This document shows positions 1 through 64,000 of a stretch of 64,000 bases of DNA, piece by piece. The translations under genes were made by a program, and so were the position numbers. The notes below the pieces were generated by a model, which had not been told where the DNA came from, made no database searches, and was given only the letters and a program-made list of their open reading frames with translations. Location of the stretch: the IMG/VR virus record IMGVR_UViG_3300029984_000001, positions 62,001 to 126,000 of that record. The stretch is one strand, 5' to 3'. How positions within the stretch are numbered: the first letter of the stretch is position 1; every line of letters starts with the position of its first letter.

Positions 1-269
1 GATCCTTAAGAGTAGTTCTTGGATTTAAAAATTCTATTAAAGTAGTTAAAAAGTTAATTAATCATGATAGTGAAGAAGAAATATTAAAATTCATTTCAAA
101 TTGTGATGTATTTATTGAAACTAAAATAACGGGAATATGTGACAGAGATGGAGGTTTAGAAGGATATCATACTCTTAATAAAAATAATAAATCTTGCCGT
201 ATTTCTTTTTGTTGCACTGGTATGTATATACCAAATTCTGATAATACTAAGGCTGACCCCTTGGTATGA
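1..269 (+). CDS. 3' end of hypothetical protein (truncated by window edge)
   Basis: Frame starting at base 3 is open (SLRVVLGFKN...KADPLV) to TGA at 267-269; RBS of the next gene follows. Confidence 0.6.
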   Translation, partial: SLRVVLGFKNSIKVVKKLINHDSEEEILKFISNCDVFIETKITGICDRDGGLEGYHTLNKNNKSCRISFCCTGMYIPNSDNTKADPLV

Positions 270-294
270 ATCAATAAATTAGGAGGAATTATAA

Positions 295-897
295 ATGGAT
301 AAAAAAGGACATATTTGGTATATAAATGAAGAGGGAAAATATTGTAGATTATTTGAGTTTATGGTTTATATAATTAAACCCGTGACAATATCTGATATAA
401 TTAAATTTGAATTAGATTTTGATAATGGTCAAAAATTAATAAGAGAAGTGAATGAATGTAAAATAGAAGGACCTTATATTTTAGATCAACATTGTTTTGG
501 TGACAATGAATCTATTGTAATGAAACATCATAAATTAGGTAATTTGCAAGAGATAAATAAAGAAGAAATAATATCTGGTATAAAAGAAAAAATAAATGAA
601 ATAGAAAGATTAAAAGAACTTATAACATTATCAGAAGAAATCAATATGGGTAATATTTGTACTAATAATATAATTGTTGATTTTGGAATAACTAAATGTG
701 TATTCACAGATAGCGAAATTTATTATTTACACTCAATTAATAAAATAGGAATTTCTACAGATATAGATTGTACTGGTACAAGTTTTGAATTTGATGATAT
801 TAAAGAAGGTTATAAAATCATAGTATCATATAAAGATTCAGGTAATGAATCAATATATGATGAACCTCATTTATTAGTAGAATTTATAGAAAAATAA
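295..897 (+). CDS. hypothetical protein
   Basis: 200 aa ORF with AGGAGG RBS; no recognised motif. Confidence 0.75.
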   Translation: MDKKGHIWYINEEGKYCRLFEFMVYIIKPVTISDIIKFELDFDNGQKLIREVNECKIEGPYILDQHCFGDNESIVMKHHKLGNLQEINKEEIISGIKEKINEIERLKELITLSEEINMGNICTNNIIVDFGITKCVFTDSEIYYLHSINKIGISTDIDCTGTSFEFDDIKEGYKIIVSYKDSGNESIYDEPHLLVEFIEK

Positions 898-952
898 ATA
901 TACACAAACTATATAATGTTGAGAGGTTTTCTATATATAATTTATTATTTAT

Positions 953-974
953 AAAGAGGTGTAAAAACCTCTTT
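953..974 (+). terminator. intrinsic terminator
   Basis: AAAGAGGT-gtaaaa-ACCTCTTT followed by T-tract. Confidence 0.65.
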
Positions 975-998
975 ATTTTTTAATATCCGTTATAATTA

Positions 999-1007
999 TA
1001 TATTATA
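999..1007 (+). promoter_or_regulatory. putative early-type phage promoter TATATTATA
   Basis: Same intergenic motif at 36632, 38088, 46366, 48297, 51603, 55274, 58865, 61201; resembles phiKZ-type TATATTAC early promoter. Confidence 0.6.
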
Positions 1008-1084
1008 ATATTGAGAGGGGATGATTGTATTGTGATAGTTTTATTAAATAAAATATACTTTATACTGGAGGGAGAAAAATATAA

Positions 1085-2251
1085 ATGGGAAATTTTGAGG
1101 TAAAATGCTCGTATCCTAATAATCCGAATTTTACATATGAACCCACACTAGAAGTTATTAATATGGATGAGGACAAGAAATATAATATATTATATGAGGA
1201 TGGTTTTGTTCTTAGTGGAATTCAAAGTTCATTCAAGAAAGATCTGAAGAATCCATCAGGTATTTTCTCTACTAAATTTGGACAAGGTCTAGGAGATATA
1301 AATGCGTTTGATAATAGATACAAATGTACATGTGGTAATGTTAATCAAAGAATTCATAACGGAGCTATATGTCCAGATTGTGGGACTAAAGTAAAATATG
1401 TAGATGATAATTTAAATATATTTGGTTGGATGACTGTTCAAAATTATTGGATTATACATCCTAATCTATTTAAAGCAATAGCATCATATATTTCTCCTAA
1501 GAAATTTGAAAAGATTATAGGATATGAAGAGAAGAAAGATCAAAATGGGCATAAAATAATTGTAGAATATCAACCAGATAAGGAAAAGAAAGAAGAAAGA
1601 TATTTTGGTTTAGGGTTAATAGATTTTAAAGAGAAATTTGACGAGATCATGCAGTTCTATTATACTCCTAAGAAGAAAGAAAAATATGACCACATCATGA
1701 AGAATAGAGATAAAGTATTTACACAATCTATTGCCGTGTTCTCTAGTCTCCTCAGACCTACCGAAACGACGTCTGACAAATTTATATTCGAAAGTTCTAA
1801 TGCTCAGTATCATATGATGACTAAATTAGTTACTTTATTAAACGACAAGTACATAAGGAGTTCTTACGGTAAGAAAACAAAAAATCAATTACTATATGAT
1901 TTGTGTTTAAAATATCAAGAATTATATGGAGAGATTGAAAACATATTATCTTCTAAGAAAGGACAACTAAGACAATGCTTTGGTGGTAGATCTTCTTTTT
2001 CTAATAGAGATGTAATTATTAGTAACTGGAGACTTAGAGTAGATGAATGTATACTACCATACCAAGCAATGGTTGAATTGTTACAACAACGTATTGTAAA
2101 CATATTACAAAAGATGTATAGCATTTCATATTCAGATGCTTATAGTATTTGGATGCATGGACAAATGGTTGTGGATCAAAGACTAGTAAAAATCATTAGA
2201 GATATTATTAGAGTCGATAATGGAACGAAAGTTTTGCTAAACAGGAATCCT
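1085..2251 (+). CDS. non-virion RNA polymerase beta' N-terminal subunit, exon 1
   Basis: beta' Zn ribbon CTCG...CPDC, KKGQLR..FGGRSSFS (region C); ends at LLNRNP, the NRQP motif, where the intron begins. Confidence 0.9.
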
Positions 2252-3579
2252 AAATGTGTTGGGACTTCACTATAGTAATATAGTGTCGAATAACTCTCTT
2301 AATTGCTGGGAAGTTCACAAAAGTCTATAAACCATAATCTAATAGAGAAATGGTTACGAAAGTAGAAACAATATATAGACCTGTTCTAAGCTGAAATAAA
2401 AGCTTTAGGGAATCTAAAGTGCTAAGGAATATTAACAAGGAATAATCAGCAGGAATAATTAAAATATTAATTTAGAAATGTGTGTAATAAAATAATAACT
2501 AAAAGAGGTGATAAAATTTGAATCAATTTATGTATAGAGTACCACCATTAATAGAAGAATGGAGAAGAGTATCAGATTATATTCCTTATGTAAAACCATA
2601 TTATTTAGTGAGTAATTACGGGAAGGTTTATAGTGAATTTAGTATGTGTAATATGAATTTGACTAATGTGGGTAGAGGATATGAAAAAATAAAATTAGCA
2701 TGTATAAACGGATTCCAAGATTTTCTTATTCATAGATTAGTAATGATGTGTTTCAATCCAATAGAAAACCCTGAATCATATCAAGTAAATCATATGCTTG
2801 GTATAAAAACAATTAATGAAACATGTGTTCTAGAATGGTGTAATAATAGTGAGAATGGTTTACATTCATATAGAATGGGGTTAAGAAAACAAGGAGAAGA
2901 ACATGATTGGGCTAAATTGGATAACAATACAGTACATAAAATATGTCAAGCTTTACAAGAGAGAATGAACTATAAAGATGTATGTAATTTTGCTGGAATA
3001 GGTTATGATGAAAAGATGAAAGATATTATATCTTCAATTAAAAATAAGAAAATATGGAAATCTATATCATGTCTATATAATATTCCAGAATCCAGTAGAA
3101 ATGATCAACTATTCTCTGATAATGAAGCACATACTATATGCAAGTATATGGAAACTAATATGAATAATAAGGAAATATTAAAAAACATGGGATTTGATAT
3201 AAACAATCAAGATAAAAATAAGAAGGGAAGTTTATATAGAACTTTAAATAGAATAAGAAGTAAAGATAGATACACACACATTTCTAAAGATTATAATTTT
3301 TAATTATTCTTCAACGACTATCGAAAGCTATATACTAAGACAATATTCTTAGTTGAAAATAAGGTATGTATTAATAGTATATACACGAAGCAAGTAGAGT
3401 AGAGCCTAAGTTATTGAGGTGGAGGTTTTCAGTAATAATGATATAATCCCTCCTTAAATCGAACAAGGGAGTTGCCTATATATTTTGATATAGGTAAATT
3501 ATATAGTCTAGTATCCTACTTAACAGTAGGGAAGTTTATAAAGGAACTGTACTATTTAACGAATAGTATGAATGTAACG
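2252..3579 (+). mobile_element. group I intron (phage IA2-like) in RNAP beta' gene
   Basis: Exon ends in U (cct) pairing with IGS gggacttc; P aattgctgggaa, Q aatcagcagg, R tcaacgacta, S atatagtct; terminal G at 3579; splicing restores NRNP|TIAYGSI. Confidence 0.9.
2518..3303 (+). CDS. intron-encoded HNH homing endonuclease (NUMOD4/HNH-type)
   Basis: YLVSNYGKVYS, HRLVM, VNHMLGIKTIN...LEWC..SEN; lies in the P6 loop of the intron. Confidence 0.85.
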   Translation: MNQFMYRVPPLIEEWRRVSDYIPYVKPYYLVSNYGKVYSEFSMCNMNLTNVGRGYEKIKLACINGFQDFLIHRLVMMCFNPIENPESYQVNHMLGIKTINETCVLEWCNNSENGLHSYRMGLRKQGEEHDWAKLDNNTVHKICQALQERMNYKDVCNFAGIGYDEKMKDIISSIKNKKIWKSISCLYNIPESSRNDQLFSDNEAHTICKYMETNMNNKEILKNMGFDINNQDKNKKGSLYRTLNRIRSKDRYTHISKDYNF

Positions 3580-3918
3580 ACCATAGCATATGGAAGTATA
3601 CTTTATAGTAAAGTAATAGATATTTCGTTCGATTACTCATTACAAATCCCATTAGGTATATTAGGCTTATTAGCGGCAGACTTCGATGGTGATGTATTGA
3701 ATGTTTTATTGATTATCAATGAAGAATTCAGAGTACAAGCAGAAAGAATATTAAGTGCAAGAAACGCAATGTTCATTTCAAAGAATGATGGTAAACTTGC
3801 ATCGAATATGATAGCAAATAAAGATACTACTATAAATATAAATAGTTTAATATCTATGTCTAGAACTAACTACACCCAAGATCAAATAGACCAAATAAAC
3901 AGATTAAAAGCAATGTAG
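3580..3918 (+). CDS. RNA polymerase beta' N-terminal subunit, exon 2
   Basis: Catalytic ADFDGD motif; spliced product 389+112 = 501 aa. Confidence 0.9.
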   Translation, partial: TIAYGSILYSKVIDISFDYSLQIPLGILGLLAADFDGDVLNVLLIINEEFRVQAERILSARNAMFISKNDGKLASNMIANKDTTININSLISMSRTNYTQDQIDQINRLKAM

Positions 3919-3921
3919 TAA

Positions 3922-3946
3922 ATAGAGAGGAATAATTCCTCTCTAT
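3922..3946 (+). terminator. stem-loop terminator
   Basis: ATAGAGAGGAA-taa-TTCCTCTCTAT. Confidence 0.6.
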
Positions 3947-3974
3947 AATTTTAAAGAAAGAAGGTAATAAATAA

Positions 3975-4805
3975 ATGAAACAATTTATGACTTGAGATCC
4001 AGAAATAGAAAAGACTCACCCAAGAATAGGAGAATCTAATACCAGTACCAATAATACTTATATGCAAATAAATAGATATAAAAATTGTGATAATATTGGA
4101 GTGAAAATGATATCCATATTACCCAACGATGATATCAAATATTTTCAAAAAGAAAAATGTAAATACGAACACTTTAGAGATGGTGCTGTAAAATATCCTT
4201 ATGATAAATCTGTTGTAAGTATTGGTTATTTAGGAGAAGGTATATATAATCCGCAAAATCAACCTAGAGCTTATAATATATGGAAACACATGTTAACTAG
4301 ATGCGATTTCTCCTACAATACAAAAAGACCTACATATGAAACATCAATTCCAGATCCATATTTTCAATCTTTTCAAAATTTTGCAGAATGGTATAACTGT
4401 AATTATTATGAATTCCCAAATGAAAGAATGGACTTAGATAAAGATATTCTTTGTAAGAGAAACAAAATATATCATCCTAATTTATGTATATTTGTACCTC
4501 AATATATAAATACACTTGTAATAGGATGTGATAGTAAAAGAGGAGAGCTTCCTATAGGAGTTCAATTTGATAAAGGTAATTCAATCAATTCTTACATTAC
4601 TAAAGTAAGTGTAAATGGTGTTCAGAAATACTTAGGTTCTTATCCAACTCCAGAAGAAGCTTTTAATGTTTATAAAATTGCTAAAGAAGAAGAGATTAAA
4701 AGAATTGCTAATCTTTATTGGTTTGAAAAAGGTGGTAAAGACATTCCACAATTCGAGAAAGTTTATTTAGCTTTATTAGGTTATCAAGTAGAAATTACAG
4801 ATTAA
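3975..4805 (+). pseudogene. free-standing homing endonuclease-like gene (HNH-variant + AP2-like C-terminus) with in-frame TGA at codon 7
   Basis: ATG 3975 MKQFMT*DPEIEKTHPRIGE is in frame with ORF 4062 and aligns to the N-terminus of paralog 57594; DLDKDIL..NKIY.P..C.FVP and LGSYPTPEEAF motifs. Confidence 0.7.
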
Positions 4806-4825
4806 ATAATAGGAGGAAATTATAT

Positions 4826-5020
4826 ATGGATGCTATGTCAGTAAGAAAAGGGACAATTTTATTTAAACCTAAAACTGATTTTAAAATCAGATATGTTATT
4901 ATAGATTATGATACTAATTATATTTATTGTATAGATCTAAATGGAAAAAATAAAAATATAAGACCTGTAATCAAATTCTCATATACAGAATGTGATGAAA
5001 AAGGTTTAATCAAAGAATAA
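4826..5020 (+). CDS. hypothetical protein
   Basis: 64 aa ORF with AGGAGG RBS. Confidence 0.65.
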   Translation: MDAMSVRKGTILFKPKTDFKIRYVIIDYDTNYIYCIDLNGKNKNIRPVIKFSYTECDEKGLIKE

Positions 5021-5038
5021 AAATAGGGGGTATTAAAT

Positions 5039-5686
5039 ATGGATCACAAAACAAAAAGAGTTAATATAAATGGAGAGTTAGTTGATATAGATAATAATAT
5101 AGTAGAGTTAGTTTTACTATTAAATAATCATACAGACTTAAAAACACAATATTCTTGTGAGAATCTAAATGAGTCTGGTAGAATTCAAATAATGTTACGA
5201 CCTTCTGTAACAGATAGACAAGTATATGATTTCTTTAAAGAACATTCATGGTTACTTAAACATTGTGAAATAGTTAAGAGATTAAAGAGATATGATAGAA
5301 ATAATAATCTTGTAATGCAATGGATTATGTATATAGATTTATCTAACTATAATTTATTATTAGATAGAATGTATATTGCTCTTACTGATAAAATATTTTA
5401 TTACAATGCTTTTGTATATGATTATTCAGAAAATCCAATAGAGACTAAAATGGTTATTGGGTTGGGTTTAGATTATGAACAAAAAGAATATAATAGAGAA
5501 GAATTATTAAATGATATTATATCTAAACTCGATCTACAAGGTTATAAAGATAAAATTTGGATTGTTAAAATGAATAAATTATATTATGTCAGATTTAATG
5601 ATAAATGGTTTAATTCTAGTACTTTAAAAAATATGACAGAATTTATTAAAGATAATAGAAAGATATATTTAAAAGTAATTAAATAA
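5039..5686 (+). CDS. hypothetical protein
   Basis: 215 aa ORF with RBS; N-terminal D..I..LV..LN....T.YSC motif common in phage proteins. Confidence 0.7.
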   Translation: MDHKTKRVNINGELVDIDNNIVELVLLLNNHTDLKTQYSCENLNESGRIQIMLRPSVTDRQVYDFFKEHSWLLKHCEIVKRLKRYDRNNNLVMQWIMYIDLSNYNLLLDRMYIALTDKIFYYNAFVYDYSENPIETKMVIGLGLDYEQKEYNREELLNDIISKLDLQGYKDKIWIVKMNKLYYVRFNDKWFNSSTLKNMTEFIKDNRKIYLKVIK

Positions 5687-5704
5687 TATAATAGGGGTTT
5701 ATAA

Positions 5705-6048
5705 ATGAATAATATACAAAGTAAATTATGGGATATGAATATAACTTTAGACGAATTAATAAAATTAAATCTAAAATGTAAAGTAGATAGAAATTATAAA
5801 GCACATAAACATGATGATTGTTTTAATGGATATTGTGTATATGTAAAACATCCTGAAGATAGTGTTAATACTTGTAGAACAATGATTGGGATTACTAGAG
5901 ATGGTTTACTTATTTAGGAACTGGTGAACCTGATAAAGATTATCCAATGGAAGATATATCAGAAGTATTAGGAGAAATGACTTTATTTCGTGATTGGTTA
6001 TTGAGAAAAGAAATTAATGAAAATAAAGTTAAATATTATTTAATATAA
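5705..6048 (+). pseudogene. hypothetical gene with probable 1-nt frameshift near 5905
   Basis: ORF stops at 5917 but another frame continues (TYLGTGEPDKDYPMED...YYLI) to 6048, right before the next RBS. Confidence 0.45.
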
Positions 6049-6064
6049 TAGGGAGTGTGTTATA

Positions 6065-6760
6065 ATGGAAGGAAATTTATATATTAAAAAGAATAGTTTT
6101 GATAAATCTATTTATGAGAAACATGAAGAAGGTGGAAAAATAACACTTGAAAAGTATTTGTATTATGATGATAAACAAAGACTAATAAAGACTGTACATT
6201 TACATCCTACTAATAATGTATATACTAATGAATTCTTTGAATCAGAAGAATTTAACATGTTACAAACATTACATATTTATAGAAAAAATGGTATGCCTAT
6301 AAGCAAATCAAAAACTAGAGTAGATAAGAATTGTATAAAGAGATATGATGATAGATTTGAATATAATATTAAGAGTAAAGAATGGGAATTTAAAAGAGTA
6401 GAAGAACGTAATGAATTAGACTTATTAACATACGAAAAGACTGATTATGGAACTGATATACAAAAAGAATATAATCCAGAAGGATTTATTATTATGGAAC
6501 ATAATGTATCTAAAGATACTATAAAGAAATATCTATATGATCATAAAAACAGATTAGTAAAAGAAATACATAATAATGGATATGAACAGGTTATTTATTT
6601 TGATGATAATGGTGGAGTTAGATATAGTAAAACTATTAGTGAAAATGGAAATACTTATGAATTTAAAATAGAAAATTGTATAATAGATGGAAAAAAATAT
6701 AAAAGGGAAATAAATACTTATTCTAGTGGTAATACGACGATTATAGAAACTGAATTATAA
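6065..6760 (+). CDS. YD/RHS-like beta-repeat protein
   Basis: Repeats YYDDKQRLIK, YNPEGFII, YDHKNRLVKE, FDDNGGV. Confidence 0.55.
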   Translation: MEGNLYIKKNSFDKSIYEKHEEGGKITLEKYLYYDDKQRLIKTVHLHPTNNVYTNEFFESEEFNMLQTLHIYRKNGMPISKSKTRVDKNCIKRYDDRFEYNIKSKEWEFKRVEERNELDLLTYEKTDYGTDIQKEYNPEGFIIMEHNVSKDTIKKYLYDHKNRLVKEIHNNGYEQVIYFDDNGGVRYSKTISENGNTYEFKIENCIIDGKKYKREINTYSSGNTTIIETEL

Positions 6761-6764
6761 GGAG

Positions 6765-7247
6765 ATGATAAATATGGGTAAATTTTGGGATATTCTAAAA
6801 AAGAGACAAAATAATAGTATACATAATATTTATAATAGTATATATAATAAAATGAACATAAATCACGAGGAACTTCTAAAGGTAGAGTTCTGTATTAATA
6901 TGGCTAAGGGTAATGATTATTATAGAGACTCTGTTGTAATAAAGTCAGAGTATACAAATGATAATCATATGGAAGTAATTAAGTTTAAAGATAAATATAC
7001 AGTCATAAAAATGTATAATAACTATGATACTGGAAAATGGCAGTCTTGTTACATATTAGATAGAGAGATAAACAGAATGGTATTTACAAGTGAAGATCCT
7101 GATGTTGGGTCAATCAATTTATTCGACGAATATAACAATCAAAAGGTAGTTATAGTATCTTTATTAGTGGAAAAACTTTTACATAGTGTATTATCGGTAT
7201 ATGATATTACACACTCTAAACAACTTTACATAAAATCTATAATATAA
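6765..7247 (+). CDS. hypothetical protein
   Basis: ORF track; RBS AAGGAG. Confidence 0.7.
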   Translation: MINMGKFWDILKKRQNNSIHNIYNSIYNKMNINHEELLKVEFCINMAKGNDYYRDSVVIKSEYTNDNHMEVIKFKDKYTVIKMYNNYDTGKWQSCYILDREINRMVFTSEDPDVGSINLFDEYNNQKVVIVSLLVEKLLHSVLSVYDITHSKQLYIKSII

Positions 7248-7261
7248 AGGAGATATATGAT

Positions 7262-7825
7262 ATGATAGATATAGAAAATTTGATTATGAAAACATTTACA
7301 TATACAGTAGAAGATATTAAAAATGGATATGTATTAGAAGATGAAATAGAAAAATATATAAAAGAAAAATATTATAATGAAAGAAAAAGATATATACAAA
7401 AATATATGAATAGTATAGATTCTTTATCATTTTTTGATTCTGTTATTCAATGTACAATAATGTTTCAATGTATAGAATTAGATTGGTATGAAAATGAAAA
7501 AATAGAAACAGACATAGATTCTGATTATAAATTTGTGATTAGACATTTCAATACAGACTTATGTTACTTTTATGGTAATAGGAAAATCGAGTATAATCAT
7601 CTATCTATCAATATAAATGGTCAATTATTCGATTCAGCATTATTAACAACAGGTAAATATGATAAAGCATGGTGTGAATTAATTAAATTGTCTGGAGAAT
7701 TTTTATATCCTAATAAAGTAGTATCAGAACAAATAGTAGAAGAAAAATTAGTTTACTTATTATCAAGGTCTGTTTCAGATCAAAAATTTATTAGATTAAA
7801 TAGTATAGAAGAATTTAAAGAATAA
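7262..7825 (+). CDS. hypothetical protein
   Basis: ORF track; RBS AAAGGAG; followed by hairpin terminator. Confidence 0.7.
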   Translation: MIDIENLIMKTFTYTVEDIKNGYVLEDEIEKYIKEKYYNERKRYIQKYMNSIDSLSFFDSVIQCTIMFQCIELDWYENEKIETDIDSDYKFVIRHFNTDLCYFYGNRKIEYNHLSININGQLFDSALLTTGKYDKAWCELIKLSGEFLYPNKVVSEQIVEEKLVYLLSRSVSDQKFIRLNSIEEFKE

Positions 7826-7864
7826 AACTAAAAGGGATATTAATCCCTTTTATTTTTTATGAAA

Positions 7865-7876
7865 AACATTAGAATA
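7865..7876 (+). promoter_or_regulatory. AR9-type late promoter AACA-N6-TA
   Basis: AACAttagaaTA directly upstream of 7888. Confidence 0.65.
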
Positions 7877-7887
7877 ATAGAAAGGAA

Positions 7888-9213
7888 GTGTTATATTTGA
7901 TAGATAAAAATAGATTTAAAGTAGTCACTATAAAGGATATAAAAGAAGAATCAAAAAAAGAAAAACTAAAAGAATTACATAGTTATAATTTAAATGCTTC
8001 TTTATCAATACCTTCTGTTGTTAATGGATATAGTCTTGGAGTCGGATTAATAAAGAAATGGTTCTTCAATAGAATAAAAGAATCTTATTTTAAATATTGG
8101 ACAGTGGATGAATCTAATTATAATTCAGCTTTTGATAGAGCAGAACAATATAAAAATTTTAAAATACAAAAACCGTCTTTACTAATAACTCCTAGAGTTG
8201 ATACACAATGGAATAGAGAAGGATTAGATAATAACTTATTCGGAGTGAATACATATCTAAGAAGAAAAGTTGTAGAAAATTCTTTTTTTAAAGATCCTAT
8301 AAATAATATTTATTTAGATATGGATACAGAACAATTAAGAATAAATTTTACCTTTAGAGTGAGAGTATCATCTAGATCACATCAACTAAACTTATTAAAA
8401 ACAATGAATATGAAATGTAGAATAGGAGCTACAGAAACAGATTATCAAGATATGGATTTTCATATACCATTTGATTTGATGTGTCAAATAGCAAAAGATG
8501 TAGGTTATAAAGTTATAGATAATAAGATAGAAAATATGCAAGGTTTTATATCTTATTTAAATCAACATTCACAGATGCCTATATTATATAGATATAGAAA
8601 GATAAATGCTAAATATGAATTCTTTTTAAGAATGAAGCAGGTATATACCCATATAGATTGTAGAGATCAATTGGATGCTGATGATGGAGAACAATTAGAA
8701 CAAACCAAAACCAATTATATAATAACAATGAATTGTGTTTTAGATATGGAGATTCCTAAATTTTATGCTTATTGTTCTAAGAATAGTCATATTTTTAATA
8801 TCGATTCAGTTCATGAATATACAATACCTGTTAACACAATTCAATTCCCAGATATAAAAGATGTAAATGAAAAAGGTTGGAATAAATATTATGAAATTGA
8901 TATAGAAGAAGATGATTTAAATAAACCTTTAGCTTTCAACTTTGAAGAATTATTCTTAGAAGAAACAGGAGATATATCTATTATCAAGAATATCATAGAT
9001 CATAATAATGAGTGCTATATATCACCTTCTGTATTTATTGAGATGAAATTGTATAATAATGGTCAAGAAGTAGATTATACAATAAATTGGAAAAACTTCA
9101 CTATAGAGTCCAATAATTTACTTTTAAGCCATATTACACATATAGTCATGTATTTAGATAGGAAATATATAAATGACTATAAAATCAATATGGACATGCT
9201 GTCAGATAGCTAA
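7888..9213 (+). CDS. putative virion structural protein
   Basis: 441 aa, preceded by late-type promoter; no enzymatic motif. Confidence 0.55.
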   Translation: MLYLIDKNRFKVVTIKDIKEESKKEKLKELHSYNLNASLSIPSVVNGYSLGVGLIKKWFFNRIKESYFKYWTVDESNYNSAFDRAEQYKNFKIQKPSLLITPRVDTQWNREGLDNNLFGVNTYLRRKVVENSFFKDPINNIYLDMDTEQLRINFTFRVRVSSRSHQLNLLKTMNMKCRIGATETDYQDMDFHIPFDLMCQIAKDVGYKVIDNKIENMQGFISYLNQHSQMPILYRYRKINAKYEFFLRMKQVYTHIDCRDQLDADDGEQLEQTKTNYIITMNCVLDMEIPKFYAYCSKNSHIFNIDSVHEYTIPVNTIQFPDIKDVNEKGWNKYYEIDIEEDDLNKPLAFNFEELFLEETGDISIIKNIIDHNNECYISPSVFIEMKLYNNGQEVDYTINWKNFTIESNNLLLSHITHIVMYLDRKYINDYKINMDMLSDS

Positions 9214-9301
9214 AACATTATATCTGAGAACAATAAATAATAAAATAGTATTATATATTTAACTTCATAGTGAAAATAAATATATAAGGAGATGTTGTAT
9301 T

Positions 9302-9553
9302 ATGGAATTAATAATAGTATCTGAAAATACAGTTAATAAAGAGGTTTATTTAGGTGGCAAAAAAATAAATATTTATGATTTTGGTGAATTATCAAGAACA
9401 AATAGAATAGCTACAAACTTTAAAATGTCAGAATTGAATTTCATACCAAAGGTTCATACTGATGAAGTGTTGTATAAATATGGTATTGATGAAGAGATGT
9501 ATAAAAAGATCTGTAAGAATTTAGTTGAAAATATCAAATCAATCCTTTATTAA
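9302..9553 (+). CDS. hypothetical protein
   Basis: 83 aa ORF with RBS AAGGAG. Confidence 0.65.
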   Translation: MELIIVSENTVNKEVYLGGKKINIYDFGELSRTNRIATNFKMSELNFIPKVHTDEVLYKYGIDEEMYKKICKNLVENIKSILY

Positions 9554-9591
9554 TAAATCTTTCTTGTATATTTATAAAAATGGGGTGAAAT

Positions 9592-9614
9592 TCAGAAGGG
9601 AAATTCCCTTCTGA
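9592..9614. terminator. bidirectional terminator
   Basis: TCAGAAGGGAA-a-TTCCCTTCTGA between convergent genes. Confidence 0.6.
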
Positions 9615-9618
9615 GTTT

Positions 9619-10077
9619 TTATAATTCTTTACTTATATCAGTAGTTTTTATCTCTTCATCCGTATCATCAAAAGTGCATTCTTTTTCCATAAGTTGTTTT
9701 TTCTTTTCTTTGATTATATTGCTTATATTGAAATCATCCAAATCCATTTCAAATAATCTTAATATTGTACATTTTATTTCTTCTTTAGTAATTCTACCTA
9801 ATAATGAATCTTTAAAATAATCATCTTCTTGTATTTCATTGTAAAATCTATCACCTACCATATCAGCCAATTTCATCTTAAAAGCATCATCAGATATATC
9901 TTTTATAGATAATATCTCAACTGTTTCTGTAGCCAGTATTGTAATTAAACGTGAATATTCTATAATTAATTCTAGAGTAGTTTTAGAACCACCTTTTTTT
10001 ACTTTATAGATATAACCTCCTGCTGTAATACCACAAACTAGAATAATAGAAATAAATATCAATACATTAATGTCCAT
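9619..10077 (-). CDS. membrane protein, possible holin
   Basis: N-terminal TM helix followed by basic residues; helical acidic tail. Confidence 0.5.
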   Translation of the reverse strand: MDINVLIFISIILVCGITAGGYIYKVKKGGSKTTLELIIEYSRLITILATETVEILSIKDISDDAFKMKLADMVGDRFYNEIQEDDYFKDSLLGRITKEEIKCTILRLFEMDLDDFNISNIIKEKKKQLMEKECTFDDTDEEIKTTDISKEL

Positions 10078-10182
10078 AATTATAACATCTCCTTTTATTT
10101 TTAATTATTCTAAAGTTTCTATAATTATTTTTTAATCAAAAGTAAACTAATATTTAAATACAATAAATGGAGGTAATGATAA

Positions 10183-11328
10183 ATGGAAGAAGAAAAATAT
10201 CAATTATATATTAAAGGATTAATATCAAAAAGGATAGATGTAAAAACAGAATCATTATTAAAAACCGAATTTGTGGTTGAGAATGGAGAAGTAAAAAAAA
10301 CCTTTATATCGATAAGACCTAAGGAAAATATATCTATTGTAAATATTTCTGTAAATGGACAAGCATTACAAATAGTAAAAGCTAAAGATTTTAAAATAGT
10401 TTTACCTAAAGAATTTAATATTGAAACGGATGAAAAAAGAATGGACATATTTTTAGGTGAACACTCTATGAGAATATTATTGAATAATAGGTATGTAGAA
10501 TTAATAAGTAATGATGAAATATTATTTGTTTCTATTAAAGATGAAATTGATGATTTAAAAACTATAAAAAATGGAGAAGAAATTTGTATTCCGAGAGTAG
10601 AAACTTGTTTAAAATATAAAGGAAATGGGTGGGATTTGTCAGCAACACTTCATATTGATTTAGAAAATCAGCCTATAGAATTATTTAAACAATTTTATGA
10701 AGAATTAGAACCACCTACATATCAATTAAATCATGTTACATTATTAATGAATCAAAAGATTAATGACATAGTAGCATTAATATCTACTGAAAATTTAATG
10801 TGTATAATGCACGGATTAGTTTATAAAATTAATTCTTATGATATAATCAATGGTTATATACAATTATCTAGATTATCTGTATCTAATTTCGGAAACAATA
10901 TCAAAAGTGAATTAGATAGTCAAGCTATGCATTTTATAGAATTTCTAGATAATAAATACCTATTATTCACTAATATAAATTCTAATATTATATTCAATAA
11001 TATATTATTCGATGATAAATTAGAAATTATAGAAGGAGCACCAAATGTAGATAGAATAATTTCAATATATGAAACATTAGATGTAATGAATTCTGAAATG
11101 ATATCATTTTTAAATGAAGATAAAGAATCCATGGTAGAAATTTTAGATACTATAGTGGCTAAAAAAGTAAATGATATTAAAGAATTATTAGAAGCTGAAG
11201 AAGAATTATCTAAGACAGATTATGTAAAAAACCTTCACTTGATATATAATTATGGTATTCCAAGATTCCCTATAAAGATAAAATCTCAATCTAAATATGT
11301 ATTAGATGAAGTAGAAAAAATTTTATAA
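10183..11328 (+). CDS. hypothetical protein
   Basis: 381 aa ORF, RBS GGAGG. Confidence 0.75.
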   Translation: MEEEKYQLYIKGLISKRIDVKTESLLKTEFVVENGEVKKTFISIRPKENISIVNISVNGQALQIVKAKDFKIVLPKEFNIETDEKRMDIFLGEHSMRILLNNRYVELISNDEILFVSIKDEIDDLKTIKNGEEICIPRVETCLKYKGNGWDLSATLHIDLENQPIELFKQFYEELEPPTYQLNHVTLLMNQKINDIVALISTENLMCIMHGLVYKINSYDIINGYIQLSRLSVSNFGNNIKSELDSQAMHFIEFLDNKYLLFTNINSNIIFNNILFDDKLEIIEGAPNVDRIISIYETLDVMNSEMISFLNEDKESMVEILDTIVAKKVNDIKELLEAEEELSKTDYVKNLHLIYNYGIPRFPIKIKSQSKYVLDEVEKIL

Positions 11329-11332
11329 AATA

Positions 11333-11358
11333 TAAAGGATGGTTTTACCCATCCTTTA
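11333..11358. terminator. bidirectional terminator
   Basis: TAAAGGATGG-ttttac-CCATCCTTTA between convergent genes. Confidence 0.65.
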
Positions 11359-11365
11359 TTTTACC

Positions 11366-11764
11366 TTATTTATCTTTAGTATTATCTTTTAATATCTCAT
11401 CTATTGATTCTTGCAAATTTCCTTTAGATTTACCGATAAATCTAAATAATATTTTTAATATCTGTCCATTAAATATCATCTCCAATATTTTTGTACTGAA
11501 AGCCCCAATTAAAAATAATATTGTAAATGAAAATGTTAATCCAAATTTCTCTATACCATAAGACACTCCTGCCACTAATACACAAGATAAAGTTAATGCA
11601 GTAGGAATCATACTACCTAATTTCATTTTCCTTTTTTTCTTATTATATAGATCATATGATTCCTTTGCATAAACGCCTATTAATATAGGAACGAATGCTA
11701 TAGAGAATTGCAAAATCATGTTTAATGATTGAGATACTATAAGATCGAAGTTCATATTGTTCAT
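11366..11764 (-). CDS. three-TM membrane protein, holin-like
   Basis: Three hydrophobic segments, basic loop; start moved to the Met after GGAGG. Confidence 0.55.
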   Translation of the reverse strand: MNNMNFDLIVSQSLNMILQFSIAFVPILIGVYAKESYDLYNKKKRKMKLGSMIPTALTLSCVLVAGVSYGIEKFGLTFSFTILFLIGAFSTKILEMIFNGQILKILFRFIGKSKGNLQESIDEILKDNTKDK

Positions 11765-11787
11765 ATGGTATAGCACCTCCATTTATA

Positions 11788-12795
11788 TTATCTTTTAATC
11801 AAGTTTTCATCATCTACTTCCACTTCTAAATCAGAAGTTAAATTTTGTATTTTTATACCACAAATAAATATAACTAATGTAAGTGTTATATTAAATATAC
11901 TGTGTAATGTCTCAGTATTTATTTGCATTTCAAAACTTTTTTCTATTGATAAATAATTTACCTCATTCATCATTATAGCATCATACAAAGAAAAACCTTG
12001 CACAATGACTATCTGTCTATTTTCTTGATTGTAAATTCCTAAATTAGTAACCTTTTGATTTCCTAATAAATCGGAATCATCATTTATACGTCTAGGATTT
12101 AAAATCTCATATGTTTTTAGACCATCTTTTCCTTCAGCTTTAAATACTGATTTAAGTCCATCTAATGAAGCAGTTTTTAATTTTATATGATTTATATTTT
12201 CACTAGGTAGATATTCAAAGAATATAGGTTCATCACCTTTATATTGTGTCGATAATTTTTCAAATGCATCATACCCTAATTCATAATTATAATGTTTTTC
12301 TAATTCAGTATCAAATGATCTTTTTTCATCACCACTATCAGACATACAATTTATAGACTTATCATAAAAAATCAAGCCTTTAAGTTTTATGAATAAATTC
12401 TTTTGCCATGTCGATATAGCAAAAAAATCATTATTATCATTATCTTTATTAATAAATTTACCTTTCATATTTTTATCAAAAATATTTAGTAAACTACTGT
12501 CTAAAGACATATTTTCCATATCATACTTTAATAAATCTTTATTAGATCCATAATATGAAGTAGTATCTTTTATTATATTATCTTTTATATAACTAGTTTG
12601 TATATCTGCTTTATTTTGGTTCTCTTTTAGTACAGTTACTACATAATTCCATTCAGTTTCAAATTTTGTCTCTTTAATATTCTGAATATTACTATATGAA
12701 ATGGCTGTAGAGTATAAAGACAGAAAAGATATTAATATTGTTGTAAATAATAAAATGGATATTTGTTTTACTTTTATTTTATCTTTTAATGACAT
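11788..12795 (-). CDS. two-TM membrane protein with large soluble loop
   Basis: TM near both ends, about 265 aa soluble region between; late-type promoter at 12839-12850 (-). Confidence 0.65.
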   Translation of the reverse strand: MSLKDKIKVKQISILLFTTILISFLSLYSTAISYSNIQNIKETKFETEWNYVVTVLKENQNKADIQTSYIKDNIIKDTTSYYGSNKDLLKYDMENMSLDSSLLNIFDKNMKGKFINKDNDNNDFFAISTWQKNLFIKLKGLIFYDKSINCMSDSGDEKRSFDTELEKHYNYELGYDAFEKLSTQYKGDEPIFFEYLPSENINHIKLKTASLDGLKSVFKAEGKDGLKTYEILNPRRINDDSDLLGNQKVTNLGIYNQENRQIVIVQGFSLYDAIMMNEVNYLSIEKSFEMQINTETLHSIFNITLTLVIFICGIKIQNLTSDLEVEVDDENLIKR

Positions 12796-12911
12796 AATAA
12801 ATCCCCCTTTCAATAATCTTAAAATATAGAATCCTCCTTAACTAAATGTTTTGTATTAATCTAGCATAAAATATAGATATGGTTATATTTACCATATCTA
12901 TATAATATTTA

Positions 12912-14150
12912 TTATATATTAAATTTCGATATTATATCTTTTAAAGCCAATACTTCACTCCTTAAACCACCTAATTCTGATTTTAAATTGACGATTTCAT
13001 TCTCATTAAAATTATCATTATCATATTCATCATAGGTAGTCAATGGTAAATTCTTATAAACGACAAATTTAAAAGTAGTCTTATCAGTCACATCCCATGT
13101 ATTTCCTGTGGGTGGTTTAATAAAAGTATTATCTCCAGATATAAAGTAATCTACACTCTCATCTAGTTCTATACCATTCTTAGTTACTTTTAAAGAATCC
13201 TTCTCACTATCAAATCCTGGTATATTAATATTAACATAATTTGTTGGTTTTGTAAAAGTCTCTATATTTTCTATCCTTTTTACTAATCTCTTTCTATTAG
13301 AGAATAACACTTTCCATTCCTGAGTATTAAAACACCATTCTTTTATTTCTCCATATGTTGTATTTATCATCAAATCTTTATCTTGTCTTAAATCTAAAGC
13401 AAGATCATTAGCTCCTTTAAATATCCTAACTCCATTTATAGATTCACAATCTAAAGAGCTATCTGATAAAGTTTCTGCATATACAAATATAAAAGTAACC
13501 ACATCATCTTTTTTATTAGCATCAATAATAGAATCACTAAGTATTAATTGATCTTTTCCTAGAGCATATACATCTATGTCTAATTTCTCTTTTCTTAATA
13601 TGACTAATATCGGAAAAGTATATATATCGTAGTTTGGTATAGGATATGGAATATCTATTAGTTTTTGTTTATCATACTTCAATTGTACATGCTTAGTGTC
13701 ACATCTCAATATAACTTTAGAACCTTTTTTCATTAGAGACTCTATATTAGATTGTAAAGTAGAACCATCATTCATATATATATATTGAGCTAATGTTTTA
13801 GGTGCATATTTGATTCCATTGTTTTCTATTACCATAGGGATTAACTCTTCTGCTGATATAATTAAATCTTGTACAGTTTCAAAATCTATTATATTTAACC
13901 AACCTAAATCATTATAATATCTATACATCTGATTATCATTTACTACAATATATATTATATTCTCTTGTGGTGTAGAATTTAATCTATCAGAATCTGTTAT
14001 ATATTGTCTAGTACAAGATAAACTAAATCTAAGTTTATTATCAATATCATATACAACATTTTTAGTGTCAGTTGCATATATTAATTGATTTTGTTTTAAT
14101 TTAATTGAATTAAAATTAAGATATAATGATTTTATCAATGTAATTTCCAT
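12912..14150 (-). CDS. virion structural (tail/baseplate-associated) protein
   Basis: Repeated IP..D...D.L.V..NG....DY.IS domain shared with 14165, 21871 and 27819. Confidence 0.6.
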   Translation of the reverse strand: MEITLIKSLYLNFNSIKLKQNQLIYATDTKNVVYDIDNKLRFSLSCTRQYITDSDRLNSTPQENIIYIVVNDNQMYRYYNDLGWLNIIDFETVQDLIISAEELIPMVIENNGIKYAPKTLAQYIYMNDGSTLQSNIESLMKKGSKVILRCDTKHVQLKYDKQKLIDIPYPIPNYDIYTFPILVILRKEKLDIDVYALGKDQLILSDSIIDANKKDDVVTFIFVYAETLSDSSLDCESINGVRIFKGANDLALDLRQDKDLMINTTYGEIKEWCFNTQEWKVLFSNRKRLVKRIENIETFTKPTNYVNINIPGFDSEKDSLKVTKNGIELDESVDYFISGDNTFIKPPTGNTWDVTDKTTFKFVVYKNLPLTTYDEYDNDNFNENEIVNLKSELGGLRSEVLALKDIISKFNI

Positions 14151-14164
14151 ATATTAACCTCCTT

Positions 14165-16675
14165 TTATATTTTCCAAATATCATAGTATGGGTAAAGACC
14201 ATAATGTGTATAATCTTGATCAATTATATAAGATGTATTGGATATATAATTATAAGTATCGATATAACTGATCACACCATTATCAATTTCGCCTATAAAT
14301 CGATGTATCTCGCTTTTAAAACTACCTGTTACCGAATCGTATACTAATATAGTACGTTCACTATTGGTTGCTATCCATATATCAATTTGTATAGATATTG
14401 TTGTATGACCAGTATTATACATCAAAGAATAATATTCATCTTTTGATAATACTTTATTATTAAAAATATTAAAATATTTATCAGTATTACTGGAATTTAT
14501 ACCTATGGCATATGCACTTGTTATAACACTGTAGTTATATATAGTATTAATTTCATTATAATATACAGAAGTATCTTTTTTATAACCATGTATGCCCATA
14601 TAGCTTATAAATTCTAAAGGATTATTACATAAATTGGTTGAATTAGCAACAATATAATCATTAGATGGATATGGTAAATGTATATTAGAACCAGAATCAC
14701 TTGCTTTATATTGATATGAATAAATTTCTTTATCTAATAACATATCATATATTTTATATTCAAATTTTTCAATTTGTTTGTTATCACTAGAAGATTTAGC
14801 ATCGTGATTATATCTATAGTCATACATTATATTAATAAATCTATCTCCATAAGGGGAATTAATAACAGAAACATTAAAAGAATCAGTACTATCTGTACTA
14901 GTATATTCAGTATATCTACCAGCGATATGTGGAGCTGTTGGTGCACCATATAATGCTAATATTTCGTTTCCAGATGATAATGAATATTTAGTAAATCTAC
15001 TTATAGTAGGTAAAACTGTTGTTGTTAATGAAATATCTAGACCAGTATCATCATAATGAAGCGTTGGAGTTTCATCTGCTCTTGTGGTACATTTCATATA
15101 TATAATATCATCTTTTATAGAAATAATCTCTGGTCCAATTCCCACATTACTATTGCCCCACGTTGTATCACTTTCAGGTATTGTAGATTTATATGTTAAA
15201 GATAAATCACTATTTACTGAATATATCTCAAATCTATATGGTATAGCAATTTCGCAACCTTTTCCTGTAGATGAATATGAATATAAATTACTATAAAAAT
15301 TGTTTAGGTTAGCCAAAGCTTTTATTAGATATAATTTATTATTAACAGCATCTAATATTAGATAATTATCATTATAAAAATCAGATGTTCGCTGTTTTGA
15401 ATGTCCTTTTGAATCATACCCATATGTATATAGTTCAGTTGTAGCATGTCCCACTCCATCGTAAAAATCTCTTACAAATACATTATTTGTTTTATTGAAT
15501 AACTTAGTACCATAAATCCAATATCCATTCCATTCTTTTAGTGTATTGTCTATCGTTATTGGTCTAGCTTTATTTCTATAACCAGATCCTAAAAAAGTTT
15601 CCTTTTTCTTTTTACAATCTAATAAATATAAATTTTCATCATGTACTACATATACTTGAGCATAATTTTTAATTCGAACAATCTGAGGTACACCACTACA
15701 CGCTATGCTAGTAATCCAAGTGGGATTTTTTGGATTAGGGTCAGTGACTACATCACTATTACCTAAACGATTACTAGCCTTGTAAAAAAAATAGCTACCA
15801 TACTTTAATAAAGTTATCGGAATATAAGGTTTTAAATCTCCTGCAACTATATCATCTTCCCCTTGTTTGATTCTAACATTACCCCATCCATTTACATTAA
15901 CAGTAGGTAATTCTCCACATTCAACATTTAAAACTATTTTTATCTCCATACCATCATAATAAGTCTGTACTCCTGGTATATCAATTGTGACATTATAATT
16001 AATATTTGTACTGGTTGCATTACATACACCAAATAGATCTCCCAGTATAGCTTTTTCGTAGGCTGTCTTAACAGCTTTAGGAGTAGAAGCCATAGTTTCA
16101 TTTGTTGATGATACACTACTTGATAGTTGTACTATACCTTCTACAGATAAACTGGCTTTGTTTATAACTGTTTGTAGTGATTGAATAAATGTATTACTCA
16201 TAGATGAATAATTTATAGAACCAGCTTTAATTACTTTACCATCTATTGTATAATTTTTTTCCAGTTCATTAATAAATAGAGACATAAATCTGGAATCCAT
16301 TGCTGAGAATGGAATAGTGCCGTCATATATCAATTTACCATCTATCCTAACATTATCTAAAAGTATAGCTTTAAACACTACAAAATCAAATATAAGAGGA
16401 ATTGCACCTGTACCTTTCCATGTTTTTCCTGTTAATGATTCTATATATCCACTATCTGTACTTATTGTATAATCGTTTATATACTCAATATAAGACCCAT
16501 TTACATGAACCATTAGAAGGTCTATATTTTTATTATACAATGGAATATCGATTACAACCTTACTCACTTCTGTTGTTATAGTTTTACTCTTCTTAAGAAA
16601 ACCAATGCCACCTTGAGTGCTTTTTATGATTTTTTGAAGTGAATCACTACAATCTTCTATTTGTAATTTTCCCAT
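14165..16675 (-). CDS. tail fibre / receptor-binding protein
   Basis: Phage tail-fibre repeat ASLSVEGIVQLSSSVSSTNETMASTPKAVKTAY; Tyr/Ser/Asn-rich C-terminus; late promoter 16705-16716 (-). Confidence 0.8.
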   Translation of the reverse strand: MGKLQIEDCSDSLQKIIKSTQGGIGFLKKSKTITTEVSKVVIDIPLYNKNIDLLMVHVNGSYIEYINDYTISTDSGYIESLTGKTWKGTGAIPLIFDFVVFKAILLDNVRIDGKLIYDGTIPFSAMDSRFMSLFINELEKNYTIDGKVIKAGSINYSSMSNTFIQSLQTVINKASLSVEGIVQLSSSVSSTNETMASTPKAVKTAYEKAILGDLFGVCNATSTNINYNVTIDIPGVQTYYDGMEIKIVLNVECGELPTVNVNGWGNVRIKQGEDDIVAGDLKPYIPITLLKYGSYFFYKASNRLGNSDVVTDPNPKNPTWITSIACSGVPQIVRIKNYAQVYVVHDENLYLLDCKKKKETFLGSGYRNKARPITIDNTLKEWNGYWIYGTKLFNKTNNVFVRDFYDGVGHATTELYTYGYDSKGHSKQRTSDFYNDNYLILDAVNNKLYLIKALANLNNFYSNLYSYSSTGKGCEIAIPYRFEIYSVNSDLSLTYKSTIPESDTTWGNSNVGIGPEIISIKDDIIYMKCTTRADETPTLHYDDTGLDISLTTTVLPTISRFTKYSLSSGNEILALYGAPTAPHIAGRYTEYTSTDSTDSFNVSVINSPYGDRFINIMYDYRYNHDAKSSSDNKQIEKFEYKIYDMLLDKEIYSYQYKASDSGSNIHLPYPSNDYIVANSTNLCNNPLEFISYMGIHGYKKDTSVYYNEINTIYNYSVITSAYAIGINSSNTDKYFNIFNNKVLSKDEYYSLMYNTGHTTISIQIDIWIATNSERTILVYDSVTGSFKSEIHRFIGEIDNGVISYIDTYNYISNTSYIIDQDYTHYGLYPYYDIWKI

Positions 16676-16756
16676 AAATATATTCTCCTTTCAAAGTTAA
16701 TTTTTACTAATATGTTCAAAATCCATAAAATAATGAGGGTTATAAACCCTCATTTA

Positions 16757-17206
16757 TTATTCTTTAATAAAATCACTAAATACTTTTTTAAATATATGAT
16801 TAAGTAATGAATATATTTTTTGATCTTGGAATACCAGATTCTCTATATTTTCATTTAAAGAGTGTTCCAAATAATATATATTATTTGTTGATAAATCTTT
16901 AATCCTTAGGTTCATCATCCATGATATCTTATCTATATCTAGTCTTATAGAATATTCTTTATCGTCTATATATATTATGTTTTTTAATTTTAGATTACTT
17001 CTTATATGAATATCTCCTATATTAATATTATGATTATGATATTCTAATAATATAAATAGATTTTCGAAAGATAATTGTAAATTATTTATATACTTATATT
17101 TGTATTTAAATATATACATTATTCTTATATAAAGTTTTTTGATAAAATTAAATTTTAAATTCCTTGTATTAAATATTAGAGTAGTTTTAGCAAACCAAAT
17201 ATTCAT
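16757..17206 (-). CDS. hypothetical protein
   Basis: ORF track; overlapping stop/start operon. Confidence 0.6.
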   Translation of the reverse strand: MNIWFAKTTLIFNTRNLKFNFIKKLYIRIMYIFKYKYKYINNLQLSFENLFILLEYHNHNINIGDIHIRSNLKLKNIIYIDDKEYSIRLDIDKISWMMNLRIKDLSTNNIYYLEHSLNENIENLVFQDQKIYSLLNHIFKKVFSDFIKE

Positions 17207-17514
17207 TATATTTTGTATACCTCCCTTAATTGAATTATTTGATTGAACCTCTTATCTATTAATTTATTAAGTTCTTTATTTTTACTTTTATAAGTAAAAT
17301 TACTATTAACTACATATTTGAGTATATGATTATTATGTACATCTGTAAAATTAATTTTGAAATAAGTGTCATTATGACAAATCTCTAGAATATTATATTG
17401 GTCAAATAATATCAAAGTAGAAGGTTCTGAATATACAATACCTTTTTCAGATTGTATATTCATATCCTTTACATATTTTATTATAGTATTAAATTCTTCT
17501 AAATTATATTGCAT
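17206..17514 (-). CDS. hypothetical protein
   Basis: ORF track; translational coupling. Confidence 0.6.
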   Translation of the reverse strand: MQYNLEEFNTIIKYVKDMNIQSEKGIVYSEPSTLILFDQYNILEICHNDTYFKINFTDVHNNHILKYVVNSNFTYKSKNKELNKLIDKRFNQIIQLREVYKI

Positions 17515-17951
17515 TAAAGATTTATTAGATCCTTATATATTGTACTAGAAGAATATTCATCAGTTTTCTCATCATAATTTATACAGAAGTAAGGATCTTT
17601 TATATAATCAGTAAATACTGTTAGAGCAAGTGGATGTTTGTCTATAATTATACCATCGAATTTAACATTATATTTCATCTCTTTATAACCGTTTTCATCT
17701 TTAATAGAATGTCCAGAGAATGTACAACCATTAAATGTATCTATGTATCTACATAATAAGAATTGATCTGTAATTATAAATATGTAATCATTTGCCAAAA
17801 CATTTAACAATAATATTTCAGTTTGCAGATCTTTATCTTCTTCTATTTTTCTTGATAATATTTCTAATCTCTTCTTGATAGTATTTCTAGATTCCTCTCT
17901 ATTTAATTCGATAATTTCCCTTTTCTTATTTAATAACCCTTTAATATTCAT
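17514..17951 (-). CDS. hypothetical protein
   Basis: ORF track; RBS GGAGAG. Confidence 0.65.
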   Translation of the reverse strand: MNIKGLLNKKREIIELNREESRNTIKKRLEILSRKIEEDKDLQTEILLLNVLANDYIFIITDQFLLCRYIDTFNGCTFSGHSIKDENGYKEMKYNVKFDGIIIDKHPLALTVFTDYIKDPYFCINYDEKTDEYSSSTIYKDLINL

Positions 17952-17993
17952 TTAATCTCTCTCCATTCATTTTTTTATTTAGGCTTGTCCAAT

Positions 17994-18734
17994 TTATTTG
18001 TTATGATAACTAGATAAATCTCTCCTCATTAATCCAACCTTTCCTATAGTCATATCGTATAATCTATTATAACAAACATCCTCATTTTGAATATATTCAG
18101 ATTGTCCTAAATAATTAAAGTATACCACAGGTTCAAAATATGATATTACTGAATACATTTCATTCTTTATCATAACAGTAACTTTTCTTTTTTCTAAATC
18201 TATAGACTTAATATATCCAATCTCTTTACTCATATCTATAGTCATTGTTTTTTCAATATTATATGAATTATCATAAGGAAATTCTATTTTAAACATGTTT
18301 GTTTGTAATAATTCTTTAATCCTTGGATTGTCTAAACTTTTTTCTAACTCTTCTTTAGATAATAATCTATAATTTCTATCTATAACAGGTTTCCATGCTA
18401 AATCCAATTCTAATTCTTGATATCTTTTATTGATACTATTTAAATGTGATAATATTTCTTTAGCTTTTAAATTTATAACCTCACCAGTCACTGGTAATCC
18501 ATTAAATTCTATTGAAATTTCCTTAGTATCTTTATTATCTATATTAATTTCAAAAGATTCAACTGTAACTTTATTGTTTGGAATTGGAAACTCATATTTC
18601 ATTTTAGGACACTCCTCTTTTATAATTTTTATAATATCTTCTACTGCCTTTTTATTATTATTATCCCCGCAATTTGAAAAATCATATATAATATCAGATG
18701 ATGTTTCTTTTGAAATCTCTTTATCGTTCTCCAT
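17994..18734 (-). CDS. hypothetical protein
   Basis: 246 aa ORF, RBS GGAGG. Confidence 0.7.
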   Translation of the reverse strand: MENDKEISKETSSDIIYDFSNCGDNNNKKAVEDIIKIIKEECPKMKYEFPIPNNKVTVESFEINIDNKDTKEISIEFNGLPVTGEVINLKAKEILSHLNSINKRYQELELDLAWKPVIDRNYRLLSKEELEKSLDNPRIKELLQTNMFKIEFPYDNSYNIEKTMTIDMSKEIGYIKSIDLEKRKVTVMIKNEMYSVISYFEPVVYFNYLGQSEYIQNEDVCYNRLYDMTIGKVGLMRRDLSSYHNK

Positions 18735-19005
18735 TATTTTTTACCTCCAATCCATTTATTTTTAATTTACCATTTATTGGTTTATAATCTCCTAGAAATT
18801 TAAATCTTTCAAATGTACAAATACTAGGCATATGAATTGGTGAATCTCGCATTCTCATTTCATTTGAAATATAGAATTGATAATCATACATTCTATATTG
18901 TATTTTATTTAAAATATTTTTTAAAACTTTTATATGTATTTTCTTACCTAATAATTTAATACAGAATATTTTATATATTCCTATAATTTTATATTTTGAA
19001 TTCAT
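18721..19005 (-). CDS. hypothetical protein
   Basis: ORF track. Confidence 0.5.
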   Translation of the reverse strand: MNSKYKIIGIYKIFCIKLLGKKIHIKVLKNILNKIQYRMYDYQFYISNEMRMRDSPIHMPSICTFERFKFLGDYKPINGKLKINGLEVKNNGER

Positions 19006-19021
19006 ATTTACAATATTAATA

Positions 19022-19759
19022 TCAATTCCTCCTTAATAAATACTCTTTATACATATTTTCAGTTATGATTCTATTATAATAAGTATGTACTGTAGAAAAG
19101 AAAGTAGTTTCACATTGATTAATAAAATCTAAATGAAATTTATCATGTAATAAATCTAAAGTATATTCTGTATATTCCACTTTCTTTTTACTTACTTGGA
19201 GTATTATACATCCTCCTAATTCTATACCTTTTACAAATTTAAGCATATATCTATAAGCAGCCAGTTGCATGAAGTATTTATAACCTATTTGATTACTTGT
19301 TTTAAAGTCTACTAAATAAACCACATCATTTATTTTACAGAGCATATCTAATGTACCACCACAATAAGCACAGGTTAATCTTTCTTCCATAGATATTATT
19401 TCTATTTTATTATGAGAAGTCATATCATTATACCACATTTCAAAGGATTTAATACCATTATCTATTTTCTTTATATTAGTATCATCAAAATCTTTTATAT
19501 CACCTATATTATAATCACCAGTTTCTACATACTTCTCTATACCATTATGAGTTTGTGTTCCTAGATAAGCAGCTTTATCTCTTTCATCTGTATATTTTCT
19601 TCTTTGATATAATCCTATATTATTAGCCCACTTCATAAGATACTCTTCATGTATAAGAGATAATATGTGTGTAACCCTAGGTACATTAATTCCATTATAA
19701 GTGTAATGATCTGAATCTATTACATCTTTATTTAAATTATCTAATAATTTATTTATCAT
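19022..19759 (-). CDS. PD-(D/E)xK (Cas4/RecB-like) exonuclease
   Basis: PRVTHIL, GTQTH, GTLDML, LVDFKTS, QLAAY motifs; start moved to MINK after GAGGAG. Confidence 0.85.
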   Translation of the reverse strand: MINKLLDNLNKDVIDSDHYTYNGINVPRVTHILSLIHEEYLMKWANNIGLYQRRKYTDERDKAAYLGTQTHNGIEKYVETGDYNIGDIKDFDDTNIKKIDNGIKSFEMWYNDMTSHNKIEIISMEERLTCAYCGGTLDMLCKINDVVYLVDFKTSNQIGYKYFMQLAAYRYMLKFVKGIELGGCIILQVSKKKVEYTEYTLDLLHDKFHLDFINQCETTFFSTVHTYYNRIITENMYKEYLLRRN

Positions 19760-20180
19760 TAATATATTTCTCCTCATATAATTTAATAATAGTTTTACAT
19801 ATTTTTTCAAATATTTCTTTATTATTTTCGTTTAAATATTTCACTTTATAACTACATCTAGGACCAGAACAAAATTCTAAAATAAATGTAATATTTTGAT
19901 TTGTTATAATAGCTTGTTCTGTAATTCCTATAGGAATAGTACTATTGTAATGAGATGGTATGGGTGCAGGCACAACATTTGATTTTACAAGCCATTTCTC
20001 ATTATCTACAAATATCTCTTTAAATATTGTATTGTCATCCCCATAATTATATAATGAGAATATAATAAAATTTAATGTCATAACATCGAAATCTTCTGGA
20101 TTATCTTCAGTTTTATACTCTTTATAAAAATATTCTGTTAGTCCTAATATTGTATTATATGTATTTTTATCTATACTCAT
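19749..20180 (-). CDS. hypothetical protein
   Basis: ORF track, RBS AAGGAG. Confidence 0.7.
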   Translation of the reverse strand: MSIDKNTYNTILGLTEYFYKEYKTEDNPEDFDVMTLNFIIFSLYNYGDDNTIFKEIFVDNEKWLVKSNVVPAPIPSHYNSTIPIGITEQAIITNQNITFILEFCSGPRCSYKVKYLNENNKEIFEKICKTIIKLYEEKYINDK

Positions 20181-20193
20181 ATATTATATCTCC

Positions 20194-20820
20194 TTATTTA
20201 CTCATAAAATTAAACTTTATAAAAGTTACTCTAGCTTCACCAGCATCTGAAATAGTTATTTCTATATTATATCCTATAGTAGAAATATAATTGAATATTT
20301 TATTATAATCGTAACTACCATTTGATCCGCAACTATATGATAATTCTTTAACTTCAATTTCTATCCCTTTTTTATATAATACAGATTTCTTAATCTGAAC
20401 TATTAATTCATTTGTCTGTATATCTATAATATCTTTTTCAGTTATCTTATCAGGATTAATACCTGTTGGTCTAATGTCGCATTTATCTTTTTCATCATAA
20501 TTATCAAAATGTCTTCTATAATCAGGACAATGATACTCACTATAATCTACATCTTTATTTTCTCTATCAAAAAAGTATTTAGTACAATTAATTTCAAGAT
20601 AATATTTAATAGTATCTTCAGTATAAGCTATTATTAAACCTTCTGATTCTAATGAGCTTAATAATGTAGCTATTTGTAATTCTTCATTCTTTTCCAAAGC
20701 TAATTTATAGACTGGTTGTTGAGTTAGAGCTGCTGGTAATTTATTACCAAAATATTTACTTTTTTCATCTTCAATTAACTCTAACGTTCTCTTTAATATA
20801 TTCTCTGTATATAGGTTCAT
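20194..20820 (-). CDS. hypothetical protein
   Basis: ORF track, RBS AAGGAGG. Confidence 0.75.
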   Translation of the reverse strand: MNLYTENILKRTLELIEDEKSKYFGNKLPAALTQQPVYKLALEKNEELQIATLLSSLESEGLIIAYTEDTIKYYLEINCTKYFFDRENKDVDYSEYHCPDYRRHFDNYDEKDKCDIRPTGINPDKITEKDIIDIQTNELIVQIKKSVLYKKGIEIEVKELSYSCGSNGSYDYNKIFNYISTIGYNIEITISDAGEARVTFIKFNFMSK

Positions 20821-20882
20821 TTTAATTCCTCCTTAAATAATTTACTATAAAGTTGTACTATTGCTAAGTATTTACAATATTG

Positions 20883-20894
20883 AACATTTAGATA
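20883..20894 (+). promoter_or_regulatory. AR9-type late promoter AACA-N6-TA
   Basis: AACAtttagaTA upstream of 20920. Confidence 0.65.
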
Positions 20895-20919
20895 ATTATA
20901 AATTAAAGGAGGTTATTTT

Positions 20920-21789
20920 ATGACAGGAGGATTGCAAAGAATACCATCTACCCCATTAGATTATAAATATAAACATAAAGCTGGTCCTAATGAATTACTG
21001 GTTAATTACGATGGAGATGGAAAAATAAACAGATTATATATAACGGATAAAGATATAAATTTTATAGATATAACTGAACAAATCATAGATTTAATAAACA
21101 ATGCTGACGCTAAAAATTCTACTGTAAATATAGAGAATTATGGTACAGTAAATCTACAAGATTTTGTAAACCTACTATACAATAAGACAAACAATTCAGT
21201 ACAAATGATTGATTTAGGTATGAATATCAAATATATAGAGAAAGAGAATACTATAGATAATAAATCTTTATCTATAAAAAATAAATCTGTACAGATTTAT
21301 GGATTTGATACAGCCGCTGACAATACTAGTCCTGTAAAAATAGGTAATACTATTATATGGGTTGGTAATAGTACTAATATTAATAATAGTGGAGATAACT
21401 CTTCTGAAAATCCCACAGATGGTAATATATATTCTTGTACTACACAAAATATTGTTGCAGGAAAAGTATATTTACAAGCATCATTGAGACAAAAAACTAT
21501 CTTTCCTCAAAGAGATTTTAGAGTTATATTACCCAAAACACAAGATGAGTTTAGTCAAATACAATGGAATATTAAAACAAATAATACTGTACCTATTATC
21601 ACATTTTCAGATAATTGTTTATGGAAATCAATTGCAAATTCAAAGTTAAAAGAAAATGTAAATCATATATATAAATTTGTTACATATGATCATGGTACTA
21701 CATGGCTAGCTTCATCTGAAGTATATCAATTTAATAATAGTGATATTAATAACGCAACAGAATACTATACAGTAGTAGTTGATAAATAA
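20920..21789 (+). CDS. putative virion/tail-fibre-associated protein
   Basis: Late promoter; C-terminal YKFVTYDHGTTW motif typical of fibre tip domains. Confidence 0.6.
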   Translation: MTGGLQRIPSTPLDYKYKHKAGPNELLVNYDGDGKINRLYITDKDINFIDITEQIIDLINNADAKNSTVNIENYGTVNLQDFVNLLYNKTNNSVQMIDLGMNIKYIEKENTIDNKSLSIKNKSVQIYGFDTAADNTSPVKIGNTIIWVGNSTNINNSGDNSSENPTDGNIYSCTTQNIVAGKVYLQASLRQKTIFPQRDFRVILPKTQDEFSQIQWNIKTNNTVPIITFSDNCLWKSIANSKLKENVNHIYKFVTYDHGTTWLASSEVYQFNNSDINNATEYYTVVVDK

Positions 21790-21831
21790 ACCTATATCAG
21801 CTCTCAAAAGGAGCTGATATTTTACCAATTG

Positions 21832-21843
21832 AACATATTAATA
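21832..21843 (+). promoter_or_regulatory. AR9-type late promoter AACA-N6-TA
   Basis: AACAtattaaTA after terminator, upstream of 21871. Confidence 0.65.
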
Positions 21844-21870
21844 ATTTTAGAGTAGGAAAGGAGTATTATT

Positions 21871-24648
21871 ATGATTAATTTAGATATCAAAAAAATGAAA
21901 GAGAAAGAAATCTCAACTCAACCTATTATAGCAGGTCAAATAATTATATCAACTGATATATATAGAAAAGTATATTATGATGATTCAGATTTCTCTAGGA
22001 TAGAAATTACTAATTCATGTATTTTCTTTACAAATTATAATTCAATAATGGATGCATATGATAGTATACTCATTAATAAATTATATGTAGATTTATCTAC
22101 TACAAAAATATATGGTATAAATGTAGATCATTTCATAAATATATTAAATACAACTCAAGTTAATACTATCATTAGTTCTTTAGACTCATATAAAGTGTGT
22201 GTTATTAAATCTATAGATAATAGATTAGCAGCAATTGTATCTACACAAAATCAAATATTAACAGAAACAGGATTAACTTTAGATGAATCCTTAGATCCGA
22301 CTAAATTATTAACTGTTGTTAGAGTTAAATTTGTATATGTTACAGTAAAGATTGATAATACAAGAACAATCTATATACCATTTCCAAAAGAGAATTTTGA
22401 CTTTGCTAATGGAGATATGTTATGTGTGGTAAAAAATGATTTTGAATATCAATCAAAGCGATATATAATAAATGGTAGTTATTTAGTATTAAAAGATGAA
22501 GAAGTTTCATTTATGAAAGATGAAATGCTTACCCTAATATTTTATTACAAGACATCTTATGATCTAAATTCATTAGTTGCATTAGGAAGTCAAAATATTA
22601 TAGATGGATCTATTACAACAGAAAAACTATCTCCATATTTAGAATTTTCGGCTGATTATATAACTGAAACTGGAGAAAAAATATTCTTCACTCCGAACGA
22701 AAAAGAGAAATTAAAGAATATAGAAGAATATGCTACTCATTATACTCATCCAAACACTCATCCAGCAGAAATGATAACCGAATCAGATCAAAGAATGTTT
22801 ATTAGTAAGAATACTTTATTAAAGATATTAACTACCGATAATGGTTATAGTAAATCTCAAATAGATTCTATGTTTACTAATCTTATTGGAGGAGCACCCG
22901 AATTATTAAATCAACTAAATGAATTGGCAACAGCGATAAATGGTGATGCTAATTATGGTGCTAATACTGCAAAATTAATAAACGCAAGAGTATTACAAAT
23001 TGATTTTGATAAATTAGTTTTAGTTGTAGCCAAGAAAGTAAATAATAATGATTATGTAAGATGTGGTATATATGGTACTCCTAATAAAACTAATATAACA
23101 GGAGTCGGAGAATTATATACATTAGATGTAGATGATTCTACATTACTTGAATATGTTGATGGTATGAAAGTTATTTTAAAGATAAAATCGGGTGAAGGTA
23201 ATATTTCTGATCCTTATTTAAGAATTAATTCTTTATCTCAAAAATCTATGGTAACTCCAGATGGATTATCATTATTAGAAGGCGATTTATCACCTGAAGG
23301 TATATATGAATTTAGATATAATGGAACAAAAGATTCTTTTATGTTACAGGGTAAGGGAGGTGTTAATATCCTTGGTACTACCCTTAGTAAGTATCAAATA
23401 TCGGCAGGTGAAAATATAACTAAAGGTCAATTGATGGATAAATTGGAAGATGGTACAATCTGTTCTAAAAGACCACATCTAAAAATGATGTCTTTACATG
23501 AGACAGAACAACCTATCTTCTATTCTAATGGACAGGTTGAAATAGTTGAAATAGATAAAGATTCGACTCTTGTTCTTTGGAAATATGATAATTCATTAAG
23601 AGCTAAAGTCGTTAATCTTAAAAATATTTATATTGACATAGATAATACAAGTTATACAGAATTAGCATCTAATTGTTCTTTATTTACATTAACAAAGATA
23701 GGATCTAATTATATAGTATCTTATTCCACTACAGATAATATATTGAATGTGAAACATTTACAGATAAATGATTCTCAAATAAATATTATATCTGGTTCTC
23801 AATATATTAAATCGGAAACAAGTTCTATATTACAATTATATACTATTGATATTGGATCTAATAAAGTAATATTATTATGGAGAGTTGGTACTGATACCAA
23901 ATGTACTTATTTTAATTTTTCTACTAATATATTATCAGTTATGTCTAATAGAACTTATCCTAATTATACATTTAATAAGATTTGTAAAATAAGTAATAAT
24001 CAAATTATGTGTAGTATATTATCAGGTAGAACTATAATTTGTTTTATTATAATAGTAAACGATGCTGATATGTCTTTTTGTGATTTACAAGAGAATTTCT
24101 ATACAGACGCTACAGATTTATTAAGCAATCTATCTATGGTAGCTATAGATGATACTTCTGTTTATATGAGTTGGACCAATTCACAATCCTCTAAATATTT
24201 TTATATGAATGTAAAAGTAAATATACAAGGAGGATTAATAAGTGGATTATTATTACATAAAGATATCACCTCTTCTAATATTCAATCTTATTTAATATAT
24301 AAACAATTAAAATTGGAAGCTGGATATTTCTTATCTTTATCAGATTATAATAGTCAAATACCTACAACTGTCTCTGGGTCAGGAAAAGATTGTATCAAAC
24401 TATTGATATCTAAGAATGCAAATCCATTTGATCAAGTTGATATATTTTCTAATACTTATAATTTAGGATATAACTATAGTTTTACTATTCTGAATAATAA
24501 AAGAGTTGTTATAGTATTCAATTCAAAACAATCTATTGGAGATGTATCGCATTTATATTTCATGGTGTGTGATATAATAAAAAATCCATTTGCGATTGCT
24601 TTGCAATCAGGAGTAGGTGGAGATACTATAAGAGTTAGAGAATGGTAA
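21871..24648 (+). CDS. tail fibre protein
   Basis: YTHPNTHPAEMI and GGAPELLNQLNELATAINGDANY fibre motifs; YVDGMKV domain; beta-rich C-terminus. Confidence 0.8.
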   Translation: MINLDIKKMKEKEISTQPIIAGQIIISTDIYRKVYYDDSDFSRIEITNSCIFFTNYNSIMDAYDSILINKLYVDLSTTKIYGINVDHFINILNTTQVNTIISSLDSYKVCVIKSIDNRLAAIVSTQNQILTETGLTLDESLDPTKLLTVVRVKFVYVTVKIDNTRTIYIPFPKENFDFANGDMLCVVKNDFEYQSKRYIINGSYLVLKDEEVSFMKDEMLTLIFYYKTSYDLNSLVALGSQNIIDGSITTEKLSPYLEFSADYITETGEKIFFTPNEKEKLKNIEEYATHYTHPNTHPAEMITESDQRMFISKNTLLKILTTDNGYSKSQIDSMFTNLIGGAPELLNQLNELATAINGDANYGANTAKLINARVLQIDFDKLVLVVAKKVNNNDYVRCGIYGTPNKTNITGVGELYTLDVDDSTLLEYVDGMKVILKIKSGEGNISDPYLRINSLSQKSMVTPDGLSLLEGDLSPEGIYEFRYNGTKDSFMLQGKGGVNILGTTLSKYQISAGENITKGQLMDKLEDGTICSKRPHLKMMSLHETEQPIFYSNGQVEIVEIDKDSTLVLWKYDNSLRAKVVNLKNIYIDIDNTSYTELASNCSLFTLTKIGSNYIVSYSTTDNILNVKHLQINDSQINIISGSQYIKSETSSILQLYTIDIGSNKVILLWRVGTDTKCTYFNFSTNILSVMSNRTYPNYTFNKICKISNNQIMCSILSGRTIICFIIIVNDADMSFCDLQENFYTDATDLLSNLSMVAIDDTSVYMSWTNSQSSKYFYMNVKVNIQGGLISGLLLHKDITSSNIQSYLIYKQLKLEAGYFLSLSDYNSQIPTTVSGSGKDCIKLLISKNANPFDQVDIFSNTYNLGYNYSFTILNNKRVVIVFNSKQSIGDVSHLYFMVCDIIKNPFAIALQSGVGGDTIRVREW

Positions 24649-24684
24649 ACCATTCTCTATTTCTTTTTTAAGGAGGTATGATTA

Positions 24685-27600
24685 ATGGGTCAATTTTTAC
24701 AACAAATAATAAAAGAATCTAAAAATGTACATGGGAGAGATATAAATTTAGGTGTAATGCCAGATTATCTGAAGGATGATGTTATAACATCTATGAAAAA
24801 TCAAGGTATGTCTGAAAAAGATATAGATTTGACTGTTAATAGTACCGATGAAGATGAAAAATATTCACTACAATCAAAAGGGGTATTATCTGCAAATGAT
24901 AATGTATTTCCTGAAAGATTTGAAAAAGAAAAAATAGAATTAATTAAAAAATCTGAAAATATAGTAGAAGAATATAAAAATTATATTAATTTTGAATTTG
25001 ATAAAATAATTAAAGGTAATAGTAATGAAGATCGTATTGGTCCTGAGGGTGCTATTATAAATATATTCTCAGAATTAACTGATAACGAGAAAGGTAATCT
25101 CCCAGAAGAAAAAGTAAAAAGATTTTTATTAGAATCTTTCTTTGAAATTTCAGAAGATCCTAAACAGATAAAAAAATTATTACAATTAAGAATAAATTAT
25201 AATAATAAGATTATAACACTACTTCAGAAAATGCTTAGAACAAATTATCAAATTCTTGGAATATCTTCGGAGGAAGCGGAATCTTTAACTAAAGGATTAT
25301 CTCATTCTGATTCAAAAATATCAGGTTCCAATATAAAGATGATAAAAGAGCTAATTATAAAAAATGAAAAGAAATTTAAACCTAGACCAGATATGGTAGA
25401 TCTTAGATCATTAGGATTTGGTGTTGCTTTTATAACTAATGAAGATTTAAGAGATGTAGAAAGATATGGTAAAATCGATCGTTTAATACATTTATTAATG
25501 AGATATGATTGTGTCGTATTAGGACATGGGTCAGATCATAGTTCAGAATGGACAGATAAAGTTGTTCAACACCAAGATCATGTTAAAAATCTAAATAAAG
25601 AATATAGTAATGTCGATAAACAAATCAAAATGATGAAAAAACAATTAGAAAAACAATATGATAATGATACATTTAAAAGATTATTATCAAGTGGAGATTC
25701 TGTATTAGAAAGAATAATAAATTATGATCATGAAGATGATCATGGTAAAAAATTTATACTGAATTGGTATCATATAAAAGAATCAGATATTCCTAAATTT
25801 AAAGATGCAGCTAAAGATATATTAGATTATAATAAAAATATAAAAGAATTAGAAGATAAAAGAACTGAACGGGTTAAAGATATGGAATCAATACAGGATA
25901 AAGAAAAGGAAATTAATTCTGAGGAAGAAAAAAATAGAAAATGGGGCATACAAAATATCAAGACTGAGCATGGTGGACCTTATACTGATATAAATGAATT
26001 ATGTGAACAATTAATAAAAGAAGGATTTAAAAAGATATTTTTAATGTCATGTAATCCAGGTCATTATAAATTATCTAATGACGTTTTAAAACATAAAGGT
26101 GTAATTATTCATAATGCAGAAAATACATTATTTGCCGAAAGTTCTGTAGATAACAATGAAAATAATGAAATTGTAACAGAATCTTTAGATTGGGATATAA
26201 CTTCTACTGAATTAAAATTAATAGATTTTTGTGAAGCTAATGAAATAGATTATAATAATCAACAACTATTAGAAGAATCATATTTCTATTTAATGGAAAA
26301 TCAAGAGTATTTAGAAGAAGGTATAATAGGAGATTTATGGCAAGGATTAAAAACACTTGTTAAGAAAATATTACAAGCATTAATTTATTTATTTAAAAAT
26401 GCTATAGCTTTTGTTAGAGCTTTGTTTAATAAGATAAGACAATTCTTTACAGGAGTAAGTAATCCAGATGCAGAATTCCATAATAATAAAGTATCATTTA
26501 TTTCGTTAGAATCTGCTCAAGTAAAAGAAGTAAATGTAAATAACTTTAACCAATTAAAAGTTGCTGTTATAAAGAGTTGTGCTTCTATATCTAAAGAAAT
26601 AGATATATTATCTCAAAAACAAACAAGTATGACAAAACAGACTCAATCTTATATAGAAAAGAAAGGAAGAGATAATATGAATGAAATGGTTGATATGTCA
26701 TTAATTATTCCATACAATGAAGCAGACACCGAAATTATAAAAGAAGATACTCAAGAAATTATAGATCCAAATGATAGACCTGATATTGTAAAAGAAGCTT
26801 TAAAAATGATTACAAAAAGAAGGATAGCTTATTTACAAGAATCAGATACGACTACAGTCAATCAGTTAACTAAATCATATTCAGACACTTATTTATATTC
26901 ATTAGTAGATAAAACTTATAATGAACAATTAATGAAATTTATAAGAACGTCACATGAAATTGATAAAACAGAAGACTCTTTTAAAGATATAGAATACGAT
27001 GTTAAGAGAAGACAAACAAGTGCTGCTATATTAAATATATTAAAGTCTGATAATATAGTATTAATGATATCTGAAAATAATTTACCTTTACCTAGAACAT
27101 TTAAGGTTATTACTGCGACTGATATTAGACCAGGAGAAACTAAAAAGAAAAAAGTGTTTATAGACGTAACTACTCTTATTACAAACGATAATGGAGTATA
27201 TAAATGTAATCCTAGGTCTATAGATATATTATTAGCTTATTTAGTAAATGGAGCTACTCAGTATATCTATTATGCTGATCCTAAGAGAATAATAATGGAT
27301 AGAAATATGATATCAGAAGGAGCTTGGTGTTTTAGTAAGTTATTTACTTATGTAATTGATTATCTAGTTAAAGTATCAGTTAATGGTAATATGAGAGATC
27401 AAATAATGTATATATCTTCTGTATATTATTTGAAAACAGTATTGAATAAAGATTTATCAGACAGCCATTATAAAATATGTAAAGATATATCTGGATTAAG
27501 TGATAGAGAAATTGAAATTTTAAATATAAAGTTTGAGAATGAAAATTATACTAATATAAAAACATTTATACATGGAATATCTGACCTATGTGTAAATGAT

Positions 27601-27819
27601 AAAATTACCCTAGATGTAATAGTGAATAAATGGATATATTTATATGGACAAGGGACACAATTTGCATTAGAATTATTTCCTGCATTTGCCAATATGATTA
27701 CAAACGCATATAATGGGCAATTCTTAAATAATCAACCAGCAATTGAAAAGCAATGTGGAACTCATATGGTAAACTTCTCTAAAGGTGTATTAAATATTAT
27801 AGAAAGTGCTATTAAATAA
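24685..27819 (+). CDS. large virion protein (internal-head-like, with protease-like dyad)
   Basis: Many hydrophobic-x-E|S/G/A candidate prohead-protease sites (IIKES, LFAES, IVTES, LLEES, YLEEG, ISLES, YLQES); VVLGHG and IFLMSC motifs. Confidence 0.6.
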   Translation: MGQFLQQIIKESKNVHGRDINLGVMPDYLKDDVITSMKNQGMSEKDIDLTVNSTDEDEKYSLQSKGVLSANDNVFPERFEKEKIELIKKSENIVEEYKNYINFEFDKIIKGNSNEDRIGPEGAIINIFSELTDNEKGNLPEEKVKRFLLESFFEISEDPKQIKKLLQLRINYNNKIITLLQKMLRTNYQILGISSEEAESLTKGLSHSDSKISGSNIKMIKELIIKNEKKFKPRPDMVDLRSLGFGVAFITNEDLRDVERYGKIDRLIHLLMRYDCVVLGHGSDHSSEWTDKVVQHQDHVKNLNKEYSNVDKQIKMMKKQLEKQYDNDTFKRLLSSGDSVLERIINYDHEDDHGKKFILNWYHIKESDIPKFKDAAKDILDYNKNIKELEDKRTERVKDMESIQDKEKEINSEEEKNRKWGIQNIKTEHGGPYTDINELCEQLIKEGFKKIFLMSCNPGHYKLSNDVLKHKGVIIHNAENTLFAESSVDNNENNEIVTESLDWDITSTELKLIDFCEANEIDYNNQQLLEESYFYLMENQEYLEEGIIGDLWQGLKTLVKKILQALIYLFKNAIAFVRALFNKIRQFFTGVSNPDAEFHNNKVSFISLESAQVKEVNVNNFNQLKVAVIKSCASISKEIDILSQKQTSMTKQTQSYIEKKGRDNMNEMVDMSLIIPYNEADTEIIKEDTQEIIDPNDRPDIVKEALKMITKRRIAYLQESDTTTVNQLTKSYSDTYLYSLVDKTYNEQLMKFIRTSHEIDKTEDSFKDIEYDVKRRQTSAAILNILKSDNIVLMISENNLPLPRTFKVITATDIRPGETKKKKVFIDVTTLITNDNGVYKCNPRSIDILLAYLVNGATQYIYYADPKRIIMDRNMISEGAWCFSKLFTYVIDYLVKVSVNGNMRDQIMYISSVYYLKTVLNKDLSDSHYKICKDISGLSDREIEILNIKFENENYTNIKTFIHGISDLCVNDKITLDVIVNKWIYLYGQGTQFALELFPAFANMITNAYNGQFLNNQPAIEKQCGTHMVNFSKGVLNIIESAIK

Positions 27820-30041
27820 TGAAAGATATTATAATAGATAGAATTAATGAACTTAAATTCTATACAGAAAGTAATATAAAGAATTTAGCAAACTCTAAAA
27901 TACCTTATAGAGTAGATCTAAATCCTATAGAAAAATATTCTTATAGATTAGACGGGAAGATTTATAACCCTGCCGTTGAATTCTCTAAAATATTAGTCTC
28001 ACAAGATTTACCATATACTAATATACCAAATTCCACATCAAATACTTATATCTTATCTTTTCAAGATGCTGTGTTACAAAAAGATATATATCCAATATTA
28101 TTATTCATAAATGGTAAGTTTATAAAATGGTCAGATATTACATTAGTAAAAGATGATTTTTATTCATATTTGATAATTAAGAATATGAAAGATGTAGGAG
28201 AAATTTATACACTAGATATAATAGTAATACCTGAAATAAATACTATTTATACAGAAAATGTAACTTCACCTAAATCTAATTGTATATTCTTTTTTGATTC
28301 TAATACAGATTTATTCGTATCATCACCATCATCTGGTAAGATGTATACAACAATTTCTTTAAATAATATTCCAGATATAGATATATATAAGAATACTGTT
28401 TACTCTGATAATAAATTTAATCTACCATTAGATTATAAGTATGAAATAGATAACTTGTTTGTATTTAACGATGGTTTAATATATGATTCTTCAAGTGTAA
28501 CTGCACATATATTAAATACATTTAATGTGTCCACCCCAAAGTCAATATTTGTTAGTATATTAGCATTTGCTTATAAAATTGGTAATACCCCAAAAGATAA
28601 TGAAAATACTATTATAAATAAAAATATTGCGACTAATAGATTATTAGCTAATCAGAATATAGATTTTTTTAATTCTATATCCGAAAGATTAGATTTTGAG
28701 ATGACCAATTCTAAAGATATAGAAACTAATATGAGTAATAGTCTAAGATATATAATGGATTACAATCCTCAGTTAATGAATCAGATATATAAAACTAAAT
28801 CTAATATATCTACACAATCATATACTGGTAAAGAATTAATAGGATGTATGCAAACAGATGGTTTTGTACATTTATCTAGAAGACGAAATAATATCATAGA
28901 TTGCTATTTTATAATATTTAAAAATGGATTTTTATATGAGCATTATAAATCTTCTATCTATAAAAATAATGAATACTTATTTAGATTAGATAACGTGAAA
29001 TATACTGATATCTTTGAAATATTATGTGTATCTAATGTTGATAATGGTATAACAGGAATTAAATTATGGTCTGGTGAAGATGATATTATTACATTAAGTC
29101 CGTCTATAAATATAGATGATATGATATTAGCATCACCCACACCTCATACACATTTATATAATCATGAAAGGAATGATAATATTATTTATAATGTAGAGTT
29201 TGAAGCTATTAGAGTATCTGAAGATAAAGTAGACTTAAAATTAAAAGATTCATATTATTATGATAAAACATTATACATTGGATCTAAGCACCAATTTAGA
29301 TATCATTGTATATATAACAATAAATCTACATCTATAACAGAAATAATATTACCTGATGAATTTAAAATGTGTAGTGAAAAAAGATGTTATATGATATTCA
29401 TAAATGGTAAGTATATAGATATATCTTCATATGATGTGACCATATATAATTCAGAAGATCCTTTCTATAATATAGGAGTATATCTAGATCAAGAGATATT
29501 ACCTAATGATAAAATAGAAGTTATATATGTCGGAAATATATTATCAAAAGTATATGAGAATATAGACGCAATAAATAACTCTGGTAACATATTATTAGAT
29601 TCTAGTAAATTGAAATATCCATTTGATAATGAATTATACATGATATTTATAGACGGAAGAAAGACAATTCTAACAGAAATAAATAATATTGACTCTAATA
29701 GATTCAATATAAAAACTACATCAGGACAAATTGTTAACAAAGTATCTATAATACAATTTATCGAGGAAGATGAAATTTTGTATTCATACTTTAAAGATAA
29801 TTCTAATTTATTATCTTCTATAATTAATAAATTAACAGAAGATGATATTAAATCGTTATATTCAACATCTAATATATCTACGAATTATGTATCTAACGAC
29901 ATTGATTTAAAATATAGAATGATGAGAATTGTAAAAGATTATTGGATGAAATCTTATATTAATACAGGAGACGAAATTCCTATCCATTTTAATGACTATT
30001 ATGAAGATGGAGAAATTATAGATACTGGTAATTTATCTTGA
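27819..30041 (+). CDS. virion structural (baseplate-like) protein
   Basis: Repeated (L/M)(L/I)FING(K/R) beta domains typical of jumbo phage structural proteins; coupled to 24685. Confidence 0.65.
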   Translation: MKDIIIDRINELKFYTESNIKNLANSKIPYRVDLNPIEKYSYRLDGKIYNPAVEFSKILVSQDLPYTNIPNSTSNTYILSFQDAVLQKDIYPILLFINGKFIKWSDITLVKDDFYSYLIIKNMKDVGEIYTLDIIVIPEINTIYTENVTSPKSNCIFFFDSNTDLFVSSPSSGKMYTTISLNNIPDIDIYKNTVYSDNKFNLPLDYKYEIDNLFVFNDGLIYDSSSVTAHILNTFNVSTPKSIFVSILAFAYKIGNTPKDNENTIINKNIATNRLLANQNIDFFNSISERLDFEMTNSKDIETNMSNSLRYIMDYNPQLMNQIYKTKSNISTQSYTGKELIGCMQTDGFVHLSRRRNNIIDCYFIIFKNGFLYEHYKSSIYKNNEYLFRLDNVKYTDIFEILCVSNVDNGITGIKLWSGEDDIITLSPSINIDDMILASPTPHTHLYNHERNDNIIYNVEFEAIRVSEDKVDLKLKDSYYYDKTLYIGSKHQFRYHCIYNNKSTSITEIILPDEFKMCSEKRCYMIFINGKYIDISSYDVTIYNSEDPFYNIGVYLDQEILPNDKIEVIYVGNILSKVYENIDAINNSGNILLDSSKLKYPFDNELYMIFIDGRKTILTEINNIDSNRFNIKTTSGQIVNKVSIIQFIEEDEILYSYFKDNSNLLSSIINKLTEDDIKSLYSTSNISTNYVSNDIDLKYRMMRIVKDYWMKSYINTGDEIPIHFNDYYEDGEIIDTGNLS

Positions 30042-30141
30042 TGATTAAATAATTATGCTCCTAAATTTCATTATTATAATATAGAAGGTACTTAATTGTA
30101 CCTTCTTATTTTATCCTTAACTTACGAATGAGGTGATTATA

Positions 30142-31344
30142 TTGAAAGAGTTTATGAGAAGAGTTTCTTTAGAAGAAGAGATATATGATATGAATAGATA
30201 TAATATAAATACTAGACCTATTTTACGTGAAATACATACCGCTGATGTTCATTTTGGTGCATTAGATCCAAAAATACAATATGATATACTAGAAGAACAA
30301 TTTCTTAATAAATTAGAAGAAATAGAATTCGATGTATTATCTATAAATGGAGATTTATTCAATCGAAAAGGAATGACTAATTCGCCTATAACTTCATACG
30401 CTGCAATGTATGTGGCTAGATGTGTAAATATATGTAAAAAGAAAAGTAATAATCCTACAATGGTTATAATAGATGGTACAGATTCTCATGATGCAGGTCA
30501 ATTATCTTTATTTTATCATTATTTAAAAGATCCAGATATAGATATGAGAATAGTTACCAAAGTACAATTTGAATATATTAAAGGTGCTAAGATACTCTGT
30601 ATACCAGAGATGTATAATATGGGAGAAGATTATTATAATCATTTTTTAAAACATAGTGGATTATATGACGGAGTATTCATGCATGGTATGATTAAAGGAG
30701 CAGTTCATCAAGATGGAAGTGAAGGTATCAACTCATATAAAGCTCCGACATTCAGTATAAATGATTTTAATAACTGTTTAGGACCTATTATATGTGGACA
30801 TGTACATATTCCAGGATGTTTTAATAGGTATATTTATTATACAGGTTCCCCATTAAGATATGCTCATGGACAAGAAGAAGAAAAAGGTTTTATATTCTTA
30901 TTACATAATCTGAATGACCAATCTCATTATGTCCATTTTGAACCTATAAAGTCTTTTATATATGAGACTATTTTTTTAGATGATATTATTAATTCTGACC
31001 CTAAAGTTATATCTGACTTTATATGGCAATTAAAAAGTAAGGGTGTAGATAATTTAAGAATTAAATTCAATAAACCTTTGTCTGAAAATGGACTTAATAA
31101 TCTGGGAATTCTGAAAACATATTTTAGAAATATAAATTATATAAAATTTGATTATAATAATAAAGAAAAAATAGAAGAACAAAAAATGATTAATGAATTA
31201 AATGATAAATTCTCTGAATATGATTTTATATTTGATGATAATTTATCTGCTGAACAGCAATTTGTAATGTATGTAAATCATAAAGAAAAAAGTGAGTTTA
31301 TTACTGTAGATGAATTTAAACAGATCTTAAATGATGAATATTGA
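30142..31344 (+). CDS. SbcD/Mre11-like metallophosphoesterase nuclease
   Basis: HTADVHFG, NGDLFN, GTDSHD, MHG, CGHVH, YTGSP motifs; TTG start after GAGGTG. Confidence 0.88.
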   Translation: MKEFMRRVSLEEEIYDMNRYNINTRPILREIHTADVHFGALDPKIQYDILEEQFLNKLEEIEFDVLSINGDLFNRKGMTNSPITSYAAMYVARCVNICKKKSNNPTMVIIDGTDSHDAGQLSLFYHYLKDPDIDMRIVTKVQFEYIKGAKILCIPEMYNMGEDYYNHFLKHSGLYDGVFMHGMIKGAVHQDGSEGINSYKAPTFSINDFNNCLGPIICGHVHIPGCFNRYIYYTGSPLRYAHGQEEEKGFIFLLHNLNDQSHYVHFEPIKSFIYETIFLDDIINSDPKVISDFIWQLKSKGVDNLRIKFNKPLSENGLNNLGILKTYFRNINYIKFDYNNKEKIEEQKMINELNDKFSEYDFIFDDNLSAEQQFVMYVNHKEKSEFITVDEFKQILNDEY

Positions 31345-31453
31345 TATTTGAATTATTACTCTTAAGCTATCTATAATAGAATACTGGAAATAATTTAATA
31401 TTATAAGATCATAAACATATCAATACTTTAGATAGGGTTTTGGAGGGGTTTGA

Positions 31454-33235
31454 ATGAATGTTGCTAGACGACAAAAATTTATGAATAATGGAAGTAGAAC
31501 TGTATCTTTTTCTGATAAGAAAGTAGAAATAGTTTTTGATATAGGAATGCTTGATTTAATGTGTTCTTATGTTTTATCTGAAAATAGAACTATTAAAAAG
31601 AGTCAATTAATAAATATGAGAAATCTGTTTGAATGTATAGATTTAGAATTATATAGAACAGATATAGAAAAAAAGAAAAGAATAGATTTTATAAGAAAAG
31701 GATTAGAGGGAAGAATACTAAGAAATCTAAAAGAATATACATTAATATTGCAATATATTAATGGTGGTTTTCTAGATACAAATAATTTAGATGTAGATAT
31801 AACATCTGCTACTATTTTAAACTCTGACGAGATGCATTTTATAAATGAAACTGTATCCTCAGCATTAAAATATACCTTTATATATAACGATGTAGATAGA
31901 ATGTATAGTGTATTAACAAGATTTAAAGCTGCTGATTATGTATCAAAACAATATATGGTAAATGAACTTGAGGGAATTATTGCTGATATGCAAAATAAAT
32001 TCAGACGAGTTAGAGCTGACTCTACAAATGAATTGGAATTTAGATTAAAACCAGAAATATTAGAAGATTCTTTTAGAGATATTTATGATAAGTTAACAAA
32101 TCCATCTTCTAAATTAGTAACAGGATGGCAAGGTTTTAATGAAATGCTTGGTGGAGGTTTCTTTGGAACTAGACTTTACATGTTATTAGGGCTAACAGGA
32201 GGAGGAAAATCTTTAACACTATTGGATATATGTCTTCAATTAAAGAAATATAATAAGAATTTCAAATGTAAAGATCCATCTAAAAAACCTTGTATTGTGT
32301 ATCTTACAATGGAGAATACAGTTGAAGAGACTGTAGAAAGATTATTCGAAATGTCAACAGGAAGAGAAATTCAAGGATTATCATTTGAAGAGGCTTTACA
32401 TTTACTTGTAACAGATGGAGAGTTATATTTATCAGACGAATCTCCAATAGATATAATAATAAGATATAAAGCTAATAAATCTGTTGATACTGGATATTTA
32501 TATGAGATGACTGAAGATTTAGAAGATGAAGGAATGGAAGTAATTGCAGTAGTTCAAGATCATATTGGAAGAATGAGATCTACTCAAAATCTTACAGAAA
32601 CTAGATTAGAATTAGGAACTGTAGCAAATGAAATGAAAACATTCTCTCAATTAAAAGAAATTCCATTTATCACAAATTTCCATCTGAATAGAGAAGCAGC
32701 CGCAAAAATAGATGAGGCTACTAATTGTAATAAATCAGATTTAATTAGAGTATTAGGTAGAGCTAATGTTGCAGAATCTCAAGTTATGATTAATAATATA
32801 GATGGTTGTTATATGATAAATCAAGAATGGGATCAAAATGGTAATAAATGGTTAGGTGTAATGAGAACAAAGAAAAGGTTTAAAGCGAGTGATAGAGCTG
32901 TTATATTCATGCCATATACATCTCCTAATTCCCCTAAACTATTAGAAGATTATTATGCTACAATACCAGTATTTAGAGATTCACTTAGAGAAAATGTTAT
33001 TGGATACAACCAACCACAAAAGAAATCTAATAATAAAATACAACCAAATCCTTATAATGGAAATATAAGATCTATTGACGAGGTAATAGGTTCACAAAAT
33101 AAATTTGTAGATACAAGAACAGAAATAAACATATTCGATATAGAAAAATTAGCAGATTCATCTTGTGGACATAGAGCTGATTTGGTTAAAGATATAATAC
33201 CATTGAAAAAATTTATGACAAGAGTACCTGCATAG
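31454..33235 (+). CDS. DnaB-like replicative helicase
   Basis: TGWQGFNEMLGGGF, Walker A GLTGGGKS, YLTMEN, VQDHI, HLNR; AACA-N6-TA at 31414-31425. Confidence 0.88.
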   Translation: MNVARRQKFMNNGSRTVSFSDKKVEIVFDIGMLDLMCSYVLSENRTIKKSQLINMRNLFECIDLELYRTDIEKKKRIDFIRKGLEGRILRNLKEYTLILQYINGGFLDTNNLDVDITSATILNSDEMHFINETVSSALKYTFIYNDVDRMYSVLTRFKAADYVSKQYMVNELEGIIADMQNKFRRVRADSTNELEFRLKPEILEDSFRDIYDKLTNPSSKLVTGWQGFNEMLGGGFFGTRLYMLLGLTGGGKSLTLLDICLQLKKYNKNFKCKDPSKKPCIVYLTMENTVEETVERLFEMSTGREIQGLSFEEALHLLVTDGELYLSDESPIDIIIRYKANKSVDTGYLYEMTEDLEDEGMEVIAVVQDHIGRMRSTQNLTETRLELGTVANEMKTFSQLKEIPFITNFHLNREAAAKIDEATNCNKSDLIRVLGRANVAESQVMINNIDGCYMINQEWDQNGNKWLGVMRTKKRFKASDRAVIFMPYTSPNSPKLLEDYYATIPVFRDSLRENVIGYNQPQKKSNNKIQPNPYNGNIRSIDEVIGSQNKFVDTRTEINIFDIEKLADSSCGHRADLVKDIIPLKKFMTRVPA

Positions 33236-33244
33236 AGGTACTCT
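33221..33244. terminator. terminator overlapping helicase stop
   Basis: AGAGTACCT-gcatag-AGGTACTCT then T-tract. Confidence 0.6.
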
Positions 33245-33247
33245 TTT

Positions 33248-33661
33248 TTATGATATTTTGTTTCTTAATTTAGTTAGAATAGTTTGATTATTTTTATATA
33301 TATCTGATAACATTTCTGCTAAAACATCAGCATGCATCATTCTTATTTTTTTCTTATTGAAATCTTTCATATCACATATATTATTTAAAAATAGAATAAT
33401 ATAATCTAGTTCAGTAGAACCATATATATCATGAGCTAATATAGCAGGTGATTGTTCATATTTTATATATTGTTCTTCATCTAGTATTACCATTTTAGAT
33501 AAAGAGAATATTTCTTTTTTATAGTCACATAATACATTATGTGTTATAAGATAAGTATCTCCTATTAATTGATATATTGATAATAAGTCGTAAGTAATTT
33601 CAGAAGTAGGTTTAGAATTTATAAATTCATTGAGAGTGTATGTTATATCTGGGTTACTCAT
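33248..33661 (-). CDS. baseplate wedge-like protein (T4 gp53/LysM-like)
   Basis: PAILAHDIYGSTELDYIILFLN motif. Confidence 0.65.
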   Translation of the reverse strand: MSNPDITYTLNEFINSKPTSEITYDLLSIYQLIGDTYLITHNVLCDYKKEIFSLSKMVILDEEQYIKYEQSPAILAHDIYGSTELDYIILFLNNICDMKDFNKKKIRMMHADVLAEMLSDIYKNNQTILTKLRNKIS

Positions 33662-33665
33662 ATAA

Positions 33666-34019
33666 TTATATCCTCCTTAATATTAATGGTTTATCTATAT
33701 TTCCACCTAAGAATGTAATGGCAAAAGTTTCACCTTTCAGACCTTTATAAGATGAATCTTTATGTCTATATAATTCTTGAGGAATTAAGACAGATATGTA
33801 ATTTGTACTCTTACAGTACTTATCTCGCACGTTAAAACCTTTTAATGTTTTATTCATAATATTGGACACATTTATTTTATTTTTTGTTTCTGTGATTTTT
33901 TGCTTGTCTGTAAAGGGTTGCATGGAAGGTATAGATATCTTAACTTCATTCCCATAGACAAAATCTTCAAGAGCAATACATATTTCAATACTAGTATTTT
34001 TCATGTCACTATTTTCCAT
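33666..34019 (-). CDS. baseplate spike/hub OB-fold-like protein
   Basis: C-terminal GETFAITFLGGNIDKPLI resembles gp5/GpV/VgrG OB motif; late promoter 34046-34057 (-). Confidence 0.55.
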   Translation of the reverse strand: MENSDMKNTSIEICIALEDFVYGNEVKISIPSMQPFTDKQKITETKNKINVSNIMNKTLKGFNVRDKYCKSTNYISVLIPQELYRHKDSSYKGLKGETFAITFLGGNIDKPLILRRI

Positions 34020-34095
34020 AATTTACACCACCTTAAACTTATTATTATTAAAATGTTCAAATTCATAAAAAATATAAAGAAAGAAGGAATTAGAA

Positions 34096-34548
34096 ATGGT
34101 AAAAGAAAAAATTGATATAAATGAAGTAATATATGAATTATTAAATGAATTAGGATTAGCAATATCAAATGAAAATTATATAATATTACAATCTGGAGAA
34201 TCTATTAAATTTAATGGAAAGGATATTAGATTTTCATATGAAGATAGATTCATTATAGATGGTAAAAAAGAAATATGGTTTGATCCTATAAATAATTCAG
34301 AACTTATACAAAATCTATATAATCAATATGTTGTAGACCATTATGAAAATGAGGGTATAAAGATATTATCCACTAAAGTTATGAGAGATAATAACTCTTA
34401 TAAGAATAAATTATGTGTTAATTTTATAGATGAGAATGATAGTACCAAGGGACAAATGGTAACGGATTTTTATACTAATATAAACATAGGTTATATTCAA
34501 ATAATGTTAATAAATGTAATGGTTGTAACTCATTTAGATAATAACTAA
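34096..34548 (+). CDS. hypothetical protein
   Basis: ORF track, RBS AAGGA. Confidence 0.7.
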   Translation: MVKEKIDINEVIYELLNELGLAISNENYIILQSGESIKFNGKDIRFSYEDRFIIDGKKEIWFDPINNSELIQNLYNQYVVDHYENEGIKILSTKVMRDNNSYKNKLCVNFIDENDSTKGQMVTDFYTNINIGYIQIMLINVMVVTHLDNN

Positions 34549-34563
34549 AAAGGACTGATATAA

Positions 34564-35799
34564 TTGTATAATGAAATATTAAATAGAGGTCAAGGATTTA
34601 CGGTAGATGAATCAATGAAATTCTTTGCAGACCCATATCAACAATTATTTCAGATAGATGGTGAAGCAGGGACAGGTAAATCCACGGTATTAAAACATAT
34701 AATAGCTAGAAATAGAATACCTTTAGAACGCATATTAGCCATGTCATATACTGGAGCAGCCGCAGTTATTTTAAAACTAAGTGGTTTCCCTAATGCTAAA
34801 ACATTACATTCAGGATTATATCATCCAGTAGATACATATATGACAGATAAACAGACAAATCAAATAATTTACAATACATATTATAATAGACCCAAGACCA
34901 CTACAGGATTTACACCTAAAATAAAAAGTAATTTTGATAATATTGATTTAATGATAATAGATGAAGCTCCAACTGTACCTATGTCAATGAGAAAAGATAT
35001 TATGAAACATGGAATAAAAGTTATAGCTTCAGGAGATCTTTTCCAATTACCTCCATTATTTGAGAAACCTGCATTTTTAACAGATGGTGTAGTACATCAT
35101 TTAACTGAACCTATGAGACAAGGTACTAACTCAAATATATTATATCTCGCAAGAAGAGCCAGAAGAGGTTTACCTATAAACTATGGATATTATGGAGATT
35201 GTTATGTAACAGATGAAGATGACTTGACTGATACAATGATTATGAGATCTGATATAGTAATATGTGGAACTAATAAAAAAAGAGATGAAATTAATAAAAG
35301 AGTTAGAGAAATAAAAGGTACTTGTAATAGTGAATTACCATTAAGAGGAGAAAGAGTAGTATGTAGAAAGAATAATTATAAAACTGTAATAGATGGAATT
35401 AATTTAGCAAATGGGTTGATAGGAACCGTAATGAATAATCCTGGAGTAGATAATTATGATAATAATACTTTTAAAATAGATTTTCAACCATTATTATTTC
35501 CAGGAATATTTAGTGATCTAAGATGCGATTATAAATATTTTATGGCTCCTTATAGTGAAAAAGAAAAAATTAAACAAGATAAATATAGTCTTGGTGAAAA
35601 ATTTGAATTCTCTTATGCAAGTACATGTCATCTTGCACAAGGTGCTTCACTTGCTAACGGTATTTATATCGAAGAATATATGTCACCAGAATTAAATGAT
35701 AGACTTAATTATGTAGGAATTAGTAGATTTCGGCAAGGTATGATATATATAAAAAGAAAAATTAGATTATACAATTGTGGAAGTTGGGATAGAGGTTAA
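34564..35799 (+). CDS. SF1B Dda/RecD-like DNA helicase
   Basis: GEAGTGKS, IIDEA, GDLFQLPP, TCHLAQG, YVGISR. Confidence 0.88.
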   Translation: MYNEILNRGQGFTVDESMKFFADPYQQLFQIDGEAGTGKSTVLKHIIARNRIPLERILAMSYTGAAAVILKLSGFPNAKTLHSGLYHPVDTYMTDKQTNQIIYNTYYNRPKTTTGFTPKIKSNFDNIDLMIIDEAPTVPMSMRKDIMKHGIKVIASGDLFQLPPLFEKPAFLTDGVVHHLTEPMRQGTNSNILYLARRARRGLPINYGYYGDCYVTDEDDLTDTMIMRSDIVICGTNKKRDEINKRVREIKGTCNSELPLRGERVVCRKNNYKTVIDGINLANGLIGTVMNNPGVDNYDNNTFKIDFQPLLFPGIFSDLRCDYKYFMAPYSEKEKIKQDKYSLGEKFEFSYASTCHLAQGASLANGIYIEEYMSPELNDRLNYVGISRFRQGMIYIKRKIRLYNCGSWDRG

Positions 35800-35840
35800 A
35801 ATCTCTATCTCTATTAATAAATTAAAAATGGGGGATTAGA

Positions 35841-36611
35841 ATGCCAAAGAGATTTAATTGTAAAAATGAAGAGGAAATGAGGACAGATATTAATAATAGA
35901 TTAGCAATATTGTGTGCACTAACAGGTTCTCATAATTATAACCTTAATACTAAAAATTCAGATAGAGATTCAAAAATATTTATAATGCCCAACATAGATG
36001 ATATCTATAATCATAAAATATTCACAAAATCATATAATATTGAATTCAATAATAATGATTTTTCTGTATATGATATTAGAAGATTACCAGATTTATTATG
36101 TAAATCTAATTGTAATTTTATGGAAATGTTATTTACTGTTGATTTGAGTATACATGAAATGTTTACTAAAGAAATAGAAGAAATATATAATATGAAAGAT
36201 GAGATAGCCAGATTTAATTTGTCATTCTTATACACTTCATTATATAATAATGCTAGATTATTTCAAGATGAATATATCAAAAAGGGTAATATGAAATCAG
36301 CATCACATTGTTTGAGATTATTAAGAACACTTCAGAAATATGCTTTGAACGATTTTACTGATTTTAAAAAAGCGTTATGGTTTGAAAACAATCCTAAAGA
36401 TTTAATCATGTATATAAAAACAGGAGAATATGACGAAAATAGATATTCATTCTCTAGTATTAATATACCTAAACTACTATCAGATGAATTTAGGAAAGCT
36501 GAAAAGTTTGAATCTAAATATAAACAATATGATTATGTACAAGAAACAGAAGATAAATTAAATAAAATAGTTAAAGACATGGTTCTTAAATATATAAAGA
36601 GTATGTTATAA
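35841..36611 (+). CDS. nucleotidyltransferase (Pol beta superfamily, RlaP/NrdC.11-like)
   Basis: GSHNYNLNTKNSDRD motif; K.N.N..E.L and HCLRLL downstream. Confidence 0.75.
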   Translation: MPKRFNCKNEEEMRTDINNRLAILCALTGSHNYNLNTKNSDRDSKIFIMPNIDDIYNHKIFTKSYNIEFNNNDFSVYDIRRLPDLLCKSNCNFMEMLFTVDLSIHEMFTKEIEEIYNMKDEIARFNLSFLYTSLYNNARLFQDEYIKKGNMKSASHCLRLLRTLQKYALNDFTDFKKALWFENNPKDLIMYIKTGEYDENRYSFSSINIPKLLSDEFRKAEKFESKYKQYDYVQETEDKLNKIVKDMVLKYIKSML

Positions 36612-36682
36612 ACTAAAAATATTTATAATTATATATTATATAACTGAATAAATAATAATATATTTTGAAAGGTAGTGTTTTA

Positions 36683-37054
36683 ATGAACAATTTTATGAAG
36701 AGAGACGAAATAATTAATGAGGATTTATTAAAAGAGGGGTTAATCAACCCAGATGCTTTACTCAACAAAAAAGAGAAATCTTATATGATACTATACTTTG
36801 CGACAGAACCAGTATCAAAAGAAGAAGAAAAAAGCTGGCATGTTGCTGTAGGAAGAGAAGAAGCATATAATTTTATCAAAGGAATGATAAGTTGTATAGA
36901 TTTAGAATCAACGAAAGTAGTTGTAGGAGGAACGACATATGAAGATGCTAAAAATGCCTATCAATTCATGAAATACATATCACAGTTCATGAATGATCCA
37001 ACGTTTAATATCGACGAATACTATACTCCAGATGAAGATGAGAAAGGAGAATAA
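36683..37054 (+). CDS. hypothetical acidic protein
   Basis: Start at MNNFMKR after GAAAGG; TATATTATA at 36632. Confidence 0.7.
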   Translation: MNNFMKRDEIINEDLLKEGLINPDALLNKKEKSYMILYFATEPVSKEEEKSWHVAVGREEAYNFIKGMISCIDLESTKVVVGGTTYEDAKNAYQFMKYISQFMNDPTFNIDEYYTPDEDEKGE

Positions 37055-37059
37055 TATTA

Positions 37060-37506
37060 ATGGCTAATGATTATAATTATTTCACTCAGAATATACAAAG
37101 AATGGGTGAAGAATTTTTAATGTTAAAGAATTCAAAAGATTTTCAAAGAGAAGCTCCAGCTATATTTAGACAATTAGCAAGAAGACAAATAGATTTAGAA
37201 ATGTACGGACACTTCTTTCTAGAAAAACAATTCTTAGAAAGTTGTATTAATGTTGCGAATGAGGAAATTTTACTAAATAAAGCAAGTGCAATAGGATTAG
37301 GGTATTATGTAGATTCTATGACATATCTGAATGGAGGTGTAGATCCTTATTTTCTAACCATCTTAAAAATGTATAGAGAGAAATGTGATGTTTATTCAAT
37401 TGTACATCAACATTTATGTATGTTAAGGGATACTGGGAATATTAATTATATAAAGAGTCTAGCAAGTATTCTAACAACAAATAGGACATTAGGAAATGCA
37501 TTGTAA
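37060..37506 (+). CDS. hypothetical protein
   Basis: ORF track, RBS AAAGGAG. Confidence 0.75.
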   Translation: MANDYNYFTQNIQRMGEEFLMLKNSKDFQREAPAIFRQLARRQIDLEMYGHFFLEKQFLESCINVANEEILLNKASAIGLGYYVDSMTYLNGGVDPYFLTILKMYREKCDVYSIVHQHLCMLRDTGNINYIKSLASILTTNRTLGNAL

Positions 37507-37560
37507 AATTTAAACCCTAAACATAAGAATAAATTTATGTTTATAGGAGGTTTAATTTTT

Positions 37561-38058
37561 ATGGCAAGTATAGATGATCTAATTAAATTATACAGAGATA
37601 CATTTGGTGATGAGGAATTAATCGTCATATCAGATAATGTTAAGGTTTTTAAAAATGCAGAAGGTCGTAGATTAATATTCGATGAGGATAGTAGAATGAT
37701 TCATTCTATTGCAGTTAATACTGATGGGTCTAACTTTGGAGTTCAGAATCTATTTCAATTCGAATCATTAATGTACGATCAAGTTCAATTCATGAATAAT
37801 TATGGTGGTGGAAAAGAACTGTCTGTTTTATTAGATAAATTAAAAGAAATTAACGTTATCGATGAAGATAAAAGATTAGAATTAGTTAATTACTTTAAAA
37901 GTCGATTTGCATTCGTTGATGGATATGGTAATAAACCATATGAAGATGTTAATGACAAAGACCGATCATATATTGATAAAGAACGTATACCTACGAATGA
38001 TGATGGTGAGATATTAACAAGTAAAGATACTTTATCAATAAATAAAATAAGACACTAA
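37561..38058 (+). CDS. hypothetical protein
   Basis: Start at MASID after AGGAGG. Confidence 0.75.
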   Translation: MASIDDLIKLYRDTFGDEELIVISDNVKVFKNAEGRRLIFDEDSRMIHSIAVNTDGSNFGVQNLFQFESLMYDQVQFMNNYGGGKELSVLLDKLKEINVIDEDKRLELVNYFKSRFAFVDGYGNKPYEDVNDKDRSYIDKERIPTNDDGEILTSKDTLSINKIRH

Positions 38059-38141
38059 AAAATTAAAACTAAAACTATTTATAACTATATATTATAATAA
38101 TGAAAATACATAACCAAAAAACAAATTTAGGAGGAATAAAT

Positions 38142-38963
38142 ATGTATAATGGACAACAAGGAAATCAATTCGGAATGGGTGGAACTTATTATGCACCACA
38201 AAAGAAAATAGAAATGCATCAAGCATTAACTGCTGAAGAAGAAGCAATGTTAAAGAATCAAAATAGATCTAATCTAAGTTTTAAACTAGATCAAATGGAA
38301 GTGCTTACAGGTATTTGTACACATAAAAGTAATACAACTAAAATGCCAGATATAACTTTATTAGGTGGAACTAGAGTTAAATGTAACATATGTCAAGAAG
38401 AATGGGATTTATTAGAGGATTTAGAATTATTTAAATCAGCCGTAGGTATTGTTATATCAGGATTACAAACAATGAAAACATGGTGGATTGATATCCCACC
38501 AGAAACTGCTAGAGAATACTTCCCAATTATACCATTATTAAAGAAAGCTCCTGCTGGTCTTCAAATGTCTATGCAATGTTGGAGACAATATGAAGAAGCT
38601 AGACAAGTAAATACAAGCAATGGAAATAACTCATTTAACATGTGGAATAACATAATGACAGGTGGATTTAATCCAATGCAACAACAACAAATGATGATGC
38701 AACAACAAATGATGCAACAACAAATGCAACAACAACAATATGGATACGACCCAAATCTAGCAATGAGTAATATGTATGCTGGAAATAATATGATGGGTGG
38801 CAATCCAATGGTACAAAACCAAGATCCAGGAAACTTCACTCCAGGTGCTGGTGGTTATGCTCCAGGAACAACAGGTATGATGAATAATATGGGTAATGGT
38901 CAAGGACAAACTGAAACTAGTGTAAGTAATACTGTACAAGTAACTAAAGTAATGAGTATGTAG
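38142..38963 (+). CDS. Zn-finger protein with Q/M/N/G-rich low-complexity tail
   Basis: CTH...CNIC ligands; QQQQMMMQQQMMQQQMQQQQYGY; AGGAGG before ATG 38142; own promoter and terminator. Confidence 0.8.
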   Translation: MYNGQQGNQFGMGGTYYAPQKKIEMHQALTAEEEAMLKNQNRSNLSFKLDQMEVLTGICTHKSNTTKMPDITLLGGTRVKCNICQEEWDLLEDLELFKSAVGIVISGLQTMKTWWIDIPPETAREYFPIIPLLKKAPAGLQMSMQCWRQYEEARQVNTSNGNNSFNMWNNIMTGGFNPMQQQQMMMQQQMMQQQMQQQQYGYDPNLAMSNMYAGNNMMGGNPMVQNQDPGNFTPGAGGYAPGTTGMMNNMGNGQGQTETSVSNTVQVTKVMSM

Positions 38964-39071
38964 TATAATATTTTTAAATAAATATAATGATGGGGTTCGT
39001 TCTCCATCATTATTTTTTACCTTCATTATAAACTATATAATGACAAAAAATAATTGAAGGAAGTGATGTAA

Positions 39072-40649
39072 TTGGCTATGCTGAAAAAAATGGATAAGAC
39101 AATGGAAGAAAATATTAGAGGATACGGTAATGAGATTATAACAAAGTTATTCCCTGATAATATAAGAGTCAATATAGGAATGTATATTGGTTCAAAAGGA
39201 AATTCTGGTTATTTAAATATGATACGGGAAGTTTTTCAAAATGCTTTTGATGAAGTTATGAGAGCAACAAGAGGTAAATCTCCTTGTAGTATAATAAGGA
39301 TTTTCTTTGATGAAAGAACTTTAGATTGTATGGTACAAGATGATGGTAGAGGTTTACCGTTTGAAAAGATGCATGACATATATGCTGAATTATCTACATC
39401 ATCTAATTATGAGAAGGAATTAGGAGACTACAGCTCAGGCAAACATGGGTTAGGTGGAAAAATTACGAATGCCCTTTGTGATAAATTTTCAGCAGAGTCT
39501 TATCAATTAGGAGATGCAAGAAAAATAGAATTTGAAGATGCAGTTGTTAATAAAAAAGGAATTTATAAGATACCTTATAAAAATAATCAACAAGGTACAT
39601 TAGTTTTATTTCATCCTTCAATAGAAATAATGGGTGGAATTAATCTAACTTGTGAAGAAGTATTAGCAATGATGAGAGGTATAGTATTCTTAGGTAAATT
39701 AGGTAGAATAGTAGAATTTCATGGTATTACTAATATGGGTAAACAAGTTGAAACTACTATAGTTAATGAATATGGAATACTAACAGATTTACTTGGTAGA
39801 GTTAAATCTCAATTGATTACACCAATTTTAATTGGTGGTGATGATGGTAACTGTAAAGCTGATATAGCATTTACATATGATGGTGAAGATACTTTGGAAG
39901 AGATACATAGTTATGCTAACTATTCTCCAACTACAGATGGTACACATGTTAAAGGATTTAAAGCTGGTATATCAAAATTCTTTATGGATTATATGAATAA
40001 GATTTATTTAGCCAAAGCGGGTTCTTTAAAAGGAAAGAAATCTAAATCTAATGCTAAACCATTACAAGTCGTAGCTTCAGATGTAAGTTGTGGATTAAAA
40101 GCTATTGTATCAGCATGTGCATTGATTCCTATCTTTGGAGGACAAGCTAAAGAAACAATAACTAATGAAGAACTTGAGACATTCATAAAAGATTTAGTAA
40201 TTAAAGCATTACAATCTTGGAGTAAAGAGAAGCCTATGGAATTAAATAAGATTTGTAATTATCTTAAAGATATAGCTATACTTCGGACTAAAGATGAAGT
40301 AGAAAAGATAAAGATTGGTTCTAAATATAAGACAGATGCTTTAAGTGGTGGACTTCCAAAGAAGTACCTAAGACCACAAGGAACTAAAGATCTAGAATTT
40401 ATAATAGTTGAAGGGGATTCAGCTTTAGGACCAGGAAGAGCAACAAGATGTAAATCTAGACAAGGTATGTTACCAATTAGAGGAAAGATGCCTAATATCT
40501 TTAATATGACAGATAGAAATAGAAAAGAGTTCTTAGAGAATGATGAAATTGCAGCATTTATTAATATCATATCTGGTGGTACAGGAAAATTCGGTGAAAA
40601 ATTTATGCCTAGTGATACTAAATACACTAAGATTATTATCATGTCGGAT
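39072..40649 (+). CDS. gyrB: DNA gyrase/topo IV subunit B, exon 1
   Basis: GMYIG, EVFQNAFDE, DDGRGLP, GKHGLG, GTHVKGF, VEGDSA, PIRGK, IIIMSD. Confidence 0.92.
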
Positions 40650-41802
40650 AAAATGTGTGTCCCTTCTCTATAGTAATATAGAGTCGAATAACCTATTAAA
40701 TGCTGGAAAGTCCACAAAAGTTCATAAACCATTATTATAATAAGAAATGGTTACGAAAGTAGAAACAATATATGAACCTGACATATGCTGAAATAAAAGC
40801 TTTAGTTGAGATTCTAAAGTGCTAAGTGTTATTGACAAGGGATTCTCAGCAGTAAAATAATTTGCTTAAATAAAATAATTAATAAAAAGGAGGTGAAAAA
40901 TATGAATGTTTTTATGCAACGATGTTTTGATTATTTTCCTATAAATATATCAAATCCTACTATAGAAATAGTTAGATATCCAGAGATGTGGAAACCTTTG
41001 AATATAATTGGAATAAAATATAATACATATAATATTAGCACAAAAGGTAGAATCTATTCAATACCAAAACAGAGATTATTAAATCCTCAATGTAATTCTG
41101 ATGGATATATGAAAATAAAATTATTAACAAATATTGAATCAAGAGAAGAGTTCAGTTTACATAGATTAGTTTTAATGACATTCTTTCCAATTTTCTATAT
41201 GAATGAATTAGAAGTGAATCATATAAATGGTAAAAAAGATGATAATGATATTGCAAACTTAGAATGGTGTAGTAGATCTCAAAATATACATCATAGTTAT
41301 TTACTTGGGTCTAGAAGTCAAATTGGTGTAAATAATGGTAATGCTAAATTTAATGAAAATGATGTAAGAAGAATATGTGAATATAGACAACAAGGATTAG
41401 TTGCAAGTCAAATATGTAAAGCTATGGATTTGGATTGTGAACCTAATAAGAGACATAGACGAGTAGAAAATATATTATTCGGAGTTACATGGAAACATAT
41501 ATCATCGCAATATGGAATATAAGTTTAAGCAACTTATTTTATTCAACGACTATCGAAAGCTATATACTAAGACAATATTCTTAGTTGAAAATAAGGTATA
41601 TATTAACAATATATACACGAAGCAAGTAGAGTAGAGCCAAGTGGTAGAACCGTTCCGTAATAAGGATATAAGAGTTCTTTAAATCGAAGTGATAGGTTGC
41701 CTATATATGATATAGGTAAATGATATAGTCTTAACACCTACTTAACAGTAGGGAAGTTCATAAGAGAACTGTATTATCTAACGAATAGTATGAAAACAAT
41801 TG
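40650..41802 (+). mobile_element. group I intron in gyrB
   Basis: Exon ends ggaU pairing IGS gtcc; P/Q/R/S elements near-identical to intron 1; terminal G 41802; splicing restores IIIMSD|ADKDGDHI. Confidence 0.9.
40902..41522 (+). CDS. intron-encoded HNH homing endonuclease
   Basis: HRLVL, VNHINGKKDDN...NLEWCSRSQN; in the P6 loop. Confidence 0.88.
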   Translation: MNVFMQRCFDYFPINISNPTIEIVRYPEMWKPLNIIGIKYNTYNISTKGRIYSIPKQRLLNPQCNSDGYMKIKLLTNIESREEFSLHRLVLMTFFPIFYMNELEVNHINGKKDDNDIANLEWCSRSQNIHHSYLLGSRSQIGVNNGNAKFNENDVRRICEYRQQGLVASQICKAMDLDCEPNKRHRRVENILFGVTWKHISSQYGI

Positions 41803-42654
41803 GCAGATAAAGATGGAGATCATATAGCTGTACTTGTATTAAAAGTCTTTATGGTATTATATCCAAGATTAGTTGAAGCTGGAATGGTATACAGAGCAAT
41901 AGCTCCATTATATGGTATACCAAATGCTAGGAATAAAAACAAAGTAGATAAATTCTTTACTACAAGATTAGAATATACTGAATGGTTATATAAAAATTTT
42001 AGTAAGAATAATACTATATTAAAACCAGATGGTAAAAAGTTAAGTAACGTTGAAGCAGAAGAAATATTATATAAAAACTCAGATTATACATATGATTTAA
42101 ACGTATTCTCAAATAGTTATGCAATAAATCCTATATTATTAGAACAAGTAATATATAATATTGTAAAAGCAAACCAATCAAAAAAGGATTTATATACCTT
42201 TATGAAAAAATCTATAGAATCTGATAAGAACTTTAGATTCATCAAAGTTGACAAAGTGAATAACATTGTTACTATAAAAGGTGAATATGAAGAACTTGAT
42301 CAAACTATAATTTTAAATAAAGTATTTATGACTGACTTAGAACAATTACTACAACATGTAGCTAATAATGTTTTATTATCTTTTATAATAAATGATAATC
42401 CTTGTAGCTTATATGAATTAGTTACTAAATTTGAAAATAGTGCACCAAAGCATATAAGACGGTATAAAGGATTGGGACAAATGAAAGATCTAGAATTACA
42501 ATCAACAACACTACATCCTGATATGGATAGAACTCTAATAAGATATACAATATTATCTGCTGCTGATTTTATTACAAAAATGAGATATTTAGAAACTGAT
42601 AAATGTAGATTGCTTGTTGGAAGAGTTAATACTAGAGAAGACGTAATGGATTAG
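41803..42654 (+). CDS. gyrB: DNA gyrase/topo IV subunit B, exon 2
   Basis: ADKDGDHI, APLY, RYKGLGQM, TTLHPDMDRTL. Confidence 0.92.
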   Translation, partial: ADKDGDHIAVLVLKVFMVLYPRLVEAGMVYRAIAPLYGIPNARNKNKVDKFFTTRLEYTEWLYKNFSKNNTILKPDGKKLSNVEAEEILYKNSDYTYDLNVFSNSYAINPILLEQVIYNIVKANQSKKDLYTFMKKSIESDKNFRFIKVDKVNNIVTIKGEYEELDQTIILNKVFMTDLEQLLQHVANNVLLSFIINDNPCSLYELVTKFENSAPKHIRRYKGLGQMKDLELQSTTLHPDMDRTLIRYTILSAADFITKMRYLETDKCRLLVGRVNTREDVMD

Positions 42655-42667
42655 GAGGAATATAATA

Positions 42668-45052
42668 ATGCCAGAAAAGATTATTGAAGTAGATGCATTA
42701 CAAAAATCTATAGATGATTATGGAAGTTATGCAATATACGCATTAGCTACAAGAGTAACAGCAGATTATAGGGATGGACTTAAACAAGTCCATCGTAGAA
42801 TATTAATGGCTGCAACTAGATTAGGTGCATTACCAGGAACATTAAAGAAATCATCCAGAGTAGTAGGAGAAACATTAAAAGAACATCCTCATGGAGATAC
42901 ATCTGTATATGATGCTATAAAAATATTAGCAAATGATTTTGATACTTATATACCTTTAATTTATGGGGAAGGGAATTGGGGTTCTATTGATGGAGATTCT
43001 CAAGCTGCATCGAGATATACTGATTTATATTTATCTCAATTTTCACTTGATAATTATATCTCTGACATTAAATCTACACCACAAATAGTAGACTGGGTTC
43101 CAACATTTGATAATGATGATATGGAGGTACAATATTTATCTTCTAGATCTCCAGTAATATTAATAAATGGTAACTATGCGATTGGTATAGGTATGATGTC
43201 TGTAATATCAAAACACAATAATATTGAAGTATATGATGCAGCTATAAGATTATTAAGAGATCCTAATTACGAGGTTGTGTTACCTCCAGATCAGTGTGCT
43301 GAATGTGACATTATAAATACAGATTGGAAAGCAATAGCTAATACTGGACATGGAAGTTATATCGTAAGAGGAAGAATGATTGTAATTCCAGAAGTAAATA
43401 ATAAAATGATTAGAGACAATAAAAAGTATTTAGGATTACCTGCTGTAGAAATAATATCAACACCAGATTATGTAACATTAAATGCTATTAGAGAAAAAAT
43501 AACTAAATTATTAGAAGATAAAGTATTACCTCAAGTAATAGATATATGTTCTGATGAATCTAAAGGACCTAAAGAGATGGGTTGTTTGATTATTTTAAAG
43601 AAAGGTTCTGATCCTAAATTTGTTATGGATATGATATACAGACATACAGAAATGCAACACACTGTAACTGAAAATTATCAGATCTTATATAAATACAATT
43701 CGGTTGTTTGGGGACAAAAACGAATTCTTCAAGAATGGCTTGAGTGGGATAGACTTAGACTAACTAGAAAATATTATAATATACTTCAAAATATAAGAAC
43801 CCAATTATCAAAGAAAGATGCATATGTAAAATGTCTATCATCAAATAAAATAGAGAAAATAATTAGCATGATAAGAAAGAAAAAAGACACTGATATGAAT
43901 TCATCAATAGAATGGTTAGTATCTAATATAGGTCTAACTACAGGACAATCTAAATTTATATTAGAACAAAAAATATATAAATTATCTGAAGGATATTTAG
44001 CACAATATAAATATGAAGTACAAGAATGTTTAAAGGATATAAACAATTATGAACAGAAAATTCTTAATACTGATATATTAGATAATGATATAGAGGCAGA
44101 ATTATTAGAAATGAAAATGAAATATGGTAAGAAAAGAAATTGTACCTTCATAGATAAATCTGTTATAAATAATATTCCTAAAGGAGAATTTAAACTTATC
44201 ATAACAGCTAAGAATTTCATAAAGAAAATTCCAGCCAATGATCCAGTAGGTTCTTTAAAAGATGATAGGGCTGTTCAAATATTAAAGATAGACAATACAC
44301 AAAATATTTTAATATTTGATACTATAGGAAAAGTGTATAAGTTACCAGTGCATAAACTTCCTATATCAGATAAAGCTTCTAATGGTTGTGATATAAGATT
44401 GATTATAAAGAATCTTTCTGCAAATATTTGTACAGTTATGTCTGAACCCGTATTACAAGATTTGATGAAAAGAAAAATAAAACACTTTATAGTAGTTCAA
44501 TCTAGATTAGGTAATATAAAGAAACTCGATATAGAAGATGTTTTAGGAGCTACCCCATCAGGATTGATATATGCTAAGATTGTTGGAGATAATGACTTTA
44601 TAAATGATGTTGTGATATGTCCTGACGGATTGGATATAATTGCTTATAGTGATAATAAAGCGTTAAGATATAATATATCACAAGTACCTCATTTAAAGAG
44701 AAGTACATCAGGATCTAAATCAATGAAAGCTGATTTTATAGATGGGTTAGTAGTATTAAATCCTAACATGACAGATTTAGTTGTGTTAACAGAAAAAGGA
44801 TATATAAATAAATTTGATGCTTTAGGACTACTTACATTACAAAGAGGAAAATCTGGAGGTAATGTAATTAAATTAGCTAAAGGAGATAAAATTAAGTATA
44901 TATTCGGTGCTGATGAAACTTATCATATACAAGCTGTTACTTCTAATGAAACGATAGAAATAAATATAAGTGATATAAAACCACAAAGCTCAATATCATC
45001 AGGACAAAAACTTCTTAAAGATAATGTCATAGCAGCTAGATTACATAAATAA
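42668..45052 (+). CDS. gyrA: DNA gyrase/topo IV subunit A
   Basis: DGLKQVHRRIL, HPHGDTS, catalytic AASRYT, C-terminal beta-pinwheel blades. Confidence 0.92.
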   Translation: MPEKIIEVDALQKSIDDYGSYAIYALATRVTADYRDGLKQVHRRILMAATRLGALPGTLKKSSRVVGETLKEHPHGDTSVYDAIKILANDFDTYIPLIYGEGNWGSIDGDSQAASRYTDLYLSQFSLDNYISDIKSTPQIVDWVPTFDNDDMEVQYLSSRSPVILINGNYAIGIGMMSVISKHNNIEVYDAAIRLLRDPNYEVVLPPDQCAECDIINTDWKAIANTGHGSYIVRGRMIVIPEVNNKMIRDNKKYLGLPAVEIISTPDYVTLNAIREKITKLLEDKVLPQVIDICSDESKGPKEMGCLIILKKGSDPKFVMDMIYRHTEMQHTVTENYQILYKYNSVVWGQKRILQEWLEWDRLRLTRKYYNILQNIRTQLSKKDAYVKCLSSNKIEKIISMIRKKKDTDMNSSIEWLVSNIGLTTGQSKFILEQKIYKLSEGYLAQYKYEVQECLKDINNYEQKILNTDILDNDIEAELLEMKMKYGKKRNCTFIDKSVINNIPKGEFKLIITAKNFIKKIPANDPVGSLKDDRAVQILKIDNTQNILIFDTIGKVYKLPVHKLPISDKASNGCDIRLIIKNLSANICTVMSEPVLQDLMKRKIKHFIVVQSRLGNIKKLDIEDVLGATPSGLIYAKIVGDNDFINDVVICPDGLDIIAYSDNKALRYNISQVPHLKRSTSGSKSMKADFIDGLVVLNPNMTDLVVLTEKGYINKFDALGLLTLQRGKSGGNVIKLAKGDKIKYIFGADETYHIQAVTSNETIEINISDIKPQSSISSGQKLLKDNVIAARLHK

Positions 45053-45105
45053 AACAAAAGAGGAGTAAAACCCTCTTTCTTTTTTATATGATACACTTAT
45101 TCTTG

Positions 45106-45117
45106 AACAATATAATA
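45106..45117 (+). promoter_or_regulatory. AR9-type late promoter AACA-N6-TA
   Basis: AACAatataaTA upstream of 45135. Confidence 0.65.
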
Positions 45118-45134
45118 AGAATAGAGGTGTTTAT

Positions 45135-46310
45135 ATGAAAATTGAAAGTGTAGTCAAAGATAAATTATATACTTTAGTAAGTAAACAATATGAATTGAAT
45201 AAAGATAAATTAAAAAAATGTTTTGGTAGATTCGTTGAAAAAAGACAAGAAGATCTGTATGATATAGCCCCTGCTTCAAGAATATATTTTGGACAAGAAG
45301 ATATAGACGATTTCTTTAATTCCTTAGGTATGGCAGAAAAAGATGTCGTGGAGATTGTAAAAAATACATATTATTATCCTATAGCCAACTTCAATCCTAG
45401 AGCAGCTAAAGATTCGTTCACTTGTACTATATTATGCTTAGTAAGATATAGTTTATTACATAAACTAGAAAAAGAATTAGAAATGTATACTGCTTATATG
45501 TCATTCTCTGGTAAATTCTACCCATCAATACATTATTCATCTTTTCCTAAAGTACAACCTTCTGAATATAGACATGTAATAGAATATGTTGTTAATCATG
45601 AATTAAGTGGAAGGTTTGATATAAAGAAAGAGGGTAATGTATTTAAAGCTGTGCGTTCTATAGGAAGTACTTGGTATAATACTTATGGTAGTAAATTCAA
45701 ATCATTTGATGATGAAGATGTAGTTTATGTGATTCAACAATTACATAATAGAATCAAATCATTTATACAAAATATTGCTGAAGTATACTATGATGTATAT
45801 GCAAAGAAAGATACATATTTAACATATGATAGTGATAATTTATCAGATACCAGTTATCATCTGGCTGATAATGATTCATTAAGAATGGAAAGAATATTAG
45901 AAAAGTCTATGACTTATATGAATAATAATAGAGTTAATTATACATGGTGTATATCATCATCAGATCAATATGTAAGTGCTGACGAATTAAGAGAAATAAT
46001 GACATCTATAATAAATGAATCTAGTAATATACCAGATATGAGAGAATTTATAAGATGTATGTTGACAGTATTCTTTTCTCAATCAGACACTAAAGATATT
46101 AATGATCCACATTTTTTAGCTTTATCTATTGTTCCTAAACCAAATACAAAGGATCAATATGAAATAAGAAAGAAAGAAATTGTAGAGAAATGGTTAGATG
46201 AAAATTCACCACAATATAGAAAGAGAAGAAATAGACCTGCTACAGCATCTTCTTATCAAAAAGCTGTAGTGAAATATGTAGCTCTATGTGTATATAATGT
46301 AAACAAGTAA
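45135..46310 (+). CDS. hypothetical late protein, probably virion
   Basis: 391 aa; own late promoter and terminator (46308-46331). Confidence 0.6.
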   Translation: MKIESVVKDKLYTLVSKQYELNKDKLKKCFGRFVEKRQEDLYDIAPASRIYFGQEDIDDFFNSLGMAEKDVVEIVKNTYYYPIANFNPRAAKDSFTCTILCLVRYSLLHKLEKELEMYTAYMSFSGKFYPSIHYSSFPKVQPSEYRHVIEYVVNHELSGRFDIKKEGNVFKAVRSIGSTWYNTYGSKFKSFDDEDVVYVIQQLHNRIKSFIQNIAEVYYDVYAKKDTYLTYDSDNLSDTSYHLADNDSLRMERILEKSMTYMNNNRVNYTWCISSSDQYVSADELREIMTSIINESSNIPDMREFIRCMLTVFFSQSDTKDINDPHFLALSIVPKPNTKDQYEIRKKEIVEKWLDENSPQYRKRRNRPATASSYQKAVVKYVALCVYNVNK

Positions 46311-46414
46311 GGGAACTAATTAGTTCCCTTATATTTTAGATTGTAAAAGTAAATTAATATAGTTATATATTATAGATATGAATAAAATATATTATTTAAA
46401 GGAGATGTATTAAA

Positions 46415-46702
46415 ATGAAAAACAAATTTAATCTTATTTTAAACTTAGAAGGTGCTACTGAAAAAGATGTATCTAGTATTATTGGATGTTTGTTAAATGA
46501 GGATGTAAAAGAAATAGAATCTTTAGGTATGAAAATTACATTTGTTAGTTTAGAAAAATACCTTTTAGGTTTTACTGATTTTTCATACAGAAAATTATTA
46601 TGTACAGATTTAGAAACAGGTAAATTAATAATAGATATTACAATGAATCATGATATGGTCACCGATTTCAAAACTGCTATAAGAACTGAATTAAAATTAT
46701 AA
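46415..46702 (+). CDS. hypothetical protein
   Basis: RBS AAAGGAG; TATATTATA at 46366. Confidence 0.7.
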   Translation: MKNKFNLILNLEGATEKDVSSIIGCLLNEDVKEIESLGMKITFVSLEKYLLGFTDFSYRKLLCTDLETGKLIIDITMNHDMVTDFKTAIRTELKL

Positions 46703-46806
46703 CATAATTAATAGAATAGAGATTGAGAAATCAATATCTATAATATACATAAGAAATGATTGATATAAGAGAGGTAAAATGTTTATTATGAAGGAGAATG
46801 ATAAAA

Positions 46807-46935
46807 ATGGGAATCTTGTTAAAAATGAAAGGTGGAAAATATACTAATGAAGATTTAAGAAATAATATAAATAAGGATACTAAGATAATAGATTTAATAA
46901 TAAACAATAGGAGTGATATAGATGGAAAAAATTAA
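46807..46935 (+). CDS. small hypothetical protein (42 aa)
   Basis: AAGGAG RBS; overlaps start of next gene; not in ORF track. Confidence 0.35.
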   Translation: MGILLKMKGGKYTNEDLRNNINKDTKIIDLIINNRSDIDGKN

Positions 46936-47476
46936 AATACCTACTTATTCAAATTTAGTAGGAATAAAAAGTACACAAAAAGAAATGAAGGATGCTGTTT
47001 CAAAATATATACATACAAAAGATAAAGAGAAAATAAAAACAATATTATTAGAAATGAAAGATAGATTTCCTAATGCTAAAAAGATGATAGATGCTATAGA
47101 CAAAATAATAAATGATGAATATATTCTTAATAAATGTGTAGTAAATGAGACTTGTAACACTGGTCTATATACAAATATCAGTGTAACATTATGTCCATTA
47201 AGAGATGAAGAACAATCTGGTTTTAAGTTTTCATTATCATCTCCATTATATTATTCAATATATGAAGAATGGAAACTAGAAAATAAAAATAAGAATGTAT
47301 ATGATTTTATTAAAGAGAATGATATAGAAACTATTTTTATCACAGTAAATACAAATACTAACTTTAGACTTAAAATTTATAATGGGAATAAAAATGATTT
47401 GCTGTATGTTAATTATAAACCAAAATACGATCCACAATATAAAGATATACAATTTATGGAAAGCTTATTCAAATAA
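46922..47476 (+). CDS. hypothetical protein
   Basis: ORF track, RBS AGGAG. Confidence 0.7.
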   Translation: MEKIKIPTYSNLVGIKSTQKEMKDAVSKYIHTKDKEKIKTILLEMKDRFPNAKKMIDAIDKIINDEYILNKCVVNETCNTGLYTNISVTLCPLRDEEQSGFKFSLSSPLYYSIYEEWKLENKNKNVYDFIKENDIETIFITVNTNTNFRLKIYNGNKNDLLYVNYKPKYDPQYKDIQFMESLFK

Positions 47477-47543
47477 AAATGGGAGCTTAGTCTCCTCTTT
47501 ATTTTTTCTCTTTAAAAACATATTATTAAAGAGGAGGGATTAT

Positions 47544-48281
47544 ATGGCTGATAAAATTGATAATAAATTAAGAAAAGAAATAGAAGCTATTATATATAAA
47601 TTCTTTGATAAGATGGATAAGTCTGAAACTAATAGTGAGTATTATAAAAATCTATTTGCAAAAATGAGTAATGATGATTTTTATAAATTTGCTTCTCTAG
47701 ATTTCCCGTATAGATTTCATCATAAACCTTGGGTAGTTGAACCTACTATGGGTGATATAAAAGAAGCTTTAAATTTTATAGGAGTTCCTTTAATGGAGAA
47801 AGTTTCACTACCTTATATATATAAAGATGAAAACGGGGTAGCAGTAAACTCTAAAGAAGCTTTAGTCATTTATCCTCCTATGAAGAAGATGCAACAATTC
47901 ATTACACATAAAAACTCTGTTGCTATAGATATAGATAATAGAGATATGAAAAATGGTCAATTGTCTGGTGCAGATAAAGGGGGAAAAACTACAGATAGAG
48001 AGTTAGAATCTTTGGGAATACTTGGATTAGATCATTGTCTTGAAGAGTTTTCTGGTCCTAAAGCAGATAGTATGGAAAGTAAATCTTTAATGTATAATAC
48101 TATTTCTACAACTGGTCAAGTATCTAGCAAAGATATACAAACAGATAATACAGATTCATTATCTAGAAATCTCATGAGTGTATATCTAATGGGTGCTAAT
48201 ATAAATAGTAATATAGTCAACCAAGATTATATGTTGCCTTATACAATGAAAGAGAAATCTAGGTCAATAGAAAGGATTTAA
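47544..48281 (+). CDS. virion RNA polymerase beta C-terminal fragment (phiKZ gp149-like)
   Basis: KKMQQ..K...RDMKNGQLSGADKGGKTTDRELESL..LG....EEF...KADS parallels the RpoB C-terminus (QQP..G...GGQRFGEMEVWAL..YGA...L.E....KSDD); late promoter at 47517-47528. Confidence 0.7.
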   Translation: MADKIDNKLRKEIEAIIYKFFDKMDKSETNSEYYKNLFAKMSNDDFYKFASLDFPYRFHHKPWVVEPTMGDIKEALNFIGVPLMEKVSLPYIYKDENGVAVNSKEALVIYPPMKKMQQFITHKNSVAIDIDNRDMKNGQLSGADKGGKTTDRELESLGILGLDHCLEEFSGPKADSMESKSLMYNTISTTGQVSSKDIQTDNTDSLSRNLMSVYLMGANINSNIVNQDYMLPYTMKEKSRSIERI

Positions 48282-48375
48282 AAAATATTACAATTATATA
48301 TTATAACTGTGTAATGATAATTAATTTATATAATGTGTTTAACTTTTATATAAGAAGTCTATGGAGGTGAATTAG

Positions 48376-48501
48376 ATGAGTAATAATGGAAAAGAAACTG
48401 GCATTATTCAAGAACAAGGATTTATTGTTCCTGGAGGGTTTGACAAAATCTCTGATGAAGAAAAAGAAAGATTAGAAAAAGAAAGCAGAGATAAAAAATA
48501 A
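48376..48501 (+). CDS. small hypothetical protein (41 aa)
   Basis: GGAGGTG RBS, TATATTATA at 48297, terminator hairpin after stop. Confidence 0.55.
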   Translation: MSNNGKETGIIQEQGFIVPGGFDKISDEEKERLEKESRDKK

Positions 48502-48630
48502 TGTGTTAAAAAGATACTAGGAAAACTAGTATCTTATTTTATTATAAAGGAGGTATCAAACAGAACGTTATATCTTATTCTTAAGATATAACAATCATAC
48601 AGAGTGTATAAAGGAAAGGATTTGATTTAA

Positions 48631-49398
48631 ATGAATAAGAAACTTTTTATAGTTTACAATATAATTTTAATATCATTAATAATATTTACAGGAGTAGTTT
48701 TACATAAAAATGAAGAATTAAAAACTACTAATACACAATTAGTAGTAAAATCATGGGAAACAGATAAACAGCTAAGTCAAGTTAAAAATGAAATGAATGC
48801 TTATAAAACATTATACACTTCTCAAGAAGGTGATATAAAAGATTATATAGTTTTATATAAGAAAACTAAAACAGAATTAGATAACCTAAAATCACAAATT
48901 TACATATCTAAAGAAAAAGAGAAAAATGCTTCTAGAGGTGATTACATAAATAAAAATCTTAGTGATTATGCAATAATGACTGTAGATGAGATGAACGAAT
49001 GGATAGCAAAGAGAGCACCTAAAGGTAGTCCTTTTATTGGAAAAGGAGAAGTATTTTTAAAGACAGGAGCTGCTAATAAGATAGACCCTAAGCTAATAGT
49101 AGCATTAGCTGGAAATGAATCTGGATGGGGGATGTCTAAATTAGCTAGAGATAAAGGTAATTATTTTAGTATTACCGCATATAATGATAATCCTTATACC
49201 TCAGCAAAAGCATTCAATGGGGATTTTCAAACAAACATATCAGATGGTGTTGCATGGATAAAGAGTAATTTTTATGATAAAGGGAAAACTTCTTTAGCCC
49301 AAATGCAATCTGAAAATAATAAAGCTTATGCCCAAAATAATGATGGTAGTCCTAATAAAGAATGGACTTCTGTTATTTGTAATATAGTTTACCATTAA
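48631..49398 (+). CDS. membrane-anchored N-acetylglucosaminidase (GH73-like peptidoglycan hydrolase)
   Basis: N-terminal TM, coiled coil, ASRG linker, ALAGNESGWG.S.LA..K.N.F.I.AY. Confidence 0.8.
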   Translation: MNKKLFIVYNIILISLIIFTGVVLHKNEELKTTNTQLVVKSWETDKQLSQVKNEMNAYKTLYTSQEGDIKDYIVLYKKTKTELDNLKSQIYISKEKEKNASRGDYINKNLSDYAIMTVDEMNEWIAKRAPKGSPFIGKGEVFLKTGAANKIDPKLIVALAGNESGWGMSKLARDKGNYFSITAYNDNPYTSAKAFNGDFQTNISDGVAWIKSNFYDKGKTSLAQMQSENNKAYAQNNDGSPNKEWTSVICNIVYH

Positions 49399-49442
49399 AA
49401 ATTTATAATATATATTATTTAAAAATGAAGGAGAGATAAATT

Positions 49443-50633
49443 ATGGAAAATTTAAGAAGATTAAACGTTCAATTAATAGGTATAGGTGGAGCAGGAAATA
49501 AAGGTACAATTAATGTTGTAGAAAAAGGTGTACTAGAAAAAGATGATATATTCTTAATCAATTCAACAATGAGAGATGTAGCTCCAGATTATAAAGATAT
49601 AGCATATATCTATGATACTGTAGGTGGTTCTGGTAAAGATATGAAATTTGCTGAATCTTTAGCAAAAAAAGAATTAGAAAGAGGAACTTTGGGTCAACAA
49701 TTAAATGAATGGGTAAAACCAGATACAGATATTGTAGTCATTACAGGAAGTACAGAAGGTGGTACTAATGCTGGTTCTATTTCAGTAATTACTGATTTCA
49801 TATATGATGAATTAGATATTCCAGTGGTTAATATATTATTAACAGGATTTATGAAAGATGCAAGAGGAGTTAAAAATACAATAGATGTATTCAAGAAACT
49901 TAGAATAAAAGAAATAGGTGTCCAAACTATATCCAGTTCAAAGTGTCTAGAAGGTAAAGATATAGTTAAAGCACAACAACACGCTAATGATGAATTAGCT
50001 CAAAGAATATCTATATTAATAACTAAAGGTATTGTTGATAGTGATGATAATATAGATAATACTGACTTATATAATACAGCAGCATTCCCTGGATATATGA
50101 CTATAGAACATATTCCATTACCAAAATTAAAAGATATGAATGCTTTTAATGAAACTTTAAATACAATGATAAATGGTTCTAAGTCGTTAGATATAGATCC
50201 AGAAGAAGATAAAAAGAAAGTTGGTAAAAGAGCAGTATTTATAAACTTAAAAGATGAAAAAGAAAAAATGTTTGTAGATTTTGAATTTGAATCTTTAAAA
50301 GAATATTATGGTGAACCTTATGATAAATTTGATCATATTCAATTTGAAAAAGATCAAGAAAGTTATATATCAGTAATACTTACAGGTATGAATATGCCAT
50401 TGGCTGAATTAATAGATATGGAAAATAAATATAAAATGTTAAATTCTTCTGTAAATAAAGAGGTAGATACATTCGATGAAGTTGTTGCTGATATGAAAAG
50501 TGATGTAGATGATGGTATGTTTGACATAGGTAGAAAAAGAAGAAGACCTAAAGAGAATGTTTCGGGTCCAGAACATATGAAAAAATATGGAGTTAAACAA
50601 GAAGAAAAAGCTAAAGATGATATTTATAAATAA
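49443..50633 (+). CDS. tubulin/FtsZ-family GTPase (TubZ/PhuZ-like)
   Basis: GIGGAGNK, GGSGKD, signature variant EGGTNAG, T7 loop NIDNTD. Confidence 0.85.
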   Translation: MENLRRLNVQLIGIGGAGNKGTINVVEKGVLEKDDIFLINSTMRDVAPDYKDIAYIYDTVGGSGKDMKFAESLAKKELERGTLGQQLNEWVKPDTDIVVITGSTEGGTNAGSISVITDFIYDELDIPVVNILLTGFMKDARGVKNTIDVFKKLRIKEIGVQTISSSKCLEGKDIVKAQQHANDELAQRISILITKGIVDSDDNIDNTDLYNTAAFPGYMTIEHIPLPKLKDMNAFNETLNTMINGSKSLDIDPEEDKKKVGKRAVFINLKDEKEKMFVDFEFESLKEYYGEPYDKFDHIQFEKDQESYISVILTGMNMPLAELIDMENKYKMLNSSVNKEVDTFDEVVADMKSDVDDGMFDIGRKRRRPKENVSGPEHMKKYGVKQEEKAKDDIYK

Positions 50634-50651
50634 AAGGAGATTGATAAATAT

Positions 50652-51536
50652 ATGTTTGAAAACTTGATAGAACATGTTAAGAAACAACCAATCCCAGAAA
50701 AACATTATATAGATATGACTGAATCTAGATTAATGAATCCTAATTTATTGTCTGACAAAATAAAAGATATATCACTATTAGAAGATAATGAATTGCTTCA
50801 ATTACTAATAATTGATTATCCTACTATACTAGAAGAGATAGTTGAGAAGAAGAACGTTGTATATATTAATCTATTCAAGAAACCTAGATTCTTAACCATA
50901 TTTACTAATGCTGTGAGTTATAATATATCAAGAGGAAAACCTTTAGAACCACAAAATAGGATATATATAAATATAATCATATATGATTATATTTGCCATA
51001 CAGAAAAAGATATGATGTTAAAATCATTAATGGCTAATTTATCTAAGATAGTAAATAGAGATATGATTCCTATGATTATGGCTATAGGAATCCCAGAAGA
51101 GTTAGCATGTACAATTTCTATAGCAAGATATTCATCTAGACAAGAATATATTAATATAAAAAGAGTTAATCTAATTATACTTGGTTCTCCATTAGAATTA
51201 ATGACAGAACAAATGATAGTGGATTTAATAAGTGTTATATATGATAAGATGCCAATATTATTTGAAACAATAATGTTTGATCACACTATAGATAATGATA
51301 ACACTGAAGATGAGGGTGAAATCTACAGTAGAATTTCAAATGCAATATTAACTCATTTAGAGAATATGACTTTGGAAAATATCACTACAGTGTTAAAGAT
51401 GTATTCAAATGATTATGTGTTATTACATTCAAATGAAGATGTAAGATTTAGTTTAAGAAGCATAAACAATACTGATTTTCCAAGGATTAACCAAACGGTT
51501 GATTCAATGATTATGAAGGGTGAATACATTCCATAA
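50652..51536 (+). CDS. hypothetical helical protein co-transcribed with tubulin
   Basis: ORF track, RBS AAAGGAG, terminator after. Confidence 0.75.
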   Translation: MFENLIEHVKKQPIPEKHYIDMTESRLMNPNLLSDKIKDISLLEDNELLQLLIIDYPTILEEIVEKKNVVYINLFKKPRFLTIFTNAVSYNISRGKPLEPQNRIYINIIIYDYICHTEKDMMLKSLMANLSKIVNRDMIPMIMAIGIPEELACTISIARYSSRQEYINIKRVNLIILGSPLELMTEQMIVDLISVIYDKMPILFETIMFDHTIDNDNTEDEGEIYSRISNAILTHLENMTLENITTVLKMYSNDYVLLHSNEDVRFSLRSINNTDFPRINQTVDSMIMKGEYIP

Positions 51537-51657
51537 TATAAAAGAAGCAAAAGGGTATAAAAACCCTTTTGTTTTTTGTGTAAATATTTAAAATTATAAT
51601 TGTATATTATAATAGTGAATAAATATATAATAATTTTAAAGAAGGAAGTGTATTAAT

Positions 51658-52488
51658 ATGGAAAAAGATAATGTAAAATCGTCTAAAGAAATTGAAAGTA
51701 ATATAAAAGAAATAGGGTTAGAAAAAATTAATATAATAATAGATGATGTACGAATACAAAATAATAACCCAAATGTAGAAGGTGATAGAGATTTATCTAT
51801 TTTATCATTAGAATCTAGTATAGATAAAGAATATATTAAAGAATTTAATAGAGTAAAACCTTTAACAAACAATGAACTGAACGAAATAAAAAAGTATGCA
51901 GATGAACAATTAGAAGAGATTGGTTTAGAAAAAGGATTATTAGATAAATTTATAGATGGATATAAAATAAGATTTAATACCACTAAAGTAGGTTTTAATG
52001 AAATAGATGCACCTATTCACAGAACAACATTATTACATTATGCAGGTATAAATAATATTCAATCGCAAATGAATGGTGGGTATAATAACAATATTAATTA
52101 TACTAATGTATATTATACAAATCCATATGTAGATTATAATGAAAGTACCCTTAATACATTATTATTACTACTCAGCGATAATATGTTTGATACATCACCA
52201 TCTGAAAGAAAGTTTAAAAAAATAAGAATATATTTTTGTAGAGATAACAATAAAAATGTAAATCTTGTTATATCCTTTAGATCATTTTATAAATCTTTAT
52301 GGGATCAAGCTCCAGAAGGATTTGTAAGACAAATATCTATCCCTTTAGTTATGAATGGTGAAATAGAAAATAAAATATCAATGTTTAAACAAGATATATC
52401 AGCAGGATATTCAATAGATAATGATTGGTTAAATATATTAGTAGAAAAAATAAAAGAATGGTTTGGAATAGAAATAAATTTAGTATAA
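51658..52488 (+). CDS. hypothetical protein
   Basis: TATATTATA at 51603; RBS. Confidence 0.7.
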   Translation: MEKDNVKSSKEIESNIKEIGLEKINIIIDDVRIQNNNPNVEGDRDLSILSLESSIDKEYIKEFNRVKPLTNNELNEIKKYADEQLEEIGLEKGLLDKFIDGYKIRFNTTKVGFNEIDAPIHRTTLLHYAGINNIQSQMNGGYNNNINYTNVYYTNPYVDYNESTLNTLLLLLSDNMFDTSPSERKFKKIRIYFCRDNNKNVNLVISFRSFYKSLWDQAPEGFVRQISIPLVMNGEIENKISMFKQDISAGYSIDNDWLNILVEKIKEWFGIEINLV

Positions 52489-52503
52489 AGGAAGTGTATT
52501 AAC

Positions 52504-53040
52504 ATGAAAAATGAAATACAAAAATGTATAGTGCGGTTAACTAATAAATTATCAGAAAGTAATTTATCTGAATGCTCATCTGATTTTAAAGTAAATAAAA
52601 ATAAAAAGGCTTTTGATGAATTTTATAAAGTCTTATCACAACATATAGATTTTAACAATTTAACTAAAAAAGAAGTCGAAGAATTAGGATTTAAATTATA
52701 TGATAAAGAGTATAGTTTATGGCGTATACCTTTATATCTATACCCAATTTTACCAGAAGGTTTAGAAATAAAATCTATTGATAATATTAAAAGAATAGTA
52801 GGTAAAGATAATATAGATCCAGATCATAGGTCTGGATATATTGCTTATAATATAAATATAAACAATGATATAAATAAAGTAAACATATTAGATAAATACA
52901 ATAATTTATTAAAAGATGGTTGGGGACACATAAGATTAGAAATTATAGAAGATGAAGAATTTGGTAAAGCTATGGTTGAAGATGGAGATGGTAGACCAGT
53001 TTCATTTTCTTATAATAAAGATACTGGAAATTGGGAATAA
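52504..53040 (+). CDS. hypothetical protein
   Basis: ORF track. Confidence 0.7.
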   Translation: MKNEIQKCIVRLTNKLSESNLSECSSDFKVNKNKKAFDEFYKVLSQHIDFNNLTKKEVEELGFKLYDKEYSLWRIPLYLYPILPEGLEIKSIDNIKRIVGKDNIDPDHRSGYIAYNININNDINKVNILDKYNNLLKDGWGHIRLEIIEDEEFGKAMVEDGDGRPVSFSYNKDTGNWE

Positions 53041-53058
53041 TTAAAAGGGGGTGTATAT

Positions 53059-53322
53059 ATGAAAAATAAAAATTTTCCATTGAAAGGAAAAATAATAAAT
53101 ACAAATAATTCTGAATTTAATATTGAAGATATACCAATATTAAATAGTAGTATTACTATATTTTCTGATTTACCAGAAATAGATTCAAATATTAAAAAGA
53201 TGAATGAAAATATATTTATATCAAAACCAATAAAAATATCAGAGTCTCATATAGATTTTCTAACTAGAATGACATTGGAGAGTTTATTTAAAAACTTAAA
53301 AGAAAGTGATAGAGAAATATAA
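53059..53322 (+). CDS. hypothetical protein
   Basis: ORF track. Confidence 0.55.
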   Translation: MKNKNFPLKGKIINTNNSEFNIEDIPILNSSITIFSDLPEIDSNIKKMNENIFISKPIKISESHIDFLTRMTLESLFKNLKESDREI

Positions 53323-53354
53323 TTTAGATAAAATATTAGGAGGATTTGATTGAT

Positions 53355-53513
53355 ATGAAAAAAGAAATACAAGACCATATTAAATATCTAAAAAGTCTAA
53401 CTATCGAAGAGAAGAATCAAAAGTTTGATAAATTTTTAAATGGATTAAAAGATTTAAATTTAGATTTAAATAATGAATTGAAAATATTAAAAACGATAAG
53501 AGGTGAATATTAA
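53355..53513 (+). CDS. small hypothetical protein (52 aa)
   Basis: AGGAGG RBS; MKKEIQDHIK... Confidence 0.5.
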   Translation: MKKEIQDHIKYLKSLTIEEKNQKFDKFLNGLKDLNLDLNNELKILKTIRGEY

Positions 53514-53514
53514 G

Positions 53515-53667
53515 ATGAATAATGTTAAAATAACCAATGAAAACATTATACAAGGAAATTCAACATCAAATACTATAGTAATAGGATTCAATGAAATTTC
53601 AAATAATATTCCAATAGAAATAAATTCTATTGGAATGAGATTGTTTTTATTGAATAGAAAAATATAA
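53515..53667 (+). CDS. small hypothetical protein (50 aa)
   Basis: GAGGTG RBS; MNNVKITNE... Confidence 0.4.
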   Translation: MNNVKITNENIIQGNSTSNTIVIGFNEISNNIPIEINSIGMRLFLLNRKI

Positions 53668-53733
53668 TTTCTTAAAAATATTAGGGTGCCCACTCACCCT
53701 TTTATTTTTTTGTAAAATAAGGAGTGATAATAT

Positions 53734-53946
53734 ATGGATGCTTTTGAAAAACATATAGCTAAATGTATTCAGAATAGGGATAATTATAAACCATATAAAC
53801 CTGTATATAAAAAAGATATTATTCAAATTGATCCTAAAGATATACCATTACCAAAATTTAGAAAATTTGAACAGAGATATTTAGTTGATGAAAATGGAAA
53901 TGAAATAAAACTACCAGACTTATTTGAAAGAGAACAAGAAAAATAA
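53734..53946 (+). CDS. hypothetical protein
   Basis: ORF track, RBS AAGGAG. Confidence 0.65.
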   Translation: MDAFEKHIAKCIQNRDNYKPYKPVYKKDIIQIDPKDIPLPKFRKFEQRYLVDENGNEIKLPDLFEREQEK

Positions 53947-54013
53947 GTATACATTTTATTTTTTATTACATACTAGGAAACTATAAACTAATATAAATTA
54001 GGAGGTTTAAACT

Positions 54014-55258
54014 ATGAGTTTATTAGCACAAAGATTTAGAGATATTACATCTAAAAGTAAAGACAAAACTATGTCTATGGAAGCTAAAGGTAATATATGT
54101 TATTCAACAGGATTTGTTACTTTTGATTTCTTAAATGGTTATTTAGTTCACGTACAAAATGAAAAGAAGAATTTAAATTATAAGTATTATAATTGTGGGA
54201 TTCAAGATGGAACAATGAATTTATTCATTGGTAGATCACAATCTGGTAAAACTACATTTGCAATGCAAAGTGGATTTAATATTATTAAAGATTATCCTAC
54301 AGCATGTTTTTTTCATGATGATGTAGAGGGTGGAATTAATGACGCTAGAAAGAGAGTACTTACAGGACTTCCAATGGAAGCATTAAAAGAGAAATATATA
54401 TGTAGAGATGCAGGAGTACATACAGAAAACTTCTATGAAAGAATTAGAATGATATATGAAGAAAAATTGAATAACTATAAGGATTATTCTTATGATACTG
54501 GGGTTTTGGGTGAGTCTGGAGACCCATTAATAAAATTAGAACCTACAGTATATTTATTAGACTCAATGGCGATGTTGTGTTCTAAAGATTTAGCAGATGA
54601 AGCAGGACTTCCATCACCAATGCAAATTCCTGGTATTGCTAAGAAAAACACTACAATGCTTAGACAAATTACACCAATGCTTAAAGCTGCAAATATCATA
54701 TTATTTGTCATCAATCATCTTTTACCAGAAATTTCTATTATGCCAAAGAAGGGTCAATTGAGATATCTTAAACCTGGAGAAAGAATTACAGCAGGTGAAA
54801 CACAAATATTACTTGCAAGTAATACTATAAGATTTGATGATAGTAAATTGAAAGAAAAAGATGGGATGGGATTTGAAGGTGCATTTGTAGACGTATCATT
54901 AGTTAAATCAAGACAAAACATTTCAGGTAGAGCTGTAACTATGGTATTTGATCCTAAGATTGGTTATGATCCAGATTTATCATTATTAGCTTTATTAAAA
55001 GCTAATGGAAAAATTAACGGTCAAGGACAAGGTATGTATTTATTTGATAGAGACGATGTTAAGTTCTCCCAAAAGAAATTCAAAGAAAAATTAAATGATG
55101 AAAATGAAACAGAATTCTATGATCTTGTTATGTCTTCAGTTATGGAAGTTCTTAAATCTATGGTTATTGAGAATGATGATAGTAAGATATTGAATAGAAA
55201 TGAAAGATTCTCTAGTGGTATATTGGCTAAAATGAATAGTATGGTCAAAGCCGCATAA
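54014..55258 (+). CDS. RecA/UvsX-like recombinase
   Basis: STGFVTFD, GRSQSGKTT, DDVEGG, LLDSMA, LFVINHL, LVKSR. Confidence 0.88.
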   Translation: MSLLAQRFRDITSKSKDKTMSMEAKGNICYSTGFVTFDFLNGYLVHVQNEKKNLNYKYYNCGIQDGTMNLFIGRSQSGKTTFAMQSGFNIIKDYPTACFFHDDVEGGINDARKRVLTGLPMEALKEKYICRDAGVHTENFYERIRMIYEEKLNNYKDYSYDTGVLGESGDPLIKLEPTVYLLDSMAMLCSKDLADEAGLPSPMQIPGIAKKNTTMLRQITPMLKAANIILFVINHLLPEISIMPKKGQLRYLKPGERITAGETQILLASNTIRFDDSKLKEKDGMGFEGAFVDVSLVKSRQNISGRAVTMVFDPKIGYDPDLSLLALLKANGKINGQGQGMYLFDRDDVKFSQKKFKEKLNDENETEFYDLVMSSVMEVLKSMVIENDDSKILNRNERFSSGILAKMNSMVKAA

Positions 55259-55375
55259 AAATCATTTGAATTATATATTATATATGTGTATAGTGGTTGA
55301 AATATACTACTATACATTTTATCATTGATGTTAGGAGGTATATTTAGTATATAGATTTTGAGGGGAGTGTATTAA

Positions 55376-57544
55376 TTGAACAATGTATTAGAGATTAATA
55401 GAAATATTGTAGAAATTATAGAGAAAGAAAAAACTAGAATACCTAATATGGAAAGATTATTAGGATATTCTGCAAATATGCCATCGAACTCTGCTAACAG
55501 TGGATCTCGTCGCTTATTAATGGTTTCACAAGCATCACAAAGACTTGAGGTTTATAATTCTCAAAGACCTCTTTTATCTACTGGATCAGAAAATCAGATA
55601 GGACATTATTCTTCAGAATTTGTTAAGACTGAAGATGAATTGAAAGTAATCGCTAGAGTAGAAAAATATAGATTTGTACCTGGACATAATTATTTTCTAT
55701 TAGTACAGAATACTAGAACAGGGGAATTTGATTTTATACAAAGGATAGGACATAGTCATAATACAGAATCTTACGGATTCTTGTATAACAATACATATAT
55801 AGATAAAGTAAAACCAGGATACACAATACCAAAAGGAGTTCCAATTAAAAAATCTACTTCATATGATGATAATAATAATAGGGAGGATGGAGTTAATCTC
55901 GACGTTACTTATATAACTAATGAAGAAACAAAAGAGGATTCTATTGAAATATCAGATTATGGTGCTGAATTATTATCTGCCCCTTTAATAGAAAATTTCT
56001 CTACTTTCTTAAGTGAAAATGAAATACCTGTAAATACATATGGGAATGATACAGTATATAAAGCTATTCCAGATATAGGAGAAAAAATAGCTAATGGTAT
56101 AGTTATGGTTACTAGAGTTGAAAAGAAGAATGAAATAATGTTTGCACAGTCAACCGAAAATTTGAAAAAGATATTTATAGGAGATACTAGATTTTCTTTA
56201 AAAGGTGAAGTAGTAGATATAAATATATATTGTAATAATCCTGAATTTTTAAATACTAATCCTAATTATGCTCAGTTTAAATATTACTATGATCAACAAA
56301 TGGATTTTGCAAAAGAAATGGTAGACGCGATTGAAACATATACAGATGTAAAGAGACATTCTTATCAATTAGAAAAATTACATTATAGATTAAAACAACA
56401 ACTAGAAGAAGTTCCGTTCTCTAAAGATAAAAGTTTTAGTAATATTCTAATTGAAATTACTGCTGTAGAAATGAATCCTTTAAGAGTTGGTGATAAGATC
56501 ACAAATAGATATGGTGGTAAAGGAGTTATATCTGAAATAAGACCAAGACATATGATGCCATATACTATTGTCAATGGAGAGAAAATTTATGCAGATATAA
56601 TTTATAATTCTAATACATGTGTTAATAGAGTTAACCCTGGACAACTATTTGAGATGTCTATAAACTTCATTGGTCAAAATATAACTTCTAGAATAAATGC
56701 AGGCGATAATATAAATTCTCTAATGGAAATGTACTATAATTTTATAAGAATAGTCGCACCAGACATGTATAAATTTGTTAGAGAGAAATTTAAAGTAGAT
56801 GAATTAGGTTCAATGGTACAAATATTAGAATCTATTAAAAGAGATGGTGGAATTAATGTATCACAAAAACCTATAACAGAAGTAATGACAGTAGATAAAT
56901 TGAAAGAATTGTATGATGTATTACCTTGGATAGAACAGTATAAAGTAATTGTCCCTCAAGTAAACAGTAATGGGGATATTAGATACATTTACGCTAGAAG
57001 AAGAATGGTAATATCAAAACAATACATGTATAGATTAAAACAGTATGCAGAAGAGAAATTCTCTGTTACTTCTTTATCTACCACTAATATCAGAAATGAA
57101 AATAGTAAGAACTCTTTGAAGAAGAACCATAAATCTCCTTACTCAAAAACCCCTACTCGCTTCACCTCGGAGATGGAGGTTCATGACATGATTCATTTAG
57201 GTGCAGAGAATGTTATTACAATATTAATGATACATTCAGCATCTCCAGCTGCACGGCGTCTTTGTGAACAGTTGTTAACAGGAGATCCGTTTAAAGTTGA
57301 TATAAGATTAGATGAAAATTGTAGAAACCGTTCAGTGGAGATAGTTAATACATATTTAAGAACCATAGGATTGAAATTGAACTTTAAGAAAATTCCTAGG
57401 GTTAAAACACAATTTATGACTAGAAGTATAGATTTTATGGAAAGATGTAAAGAGGATGAAAAGTTAACATTTATGCATCGTGATTCATTTGATACCAAAA
57501 GAAAATTTTGTCATAGAGGTAGAAGTAAATTAAAAAGAGATTAA
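55376..57544 (+). CDS. non-virion RNA polymerase beta C-terminal subunit
   Basis: NSGSRRLLMVSQASQ, GVNL, EDSI, GDKITNRYGGKGVIS, RVNPGQLFE, YMYRLKQ, EMEV. Confidence 0.92.
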   Translation: MNNVLEINRNIVEIIEKEKTRIPNMERLLGYSANMPSNSANSGSRRLLMVSQASQRLEVYNSQRPLLSTGSENQIGHYSSEFVKTEDELKVIARVEKYRFVPGHNYFLLVQNTRTGEFDFIQRIGHSHNTESYGFLYNNTYIDKVKPGYTIPKGVPIKKSTSYDDNNNREDGVNLDVTYITNEETKEDSIEISDYGAELLSAPLIENFSTFLSENEIPVNTYGNDTVYKAIPDIGEKIANGIVMVTRVEKKNEIMFAQSTENLKKIFIGDTRFSLKGEVVDINIYCNNPEFLNTNPNYAQFKYYYDQQMDFAKEMVDAIETYTDVKRHSYQLEKLHYRLKQQLEEVPFSKDKSFSNILIEITAVEMNPLRVGDKITNRYGGKGVISEIRPRHMMPYTIVNGEKIYADIIYNSNTCVNRVNPGQLFEMSINFIGQNITSRINAGDNINSLMEMYYNFIRIVAPDMYKFVREKFKVDELGSMVQILESIKRDGGINVSQKPITEVMTVDKLKELYDVLPWIEQYKVIVPQVNSNGDIRYIYARRRMVISKQYMYRLKQYAEEKFSVTSLSTTNIRNENSKNSLKKNHKSPYSKTPTRFTSEMEVHDMIHLGAENVITILMIHSASPAARRLCEQLLTGDPFKVDIRLDENCRNRSVEIVNTYLRTIGLKLNFKKIPRVKTQFMTRSIDFMERCKEDEKLTFMHRDSFDTKRKFCHRGRSKLKRD

Positions 57545-57593
57545 ATATTAGATAGGATTAATCTCCTATCTAATACAAAAAAGAGGTGATAAA

Positions 57594-58448
57594 ATGGAAA
57601 TGAAAAAATTCATGACTAGAGATGAAAAGATTAATCCAGATTTATTATTGAGATATCCACGTATAGGTGAGACTAGTATAAATAAAAGAGGAAGTACATT
57701 AGAAATAGTAGATTATAGAAAATGGGATCAAGTAGATGTAATGGTAATAACTAGATTAGAATCTGGTGAATTCAAATATTATAGATCAAATAATTGTGAA
57801 TATAGTTGTTTCATCAAAGGTTCAATAGGATCACCTTTTGACAAATCTACTTGTGGTGTTGGATATATGGGAATTGGGTCTTATTCATCTATCACACACC
57901 CAAAACTTCATATGTTTTGGAGTGGTATGTTATTTAGAGGATATAATGATAAGTATTATGGAAATAATACTTATATGGATGTAACAGTAGATTTTAGATT
58001 TCATAATTTTCAATATTTTGCAGAGTGGGCTGAACAGAACTATTATGAAATCAATGGAGAAAGAATGACCTTGGATAAAGATGTATTATTTAAAGGTAAT
58101 AAAATATACAGTCCAGAAACTTGTTGTTTTCTCCCTAATAACCTAAATGTAATGTTTACAAAAAGACAAATCGATAGAGGAGAATTACCAATAGGTGTAA
58201 CACGTAAGGATGATTGTACACAAAATCCTTATAGAGTTTCTATGTCTGTGGATGGGAAGGGTGCTGTTCATATTGGGACATTTCCAACTCCAGAAAAAGC
58301 ATTCATTGCTTATAAAGAAGCAAAGGAAGAAGAGATAGAAAAACAAGCAAATATATACTTGAATGAGAAAGGCGGACAATTTATTCCACAGTTTAGAGAC
58401 ATTGTTTATCCAGCTTTATTACGTTATAAAGTCGAGATTACAGATTAA
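57594..58448 (+). CDS. free-standing homing endonuclease-like protein (HNH-variant + AP2-like)
   Basis: Paralog of 3975; LDKDVL.K.NKIYSPETCCFLP..LN, HIGTFPTPEKAF..YK.AKE. Confidence 0.75.
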   Translation: MEMKKFMTRDEKINPDLLLRYPRIGETSINKRGSTLEIVDYRKWDQVDVMVITRLESGEFKYYRSNNCEYSCFIKGSIGSPFDKSTCGVGYMGIGSYSSITHPKLHMFWSGMLFRGYNDKYYGNNTYMDVTVDFRFHNFQYFAEWAEQNYYEINGERMTLDKDVLFKGNKIYSPETCCFLPNNLNVMFTKRQIDRGELPIGVTRKDDCTQNPYRVSMSVDGKGAVHIGTFPTPEKAFIAYKEAKEEEIEKQANIYLNEKGGQFIPQFRDIVYPALLRYKVEITD

Positions 58449-58466
58449 AAGGAAAGAAGGTTTAAT

Positions 58467-58856
58467 ATGGATAATATAAATACTAAATTTACTACTTGTG
58501 TTTTTATGAAAGTGTTTACTCCTACTGAAGAATTAGTAAAAGTAGAAAGAGCTATTTCTAAATCAATTATAAGAGAAGAAGGTACTGATTATTTTCATGT
58601 AACAACTAAAAATACTATAATAATAAAACATTTAACTTCTATGTATAATGGGATTAAAAGTGGTGATCCTTTTCGGGTAAAGACTTATTTAGGTTTAATA
58701 GAATCTAACCAACTACTAGCTAATTTTGCAAATGAAAATTGTTACGTTGAAATAAATGAAATTAAACATATATTACAAATTAAATCAATAGAAAAATTAG
58801 AGGAGGGTCATGTAAAAGTAACATTCATTCTTGCTGGTTTTAAAATTAAATTTTAA
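58467..58856 (+). CDS. hypothetical protein
   Basis: ORF track. Confidence 0.65.
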   Translation: MDNINTKFTTCVFMKVFTPTEELVKVERAISKSIIREEGTDYFHVTTKNTIIIKHLTSMYNGIKSGDPFRVKTYLGLIESNQLLANFANENCYVEINEIKHILQIKSIEKLEEGHVKVTFILAGFKIKF

Positions 58857-58896
58857 ATAGATTATATATTATAAATATGAAGAAAGGAGGTTTAAT

Positions 58897-61197
58897 ATGG
58901 ACGAGAATTTAAAATTAATCTTTGATAATTTAATGAAAGGGATTCTTCCTACTGATGATGATAAATTGTTTGTTAATACCTATATAAAAAATATATTAGA
59001 TACAGTGAATTTATCGGAGAGACAAATAGAAGATTCTAAAATAGTATTACAAATTTGTAATACTATTTTTAGTTGTACAGATTTAAAGTTTGTTAATAGT
59101 CAGGTATGGGATTTATTGATGGAGAGGTATAAAATATACCATCCAGATAATTTTCAAGTAGGAAGTTTTGATATTGATTTTAAATCAACAATTAAACAAC
59201 AAAATCAGGAGTCAAAAGAAAATATGAAAGTCTTTATGGTGCGTCTTGACAAGACTCAGGAAGATAAAATGTTGTTCAAAGAAGAATTAGCAAGTTCTTC
59301 GTATAAAGCACCTGAAGAGACCTATTACAAAACATTTATGAAACGTGAAGGTGCTTATATTAATAAAAGGAATACGAATACTCCTCATAATTATCAAAAA
59401 CTTGTTGGTACTTTAGATAAAGTAAAGTTTGTATTAAATCAACAAGCAATAGAAAAAGGTGTATTTACTGATTCTAATGTAAAAGTATTAGAAAGGGATT
59501 TCTTTGGTGTTCATATACAACAAGGAATATTAAATCCTAAAAGAATAATAAGAATATTGTTAGAGTTGAAAATTGATGGTGTATCTGCTGAATGTGATGT
59601 AGGAACATGTGTTGATAGTGGACGTTCAAGAGGAGATATGGAATCGGATAAAGCTACAGATCTAACACCAATATTAAAAGGATATAGATTTCCAAATGCT
59701 CCTATATCTTTATATAAAGAACCAAGATTTGGAATGAAGTTTGAAGCTATAATTACTAAACCTGACTTAAATACTTTCAATTATATTAAGAATTATTCTT
59801 ATAAGAATTGTAGAACAGGCATAATAGGATTATTCTCTGGTTCAGATGCATATCAACATCAAAACCTGATTACTCTAGTACCTTTAGCAACATCATTAGA
59901 AGGTGTATTTAAAGATAGAGTAGAAGAGATTGAATTTTTAAATATGTGTTATGCTACTAAAGTTCCTTTAAAGTATGCTGTTATAGAAGGAGACTTAACA
60001 ACTATTCTATTCCAAGTAAAAAGATTCGTTGAAGAAGCAGAAGCTATGAGACCTTATATGGGATACATGTATGATGGAGTGGTATTATCTTATTTGGATC
60101 AAGATATAATAGATAAACTACCTAGATCTAATTACATAAATAAACATACTATAGCTATTAAATTTAATCCAGAGAAAGCTCAAACTACAATTAGAGCTTT
60201 AACTATAACTGTTGGACAAGATGGAGTTATAACTCCTATGATTCATTATGATATAATTAGCTTTATGGGAACTACTCATACCAAATCATCTATACACTCT
60301 TATGAAAGATATAAACAATTAGGTTTCAGATACGGTAATATTGGAGATGCAGAGTATGTAAATGATGTAATGCCATATGTTACTAAACCTGATAATCATT
60401 TTAATGCTGAGATAGATAAAGCTAATGAACCTATACCTTTTCCTACACATTGTCCAGAATGTCAAACTAAACTTATAGAATCTAAATCTGGAAAGAATAT
60501 GATATGTGATAATATCGGATGTAAAGGTAGAGCTTTAAGTAGAGTAGTAAATATGATGAAAAAATTAAATTTAAAAGATTTTGCTGAAGCTGCTTTTGAA
60601 AAAATCAAGATATATTCTTTAACTGAATTATTGAATCTCAGATATGAAGATGTATTAAAGTTTGGTCTAGGAGAAGTGAACTCTCAAAAGTTTATGGATC
60701 GAATGAATTCTATTAAAACAGAACCTATATATGATTATGAAATTCTAGGGTCTTTAGGTATTGATAATATGGGAAGAGGTAAATGGAAATTGATCTTGAA
60801 TAAATATACATTACAAGAAGTAATGTCTATGCCAGAAACTTTTAGATATTCTGCTATCGCTGAGATAAAAGGATTAGGTCCCGAAACAGCTCGTACTCTT
60901 AATGATAGAATGGAATTCTTTATGGAGGATTTGATTACTGTAGGATGTTTAAAGAATATAGTAATATCAAAAGGGGTTACTTTACCTAAAGTAAGAATGA
61001 CTGGATTTAGGGATGCTGAACTTATTGAGAAAGCTAAGAAACTTGGTTTTGATATAGGTGAAGGTTCAGTCACTAAAGATACAAATGTATTATTAGTACC
61101 AACACTAAGTCATGAAAGTCCTAAAGTTACAAAAGCAAAAAATGATGGTATACTTATTATGAGTAAACAAGATTTTATAAACCAATATAATTTATAA
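58897..61197 (+). CDS. ligA: NAD-dependent DNA ligase
   Basis: ELKIDG, SRGD, DGVV, AIKF, VGQDGVITP, CPEC..C....C Zn finger, HhH, BRCT (RMTGFRD...SVTKDT). Confidence 0.9.
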   Translation: MDENLKLIFDNLMKGILPTDDDKLFVNTYIKNILDTVNLSERQIEDSKIVLQICNTIFSCTDLKFVNSQVWDLLMERYKIYHPDNFQVGSFDIDFKSTIKQQNQESKENMKVFMVRLDKTQEDKMLFKEELASSSYKAPEETYYKTFMKREGAYINKRNTNTPHNYQKLVGTLDKVKFVLNQQAIEKGVFTDSNVKVLERDFFGVHIQQGILNPKRIIRILLELKIDGVSAECDVGTCVDSGRSRGDMESDKATDLTPILKGYRFPNAPISLYKEPRFGMKFEAIITKPDLNTFNYIKNYSYKNCRTGIIGLFSGSDAYQHQNLITLVPLATSLEGVFKDRVEEIEFLNMCYATKVPLKYAVIEGDLTTILFQVKRFVEEAEAMRPYMGYMYDGVVLSYLDQDIIDKLPRSNYINKHTIAIKFNPEKAQTTIRALTITVGQDGVITPMIHYDIISFMGTTHTKSSIHSYERYKQLGFRYGNIGDAEYVNDVMPYVTKPDNHFNAEIDKANEPIPFPTHCPECQTKLIESKSGKNMICDNIGCKGRALSRVVNMMKKLNLKDFAEAAFEKIKIYSLTELLNLRYEDVLKFGLGEVNSQKFMDRMNSIKTEPIYDYEILGSLGIDNMGRGKWKLILNKYTLQEVMSMPETFRYSAIAEIKGLGPETARTLNDRMEFFMEDLITVGCLKNIVISKGVTLPKVRMTGFRDAELIEKAKKLGFDIGEGSVTKDTNVLLVPTLSHESPKVTKAKNDGILIMSKQDFINQYNL

Positions 61198-61336
61198 TTA
61201 TATATTATAAAAGTGTAATAATAGATTAATATATTAATTTCATAAGGAGGGATGTATATGATTGTATAAAATTATACAACATATAACTTATTATTGATAT
61301 ATAAAATATTTATGGAAAATTTAGGAGGAATAAAAA

Positions 61337-61951
61337 ATGTTTAAATTTGAAGAAACTGATATCCCAATGAACTTTACAAATAAACTTAATGCAAAGGAAT
61401 TAGTATGGGAACCAACTGATAGTGCTGACTTCTTTAAAGTATTATTAATTTCAATAAGTGATTTCTTAAAAAGAAAAAAACAAAAAGGACAAGAAGTAGG
61501 ATTCTCTATACAAGACTTAGATGGTAAATTTAAACTTGGTGCTAAAGTAGGATATGAAGAACCATCACCAGATGAAACAACAGGAAACTGGGAATATTCA
61601 TTTACATTTGTTGAAGAAGATATGAAATCATGTAACATCATTTATGATATTGGCGATGCTGGATTCCAACACTTATTTATACAAGATGCTTATCAAGAAC
61701 AAAGAATGAGATTTGATAACTATCAACAAGTCTATGGTGGTATTCTAGATGCAGCTGAATGTCTATTCGAATTCTTAGATCAAAATGCAAGTGAAACTGC
61801 TGAAGTAGAATTAGAGTTAGAAGGATATTTCGTAGCTGGAGTTACTATTAAAGACGGAGAAAAAGATATGTCGTTGACACCATCAGGTGCAATGAAAACA
61901 TTAGTCAAAGGTGACGGGTCTACAGAACAACAAGAAATAACAGCAGCTTAA
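61337..61951 (+). CDS. acidic hypothetical protein, possible HU/IHF-like fold
   Basis: Strong RBS, own promoter (61201) and terminator (61969-61990); VELELEGYF...LTPSGAMKTLVK resembles the HU C-half. Confidence 0.6.
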   Translation: MFKFEETDIPMNFTNKLNAKELVWEPTDSADFFKVLLISISDFLKRKKQKGQEVGFSIQDLDGKFKLGAKVGYEEPSPDETTGNWEYSFTFVEEDMKSCNIIYDIGDAGFQHLFIQDAYQEQRMRFDNYQQVYGGILDAAECLFEFLDQNASETAEVELELEGYFVAGVTIKDGEKDMSLTPSGAMKTLVKGDGSTEQQEITAA

Positions 61952-62071
61952 TTTAATATATACATATGAGACTCCAGTTTTCTGGAGTCTTGATTTTATA
62001 CATAAGTACCTAAGATACAACTATTTAAGTTGTATCTTCTTATTTATATTTTTTATAAAGGAGTGATTTGT

Positions 62072-62692
62072 TTGAAAAAAATGACTATTAACGGGCAAGT
62101 ATATGATGCTATAACCGAACAAGAATTTATTAAAAACCCATCTTTATATGATGCAAATAATGCGGTGATAAATGGTAATTTAGTTTATCCAGTAAAGACA
62201 GGAAGTACTTTAAATATTCCTGGAGTGTATGCAAGAGGAATGTCTATGATACGATATGTTGAGCCTAAGAAAACCGAAGCATTTGCTTCTTCTAAAGTTA
62301 TCGATTTTGATAATGCAAAGACTATGTCTGATTTAATAGAAAAAACTAATGTATATAAAGAAATGGAGAAAGATATCTTAACAAGTCCTGATAATCTATA
62401 TAAACCAAAAGTTAAACCAGATGATTCTCCTGAGATAGCTTTAGTTAAAAATGCTATATGTGCTAAGGACTGTGATATTAATAAATATAAAAATCGTTGG
62501 GGTGTACATTTTAACAACGATAAAAGAGCGTTGGATGATAATAGTTTGACGTTATTAAAAGCTGTTAGAATAGCAAACAACATGGATATGAAGATAGAAT
62601 TAATTATATCGGATAAACATCCAGATGTTGCTAATCCTATGGGACGAGAATTTAGAACAGAATTAACAAGTAGTTATGTAAGTAACGATTAG
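62072..62692 (+). CDS. hypothetical protein with possible C-terminal XRE-like HTH
   Basis: TTG after AAAGGAG; SLTLLKAVRIANNMDMKIELII resembles HTH tail. Confidence 0.6.
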   Translation: MKKMTINGQVYDAITEQEFIKNPSLYDANNAVINGNLVYPVKTGSTLNIPGVYARGMSMIRYVEPKKTEAFASSKVIDFDNAKTMSDLIEKTNVYKEMEKDILTSPDNLYKPKVKPDDSPEIALVKNAICAKDCDINKYKNRWGVHFNNDKRALDDNSLTLLKAVRIANNMDMKIELIISDKHPDVANPMGREFRTELTSSYVSND

Positions 62693-62711
62693 ACTTTAAG
62701 GGGGGATAGTA

Positions 62712-64000
62712 TTGGATCAATCACTATTAATGAGTGAATATAGTAAGACAAGAGAACAATTCAATCCAAAATTATTTGAGAGAAAAAATGAAACTGTATT
62801 TAATCATATATTAAAAGTTTTGAAGTCTGTAGAGAGGGAAGGACAATTTACCTTTAAATTACATTCATATAGGTTAGTTACAAATTATGCAGAGATACAA
62901 TCTATATTATGTGACTATGAGAATCTGCATAAGAAAGGAAAGAATAAGAGAAAACTAAACATTTATGAATATATAAATTTAAAAGAAACCGATATGCATA
63001 TATTAATATCAAATTTCTATATGAAAATAAGAGATGAAGAAAAAATCTTAACAATTTATATAGGCATTCCTATCTATATAAACAAATATTATTTTAGAAT
63101 AAGTGGTAATTTATATTTACCTAATTTACAAATAGTAGACGGATCTACATTCAACTCATCAACATCTAAAAATGCAATTTCAGATAGTGTAATATTAAAA
63201 ACTATCTTAATGTCTCTTAAGACTTATAGAAATTCTTATCCTATAAAAACAACAGACGATATTGATATATACATTACTAATTTCTCTATGACTTCTTTCA
63301 GTAAAACTTTTCCTGTATTCAAATATATCTTAGCAAAATTTGGGTTATATAGAACTATGAGTTTTATGAACTTTGATTTTGTCAAAATATCTAAATCAGA
63401 TCCAAAGTATAATGATTATTACACATTCAAAAGTAATAAGATTTATATATCTGTACCTAAAGTATTATTTGATAATGATACAGTACTACAAGCATTTATA
63501 TATACATTATATGTAGTGTTTAAGAACAAACTTACTAAATATGATAATATATTTACTAGAACATTCTGGTTAGAATCATTAGGTGGTGAGTTTGGTAGTT
63601 ATACTAAAAATAAAGGTTTGAATTTATTAGAATCAATAGAAGGTGTATATGATTTAGATACTAAAGAGGCTTTACATTTACCAGAAGAATATAAACAGTC
63701 CGTATATCATATATTAAGATGGATTATAACTGAATTTAGTAATCTAATGGAAAGGGATAATCTTGATTTAGGGTGTAAGAGAATTAGATTAGAAGAATAT
63801 ATGGCATCTCTATATGCAATGAAATTTGCAAGTATAATTCATAGATTTGCAGATCTTGGACATAATCTTGATTTTGAAATAGCAGAAAAATATTTGAGAG
63901 GATTAAAACCTACATACTTACTAGACACAATGATTCAATGTAAATTTATTAATTGTAAGAATACAGTTAACGATATAGATACTTTCCAAGCTATTAAATA
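62712..64000 (+). CDS. non-virion RNA polymerase beta N-terminal subunit (runs off window)
   Basis: Not in ORF track; TTG after AGGGGGG; IGIPIYINKYYFRISGNLYLPNLQIVD (cf. RpoB GDIP...FIINGTERVIVSQL) and DNLDLGCKRIRL (cf. DIDHLGNRRVR). Confidence 0.85.
   Translation, partial: MDQSLLMSEYSKTREQFNPKLFERKNETVFNHILKVLKSVEREGQFTFKLHSYRLVTNYAEIQSILCDYENLHKKGKNKRKLNIYEYINLKETDMHILISNFYMKIRDEEKILTIYIGIPIYINKYYFRISGNLYLPNLQIVDGSTFNSSTSKNAISDSVILKTILMSLKTYRNSYPIKTTDDIDIYITNFSMTSFSKTFPVFKYILAKFGLYRTMSFMNFDFVKISKSDPKYNDYYTFKSNKIYISVPKVLFDNDTVLQAFIYTLYVVFKNKLTKYDNIFTRTFWLESLGGEFGSYTKNKGLNLLESIEGVYDLDTKEALHLPEEYKQSVYHILRWIITEFSNLMERDNLDLGCKRIRLEEYMASLYAMKFASIIHRFADLGHNLDFEIAEKYLRGLKPTYLLDTMIQCKFINCKNTVNDIDTFQAIK

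Follow-up and report, generated by a model that had tools for sequence, protein, structure and literature searches.

The analysed window, a stretch of 64,000 nucleotides, belongs to an uncultured jumbo phage distantly related to AR9/PBS1 (IMG/VR contig 3300029984_000001) and contains a number of genes of DNA replication, recombination and transcription, as well as genes of homing endonucleases, whose products carry the short peptide FMxR. All occurrences of this peptide listed in the initial annotation were confirmed.

Four genes of endonucleases within the window, all on the plus strand, begin with the tag or its remnant. HNH endonuclease 1 (ORF 2518-3303, TTG start), located between the two pieces of a split RNAP beta-like gene, contains FMYR at residues 4-7 (2527..2538). 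HNH endonuclease 2 (40902-41522, HNH_3 plus NUMOD4), located between the two pieces of gyrB, contains FMQR at residues 4-7 (40911..40922), while the relative at 80% identity has an uninterrupted gyrB. The free-standing endonuclease 57594-58448, matching PHROG 953 and 374, annotated as HNH endonuclease, belongs to a family unrelated to HNH endonucleases 1 and 2 and contains FMTR near its N-terminus (57609..57620); translation probably starts at the second ATG. In a paralogue of this endonuclease, residues 4-7 (3984..3995) read FMT followed by TGA, an in-frame stop codon where the Arg codon should be; the conserved core is contained in the downstream ORF 4062-4805, and this is accordingly probably a decaying copy.

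The gene of the SbcD/Mre11-like nuclease (30142-31344, plus strand, TTG start) encodes FMRR at residues 4-7 (30151..30162), in an N-terminal extension that is absent from AR9 SbcD. The divergent DnaB-like helicase (31454-33235, plus strand) contains FMTR (33212..33223) 7 residues from the C-terminus. A 123-aa protein of unknown function (36683-37054, plus strand) contains FMKR at residues 4-7 (36692..36703), and its orthologues carry the local tag of their own genome. The nvRNAP beta C-terminal-half subunit (55376-57544, plus strand), an orthologue of AR9 gp088, has a C-terminal tail (57413..57517) that lies beyond the end of the AR9 protein and contains FMTR (57413), FMER (57434) and FMHR (57470), as well as a degenerate FCHR (57506).

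The NAD-dependent DNA ligase (58897-61197, plus strand) contains FMVR (59233) and FMKR (59335), located together at 59233..59346. The initial annotation placed nearly all copies at termini or in insertions outside conserved domains; these two copies are not at a terminus, but lie in an insertion of about 60 aa between domain Ia and the adenylation domain, which is absent from the AR9 ligase. Ligases of related phages carry the tag of their own genome at the same positions. A third copy, FMDR at ligase residue 599 (60691..60702, plus strand), has the lowest-scoring context and no counterpart in relatives, and may be due to chance. A possible degenerate tag, YMRR, with a weak score, was found at residues 11-14 (19769..19780, minus strand) of a Cas4-like nuclease (19022-19810), the orthologues of which in two genomes start with their own local tag (MKPFIY).

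Additional copies were found just outside the window on the same contig. The DNA polymerase piece (62712..64000, plus strand; 579 aa, PHROG 2943) runs off the window and contains FMMR at residue 521, about 270 bases beyond the window end; its orthologues carry the local tag in the same C-terminal region. The tag is also present in a 100-aa protein beginning MIEFMQRVP, a 251-aa protein ending KVFMKRDKE, and a third HNH endonuclease beginning MKTFMTR. All five endonuclease genes found in 86 kb of this genome start with the tag, one of them now broken.

In a greedy non-overlapping set of 65 ORFs (19,439 aa), 12 in-frame occurrences of FMxR were found, against 0.96 expected from residue frequencies. 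Among about 33,000 tri-residue patterns observed in six spacing layouts, FMxR is the single strongest outlier (Poisson p = 5e-10, against 1.5e-6 for the next), and therefore survives the post-hoc choice of motif. Only 2 clean hits (26334 and 11673) were found outside the coding frame across the other frames and the opposite strand, so the signal is frame-specific. A position-weight scan separated true tags (score 18-26) from everything else (14 or less), with no intermediate class. The N-terminal copies are located behind good ribosome-binding sites and share the register M-x-x-F-M-x-R. Some copies, however, are not independent: the 3975 and 57594 endonucleases are paralogues, and the first 16 residues of the 36683 protein match the N-terminus of the 57594 endonuclease at 11 positions. 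Phe is encoded by TTT or TTC and Arg by AGA, CGT or CGA, and synonymous codons differ among copies in six genomes, so selection acts on the peptide and not on the DNA.

FMxR is retained at the same sites in relatives of 66-80% identity, while the flanking residues change. Relatives at 76-80% identity retain it at the SbcD N-terminus, the helicase C-terminus and the small-protein N-terminus, and a relative at 66% has FMTR four times in the beta tail, and FMHR and FMRR in the ligase insertion. In more than 20 related genomes the same positions, namely, the SbcD N-terminus, the DnaB-like helicase C-terminus, the insertion in the NAD ligase, the DNA polymerase C-terminal region, the nvRNAP beta C-terminal tail with 3-5 tandem copies, and the N-termini of small proteins, carry a short hydrophobic tag that is uniform within a genome and different between genomes, for example, FMxR, IMxR, LFxR, NPFIH, KPFT, KAFS, PFEI, VVxF and AIxF. 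Thus, ELKTVYR was found in three proteins of the related genome L010, NPFIH in 8 proteins and 11 sites of the related genomes L022/L121, and LFxR in the related genome L186. Pairing of the SbcD N-terminus with the helicase C-terminus across 60 non-redundant loci was supported by a permutation test (p ≤ 1e-4). Tag models built only from beta tails scored the SbcD, helicase, ligase and polymerase regions of their own genome above the regions of other genomes (permutation p ≤5e-5, ≤5e-5, ≤5e-5 and 2.5e-4, respectively). In the 57594 endonuclease family, only the two copies residing in FMxR-type phages have the tag-bearing N-terminal extension.

The initial annotation had suggested a peptide-level linear motif on DNA-acting proteins, which binds one common partner and which mobile endonucleases must acquire; this inference is strongly supported by the co-variation, the conservation and the distribution of the tag among endonucleases. 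The description of the signal as phage-wide should be replaced by its presence on a discrete set of replication, recombination and transcription proteins; gyrase A and B, UvsX, the Dda-like helicase and SbcC carry no tag. FMxR, or more fully hydrophobic-[K/N]-x-F-M-x-R, often followed by acidic residues, is most likely (with a probability of roughly 0.55) a short linear docking motif, exposed at termini, in tails or in an insertion, which is inferred to tether DNA polymerase, replicative helicase, NAD ligase, SbcD, probably a Cas4-like nuclease, several small proteins and, through the beta tail, the non-virion RNA polymerase to one phage-encoded partner located on or at the replicating phage DNA. 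No published description of such a tag was found.

The partner was not identified: no clamp, clamp loader or SSB was recognised by Pfam or PHROGs in about 86 kb of this genome, and group 1 jumbo phages are reported to lack a classical clamp (PMC7824862). Two conserved proteins adjacent to the polymerase, both encoded on the plus strand and without homologues in cultured phages, are only candidate partners, and neither is a clamp fold. The 204-aa protein 61337..61951 is confidently predicted as two tandem helix-helix-sheet repeats, each partly resembling HU. For the protein of about 203 aa directly upstream of the DNA polymerase (62030..62692), an N-terminal small beta-barrel, read as SH3-like from the strand order alone, followed by a helical domain with weak helix-turn-helix matches, is predicted.

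Among the closest known systems are the sliding-clamp (gp45) binding tails of gp43, gp55 and gp33 in T4/RB69, in which a short hydrophobic peptide, often followed by acidic residues, is shared by the DNA polymerase C-terminus and the late transcription machinery, the tails being interchangeable in T4 (PMC2988020); T4 ligase also contacts the clamp, according to a reference cited in PMC7824862. In contrast, the sequence of the tag is unrelated, with Arg in this lineage at the position where other lineages have Phe; tags also occur at N-termini and internally, are present in 3-5 copies on a core RNA polymerase subunit and not on separate sigma-like factors, are carried additionally by the helicase, SbcD and homing endonucleases, and change between fairly close relatives. 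The bacterial beta-clamp-binding motif (QL[SD]LF) and the archaeal/eukaryotic PIP box are likewise motifs of 5-8 residues at termini or in loops of polymerases, ligase, repair nucleases and some helicases, and some related lineages have look-alike tags, such as QAIRF, PMVTF and PALLF. However, FMxR and most variants do not fit either consensus, and those motifs are conserved across phyla because the clamp pocket is conserved, whereas the tag is lineage-specific; a host clamp is therefore an unlikely partner. The rapid divergence of the tag fits an arms-race or gatekeeping role at least as well.

A less likely but possible alternative is an address signal, read by a phage-encoded gatekeeper of a replication compartment, whose rapid lineage-specific divergence keeps out the nucleases of competing phages and of the host. 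This is consistent with the presence of the tag or its remnant in every resident homing endonuclease, and multiple copies on the large RNA polymerase complex could aid its import. In nucleus-forming phages, PicA-dependent, species-specific import relies on a rapidly diverging recognition code that decides which proteins, including an intron-encoded endonuclease, reach phage DNA (PMC11087766; see also PMC11620839). A conserved 396-aa protein (49443-50633) has a glycine-rich loop, which by eye may be FtsZ/tubulin-like. On the other hand, the untagged gyrase A and B, UvsX, the Dda-like helicase and SbcC act on the same DNA, import into known phage nuclei uses folded surfaces with no linear signal found, chimallin, needed by that system, is absent from AR9-like phages (PMC13282480), and no compartment gene was identified here.

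It is unlikely that the tags bind one another by short strand pairing, with the multivalent RNA polymerase tail as the scaffold of a replication-transcription factory or condensate without a separate hub. The 3-5 copies in the beta tail have a recurrent 2-1-2 layout, the tags are short hydrophobic or aromatic segments, and uniformity within a genome is what self-recognition would demand; however, most clients carry one copy only, the flanking charged residues and prolines suit groove binding better than self-pairing, low-complexity context is absent, and a precedent for homotypic tags of 4-5 residues does not appear to be known. A degron or processing site, recognised by a phage or host protease adaptor that times the removal of early replication and transcription proteins, is still more doubtful: terminal location is typical of degrons, and AR9-type phages encode ATP-dependent protease-like proteins, but five copies on an essential late-acting RNA polymerase subunit and tags on every core replisome enzyme are hard to reconcile with destruction, and internal ligase copies and fast co-variation are not expected for host protease signals. 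An artefact of chance, of composition (the genome is 25% G+C, which favours Phe, Lys and Asn codons), of N-termini shared between some carriers, or of a DNA/RNA-level element such as a translational operator around the start codon is essentially excluded by the enrichment, by the frame specificity and codon variation, by the occurrence of the tag in unrelated protein families at N-terminal, C-terminal and internal sites, and by the unrelated tags of other genomes at the same sites.

In the docking interpretation, the binding groove of the partner and the tag co-evolve, so each phage lineage has its own tag, and homing endonucleases that settle in a genome gain the local tag and, with it, access to phage DNA. 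Functionally, this would correspond to the logic of the T4 sliding-clamp 'toolbelt', in which many DNA enzymes are tethered to one DNA-bound hub.

The window, positions 62,001-126,000 of the IMG/VR contig IMGVR_UViG_3300029984_000001 (263,571 bp), has a G+C content of 25%. It encodes pieces of multisubunit RNA polymerases, a divergent DnaB-like helicase (Pfam divDNAB), an SbcD-like nuclease, gyrase B and A, a UvsX-like recombinase, an NAD-dependent ligase, a piece of the divergent family B DNA polymerase (PHROG 2943), tail-fibre-like and virion proteins, and several homing endonucleases. An RlaP-like nucleotidyltransferase (35841-36611), a glucosaminidase-type endolysin (48631-49398) and, by Pfam, a Cas4-like nuclease (19022-19810) were also annotated. 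For the ORF at 17994-18734 no PHROG was found, and its Cas4 support is limited to a weak hit on a same-length gene at the corresponding place in L006, a relative of 80% identity. Split multisubunit RNAP genes, the divergent DnaB, the polymerase, the NAD ligase and an AR9-like gene order place the phage among the AR9/PBS1-like (group 1) jumbo phages; Pfam divDNApol was detected in a relative. The closest cultured relatives are Bacillus phages AR9 and PBS1, with 31% identity of the C-terminal half of nvRNAP beta to AR9 gp088, and the local gene order UvsX, beta, ligase is shared with AR9. Hundreds of closer, uncultured relatives are represented by contigs of 150-330 kb.

The initial annotation described a recurrent FMxR peptide on DNA-acting proteins, and all of its coordinates were confirmed. 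Twelve FMxR motifs lie in frame in 65 ORFs (19,439 aa), against 0.96 expected. Since the motif was chosen after inspection of the sequence, every tri-residue pattern in six spacing layouts was scored; FMxR is the top of about 33,000 patterns (p = 5e-10), the next being at 1.5e-6. Only two clean hits occur out of frame on either strand. A weight-matrix scan showed a clean gap between the tags (scores 18-26) and all other sites (14 or less), and no tags were found in gyrase A and B, UvsX, the Dda-like helicase, SbcC and the structural proteins. A small protein encoded at 33666-34019 (- strand) ends in the tag-like sequence KPLILRRI, and its orthologue in L011, one of the loci compared, ends in KPIILRRID, but this ending scores below the threshold.

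The N-terminal copies follow good ribosome-binding sites in a fixed register, M-x-x-F-M-x-R, and the second ATG as the true start was rejected on its spacing from the ribosome-binding site. Arg is encoded by AGA, CGT or CGA, and Phe by TTT or TTC. Synonymous codons differ among copies in all six genomes inspected, which excludes gene conversion or a nucleic-acid-level element. A promoter, translational operator or intron element was rejected because hits are frame-specific, synonymous codons vary, and no upstream DNA is shared beyond the ribosome-binding site. Reading 10 kb beyond each end of the window on the same contig added four more carriers, namely, the polymerase piece (FMMR at residue 521 of 579), a 100-aa protein (MIEFMQRVP), a 251-aa protein ending in KVFMKRDKE and a third HNH endonuclease (MKTFMTR).

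The decisive evidence is co-variation of the tag between genomes. SbcD homologues at 76-80% identity keep FMxR, while more distant ones have IMHR, IMRR, VYRQ and other forms at the same N-terminal position. Contigs of relatives showed that the change is coordinated within a genome. The 76-80% relatives keep FMxR at the SbcD N-terminus, the helicase C-terminus and the N-terminus of the orthologue of the protein encoded at 36683, while flanking residues differ; a 55% relative has ELKTVYR or LKTVFR at all three sites, and a 54% relative has IMRR and IMTR. In 80 loci anchored on SbcD, the SbcD N-terminus and the helicase C-terminus repeatedly share a peptide that differs from genome to genome, for example NPFIHI/NPFIHV, KQVMEFI/KQVMEFV, RQIYYF/RKIYYF and MIPALYF/MIPALLF (p ≤ 1e-4 on permuting the pairing across 60 non-redundant loci). 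Directly after the tag (window 30163-30210), SbcD keeps a segment S-x-E-E-x-I-Y-x-L-N across genomes with different tags, and the 36683 protein and the endonuclease encoded at 57594 share D-E-x-I-N-x-D-L-L after their tags; the docking element may include an acidic helix.

Among the 70 tails inspected of the 120 closest homologues of the nvRNAP beta subunit, nearly all carry a tail of 50-90 residues beyond the end of the AR9 protein, so the tail is not explained by intron read-through. Each tail holds 3-5 copies of a short motif peculiar to that sequence, such as FMTR four times, IMxR four times, LFxR four times, AMxR five times, KPLF or PIxF, often in a 2-1-2 layout. A shuffle test of repeats within single beta tails was only moderately powered (median z 2.6). 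Between the tag copies, many tails share a central acidic-aromatic element such as DEYFDPDY or EGFDYEKDF, and the tail may therefore be more than a string of tags. Linking of beta loci to SbcD loci by contig name in 29 genomes showed that the tail motif is the same peptide as on SbcD and the helicase. Scanning of both loci of each genome added the ligase insertion (residues about 110-155), the polymerase C-terminal region, small proteins and a Cas4-like nuclease as carriers. In an unbiased test, tag models built only from the beta tail scored the SbcD, helicase, ligase and polymerase regions of their own genome above those of other genomes (p ≤5e-5, ≤5e-5, ≤5e-5 and 2.5e-4, respectively), the polymerase orthologues carrying the tag of their own genome in the last 100 residues. 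Two more relatives fit the pattern: a 66% relative has FMTR four times in the tail, and FMHR and FMRR in the ligase insertion, and a 51% relative uses LFxR in the tail, the ligase and the polymerase.

The tags lie in add-on segments. Compared with AR9, SbcD has an N-terminal extension, beta has a longer tail, and the ligase has an insertion of about 60 aa that holds two tags. The ligase FMKR was therefore not taken for the conserved family motif F-x-x-R, since it lies in this insertion, absent from AR9, where relatives carry their own tag. The AR9 DnaB-like helicase (3583-5268 of the AR9 locus) ends differently, in EKDSGIPF, an ending that appears to resemble the C-terminal tail of bacterial SSB, and AR9 may use a different docking logic for its helicase. 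The tag system itself is absent from AR9, Staphylococcus phage PALS_2, Listeria phage LPJP1 and Bacillus phage AgentSmith, which have no repeat-bearing beta tail; the system therefore belongs to the uncultured clade.

Two unrelated families of mobile endonucleases carry the tag, PHROG 59/959 with HNH_3 and NUMOD4, and PHROG 953/374. Among 77 homologues of the 57594 endonuclease (N-termini were inspected for the closest ~60), the near-identical database copy (98%) carries the same extension, and otherwise only one 48% homologue has an N-terminal extension of 20-27 aa containing KKFMTRD, while all others inspected start directly at the conserved core. That homologue and a further paralogue lie in an FMxR-type relative, whose polymerase piece and another protein are also tagged. 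Homologues of the window's endonucleases in the loci examined were too few for a cross-genome test. All five endonuclease genes seen in 86 kb of this genome start with the tag, one of them broken. In this copy (3975-4805), which looks like a decaying paralogue of the 57594 endonuclease, TGA replaces the Arg codon at codon 7, inside the tag; the reading frame stays open for 23 further codons to the ATG at 4062, where the 247-aa ORF holding the conserved core begins. It is probably a recent pseudogene, or a tagless product started at 4062. Footprints of decayed endonuclease 5' ends do not explain the co-varying tags in genomes without those endonucleases.

Two genes, an RNAP beta-like gene (1085-2275 and 3472-3918; PHROG 2987, profile positions 47-382 and 382-474) and gyrB (39072-40673 and 41800-42654), are split by inserts of about 1.2 kb, each holding an HNH endonuclease ORF, while L006 has an uninterrupted 805-aa gyrB. 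No group I intron was found by Rfam around either intervening ORF, so the intron status assigned in the initial annotation is inferred only from the split genes.

A peptide kept uniform across unrelated proteins within a genome, yet replaced wholesale between genomes, is what a set of ligands for one co-evolving receptor looks like. The list of clients, including the polymerase C-terminus, ligase, Mre11-like and Cas4-like nucleases, helicase and RNA polymerase, resembles a sliding-clamp or replisome-hub interactome. The nearest precedent is the T4 system, in which gp43, gp55 and gp33 share an interchangeable clamp-binding tail (PMC2988020). Accordingly, the tag is most likely a docking motif for a phage-encoded, DNA-associated hub, with a probability of roughly 0.55. 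Multivalent binding of the RNA polymerase tail would couple late transcription, or priming in these primase-less phages (PMC7824862), to replication. As in clamp-binding motifs, a short hydrophobic peptide is shared by several DNA-transaction enzymes at termini or in exposed segments, and is present near the C-terminus of the DNA polymerase. However, the sequence fits neither QL[SD]LF nor QxxLxxFF nor the T4 hydrophobic-acidic C-terminal tail: FMxR has Arg at the anchor position, the variants NPFIH, KPFT, KAFS and LFxR do not fit either, and only a modest excess of acidic residues follows the tag (0.22 against 0.14 background).

The hub was not identified. Pfam and PHROGs searches of about 60 proteins, in about 86 kb of the genome with about 175 kb not seen, revealed no clamp or SSB, and group 1 jumbo phages are reported to lack a clamp (PMC7824862). 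The two conserved, clade-specific proteins of unknown function encoded between ligase and polymerase are predicted with high confidence to have non-clamp folds. The first (61337-61951, 204 aa, pLDDT 91) is predicted as two tandem helix-helix-sheet repeats, each partly matching HU (TM about 0.5 over 80 residues), and ends in a disordered acidic tail; it may be a single-chain HU-like phage chromatin protein, and no homologue was found in cultured phages. The second (62030-62692, about 203 aa, pLDDT 89), directly upstream of the DNA polymerase, is predicted as a small beta-barrel followed by a helical domain with weak helix-turn-helix matches, and may correspond to the small SH3-fold protein noted upstream of group 1 jumbo-phage polymerases (PMC7824862). 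Either could be the partner. A scan for columns acidic only in the three Arg-type genomes gave one column in the predicted HU-like protein (residue 31), which is Asp in all three, and one in the protein encoded from 49443, against none in about 3,900 control columns, but this is too weak to claim. The latter, a 396-aa protein conserved in the clade (49443-50633), has an N-terminal loop LIGIGGAGNKG that by eye resembles the nucleotide-binding loop of FtsZ/tubulin, although Pfam and PHROGs gave no hit.

Among the alternatives, an access or import code explains the endonucleases and the fast divergence well, but it does not explain why gyrase, UvsX and the Dda-like helicase lack the tag, and it is considered unlikely. 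No compartment genes are known for AR9-like phages, a review states that these phages lack chimallin, and the recognition element is linear here, unlike the cargo of the PicA pathway of chimalliviruses. In a more unusual and only tentative reading, the tag would be a lineage-specific address code controlling which proteins may reach the phage chromosome, read by a gatekeeper or chromatin-like hub, for example, the predicted tandem HU-like protein at 61337-61951. Such a code would diversify under conflict with co-infecting phages and host nucleases, homing endonucleases would have to copy it to spread, and the non-virion RNA polymerase would carry up to five copies because transcription, and perhaps priming, is coupled to the same hub. 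Terminal sorting signals (Sec/Tat-type, T4 capsid targeting sequence) occupy a fixed terminal position, usually the N-terminus, whereas the tags occur at N-termini, at C-termini, internally in the ligase and in tandem in the RNAP tail. Homotypic stickers are less likely than an access code, and a degron is more doubtful still. Chance, paralogy or a nucleic-acid element are essentially excluded.

The principle of a shared docking peptide for a hub is known, but full-text literature searches found no description of such a motif in jumbo phages, nor of clamp-type motifs on homing endonucleases. The phage group, which has no known clamp, the placement of tandem copies on a core RNA polymerase subunit, the inclusion of the replicative helicase, SbcD and every resident endonuclease seen among the clients, and the lineage-specific turnover of the tag are new.

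Group 1 jumbo phages have no recognised clamp, primase or replisome organiser, and a shared tag on polymerase, helicase, ligase, nucleases and RNA polymerase predicts that an organiser exists, for which the tag is a direct bait. Hundreds of related genomes with different tags provide a natural co-variation data set for locating the binding pocket and studying the co-evolution of motif and receptor, and the tag gives a sequence rule for calling DNA-associated proteins among the many unknown genes of these phages. Acquisition of the tag by homing endonucleases would be the first known sign that selfish nucleases adapt to the protein-docking code of a host phage. The multicopy tag on a core RNA polymerase subunit suggests a physical link between replication and late transcription, or priming, which would be a T4-like solution reached by different means.

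What the first reader, a model, noticed from the sequence alone, without database searches (positions are those of the whole stretch)
2252..41802. Twin group I ribozymes retargeted to two unrelated essential genes
The RNAP beta' and gyrB introns share near-identical cores, e.g. about 58 identical nt at 3310-3367 versus 41542-41599, and both begin AAATGTGT. Their internal guide sequences differ to match each exon (gggacttc for ggaatcct; gtcc for ggat). Compensatory stem changes are visible (ctctctt/agggag versus cctatt/gatagg). Their HNH ORFs, in the same P6 position, are homologous but much more diverged than the ribozymes. This suggests intron transposition within a genome, with IGS adaptation and endonuclease divergence or swapping.
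Basis: partly seen in the sequence, partly recalled or inferred. Interest (0 to 1): 0.65.

Follow-up and report, generated by a model that had tools for sequence, protein, structure and literature searches.

The report
Related self-splicing introns in one phage

Summary
Window 2252-3579 (in an RNAP beta' gene) and 40650-41802 (in gyrB) are homologous group I-type introns. Their ribozyme parts are about 81-84% identical and include an exact 58-nt block. Their I-HmuI-like HNH genes, both in the P6 loop, share only 35% of residues.

The picture is wider than "twins":
- A third copy, with a decayed HNH gene, sits in the family-B DNA polymerase gene of the same 263.6-kb phage.
- Two more copies sit at two other sites in a sister phage.
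- All five have a 4-5 bp P1 ending in a U.G pair, and the guide sequence changes with the target.
- 34 of 104 modelled base pairs show compensatory double changes.
- The copies are recombinant mosaics of one another.
- The gyrB and polB copies share the same guide (GUCC) and near-identical target sites.

The family has evidently moved to new sites. Whether this happened inside one genome or through co-infecting relatives, and by what mechanism, cannot be decided here.

Splicing is inferred, not shown: no RNA data exist, and Rfam's group I model finds none of these introns.

This is a new member of a known kind (compare T4, Twort, SPO1/SP82, AR9 and PhiPA3) and a useful natural system for studying ectopic intron movement.

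The parts
1085..2251 (+). Exon 1 of the RNAP beta' (N-terminal part) gene; ends ...VLLNRNP
   Evidence: PHROG 2987 match ends at profile position 381. tblastn hits AR9 g270 and phiR1-37 g274 (RpoC N-terminus). The exon ends on a codon boundary.
2252..3579 (+). Intron A (1328 nt), group I type
   Evidence: 5' splice site follows U2251, paired U.G with the guide. The 3' end is G3579. Joining the exons gives NRNP|TIAYGS, colinear with the uninterrupted phiR1-37 g274 and with PHROG positions 381|382.
2261..2268 (+). Internal guide sequence of intron A (GGGACUUC; core GGGA pairs with exon UCCU)
2252..2460 (+). 5' ribozyme half of intron A: P1 loop, P2, P3 5' strand, P4, P5 and its extensions, P6 5' strand
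   Evidence: Covariation counts.
2518..3303 (+). HNH homing-endonuclease ORF A (261 aa, TTG start behind AGAGGTG) in the P6 loop
   Evidence: PHROG 59 and 959. I-HmuI 1U3E E=0.005. No Pfam hit. Catalytic His is present; the middle Asn of the motif is replaced (VLEW for NLxW).
3302..3579 (+). 3' ribozyme half of intron A: P6 3' strand, P7, three hairpins of P7.1/P7.2 type, P3 3' strand, P8, P7 3' strand, P9, P9.1, 9-nt tail
3580..3918 (+). Exon 2 of the beta' gene; contains the catalytic ADFDGD motif
39072..40649 (+). gyrB exon 1; ends ...KIIIMSD (first Asp of the Toprim DxD motif)
   Evidence: Pfam DNA_gyraseB and HATPase_c.
40650..41802 (+). Intron B (1153 nt), group I type
   Evidence: 5' splice site follows U40649 and the 3' end is G41802. 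Joining the exons gives KIIIMSD|ADKDGDHI, the canonical Toprim motif (comparison with the E. coli GyrB motif is from established knowledge).
40659..40662 (+). Internal guide sequence of intron B (GUCC, pairs with exon GGAU)
40893..41522 (+). HNH homing-endonuclease ORF B in the P6 loop (209 aa from GTG; the likelier start is ATG 40902 behind GGAGGTG)
   Evidence: Pfam HNH_3 + NUMOD4. I-HmuI 1U3E E=3e-10.
41803..42654 (+). gyrB exon 2
   Evidence: Pfam DNA_gyraseB_C. gyrA follows at 42668-45052.
4062..4805 (+). Free-standing HNH endonuclease ORF 144 nt downstream of the beta' gene. This is context; it is not shown to be part of the intron system.
   Evidence: PHROG 953 E=1.7e-49.

Best explanation
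Introns A and B are two members of a small multi-copy family of mobile group I introns. The fold is IA2-like, with extra hairpins between P7 and the 3' strand of P3. The host is a 263.6-kb, 25% GC jumbo phage from peat, distantly related to phiR1-37 and AR9/PBS1.

How each copy works (inferred from anatomy): the RNA folds into the ribozyme. Its guide sequence pairs with the last 4-5 exon bases through a U.G pair. The RNA then splices itself out of the beta', GyrB or PolB message. This restores a conserved active-site region (NRNP|T; Toprim D|AD; PolB motif C D|TD).

The P6 loop carries an I-HmuI-like HNH nicking endonuclease gene. It would copy the intron into intron-free alleles of co-infecting relatives (inferred by homology).

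Family history:
- The family has colonised at least five different sites in four genes across two sister phages. The ribozyme chassis is kept and the guide sequence changes.
- The endonuclease genes were exchanged or lost independently.
- The copies keep recombining with one another.
- The gyrB and polB copies share one guide and near-identical sites, so that move needed no retargeting.

Shown here: homology, structure covariation, site-matched guides, presence/absence at sites, mosaicism. Inferred: splicing, endonuclease activity, and the route of movement.
For: Homology:
- Ribozyme halves are 83-84% identical between A and B.
- A third copy lies at G000:C1:186675-187402 (minus strand) in polB, 77-85% identical.

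Junctions:
- The beta' junction is fixed by colinearity with the uninterrupted phiR1-37 g274 and by contiguous PHROG profile positions.
- The PolB junction falls inside motif C, read by eye from the sequence. The sister phage is uninterrupted there.

Structure:
- 34 of 104 modelled pairs show double compensatory changes among five sequences.
- On the 5' half, 98.6% of cells are paired. 12 pairs changed on both sides, against 3.9+-1.4 in shuffles (0/500) and 0-3 in slid controls.

Guides: five introns carry four different guides, each matching its own exon with a terminal U.G.

Rare codons: the codons before the B and C splice sites, TCG (3.8% of the four TCN Ser codons) and ACG (2.7% of Thr codons), put the G needed for P1 at position -4.

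Mobility:
- The sister phage G001 carries family members at PolB motif B and in a gene that is uninterrupted in this phage.
- G001 lacks the motif C copy.

Mosaicism: individual blocks are 98-100% identical between different pairs of copies. Max-chi-square permutation gives p<=0.003.

Endonucleases:
- Both ORFs match I-HmuI.
- All HNH ORFs are only 25-40% identical to one another.
- The polB copy keeps a 54-aa remnant resembling ORF A.

Gene copy number and assembly:
- The interrupted genes are single copy.
- The same sequence appears at 99.99-100% identity in contigs assembled from several other samples.
Against: - There is no direct evidence of splicing. All 24 public runs holding the phage are DNA, and no contig shows the spliced join.
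- Rfam RF00028 gives no hit, even at E<=10 on the intron regions. It also misses the ORF-free introns in nrdD at E<=1.
- Folding energies of the separate halves are only modestly better than shuffles (z -1.5 and -2.0).
- ORF A fails Pfam's HNH_3 model and has lost the middle Asn of the motif, so it may be inactive.
- No relative of this phage carrying the gyrB or beta' genes was found. Presence/absence at those two sites is therefore unknown.
Confidence: 0.8

Rival explanations
1. Each copy was acquired separately by ordinary homing from other, unsampled phages that already carried a family member at the same gyrB, beta' or polB site. In that case no jump between genes happened in this lineage.
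For: The copies exchange segments with introns of a sister phage. For example, the P7.2 block of intron A is 98% identical to that of the sister phage's polB motif-B intron. Traffic between phages is therefore real.
Against: - Scans of IMG/VR, JGI metagenome contigs and 50,697 phage records found the family only in this phage and one sister phage.
- They never found a copy at the gyrB or beta' site elsewhere.
- The gyrB and polB copies share guide and site, which is what a direct move between those two genes would give.
- Somewhere, jumps between genes are still needed to explain five sites.
Confidence: 0.3
2. The genes are truly 'in pieces'. A free-standing endonuclease cassette split each gene, and the two halves are translated separately and assemble, as in the Aeh1 nrdA/mobE case. 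No RNA splicing is involved.
For: - Jumbo-phage RNAP subunits are naturally split.
- Free-standing HNH genes are common in this genome.
- Splicing was not observed.
Against: - About 480 nt of non-coding flanks are conserved at 81-84%, with pervasive compensatory base-pair changes.
- The guides match the exons with a U.G pair, and the terminal base is G.
- At the junction no start codon was seen: the ORF listing finds only starts inside the intron or just past the junction.
- The junctions cut conserved motifs exactly.
Confidence: 0.03
3. The resemblance is only the generic conserved core shared by phage IA2-type introns, or an assembly artefact that duplicated one intron.
For: The core motif TTCAACGACTATCRAAAR occurs in at least 89 viral contigs.
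Against: - Outside that roughly 90-nt core, other introns are not alignable. This holds even for others in this genome and for AR9's beta' intron.
- A, B and C align end to end.
- The copies differ at about 19% of positions and have different ORFs and flanks.
- Each is reproduced at 99.99-100% identity in contigs assembled from other samples.
- One contig in run X13 crosses the exon-intron A junction.
Confidence: 0.01

Closest known systems
SPO1/SP82/phi-e DNA polymerase introns with I-HmuI-type HNH nicking endonucleases (Goodrich-Blair and Shub 1994, cited in PMC11620839; I-HmuI structure 1U3E)
   Same: Similar group I ribozymes carry highly divergent HNH ORFs. The endonucleases here match I-HmuI directly.
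   Different: Those introns sit at the same site of the same gene in different phages. Here the related ribozymes sit in different genes of one phage, with changed guide sequences.
The three homologous introns of phage T4 (td, nrdB, nrdD/sunY) and the multiple introns of Staphylococcus phage Twort (own knowledge; Twort orf142 is mentioned in PMC11878797)
   Same: Several related group I introns sit in different essential genes, or at different sites, of one phage genome.
   Different: By my recollection (not checked here), the T4 introns share mainly the core and carry GIY-YIG or H-N-H ORFs of different families. Here the copies are 74-81% identical over the whole ribozyme, show clear recombination mosaics, and include a pair that shares guide and target.
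HNH-carrying group I introns in jumbo-phage RNA polymerase genes: AR9 g270/g271 and PhiPA3 gp210 (PMC11620839)
   Same: An HNH intron lies in a conserved region of a phage multisubunit RNAP gene. AR9's intron shares the P7 core motif with this family.
   Different: - AR9's intron sits about 40 codons downstream, inside GDYDG|D, and aligns only weakly (24.6 bits).
- PhiPA3's intron is in a beta-like vRNAP subunit.
- In the sources read here, neither is reported to have close paralogues in other genes.
Related rDNA group I introns at different rDNA sites, taken as circumstantial evidence for reverse-splicing spread (PMC1299323; reviewed in PMC3984707)
   Same: Related introns occupy heterologous sites, with guide-exon complementarity of 4-6 nt.
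   Different: Those targets are rRNA genes of eukaryotes. Here the targets are protein-coding genes of a phage, with HNH genes present, so endonuclease-driven ectopic insertion is an equally open route.

Membership tests
Group I intron (self-splicing ribozyme) | 5' splice site follows a U that forms a U.G wobble with an internal guide sequence (P1) | tested here: met
   All five family members have a 4-5 bp P1 ending in U.G. The guide sits at intron nt 8-13, just 5' of P2.
Group I intron (self-splicing ribozyme) | Intron ends in G (omega G), and exon joining restores the conserved reading frame | tested here: met
   The introns end at G3579 and G41802. Junctions NRNP|TIAYGS, MSD|ADKDGD and ITD|TDS are colinear with uninterrupted homologues or profiles.
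Group I intron (self-splicing ribozyme) | Conserved core helices P3-P9, including the P3/P7 pseudoknot, supported by covariation | tested here: met
   34 of 104 pairs show double compensatory changes. The 5'-half control test gave 0/500 shuffles. P4 and P7 are invariant, so they are uninformative.
Group I intron (self-splicing ribozyme) | Match to the curated covariance model Rfam RF00028 (Intron_gpI) | tested here: not met
   No hit at the gathering score, or at E<=10 on the intron regions. The model also misses the ORF-free introns in nrdD of this genome at E<=1, so the failure is uninformative. Limits of this model on phage introns are discussed in PMC11878797.
Group I intron (self-splicing ribozyme) | Guanosine-dependent self-splicing | not testable with these tools
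   No RNA runs hold the phage. DNA contigs show no spliced join.
Subgroup IA2 (phage-type group I introns) | Extra helices (P7.1/P7.2) between the 5' strand of P7 and the 3' strand of P3 | tested here: inconclusive
   Three hairpins occupy that position, and two show compensatory changes. No formal subgroup model was available. The subgroup itself is heterogeneous (PMC11878797).
I-HmuI-like HNH homing endonuclease | HNH_3 catalytic domain with a NUMOD-type DNA-binding module | tested here: met
   - ORF B: Pfam HNH_3 + NUMOD4 and 1U3E at E=3e-10.
- ORF A: only PHROG 59/959 and 1U3E at E=0.005, with no Pfam hit.
- ORF A keeps the catalytic His, but the middle Asn is replaced.
I-HmuI-like HNH homing endonuclease | Site-specific nicking of the intron-free allele | not testable with these tools
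   Needs purified protein and target DNA.
Transposed (paralogous) intron family | Copies at different sites are closer to each other than to any intron elsewhere, and sites are occupied in one genome but empty in a relative | tested here: met
   - Core identity among copies is 72-81%.
- Outside the family the best match is 78% over 98 nt.
- PolB motif B and motif C sites, and one further gene, are occupied in one phage and empty in the other.
- This was not testable for the gyrB and beta' sites, because no relative carrying those genes was found.

The most novel reading that the evidence does not exclude
The family spreads between unrelated genes by an RNA-guided route. The excised intron would reverse-splice into any message offering 4-5 bases complementary to its guide, and the product would then be fixed in DNA. 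On this reading the gyrB/polB pair (same guide GUCC, sites cGGAT|nCAGATA) is a recently captured event. That would be the clearest natural evidence in protein-coding phage genes for a pathway that still lacks direct support.
Probability: 0.2. Interest if true: 0.75.

Novelty: new member of a known kind. Interest (0 to 1): 0.5.

Why it matters
How group I introns reach new genes is still open. [quoted passage not shown] It adds that endonuclease-driven ectopic insertion is expected to be rare.

This phage pair offers five young, alignable copies at five sites:
- four different guide sequences;
- one pair of copies with identical guide and target;
- endonuclease genes in two different loops, one of them decayed;
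- visible recombination between copies.

That makes guide retargeting, endonuclease swapping and ectopic insertion testable with short synthetic constructs.

It also matters for annotation. Three essential genes (beta', gyrB, polB), plus nrdD and a second beta', would be called as fragments, and the standard Rfam model does not flag the cause.

Tried and rejected
- **Rfam cmscan.** Run on the window at gathering score, on both intron regions at E<=10, and on the loci holding the polB, nrdD and second beta' introns at E<=1. There was no group I hit, only chance matches.
- **Sequencing runs.** 24 peat DNA runs hold the phage and none is RNA. Laying four runs on window 1000-6000 gave fragmented low-depth contigs. 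There was no 2251->3580 join and no intron-free allele.
- **Relatives.** The search for related loci with gyrB exon 1 and beta' exon 1 returned only the same phage. The sister phage fragment lacks both genes.
- **Metagenome-contig scan.** A scan with a family motif found only this phage and the sister phage.
- **Possible seventh intron.** A candidate near genome position 203 kb, found by motif, was rejected: it is the antisense of a coding region.
- **Folding energies.** The separate halves gave weak z-scores. The argument rests on covariation instead.
- **AR9.** The idea that AR9's beta' intron occupies the same site as intron A was rejected: it lies inside GDYDG|D, about 40 codons downstream.
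- **Steps not taken.**
  - The large protein searches, structure prediction and complex prediction were not used, because the family scans settled the proteins.
  - The joined (spliced) coding sequences were not sent to any search tool. Exons were searched separately by reference.
  - ORF-deleted ribozymes were built and analysed only inside scripts, so no covariance model of the whole ribozyme was built.
Full report
**Setting**

The window is bases 62001-126000 of a 263,571-bp virus record that CheckV rates as complete. GC content is about 25%. Its RNAP beta' and GyrB proteins are only 27-31% identical to those of phiR1-37, AR9/PBS1 and related jumbo phages. Twenty-four public peat metagenome runs hold the sequence. 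Contigs from several other IMG/VR and JGI assemblies reproduce it at 99.99-100% identity.

**Observation check**

Both non-coding halves of the two elements align end to end. The 5' halves are 84% identical and the 3' halves 83%. By blastn the figures are 83.0% over 212 nt and 84.2% over 272 nt. The exact 58-nt block at 3310-3367 = 41542-41599 is real. The ORF regions between the halves show no significant nucleotide similarity. The two proteins share 35% identity over 164 aa.

**Boundaries of intron A**

- Exon 1 (1085-2251) ends VLLNRNP on a codon boundary.
- Two in-frame G residues, 3570 and 3579, could end the intron.
- The uninterrupted phiR1-37 g274 reads NRNPSINIGS against NRNP|TIAYGS.
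- The PHROG 2987 profile runs 381|382 across the 2251|3580 join.
- Intron A is therefore 2252-3579. Exon 2 carries ADFDGD, the catalytic motif of beta'.

**Boundaries of intron B**

- Exon 1 (39072-40649) ends KIIIMSD.
- The Toprim motif continues ADKDGDHI from 41803.
- Intron B is therefore 40650-41802.

**More copies than two**

Searching the phage's own genome found a third copy at 186675-187402 on the minus strand (L011:1276-2003:-). It is 77-85% identical to A and B.

- It interrupts a family-B DNA polymerase (Pfam DNA_pol_B and divDNApol).
- The junction is VVCITD|TDS, inside motif C.
- It holds only a 54-aa ORF remnant. The remnant is 56% identical to the N-terminus of ORF A and shows no similarity to ORF B.
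- It lacks the P9 region.

The genome also holds three more distant group I-type introns. Two ORF-free ones are in nrdD. One, with an HNH ORF in a different loop, is in a second beta' paralogue. That makes six introns in all.

**Sister phage**

A 94-kb sister-phage contig (G001) encodes proteins 73-77% identical to this phage's. It carries two further family members.

- **G1** lies at PolB motif B (NSLYG^C). Its HNH ORF is in a P7.1-type hairpin, and P6 is reduced to a GAAA hairpin.
- **G2** lies in a gene whose orthologue here (genome 213993-215507) is uninterrupted.
- G001's polB is open across our motif C site.
- Our polB is open across its motif B site.

**Is it a group I intron?**

Rfam's model finds nothing. 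It also misses the ORF-free nrdD introns, so that failure says little. The anatomy and covariation carry the case.

- **Alignment.** I removed the ORF-bearing loops inside a script and aligned the five ribozymes.
- **Consensus fold.** It gives P2, P3, P4, P5 with extensions, three hairpins between P7 and the 3' strand of P3, P8, P9 and P9.1. P7 was added by hand as the pseudoknot.
- **Whole-ribozyme covariation.** 34 of 104 pairs show compensatory changes on both sides.
- **Control on the 5' half.** On a reference-based alignment of the 5' half, 98.6% of cells pair. Twelve pairs changed on both sides, against 3.9+-1.4 in shuffles (0 of 500). Slid controls gave 0-3.
- **P1.** All five introns have a 4-5 bp P1 ending in U.G, with the guide at the same place: UCCU/GGGA (A), GGAU/GUCC (B and C), GUGAU/GUCAC (G2), GGGU/GCCC (G1).
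- **3' end.** All five end in G.
- **P6.** Each P6 stem is a different sequence but still closes the ORF loop (by eye from the alignment).

**Endonucleases**

- ORF B has Pfam HNH_3 + NUMOD4. It matches the nicking enzyme I-HmuI (1U3E) at E=3e-10.
- ORF A matches PHROG HNH families and 1U3E at E=0.005.
- ORF A fails Pfam and has Val where the middle Asn of the motif should be, so it may be weakened.
- All HNH ORFs compared are 25-40% identical. The set includes a free-standing one at genome 59673-60437 and the one in the second beta' intron.
- ORF A is as close to the free-standing gene (39.6%) as to any intron ORF.
- The endonuclease genes therefore did not co-diverge with the ribozymes. They were swapped, moved to another loop, or lost.

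**History of the family**

Core identities are 81% (A-B), 80% (B-C), 74% (A-C) and 72-77% to the sister-phage copies. The signal is mosaic:

| Block | Pair(s) | Identity |
|---|---|---|
| P7-P7.1 | A = B | 100% |
| P2 | B = C = G2 | 100% |
| P7.2 | A - G1 | 98% |
| P5c-P4' | G1 - G2 | 99% |

Max-chi-square tests with permutation give p<=0.003 for several triplets. The copies therefore recombine, both within the genome and between phages, and a single tree or a direction of transfer cannot be given.

**The gyrB and polB sites**

The two sites read tcGGAT|gCAGATAaa and acGGAT|aCAGATAgt.

- Much of the identity follows from the shared x-Asp|x-Asp coding.
- The G at position -4 pairs with the guide. 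It comes from TCG (3.8% of the four TCN Ser codons) in gyrB and from ACG (2.7% of Thr codons) in polB.
- The intron-free sister allele has the common ACA and GAC there.
- This fits either selection for P1 pairing or co-conversion of flanks.

**What is not shown**

- Splicing is not shown. No RNA run holds the phage, and four DNA runs gave no spliced or intron-free join.
- Endonuclease activity is untested.
- The route of movement is open: reverse splicing, or ectopic cleavage followed by illegitimate recombination.
- The interrupted genes are single copy, so the phage needs splicing to make them.
- Exons were searched one by one.

**Comparison with what is known**

- Similar ribozymes with divergent HNH ORFs are known from the SPO1-group DNA polymerase introns.
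- Multiple related introns in one phage are known from T4 and Twort.
- HNH introns in jumbo-phage RNAP genes are known from AR9 and PhiPA3 (PMC11620839).
- Decoupling of intron clade and nuclease type is described for Bastillevirinae (PMC11878797).
- This finding is therefore a new member of a known kind.
- Its value is as an unusually young and well-resolved family for testing how group I introns reach new genes, which PMC3984707 lists as unresolved.

Noticed in passing
L012 (G000:C1:29300-32700), about 715-1215 and 1720-2180: Two ORF-free group I-type introns split the anaerobic ribonucleotide reductase gene nrdD into three exons. They share only the roughly 90-nt P7/P7.1 core with the A/B/C family. 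Rfam misses them as well.
   Followed up: partly
L017 (G000:C1:220500-225500), minus strand, about 1940-3150: A second RNAP beta' paralogue (PHROG 2986) is interrupted near its DFDGD-like motif by another group I-type intron. Its HNH ORF (2050-2922) starts after the P7.1 hairpin instead of lying in P6. Exact splice sites were not worked out.
   Followed up: partly
L016:2174-2965 (G000:C1:59673-60464), just upstream of the window: A free-standing HNH endonuclease gene, 39.6% identical to intron ORF A, lies between an RNAP beta-like gene and a hydrolase gene. Only about 85-100 nt of spacer lie on each side, which leaves no room for a ribozyme.
   Followed up: partly
window 4062-4805: Another free-standing HNH endonuclease ORF (PHROG 953, E=1.7e-49; no Pfam hit) lies 144 nt after the intron-bearing beta' gene. 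Whether it targets that gene is unknown.
   Followed up: no
window about 1990 and 2302 (run X14): In one peat run, a contig of a slightly different strain follows the beta' exon to position 1990. It then continues into sequence matching the intron core from 2302. This hints that a relative carries a family intron at another site in the same gene. The contig sequence itself was not available.
   Followed up: no
L072:7350-7745: An ORF-free, more distant relative of the family (69 bits on the 5'-half profile) sits in an unrelated 9-kb viral contig. By eye the host gene looked like a terminase large-subunit gene, but it was not checked.
   Followed up: no
(Staphylococcus phages S6 and MarsHill; Bacillus phage SP-15): Weak relatives of the family exist in cultured jumbo phages, at 72-78% identity over 98-142 nt. 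One is in a prohead protease gene (MarsHill) and one in a DNA polymerase gene (SP-15). The chassis is therefore widespread in phages of Gram-positive hosts.
   Followed up: no

What the first reader, a model, noticed from the sequence alone, without database searches (positions are those of the whole stretch)
38142..38963. Prion-like Q/M/N/G-rich Zn-finger protein upstream of gyrB
A compact core with CxH...CxxC is flanked by nearly uncharged low-complexity arms: MYNGQQGNQFGMGG, and about 115 aa including QQQQMMMQQQMMQQQMQQQQYGY and NNMMGGNPM. Such composition is rare in phage proteins and typical of condensate- or amyloid-forming domains. It has its own early-type promoter, strong RBS and terminator. 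Candidate scaffold of a phage replication or transcription compartment, and a candidate FMxR partner (speculative).
Basis: partly seen in the sequence, partly recalled or inferred. Interest (0 to 1): 0.65.

Follow-up and report, generated by a model that had tools for sequence, protein, structure and literature searches.

The report
Early jumbo-phage zinc hub with disordered arms
This is a real, strongly expressed early gene of an uncultured AR9-like giant phage from peat: a new protein family with a predicted zinc-bound dimeric core, two almost uncharged disordered arms and a conserved end-peptide, which most likely tethers partner proteins; its function is untested.

Summary
Window 38142-38963 (+) encodes a 273-aa protein with a 17-aa N/Q/G/Y arm, a folded core carrying CxH...CxxC, and a 113-aa Q/M/N/G tail with 4 charged residues. 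It is the most extreme low-complexity protein among my 295 called ORFs of this 263.6-kb phage.

It is not an orphan. A profile search found 618 representative clusters, nearly all of the 150 listed being 250-340 aa with the same plan. Cys59, His61, Cys81, Cys84 and Lys112 are invariant in 96 aligned members. The tails keep their composition but not their sequence, and end in a conserved tip, V-x3-K-x-F-x-V-COOH.

No Pfam, PHROG, NCBIfam, PDB-fold or GenBank-phage match exists. The gene has an AR9-type early promoter, an AGGAGG site and a terminator, and these recur around diverged orthologues. The core is predicted to form a homodimer (ipSAE 0.83, best control 0.00).

The core is acidic. Prolines in the tails are evenly spaced and aromatic residues are not, which argues against amyloid and DNA binding and for a flexible tether.

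Best reading (about 0.4): an abundant early dimeric hub or adaptor. The condensate-scaffold idea is neither shown nor excluded. The FMxR link and a gyrase-specific role are not supported.

The parts
38080..38102 (+). Early (virion-RNAP type) promoter. The core TATATTAT is at 38088-38095 and the predicted transcription start is G38102.
   Evidence: It matches the genome-wide motif tTATAaTT[a/g]TATATTATa-N4-tGaa found upstream of 66 genes. It also matches the AR9 early consensus AAATATATATTAT-(6N)-G+1 (PMC5312081). The motif is conserved upstream of most orthologues examined (8 of 10 loci by exact TATATTAT, my count). The start site is inferred, not mapped.
38129..38134 (+). Shine-Dalgarno site AGGAGG, 7 nt before the start codon.
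   Evidence: Read directly from the sequence. The same AGGAGGAA context is seen in orthologues.
38142..38963 (+). CDS of 273 aa (P0001), stop codon included.
   Evidence: An identical product is on record from 11 to 17 contigs.
38142..38192 (+). N-terminal low-complexity arm, residues 1-17 (G/Y/Q/N/M, no charge).
   Evidence: Family-wide the N-arm is a median 20.5 aa with N18 Y15 G14 Q13 M12 %. Its pLDDT is below 50.
38193..38669 (+). Folded core, residues 18-176: two short helices, a three-stranded zinc ribbon, a long helical hairpin and a last short helix. It is predicted to form a homodimer.
   Evidence: AlphaFold2 with 96 sequences gives pLDDT 80-98 over residues about 20-155. The dimer scores ipSAE 0.83 against a best control of 0.00.
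38316..38393 (+). Cys3His zinc site: C59 (38316-38318), H61 (38322-38324), C81 (38382-38384), C84 (38391-38393).
   Evidence: These residues are invariant in 96 of 96 aligned members. The pattern C-x-H-(15-25)-C-x-x-C occurs in 146 of 146 members. Metal binding is inferred.
38670..38924 (+). Disordered Q/M/N/G-rich tail, residues 177-261.
   Evidence: pLDDT is below 50. The sequence is not alignable between members, but composition and length are kept.
38925..38960 (+). Conserved C-terminal tip, residues 262-273. Family consensus: V(-9) x x x K(-5) x F/M/L(-3) x V/A/L/I(-1)-COOH.
   Evidence: Position counts over 146 members: V 78 at -9; K 71 at -5; F 82, M 18 and L 14 at -3; V 59, A 26, L 20 and I 16 at -1. 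pLDDT rises to about 60 here.
38984..39013 (+). Intrinsic terminator: 12-bp stem, 6-nt loop, T run.
   Evidence: Hairpin plus T-run is also seen just downstream of the orthologues.

Best explanation
The gene encodes an abundant early protein of an AR9-like jumbo phage that works as a dimeric, multivalent hub or adaptor.

Proposed mechanism:
1. A Cys3His zinc ribbon stabilises a small acidic core, which pairs through its helical hairpin into a homodimer.
2. Four nearly uncharged disordered arms project from each dimer.
3. The two long C-terminal arms (about 80-180 aa, Q/P/G/N/M-rich, with regularly placed prolines) act as flexible tethers.
4. Each tether ends in a conserved short hydrophobic-basic peptide that docks onto a partner protein, probably as an added beta strand.
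5. The short tyrosine-rich N-arms add weak sticky contacts.
6. Made from the first minutes of infection together with the replication genes, the hub gathers or holds its partner(s) at the site where phage DNA is first transcribed and replicated.

Shown: the gene, its architecture, family-wide conservation of the zinc ligands, arms and tip, and the early-promoter and terminator signals.
Predicted: the fold, the disorder and the dimer.
Inferred: zinc binding, tethering, docking, the identity of partners and the place of action.
For: - Family and architecture: 618 representative clusters at E<=1e-3, and nearly all of the 150 listed are 250-340 aa. C59, H61, C81, C84 and K112 are invariant in 96 sequences.
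- Arms: about 2% charged residues; tail length 79-179 aa; composition kept while sequence diverges.
- Conserved C-terminal tip.
- Evenly spaced prolines: mean z -1.41, and 90% of 145 tails have z<0. This is as expected for a linker kept extended and soluble.
- Core folds confidently and the tail is disordered.
- Homodimer prediction: ipSAE 0.84, 0.83 and 0.83 against a best control of 0.00. At least 81% of contacts are shared between runs and partner pLDDT is at least 74. The mark was reached by 20 of 30 solved homomers and 1 of 23 solved monomers.
- One relative, P0025, carries three tandem cores without a tail. This is consistent with cores that assemble.
- Early, monocistronic, strong-RBS unit conserved in most of the orthologous loci examined at about 30-35% identity. 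It matches the AR9 early promoter.
- The genome has two RNAP beta-like genes, as AR9-type phages do.
- It sits in the replication block SbcD-like, DnaB-like, Dda-like, GyrB, GyrA.
Against: - No partner is known, and nothing shows that the tip binds anything.
- The tip's pLDDT bump could reflect conservation alone.
- The dimer is a prediction made with my own alignment, so the calibration holds only roughly.
- The phage is uncultured and no RNA run holds it. Expression, timing and abundance are therefore inferred from signals only.
- The N-arm (15% Tyr) and the Met-rich tail of this member would also fit self-association rather than pure tethering.
Confidence: 0.4

Rival explanations
1. Condensate scaffold. 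The dimeric core plus four prion-like arms drive phase separation into a membraneless replication or transcription compartment. In this reading the condensate stands in for the chimallin shell of nucleus-forming jumbo phages.
For: - Multivalency comes from the predicted dimer.
- The arms are nearly uncharged and rich in Q/N/G with Tyr, Phe and Met stickers. The N-arm has Y 15% and M 12%. The tail has about 9.6% aromatic residues and 8% Met.
- It is the top compositional outlier of the proteome.
- The expression signals are early and strong.
- AR9-like phages are described as lacking chimallin (PMC13282480).
Against: - Aromatic residues are not evenly patterned as in well-studied phase-separating prion-like domains: mean z +0.23, and only 2% of tails lie below -1.64.
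- The core is acidic and shows no RNA- or DNA-binding signature.
- A conserved C-terminal docking-type tip and a bounded tail length fit a tether better.
- There is no experimental or localisation data.
- Chimallin absence was not tested in this genome.
Confidence: 0.2
2. Host-takeover decoy or sequestering factor. The tip or the core binds a host protein, for example a protease adaptor site, a clamp or a chaperone, and titrates or redirects it early in infection.
For: - It is an early, abundant, small acidic dimer, as many phage takeover proteins are.
- The plan of dimer, linker and C-terminal docking peptide is that of the ClpX adaptor SspB (own knowledge, not tested).
- The family is confined to one phage clade and is absent from AR9 itself.
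Against: - The host is unknown.
- The tip resembles no host motif that I could test.
- The gene sits inside a conserved replication block rather than among variable accessory genes.
Confidence: 0.13
3. Accessory subunit or regulator of the phage type II topoisomerase encoded just downstream.
For: The gene lies immediately or nearly immediately upstream of gyrB in all 16 fetched loci that carry a family match, down to about 30% identity. Small zinc-finger regulators of gyrase exist, such as YacG (own knowledge).
Against: - The whole block from the SbcD-like gene to GyrA is colinear in the clade and in AR9, so adjacency carries little information.
- Target and gyrB are separate transcription units, with a terminator between them.
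- AR9 has the topoisomerase but no homologue of this protein.
- There is no sequence or fold likeness to YacG.
Confidence: 0.1
4. A non-canonical single-stranded-DNA-binding protein. In this reading the core binds ssDNA, and the tail and tip mirror the disordered linker and C-terminal tip of bacterial SSB.
For: - The plan of core, disordered Q/G/N/M/P linker and conserved tip is SSB-like.
- No Pfam SSB or gp32 was detected in this complete genome, and no gp32 in five other carriers.
- It is co-located with the helicases.
- The Cys3His ligand set is the same as in T4 gp32 (own knowledge).
Against: - There is no OB fold. The model is a zinc ribbon plus helices, with no PDB match.
- Core net charge is median -4, range -11 to 0.
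- The tip is hydrophobic-basic, not acidic.
- The gp32 search had a silent control, so that absence is weak.
Confidence: 0.07
5. Amyloid- or prion-forming protein.
For: - This member's tail has 32% Q+N, long Q/M runs and only 6 Pro.
- A weak composition-driven match to the Sup35 amyloid chain was seen, at E about 1.
Against: - Family tails average 14% Pro and 11% Gly, with evenly spaced prolines.
- The tail sequence is not conserved, and no repeat unit is present.
- The Sup35 match is not significant.
Confidence: 0.03

Closest known systems
Bacterial SSB (OB-fold core, disordered linker, C-terminal tip)
   Same: It has an oligomeric folded core followed by a low-charge Q/G/N/M/P linker of about 100 aa and a short conserved C-terminal peptide. 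It is encoded among replication genes. Phage SSBs are the best-known prion-like-domain carriers (PMC5694896).
   Different: The core is a zinc ribbon plus helical hairpin, not an OB fold, and it is acidic. The tip is V-x3-K-x-F-x-V, not the acidic D-D-D-I-P-F type. There is an extra N-terminal Tyr-rich arm. No sequence or fold relation was found.
SspB-type tethering adaptors and FtsZ (core, flexible linker, docking peptide)
   Same: It has a predicted dimeric core, a long flexible linker and a short C-terminal peptide likely to dock on a partner. This is a likeness of architecture only.
   Different: The fold is unrelated. The linker is two to three times longer than in SspB. The partner is unknown. 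This comparison rests on my own knowledge and was not tested.
Eukaryotic prion-like low-complexity domains (FUS, hnRNPA1, Sup35 N)
   Same: The arms are nearly uncharged and rich in Q/N/G with Tyr, Phe and Met.
   Different: Aromatic residues are not evenly spaced, prolines are abundant and evenly spaced family-wide, and Met and Pro are much higher.
Early genes of Bacillus phage AR9 / PBS1 (Takahashivirus)
   Same: The early-promoter consensus is the same, including the 6-nt spacing to a G start. The replication block is colinear (SbcD, DnaB, gp53-like wedge, Dda, topoisomerase II, glucosaminidase). There are two RNAP beta-like genes.
   Different: AR9 and all 50,697 GenBank phage records searched have no detectable homologue of this protein. 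Helicase identity to AR9 is only 31%.
Database labels of two relatives in BFVD: 'Zinc-finger double domain protein' and 'Rad50 zinc hook motif' (Myoviridae sp. ctwwN25, ctIty1)
   Same: These are true family members (Foldseek E 8e-10 and 2e-8, full length).
   Different: The labels look like automatic motif matches. All four zinc ligands lie within one chain, and there is no Rad50 ATPase or long coiled coil. No C2H2 Pfam model reaches its cut-off.

Membership tests
Zinc ribbon (two-knuckle Cys/His zinc site on beta hairpins) | Four zinc ligands in two knuckles, conserved across the family. | tested here: met
   C59, H61, C81 and C84 are invariant in 96 of 96 members. C-x-H-(15-25)-C-x-x-C occurs in 146 of 146 members.
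Zinc ribbon (two-knuckle Cys/His zinc site on beta hairpins) | The knuckles sit on short beta strands. | tested here: met
   The AlphaFold2 model has strands 71-75, 78-81 and 87-89 at pLDDT above 90. Only weak sequence echoes of Elf1-type ribbons were seen (E 0.018).
Zinc ribbon (two-knuckle Cys/His zinc site on beta hairpins) | Bound zinc. | not testable with these tools
   This needs metal analysis of purified protein.
SSB / T4 gp32 single-stranded DNA-binding proteins | OB-fold DNA-binding core. | tested here: not met
   There is no PF00436 or PF08804 match. The model is a ribbon plus helices, with no PDB fold match.
SSB / T4 gp32 single-stranded DNA-binding proteins | Acidic C-terminal tip. 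| tested here: not met
   The tip consensus is V-x3-K-x-F-x-V with Lys at -5.
SSB / T4 gp32 single-stranded DNA-binding proteins | Binds ssDNA. | not testable with these tools
   Only the acidic core charge (median -4) speaks against it.
Prion-like / amyloid-forming Q/N domain | Q/N-rich, low charge, at least about 60 aa. | tested here: met
   The tail has Q19 and N17 in 113 aa with 4 charged residues. Family tails have Q 17%, N 9% and 2-3% charged residues.
Prion-like / amyloid-forming Q/N domain | Few prolines, or evenly spaced aromatic stickers. | tested here: not met
   Family Pro is 13.7% and evenly spaced (mean z -1.41). Aromatic spacing equals shuffles (mean z +0.23). PLAAC itself was not available.
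Prion-like / amyloid-forming Q/N domain | Forms amyloid or condensates. | not testable with these tools
   This needs in vitro or in vivo assays.
AR9-type early (virion-RNAP) transcription unit | Promoter AAATATATATTAT-(6N)-G upstream of the gene. | tested here: met
   The sequence AACTATATATTAT-(6N)-G lies at 38083-38102. The genome-wide motif is shown and the AR9 consensus. In AR9 this same one-base deviation was inactive before g057. Here that base is not strongly fixed in the genome's own motif.
AR9-type early (virion-RNAP) transcription unit | The phage encodes multisubunit RNAP subunits. | tested here: met
   There are two PF00562 matches: E 1e-14, over the cut-off, and E 4e-4. The beta-prime domain PF00623 was not detected.
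AR9-type early (virion-RNAP) transcription unit | Transcript present early in infection. | not testable with these tools
   No RNA run holds the phage.
Rad50 zinc hook (label of a relative) | A single CxxC at the apex of a long coiled coil, with zinc shared between two chains, and an ABC ATPase head. | tested here: not met
   All four ligands lie in one chain. The helices are 20-25 residues long. The best Mre11-Rad50 match covers only a helical hairpin at Z 6.2, within noise.
DksA/TraR and YacG small zinc-finger regulators | C4 finger of the respective Pfam families, and fold likeness. | tested here: not met
   Neither family appeared among the Pfam matches listed for the 96 members (the list shows the 25 families with most members). 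Nothing appeared in the PDB sequence or fold searches.

The most novel reading that the evidence does not exclude
In chimallin-less AR9-like jumbo phages, this family is the scaffold of a membraneless, condensate-type early replication and transcription compartment. The zinc-stabilised dimers would be cross-linked by their sticky arms. Client proteins would be recruited through short terminal peptides, such as the FMxR motif of this lineage, or through the tip.
Probability: 0.12. Interest if true: 0.9.

Novelty: categorically new. Interest (0 to 1): 0.55.

Why it matters
A large and diverse clade of uncultured jumbo phages of about 190-260 kb carries this gene. These phages are distant kin of AR9/PBS1 and occur in peat and other metagenomes. 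The gene sits at a fixed place in their replication block, behind an early promoter and a strong ribosome-binding site. Yet it matches no described family or solved fold.

Proteins that combine a small oligomeric core, long uncharged disordered arms and a conserved end-peptide are typically interaction hubs. Finding its partners would show how these phages organise the first minutes of infection. If the arms drive phase separation, it would be a second and quite different way for giant phages to build a replication compartment.

It is also a clean natural data set, with hundreds of diverged tails on one core, for asking what selection keeps in a bacterial-virus disordered region. Here that is composition, length and proline spacing, but not sequence.

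Tried and rejected
- Family scans found nothing usable. Pfam and PHROGs on the protein gave only low-complexity noise. PHROGs, Pfam and NCBIfam on 96 or 50 members gave only single sub-threshold zinc-finger echoes.
- tblastn of two cores against 50,697 GenBank phage records found nothing. Megablast of the region also found nothing.
- The first AlphaFold2 run, with 4 sequences, was useless (mean pLDDT 35). It was repeated with 96 sequences.
- Fold searches gave no match. Foldseek against PDB had no hit at E<=0.001. VIA-align wide found only generic helical hairpins at Z<=6.6, within the stated noise. The ESM Atlas by shape and by features gave nothing.
- The PDB profile search gave only marginal zinc-ribbon matches and composition matches, including an SSB tail and Sup35 at E 0.7-1.
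A narrower alignment worked for viral contigs and found nothing in representative prokaryote genomes, so there is no host clue.
- The motif AACTATATAW was first tried as a shared promoter word and was not enriched. TATATTAT was.
- Sequencing runs were all peat DNA, with no RNA. Contigs of four runs laid on 1,251 bases showed no variant of the gene and no tail length polymorphism.
- Rfam found nothing in 37500-42000, so the class of the gyrB insertion stays open.
- The minus-strand ORFs 38561-38839 and 38668-38808 are rejected. They are the Cys/Ile-rich and Val-rich mirror readings of the Q/M codon runs.
- The 287-aa start at 38100 is rejected, because the predicted transcript begins at its third base.
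- The gp32 searches had silent controls, so I treat that absence as weak.
- The big profile search was used because the word search and family scans left the protein open.

Full report
**1. What is there**

Window 38142-38963 (+) is an open frame of 273 codons. AGGAGG lies 7 nt upstream of the ATG. A 12-bp hairpin with a T run follows at 38984-39013.

The window is bases 62001-126000 of a 263,571-bp IMG/VR virus record that CheckV rates as complete. GC content is about 26%. Runs from 24 peat-metagenome studies hold the same DNA, and none is an RNA run. Contigs from four of those runs are identical over the gene.

The protein has three parts:
- A 17-aa N-arm (G5 Y3 Q3 M2 N2, no charge).
- A core of about 160 aa with C59-x-H61 and C81-x-x-C84.
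- A 113-aa tail (M19 Q19 N17 G16, four charged residues).

In a 60-aa window its Q/N/M/G/P/Y fraction reaches 0.85. The next protein reaches 0.63, and the median of 295 called ORFs is 0.35. The minus-strand ORFs over the tail are mirror readings of the Q/M codon runs.

**2. The phage**

The neighbouring genes are as follows:

| Window position | Product |
|---|---|
| 30133-31344 | SbcD/Mre11-like phosphoesterase |
| 31454-33235 | divergent DnaB-like helicase |
| 34564-35799 | PIF1/Dda-like helicase |
| 35841-36611 | nucleotidyltransferase |
| 36665-38058 | three small ORFs |
| 38142-38963 | the target |
| 39072 onward | GyrB, split by an insertion with an HNH/NUMOD4 ORF |
| 42668-45052 | GyrA |

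The nearest isolates by helicase are Bacillus phages AR9/PBS1 and other Gram-positive jumbo phages, at about 31% identity. The AR9 genome shows the same gene order. The genome has two RNAP beta-like genes.

An intergenic word, TATATTAT, is enriched fourfold. Sixty-six copies lie within 200 nt upstream of a same-strand gene; by my reading of the list about 40 of them fit the full consensus. Aligned, they give tTATAaTT[a/g]TATATTATa-N4-tGaa. This is the AR9 early, virion-RNAP promoter AAATATATATTAT-(6N)-G+1 (PMC5312081).

The target has such a site at 38088-38095. It predicts a start at G38102, a 40-nt leader and a monocistronic mRNA. It also rules out the 287-aa start at 38100.

The same promoter word, AGGAGG and a terminator hairpin flank most orthologues examined, down to about 30% identity: eight of ten loci by exact match, my count. 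So this is a conserved, strongly signalled early unit. The timing itself is inferred.

**3. The family**

A word search found only three relatives. Because the protein was left open, I ran the full profile search with the core. It found 618 representative clusters at E<=1e-3 and 366 at E<=1e-10. Nearly all of the 150 listed are 250-340 aa.

In 96 aligned members C59, H61, C81, C84 and K112 are invariant. All 146 members examined have C-x-H-(15-25)-C-x-x-C. Every member has the same plan:
- An N/Y/G/Q/M N-arm, median 20.5 aa.
- An acidic core, net charge median -4, range -11 to 0.
- A tail of 79-179 aa, with Q 17, P 14, G 11, A 10, N 9, M 8, Y 6 % and about 2% charged residues.
- A conserved tip.

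The tip position counts over 146 members are: V 78 at -9; K 71 at -5; F 82, M 18 and L 14 at -3; V 59, A 26, L 20 and I 16 at -1.

The tails cannot be aligned, but composition, length range and tip are kept. That is the signature of a functional disordered region.

Carriers in IMG/VR are phages of 186-252 kb. In every locus fetched that carries a family match, the gene lies between the Dda-like helicase and gyrB. The whole block is colinear, however, and the flanking genes are better conserved than the target. AR9 has the block without this gene. Adjacency to gyrB therefore says little.

No member matches Pfam, PHROGs or NCBIfam.

**4. Structure**

With 96 sequences AlphaFold2 gives pLDDT 80-98 for residues about 20-155. 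The elements are:
- Helices 31-38 and 51-58.
- A three-stranded ribbon (71-89) carrying the second knuckle.
- A hairpin of helices 94-114 and 129-154.
- A last helix, 164-172.

The tail is below pLDDT 50, with a small rise to about 60 at the tip.

Foldseek finds nothing in the PDB. In BFVD it finds only two family members from metagenomic 'Myoviridae sp.' records, with motif-derived names. The exhaustive aligner finds only generic helical hairpins at Z<=6.6.

Two copies of the core co-fold with ipSAE 0.84, 0.83 and 0.83 against 0.00 for the best of three controls. At least 81% of contacts are shared between runs, and partner pLDDT is at least 74. The mark was reached by 20 of 30 solved homomers and 1 of 23 solved monomers, and these counts hold only roughly with my own alignment.

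The interface is large and symmetric. By my reading of the fragment numbering (add 17 for P0001), it centres on the small-residue stretch A100-V104 of the first long helix and on the second long helix.

One relative, P0025, has three tandem cores and no tail.

**5. What the arms look like**

I compared the spacing of residue types in 145 tails with shuffles of each tail.

| Residue type | Mean z | Reading |
|---|---|---|
| Aromatic (Y/F/W) | +0.23 | no more even than chance |
| Gln | +1.14 | clustered |
| Pro | -1.41 | markedly even |

For proline, 90% of tails have z<0 and 47% lie below -1.64.

Abundant, evenly placed prolines and glycines argue against amyloid and for an extended, soluble linker. 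The missing aromatic patterning removes one hallmark of well-studied phase-separating prion-like domains. The high Tyr content of the N-arm and the Met content leave room for self-association.

This member, in a 26% GC genome, has swapped Pro and Ala for Asn and Met. The selected property therefore seems to be 'uncharged, polar, flexible' rather than any particular residue.

**6. Interpretation**

The best-supported model is an abundant early homodimeric hub. Its long arms tether a docking peptide, and its short arms add weak contacts. It would gather partners where phage DNA is first transcribed and replicated (confidence about 0.4).

The plan is that of SSB, SspB or FtsZ (core, linker, tip), built on an unrelated core. 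The rivals, with my confidence in each:
- Condensate scaffold, 0.2. Neither shown nor excluded.
- Host-protein decoy, 0.13.
- Topoisomerase accessory factor, 0.1.
- Non-canonical SSB, 0.07. The core is acidic, there is no OB fold, and the tip is not acidic. No canonical SSB was detected in the genome, though the gp32 control was silent.
- Amyloid or prion, 0.03.

**7. The FMxR suggestion**

The motif is real in this genome. I counted 15 N-terminal, 8 C-terminal and 18 internal copies. Shuffles give 0.24, 0.23 and 2.9. Carriers include the DnaB-like helicase, the SbcD-like protein and an RNAP beta-like protein.

It recurs in the 80%-identical relative L002. It is absent from the syntenic loci (8-20 kb) of eight more distant carriers of the family and from AR9. 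The family is thus far wider than the motif. A lineage-specific link is not excluded, but nothing supports it.

**8. Novelty and score**

This is an uncharacterised, widespread family with no detectable relative or known fold, in an uncultured branch of AR9-like jumbo phages. The architectural principle is familiar. The protein, its fold and its role are not. Interest is 0.55: solid and testable, but without a demonstrated function.

Read laying received 1,251 letters. Only table 11 was used. The split gyrB was handled piece by piece and never joined.

Noticed in passing
whole genome G000; in the window e.g. 30133-31344 (residue 7), 31454-33235 (residue 587 of 593), 36665-37054 (residue 10), 55376-57544 (three copies near the C-terminus): A short peptide, F-M-x-R, is hugely enriched and sits mostly at protein ends. 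I counted 15 copies within 15 residues of an N-terminus, 8 near a C-terminus and 18 internal. Shuffles give 0.24, 0.23 and 2.9. Several ends read F-M-K-R-D. Carriers include the helicase, the SbcD-like nuclease and an RNAP beta-like protein. It looks like a terminal sorting or docking signal. It is present in the close relative L002 but not in more distant relatives or AR9.
   Followed up: partly
window 39072-42654: gyrB is split. The N-part ORF is 39072-40673 and the C-part ORF is 41800-42654. An insertion of about 1.1 kb between them carries an HNH_3/NUMOD4 endonuclease ORF (40893-41522). In relative L002 the two parts join seamlessly in one 805-aa gene. Other relatives carry an intein plus HNH in gyrB (L008). 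Rfam finds no group I or II intron model here, so the class of the insertion is open.
   Followed up: partly
whole genome; window sites e.g. 999, 36632, 38088, 46366, 51603, 58865, 61201: The genome has a strongly conserved promoter, tTATAaTT[a/g]TATATTATa-N4-tGaa. Of 66 TATATTAT sites upstream of genes, 60 are on the + strand. It equals the AR9 virion-RNAP early promoter, including the 6-nt spacing to a G. This places the peat phage in the AR9/phiKZ-type transcription scheme.
   Followed up: yes
window 56063-56674 (in ORF 55376-57544) and G000 14451-14936: There are two RNA polymerase beta-like (Rpb2_6) regions, as expected for a phage with virion and non-virion multisubunit RNAPs. The beta-prime domain model PF00623 found nothing.
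   Followed up: partly
G000 45317-46108 (+, 263 aa) and 44079-44522 (+, 147 aa), outside the window: Two further proteins begin with N/Y/G/P-rich uncharged arms resembling the target's N-arm. They are the next strongest low-complexity outliers of the proteome and are possible co-associating partners.
   Followed up: no
window 36665-38058: Three small ORFs (129, 148 and 173 aa) directly upstream of the target are conserved with it across much of the clade (the 173-aa one in fewer loci). They have no family match beyond a sub-threshold NTF2-immunity echo.
   Followed up: partly
protein P0025 (metagenomic relative, 473 aa): This relative has three tandem copies of the core, each with its CxH...CxxC site, and lacks the low-complexity tail and tip.
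   Followed up: no
window 24685-27819: A 1044-aa ORF upstream of the replication block matches a PHROG 'virion structural protein' in its C-terminal 280 residues. A gp53-like wedge gene lies on the minus strand in relatives. Structural genes are therefore interleaved with replication genes, as in AR9.
   Followed up: no

What the first reader, a model, noticed from the sequence alone, without database searches (positions are those of the whole stretch)
48631..51536. Tubulin/FtsZ-like GTPase clustered with a membrane-anchored peptidoglycan hydrolase
Gene order is TM-coiled-coil-glucosaminidase, tubulin (GGGTG[S/T]G altered to EGGTNAG, intact NxDxxD, basic RKRRR tail), then a helical unknown. 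The hydrolase is not built like an endolysin and has no late promoter. I saw no tubC iterons or obvious TubR. It may be a cytoskeleton/cell-wall remodelling module that positions phage DNA or alters division in a Gram-positive host.
Basis: partly seen in the sequence, partly recalled or inferred. Interest (0 to 1): 0.6.

Follow-up and report, generated by a model that had tools for sequence, protein, structure and literature searches.

The report
Phage tubulin operon with wall hydrolase
A giant phage from peat carries an early-expressed operon with a divergent tubulin/FtsZ-like GTPase from a large undescribed phage clade, which is almost always paired with an unknown helical-repeat protein and often, but not always, preceded by a membrane-anchored cell-wall-cutting enzyme.

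Summary
Window 48631-51536 encodes a TM + coiled-coil + GH73 glucosaminidase (255 aa), a tubulin/FtsZ-fold GTPase (396 aa: EGGTNAG, NIDNTD, RKRRR tail) and an all-helical 294-aa protein. The host genome is a 263.6-kb, 26% GC jumbo phage distantly related to Bacillus phage AR9, and no chimallin was detected.

The tubulin is not an orphan. It belongs to a clade of at least 149 metagenomic 50%-identity clusters. In the tree this clade is separate from cellular FtsZ, and PhuZ and TubZ each form their own groups; its position relative to PhuZ is unresolved.

Among 37 dereplicated lineages:
- The 294-aa protein follows the tubulin in nearly all of them, and a conserved 41-aa micro-ORF precedes it in most.
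- A membrane-anchored peptidoglycan glycosidase sits upstream in 25 of 36 scorable lineages. In three separate lineages the GH73 domain is replaced by an SLT domain in the same architecture.
- The glycosidase is missing at this position in 11 lineages. Two of four near-complete genomes without it had no small GH73 or SLT enzyme anywhere.

The block follows an AR9-type early promoter. I found no late-type promoter and no iterons.

My reading is an early cytoskeletal module (tubulin plus the 294-aa partner), co-expressed with a wall enzyme that acts outside the membrane. A physical tubulin-hydrolase machine is unlikely on topology. All functions are inferred.

The parts
48289..48311 (+). Early-type promoter (TACAATTA-TATATTAT-6N-G; predicted start G at 48311)
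   Evidence: It matches the genome-wide motif TATAATTRTATATTAT-6N-G, which has 30 sites. The motif corresponds to the published AR9 early consensus AAATATATATTAT-6N-G (PMC5312081). An equivalent site lies upstream of the micro-ORF in 8 of 9 relatives inspected.
48376..48501 (+). Conserved 41-aa micro-ORF with its own Shine-Dalgarno sequence
   Evidence: An HMM of it finds a copy upstream of the tubulin in 49 of 54 loci.
48511..48535 (+). Hairpin followed by a T-rich tail; terminator or attenuator between the micro-ORF and the hydrolase
   Evidence: dG -13 kcal/mol, z -4.0. Comparable hairpins occur in L003, L002, L004 and L010.
48567..48592 (+). 11-bp perfect hairpin in the hydrolase leader, with no T-run
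   Evidence: dG -11.7 kcal/mol, z -8.1. It is conserved in L003 with one compensatory A-T to C-G pair.
48631..49398 (+). Membrane-anchored GH73 glucosaminidase: N-terminal TM (aa ~5-25), coiled-coil stalk (~26-110), catalytic domain (~116-238)
49443..50633 (+). Tubulin/FtsZ-fold GTPase with a globular core (aa 9-335), a disordered linker and a motif-bearing C-terminal tail
50652..51536 (+). 294-aa all-alpha helical-repeat protein, the constant downstream neighbour of the tubulin
51548..51577 (+). Intrinsic terminator closing the block (stem 51548-51571 plus TTTTTT)
   Evidence: dG -19.7 kcal/mol, z -7.1.
51595..51617 (+). Next early-type promoter; marks the downstream boundary of the unit

Best explanation
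The block 48289-51577 is an early transcription unit of an AR9-like, chimallin-less jumbo phage of a low-GC Gram-positive host.

Its core is a cytoskeletal pair:
- A tubulin/FtsZ-fold GTPase with a complete GTP pocket and an intact T7 activating loop, which should therefore polymerise head-to-tail and hydrolyse GTP within the filament.
- A 294-aa alpha-solenoid protein that accompanies it almost everywhere and probably acts as its adaptor or regulator.

The conserved short motifs in the long tubulin tail (FD followed by a basic run, an xFFxxF helix, and an acidic-aromatic C-terminus) are the likely handles for subunit-subunit or adaptor contacts, as in PhuZ and TubZ. I infer that the filaments organise the infected cytoplasm from early in infection by positioning replicating phage DNA or assembly sites.

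The glucosaminidase is made from the same unit but works on the other side of the membrane. A stable N-terminal anchor and a ~75-residue coiled-coil stalk would hold the GH73 domain in the inner layers of the wall, where it cuts glycan strands. This either loosens the wall or acts as a pre-positioned lysin.

Shown: fold, motifs, gene order, its conservation, and the promoter class by homology with AR9. Inferred: polymerisation, the tubulin-partner contact, the timing of expression, and every cellular role.
For: - Fold and motifs.
- Size of the clade and conservation of T1 (GxGAAGNK), T4 (EGGTGSG) and T7 (NIDxTD).
- In the tree FtsZ is split from all phage and plasmid tubulins with 100% SH-aLRT.
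- The 294-aa homologue lies downstream in 33 of 34 dereplicated lineages that have downstream sequence. Its family is as small and as metagenomic as the tubulin's.
- The early-type promoter is upstream and the late PWM is silent across the block.
- Elsewhere in the window, early-type sites precede an RNA polymerase beta piece and a topoisomerase II gene, and late-type sites precede tail-fibre-like genes.
- The hydrolase catalytic Glu aligns with the same position in the closest solved GH73 relative.
- GH73 is replaced by SLT in the same architecture three separate times.
- The only GH73, CHAP, SLT or M23 domains found in the genome are in this ORF and in a 2,910-aa protein. Amidase_2, Amidase_3 and GH25 gave nothing.
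Against: - There are no expression data: no RNA run holds the locus.
- A terminator-like hairpin lies between the promoter and the hydrolase, so read-through is assumed.
- The complex prediction for tubulin plus the 294-aa protein gave no verdict.
- The 294-aa fold matches nothing informative.
- The T4 loop of this protein and its three closest relatives reads GGTNAG instead of GGTGSG, which might weaken nucleotide handling.
- No cargo is identified: no chimallin, no centromere repeats, no TubR.
- In L002 and L004 terminator-like hairpins separate the tubulin from its neighbours, so co-transcription is not universal.
Confidence: 0.5

Rival explanations
1. Integrated cytoskeleton and cell-wall machine. 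Tubulin filaments, through a membrane-spanning link, direct where the anchored glycosidase cuts. This would reshape or enlarge the cell or block septation, like a phage-made divisome or elongasome.
For: The genes share an orientation and an apparent transcription unit. A membrane-anchored glycosidase lies upstream in 25 of 36 lineages. Its catalytic domain was replaced three separate times while the TM + coiled-coil architecture and the position were kept. The closest solved relative of the GH73 domain is 4q2w/7pj3; from memory, that is pneumococcal LytB, a daughter-cell separation enzyme.
Against: Only about four residues of the hydrolase are predicted to be cytoplasmic. No bridging membrane protein is conserved in the block. 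The enzyme is absent upstream in 11 lineages, and two near-complete genomes have no small GH73 or SLT protein at all. Catalytic-domain swapping is also typical of ordinary lysins.
Confidence: 0.15
2. The adjacency is incidental. The hydrolase is simply the phage's signal-anchored endolysin, parked in a collinear replication and transcription gene block, with no functional tie to the tubulin.
For: It is the only stand-alone peptidoglycan hydrolase found among the eight families searched. It matches PHROG 'endolysin' families, including phrog_25820 over nearly its whole length. Catalytic domains are swapped between relatives. The whole region from gyrase to RNA polymerase beta is collinear among relatives. 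AR9 has a putative holin at the equivalent position.
Against: There is no late-type promoter, while an early-type one lies upstream. The anchor is strongly hydrophobic (I/L/F/V-rich), not the weakly hydrophobic kind that I recall for releasable SAR domains. No holin was identified beside it. The AR9 genes at the equivalent position are not homologous. Other lysin families (NlpC/P60, VanY/M15, T4-type lysozyme and others) were not searched.
Confidence: 0.25
3. TubZ-like partition role. The tubulin segregates the phage genome during a carrier or pseudolysogenic state, for example into daughter cells or forespores of a spore-forming host.
For: By profile comparison the family is closest to phage c-st TubZ (hhalign 98.5%, E 1.9e-15 over 270 columns). 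The tail motif xFFxxF resembles the c-st TubZ C-terminus DFFSKYM. A review links jumbo-phage tubulins to pseudolysogeny (PMC7824862).
Against: There are no iterons and no TubR-like gene. The genome has the AR9-type lytic architecture, with its own RNA polymerases and early and late promoters.
Confidence: 0.1
4. Host-division interference. The phage tubulin co-polymerises with host FtsZ, or titrates its membrane tethers, to stop division during infection.
For: The profile is nearly as close to FtsZ as to TubZ (hhalign 97.8%, E 1.2e-12; PDB profile hits 3e-13). The FD-plus-basic-run tail is loosely reminiscent of Bacillota FtsZ C-terminal peptides such as IPGFFRRG.
Against: The resemblance of the tails is loose and is my own reading. 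A dedicated conserved partner and an intact catalytic T7 loop fit an autonomous polymer better than an inhibitor. Negativicutes carry a chromosomal copy next to their own FtsZ without obvious harm.
Confidence: 0.1

Closest known systems
PhuZ (tubulin of nucleus-forming Chimalliviridae, e.g. phiKZ gp39)
   Same: It is a tubulin-fold GTPase of a jumbo phage with multisubunit RNA polymerases. It has a long C-terminal tail ending in acidic and hydrophobic residues. Maximum-likelihood trees place PhuZ next to this clade (SH-aLRT 84 with the mixture model, 99 with LG+G4).
   Different: It has no PF22334 or phrog_4733 match. The profile comparison with phiKZ PhuZ is weak (55%, E 1e-4, GTPase domain only). 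No chimallin is present. All 194 tblastn-detected PhuZ records are from phages of Gram-negative hosts. The sister relationship is not robust (AU p 0.33, long-branch warning).
TubZ of Clostridium phage c-st (TubZRC/TubY partition system)
   Same: It is the best profile match among mobile-element tubulins and a top structural match (4xcq, 3v3t). It comes from a low-GC Bacillota setting. It has a flexible tail with an FF-containing terminal motif.
   Different: There is no TubR and there are no tubC iterons. In the tree TubZ groups with a different metagenomic family. The partners here are a 294-aa solenoid protein and a 41-aa micro-ORF. The genome is a lytic-type jumbo phage, not a plasmid prophage.
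FtsZ / CetZ
   Same: They share the two-domain fold and the T1, T4 and T7 motifs. FtsZ is the best sequence hit in the PDB and CetZ1 is the top Foldseek hit.
   Different: Identity is 13-19%. The clade is split from FtsZ with 100% support. The signature reads EGGTGSG (here EGGTNAG) rather than GGGTGTG. The tail and the genomic context differ.
GH73 glucosaminidases: 4q2w/7pj3 and tail lysins of Herelleviridae
   Same: The catalytic domain is homologous (E 5e-17). It is 36-42% identical to the lysin modules of Bacillus, Staphylococcus and Listeria phage tail proteins.
   Different: Here the domain stands alone behind an N-terminal membrane anchor and a coiled-coil stalk, in an early-type operon. 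From memory only, not tested: S. aureus SagB is a cellular membrane-anchored GH73 that trims nascent glycan strands. It is the closest functional analogy, but it did not appear among the PDB hits at E <= 0.01.
Signal-anchored / SAR endolysins
   Same: They combine an N-terminal membrane segment with a muralytic domain, and catalytic modules are interchangeable between relatives.
   Different: There is no late promoter and no adjacent holin was recognised. The anchor is strongly hydrophobic, and a long coiled-coil stalk is present.

Membership tests
Tubulin/FtsZ superfamily | Two-domain fold: a Rossmann-like GTPase domain plus a C-terminal activation domain | tested here: met
   The model has pLDDT 84.6. 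Foldseek matches to CetZ, TubZ, FtsZ and PhuZ span 330-400 columns at E down to 4e-18.
Tubulin/FtsZ superfamily | Nucleotide-binding loops T1 and T4 (signature GGGTG[ST]G) and the T7 loop NxDxxD | tested here: met
   T1 is GIGGAGNK and T7 is NIDNTD, both intact. T4 reads EGGTNAG here and EGGTGSG in most of the clade. The effect of the G-to-N change is unknown.
Tubulin/FtsZ superfamily | GTP-dependent polymerisation | not testable with these tools
   This needs purified protein.
PhuZ | Match to the PhuZ family models (PF22334 phage tubulin C-terminal domain; phrog_4733) | tested here: not met
   The window protein has no hit, whereas phiKZ PhuZ hits both models strongly. The clade HMM does not find phiKZ PhuZ at E <= 1. 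hhalign gives 55%.
PhuZ | Co-occurrence with the nuclear shell protein chimallin | tested here: not met
   PF25677 and phrog_4795 find nothing in the complete 263.6-kb genome at E <= 10. The models are sequence-based, so a very divergent shell protein is not excluded.
PhuZ | Monophyly with PhuZ in a tree | tested here: inconclusive
   PhuZ is the sister group in both ML trees. The alternative placement is not rejected (AU p 0.33) and a long-branch warning was given.
TubZRC partition system | An adjacent TubR DNA-binding adaptor and a tubC iteron centromere | tested here: not met
   No repeat array lies in 46000-54000. The neighbouring genes have no DNA-binding family hit.
FtsZ | Placement within the FtsZ clade; a conserved C-terminal peptide for FtsA/SepF | tested here: not met
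   FtsZ sequences form a separate clade with 100% support. The tails differ.
GH73 N-acetylglucosaminidase | Pfam PF01832 above its gathering score, with the catalytic Glu in the (L/N)ES(N/G)WG motif | tested here: met
   42.2 bits against a cut-off of 30.2. NESGWG aligns to LESNWG of 4q2w. That this Glu is the catalytic residue is from my own knowledge of GH73.
Canonical phage endolysin | Late expression, usually beside a holin | tested here: not met
   No late-type promoter lies upstream of the gene, and the nearest promoter is of the early type. Holin adjacency was not examined beyond the Pfam and PHROG scans of the neighbours.
AR9-like (Takahashivirus-related) jumbo phages | Split multisubunit RNA polymerase genes and the AR9 early and late promoter consensus sequences | tested here: met
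   The RNA polymerase beta piece is 31% identical to those of AR9 and PBS1. Both promoter consensus sequences are recovered genome-wide. The relationship is distant, and AR9 itself lacks this block.

The most novel reading that the evidence does not exclude
These chimallin-less, AR9-like jumbo phages of Bacillota build their own early cytoskeleton from a tubulin clade that belongs to neither PhuZ nor TubZ, working with a dedicated alpha-solenoid adaptor. They couple it functionally to a stalked, membrane-anchored glycan-cutting enzyme. Together these would reorganise both the cytoplasm and the thick Gram-positive wall (cell enlargement, a block to septation, or a new kind of replication compartment). 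The same tubulin has been captured by Negativicutes chromosomes, where it sits in an operon with envelope proteins.
Probability: 0.12. Interest if true: 0.85.

Novelty: new variant of a known kind. Interest (0 to 1): 0.6.

Why it matters
Phage tubulins are known from two settings: PhuZ spindles that centre the chimallin nucleus in phages of Gram-negative bacteria, and TubZ partition systems of plasmid prophages.

This finding points to a third clade, apparently undescribed in the literature I could search. It is large: at least 149 clusters at 50% identity, and 45 IMG/VR loci, most on contigs of 113-284 kb. It sits in jumbo phages that have their own RNA polymerases but no detectable nuclear shell, and probably infect Gram-positive hosts.

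It therefore raises a concrete question: what does a phage tubulin position when there is no chimallin nucleus? It also names two candidate partners to test, the 294-aa solenoid protein and the 41-aa micro-ORF.

The recurrent pairing with a membrane-anchored wall glycosidase, including three independent catalytic-domain replacements, is a testable hint that cytoplasmic organisation and wall cutting are co-regulated early in infection. If the hydrolase turns out to be just the lysin, the tubulin clade remains the main result.

Tried and rejected
- tblastn of the tubulin against 50,697 phage records found no match.
- A single-protein pattern scan of IMG/VR found nothing. An 89-sequence alignment was needed.
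- Complex prediction of the tubulin with the 294-aa protein scored 0.00 and gave 'no answer'. It is not evidence either way.
- Fold searches for the 294-aa model gave only generic HEAT/ARM/TPR-like rows below the noise level for helical repeats: Foldseek PDB best E 0.09; VIA wide best Z 6.4; ESM Atlas TM <= 0.5. Weak rows such as BtubC, CLASP2 or (KR)n-binding armadillo designs should not be read as matches.
- A profile of the 294-aa family against PDB sequences found nothing.
- Chimallin models found nothing.
- AR9 g080-g082, at the syntenic position, are not homologous to the block. The clade HMMs find nothing in the AR9 and phiKZ stretches I fetched.
- The AU test under the mixture model did not finish in two attempts. 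It was redone with LG+G4 on 35 rows.
- No RNA sequencing run holds the locus.
- The TATATTAT between the hydrolase and the tubulin (49411) was considered as an internal early promoter. I rejected it because the upstream half and the 6N-G spacing do not fit.
- The AACAATCATACAG upstream of the hydrolase was considered as a late promoter. I rejected it because the PWM score is below 6.
Full report
**What is there.** The window is positions 62001-126000 of a 263,571-bp IMG/VR virus record that CheckV rates as complete. GC content is 26%. Between 48631 and 51536 three + strand ORFs follow one another with gaps of 44 and 18 bases.

- The first ORF (255 aa) starts MNKK, followed by a ~20-residue I/L/F/V-rich segment. 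Next comes a proline-free, highly charged stretch with heptad periodicity. The C-terminus is a PF01832 glucosaminidase domain above Pfam's cut-off. Its closest solved relatives are 4q2w/7pj3, with the NESGWG motif aligned.
- The second ORF (396 aa) has no Pfam or PHROG hit by itself, but it is a tubulin/FtsZ-fold protein. phmmer finds FtsZ. A family profile finds FtsZ at 3e-13 and c-st TubZ at 3.7e-8. Nine of twelve relatives hit PF00091. The model (pLDDT 84.6) superposes on CetZ, TubZ, FtsZ and PhuZ over both domains.
- The third ORF (294 aa) is confidently modelled as an all-helical solenoid. It has no informative match by sequence or by fold.

**The genome and its promoters.** The RNA polymerase beta piece downstream is about 31% identical to those of Bacillus phages AR9 and PBS1 and 28% to those of Staphylococcus jumbo phages. 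Two over-represented upstream motifs emerge from the genome itself.

- TATAATTRTATATTAT-6N-G has 30 sites.
- AACA-6N-TA, seen as AACATnnnAATAA, has about 35 intergenic sites, usually just after a terminator.

These match the experimentally defined AR9 early (virion RNA polymerase) and late (non-virion RNA polymerase) consensus sequences (PMC5312081). In the window, early-type sites precede an RNA polymerase subunit gene and a topoisomerase gene. Late-type sites precede tail-fibre-like genes, and also a helicase gene.

The block of interest lies between two early-type sites (48289-48311 and 51595-51617). It begins with a conserved 41-aa micro-ORF (48376-48501), followed by a terminator-like hairpin (48511-48535). 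It ends with a strong terminator (51548-51577). Calling the block early rests on homology with AR9 and on assumed read-through of the first hairpin. No RNA data exist for the locus.

**The tubulin is a member of a large clade.** The word-based search found only 11 relatives. An exhaustive profile search found 149 cluster representatives at E <= 1e-30 and 425 at E <= 1e-10. About a hundred of them are full length. They share GxGAAGNK, EGGTGSG and NIDxTD. They also share recurring tail motifs: FD followed by a basic run, xFFxxF, and a C-terminal acidic-aromatic tip. The GGTNAG variant is confined to this protein and its three nearest relatives.

IMG/VR holds 45 loci, most on contigs of 113-284 kb. 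Relatives are binned with Bacillota MAGs (Solobacterium, Bacilli, Lachnospiraceae, Acidaminococcaceae, Phascolarctobacterium) and with one Spirochaetaceae MAG. The window phage itself recurs in 24 peat metagenome runs.

**Where the clade sits.**
- In a tree rooted on FtsZ, all phage and plasmid tubulins split from FtsZ with 100% support.
- TubZ groups with another metagenomic family.
- PhuZ appears as a long-branched sister of this clade. That placement is not robust (AU p 0.33, long-branch warning).
- Profile comparisons rank c-st TubZ (E 1.9e-15) and FtsZ (E 1.2e-12) far above phiKZ PhuZ (E 1e-4).
- PhuZ detected by tblastn is confined to phages of Gram-negative hosts.
- The papers I could search describe only two jumbo-phage tubulin types.

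I therefore file the protein in the superfamily, in its own clade, and not as PhuZ, TubZ or FtsZ.

**Is the linkage with the hydrolase conserved?** I built HMMs of the four genes and scanned 54 loci. I then dereplicated the tubulins at 90% identity into 37 lineages.

- The 294-aa protein follows the tubulin in 33 of 34 lineages that have downstream sequence.
- The micro-ORF precedes the tubulin in 49 of 54 loci.
- A TM + coiled-coil + GH73 protein lies within 2.6 kb upstream in 22 lineages.
- In three further lineages, placed separately on the tree, the same slot holds a TM + coiled-coil + SLT lytic transglycosylase.
- Eleven lineages have neither enzyme at this position, and one cannot be scored.
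- The tree needs at least six presence/absence changes.
- Among four near-complete genomes without the adjacent enzyme: one has a small SLT protein about 7 kb upstream, one has only a weak, below-cut-off GH73 hit in a 270-aa ORF far away, and two have no small GH73 or SLT protein at all.

The pairing is therefore frequent. The repeated replacement of the catalytic domain within the same architecture suggests selection for a membrane-anchored glycan cutter in this operon. It is nevertheless dispensable for the tubulin. The constant partners are the 294-aa protein and the micro-ORF.

**How it most likely works.**
- An intact T7 loop together with a complete GTP pocket is the hallmark of polymerising members of the superfamily. 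Long tails with conserved short motifs are what PhuZ and TubZ use for inter-subunit and adaptor contacts (established knowledge). On this basis I infer an autonomous GTP-driven filament, working with the solenoid protein from early in infection to organise phage DNA or assembly sites.
- I found no cargo: no chimallin, no iterons and no TubR.
- The hydrolase is predicted to have only about four cytoplasmic residues. It should act in the inner wall, held there by a stable anchor and a stalk of roughly 75 residues. It is the only stand-alone wall hydrolase found among the eight families searched. The other GH73, CHAP and M23 domains sit in a 2,910-aa protein. It may therefore be the lysin, made early and kept tethered, or a wall-loosening enzyme.
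- I put about 0.5 on the cytoskeletal-pair-plus-separate-wall-enzyme reading, 0.25 on pure coincidence with an ordinary lysin, 0.15 on a truly integrated machine, and 0.1 each on partition and on division interference. These readings overlap in part.

**Limits.**
- All functions are inferred.
- Trees used SH-aLRT from quick searches only.
- Host assignment rests on MAG binning, ribosome-binding sites and lysin homology.
- Only eight lysin families were searched in the genome.
- The complex prediction gave no verdict.

From phage c-st I fetched only the first 1,500 bases and the TubZ stretch.

Noticed in passing
whole genome; in the window e.g. 991, 36624, 38080, 46358, 51595, 61193 (early) and 7865, 16716, 21832, 31414, 34057 (late): Two promoter classes are conserved with Bacillus phage AR9 despite only ~31% protein identity. 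The early class is TATAATTRTATATTAT-6N-G, often with TTGTAAA about 10 nt upstream. The late class is AACA-6N-TA, usually just after a hairpin terminator.
   Followed up: partly
window 48376-48501: A conserved 41-aa micro-ORF (I-x-E-x-G ... G-x-G, with a Lys/Glu-rich end) lies upstream of the tubulin in 49 of 54 loci. It is always the first gene after the early-type promoter. Its function is unknown.
   Followed up: partly
window 48545-48600: The hydrolase leader carries an orphan AAAGGAGG with no start codon after it. It also has an 11-bp perfect hairpin (48567-48592, z -8.1) that is conserved in the nearest relative with one compensatory base pair. This may be a regulatory RNA element.
   Followed up: partly
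L064-L067 (Acidaminococcaceae and Phascolarctobacterium MAGs): Chromosomal homologues of this phage tubulin (GC 47-53%) lie on the same contigs as the genuine ftsZ. They are followed by a ~430-aa lipoprotein-like gene and a ~940-aa membrane protein gene, neither with a Pfam hit. They lack the micro-ORF, the hydrolase and the 294-aa gene. In the tree they nest inside the phage clade.
   Followed up: partly
genome 282-9014, minus strand (outside the window): A 2,910-aa protein carries Glucosaminidase, CHAP and M23 domains near its C-terminus and is preceded by a late-type promoter. It is probably a virion-associated wall-degrading or tape-measure-like protein.
   Followed up: no
P0153-P0165, P0173 (metagenomic proteins): A neighbouring tubulin family (T1 GxGNAGNQ, weak PF13809 hits) groups with TubZ in the tree. 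It also sits behind a ~52-aa micro-ORF and ahead of ~335-aa and ~300-aa ORFs.
   Followed up: partly
L048 4821-7996: The tubulin gene appears interrupted. An N-terminal fragment (4821-4997) and the rest (6998-7996) are separated by about 2 kb that holds a 310-aa ORF. By eye, its N-terminus looks like a TnpB-type transposon protein.
   Followed up: no
window 47382-48281: The listed ORF probably starts at Met55 (245 aa, as in the relatives). It matches phrog_3233 'RNA polymerase beta subunit', so it is likely another piece of a split phage RNA polymerase.
   Followed up: no
window 48300-51600: The locus is held nearly whole by contigs of 24 peat metagenome runs, each from a differently coded study. 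The phage is therefore recurrent in peat. Several relatives come from gut or other samples.
   Followed up: no
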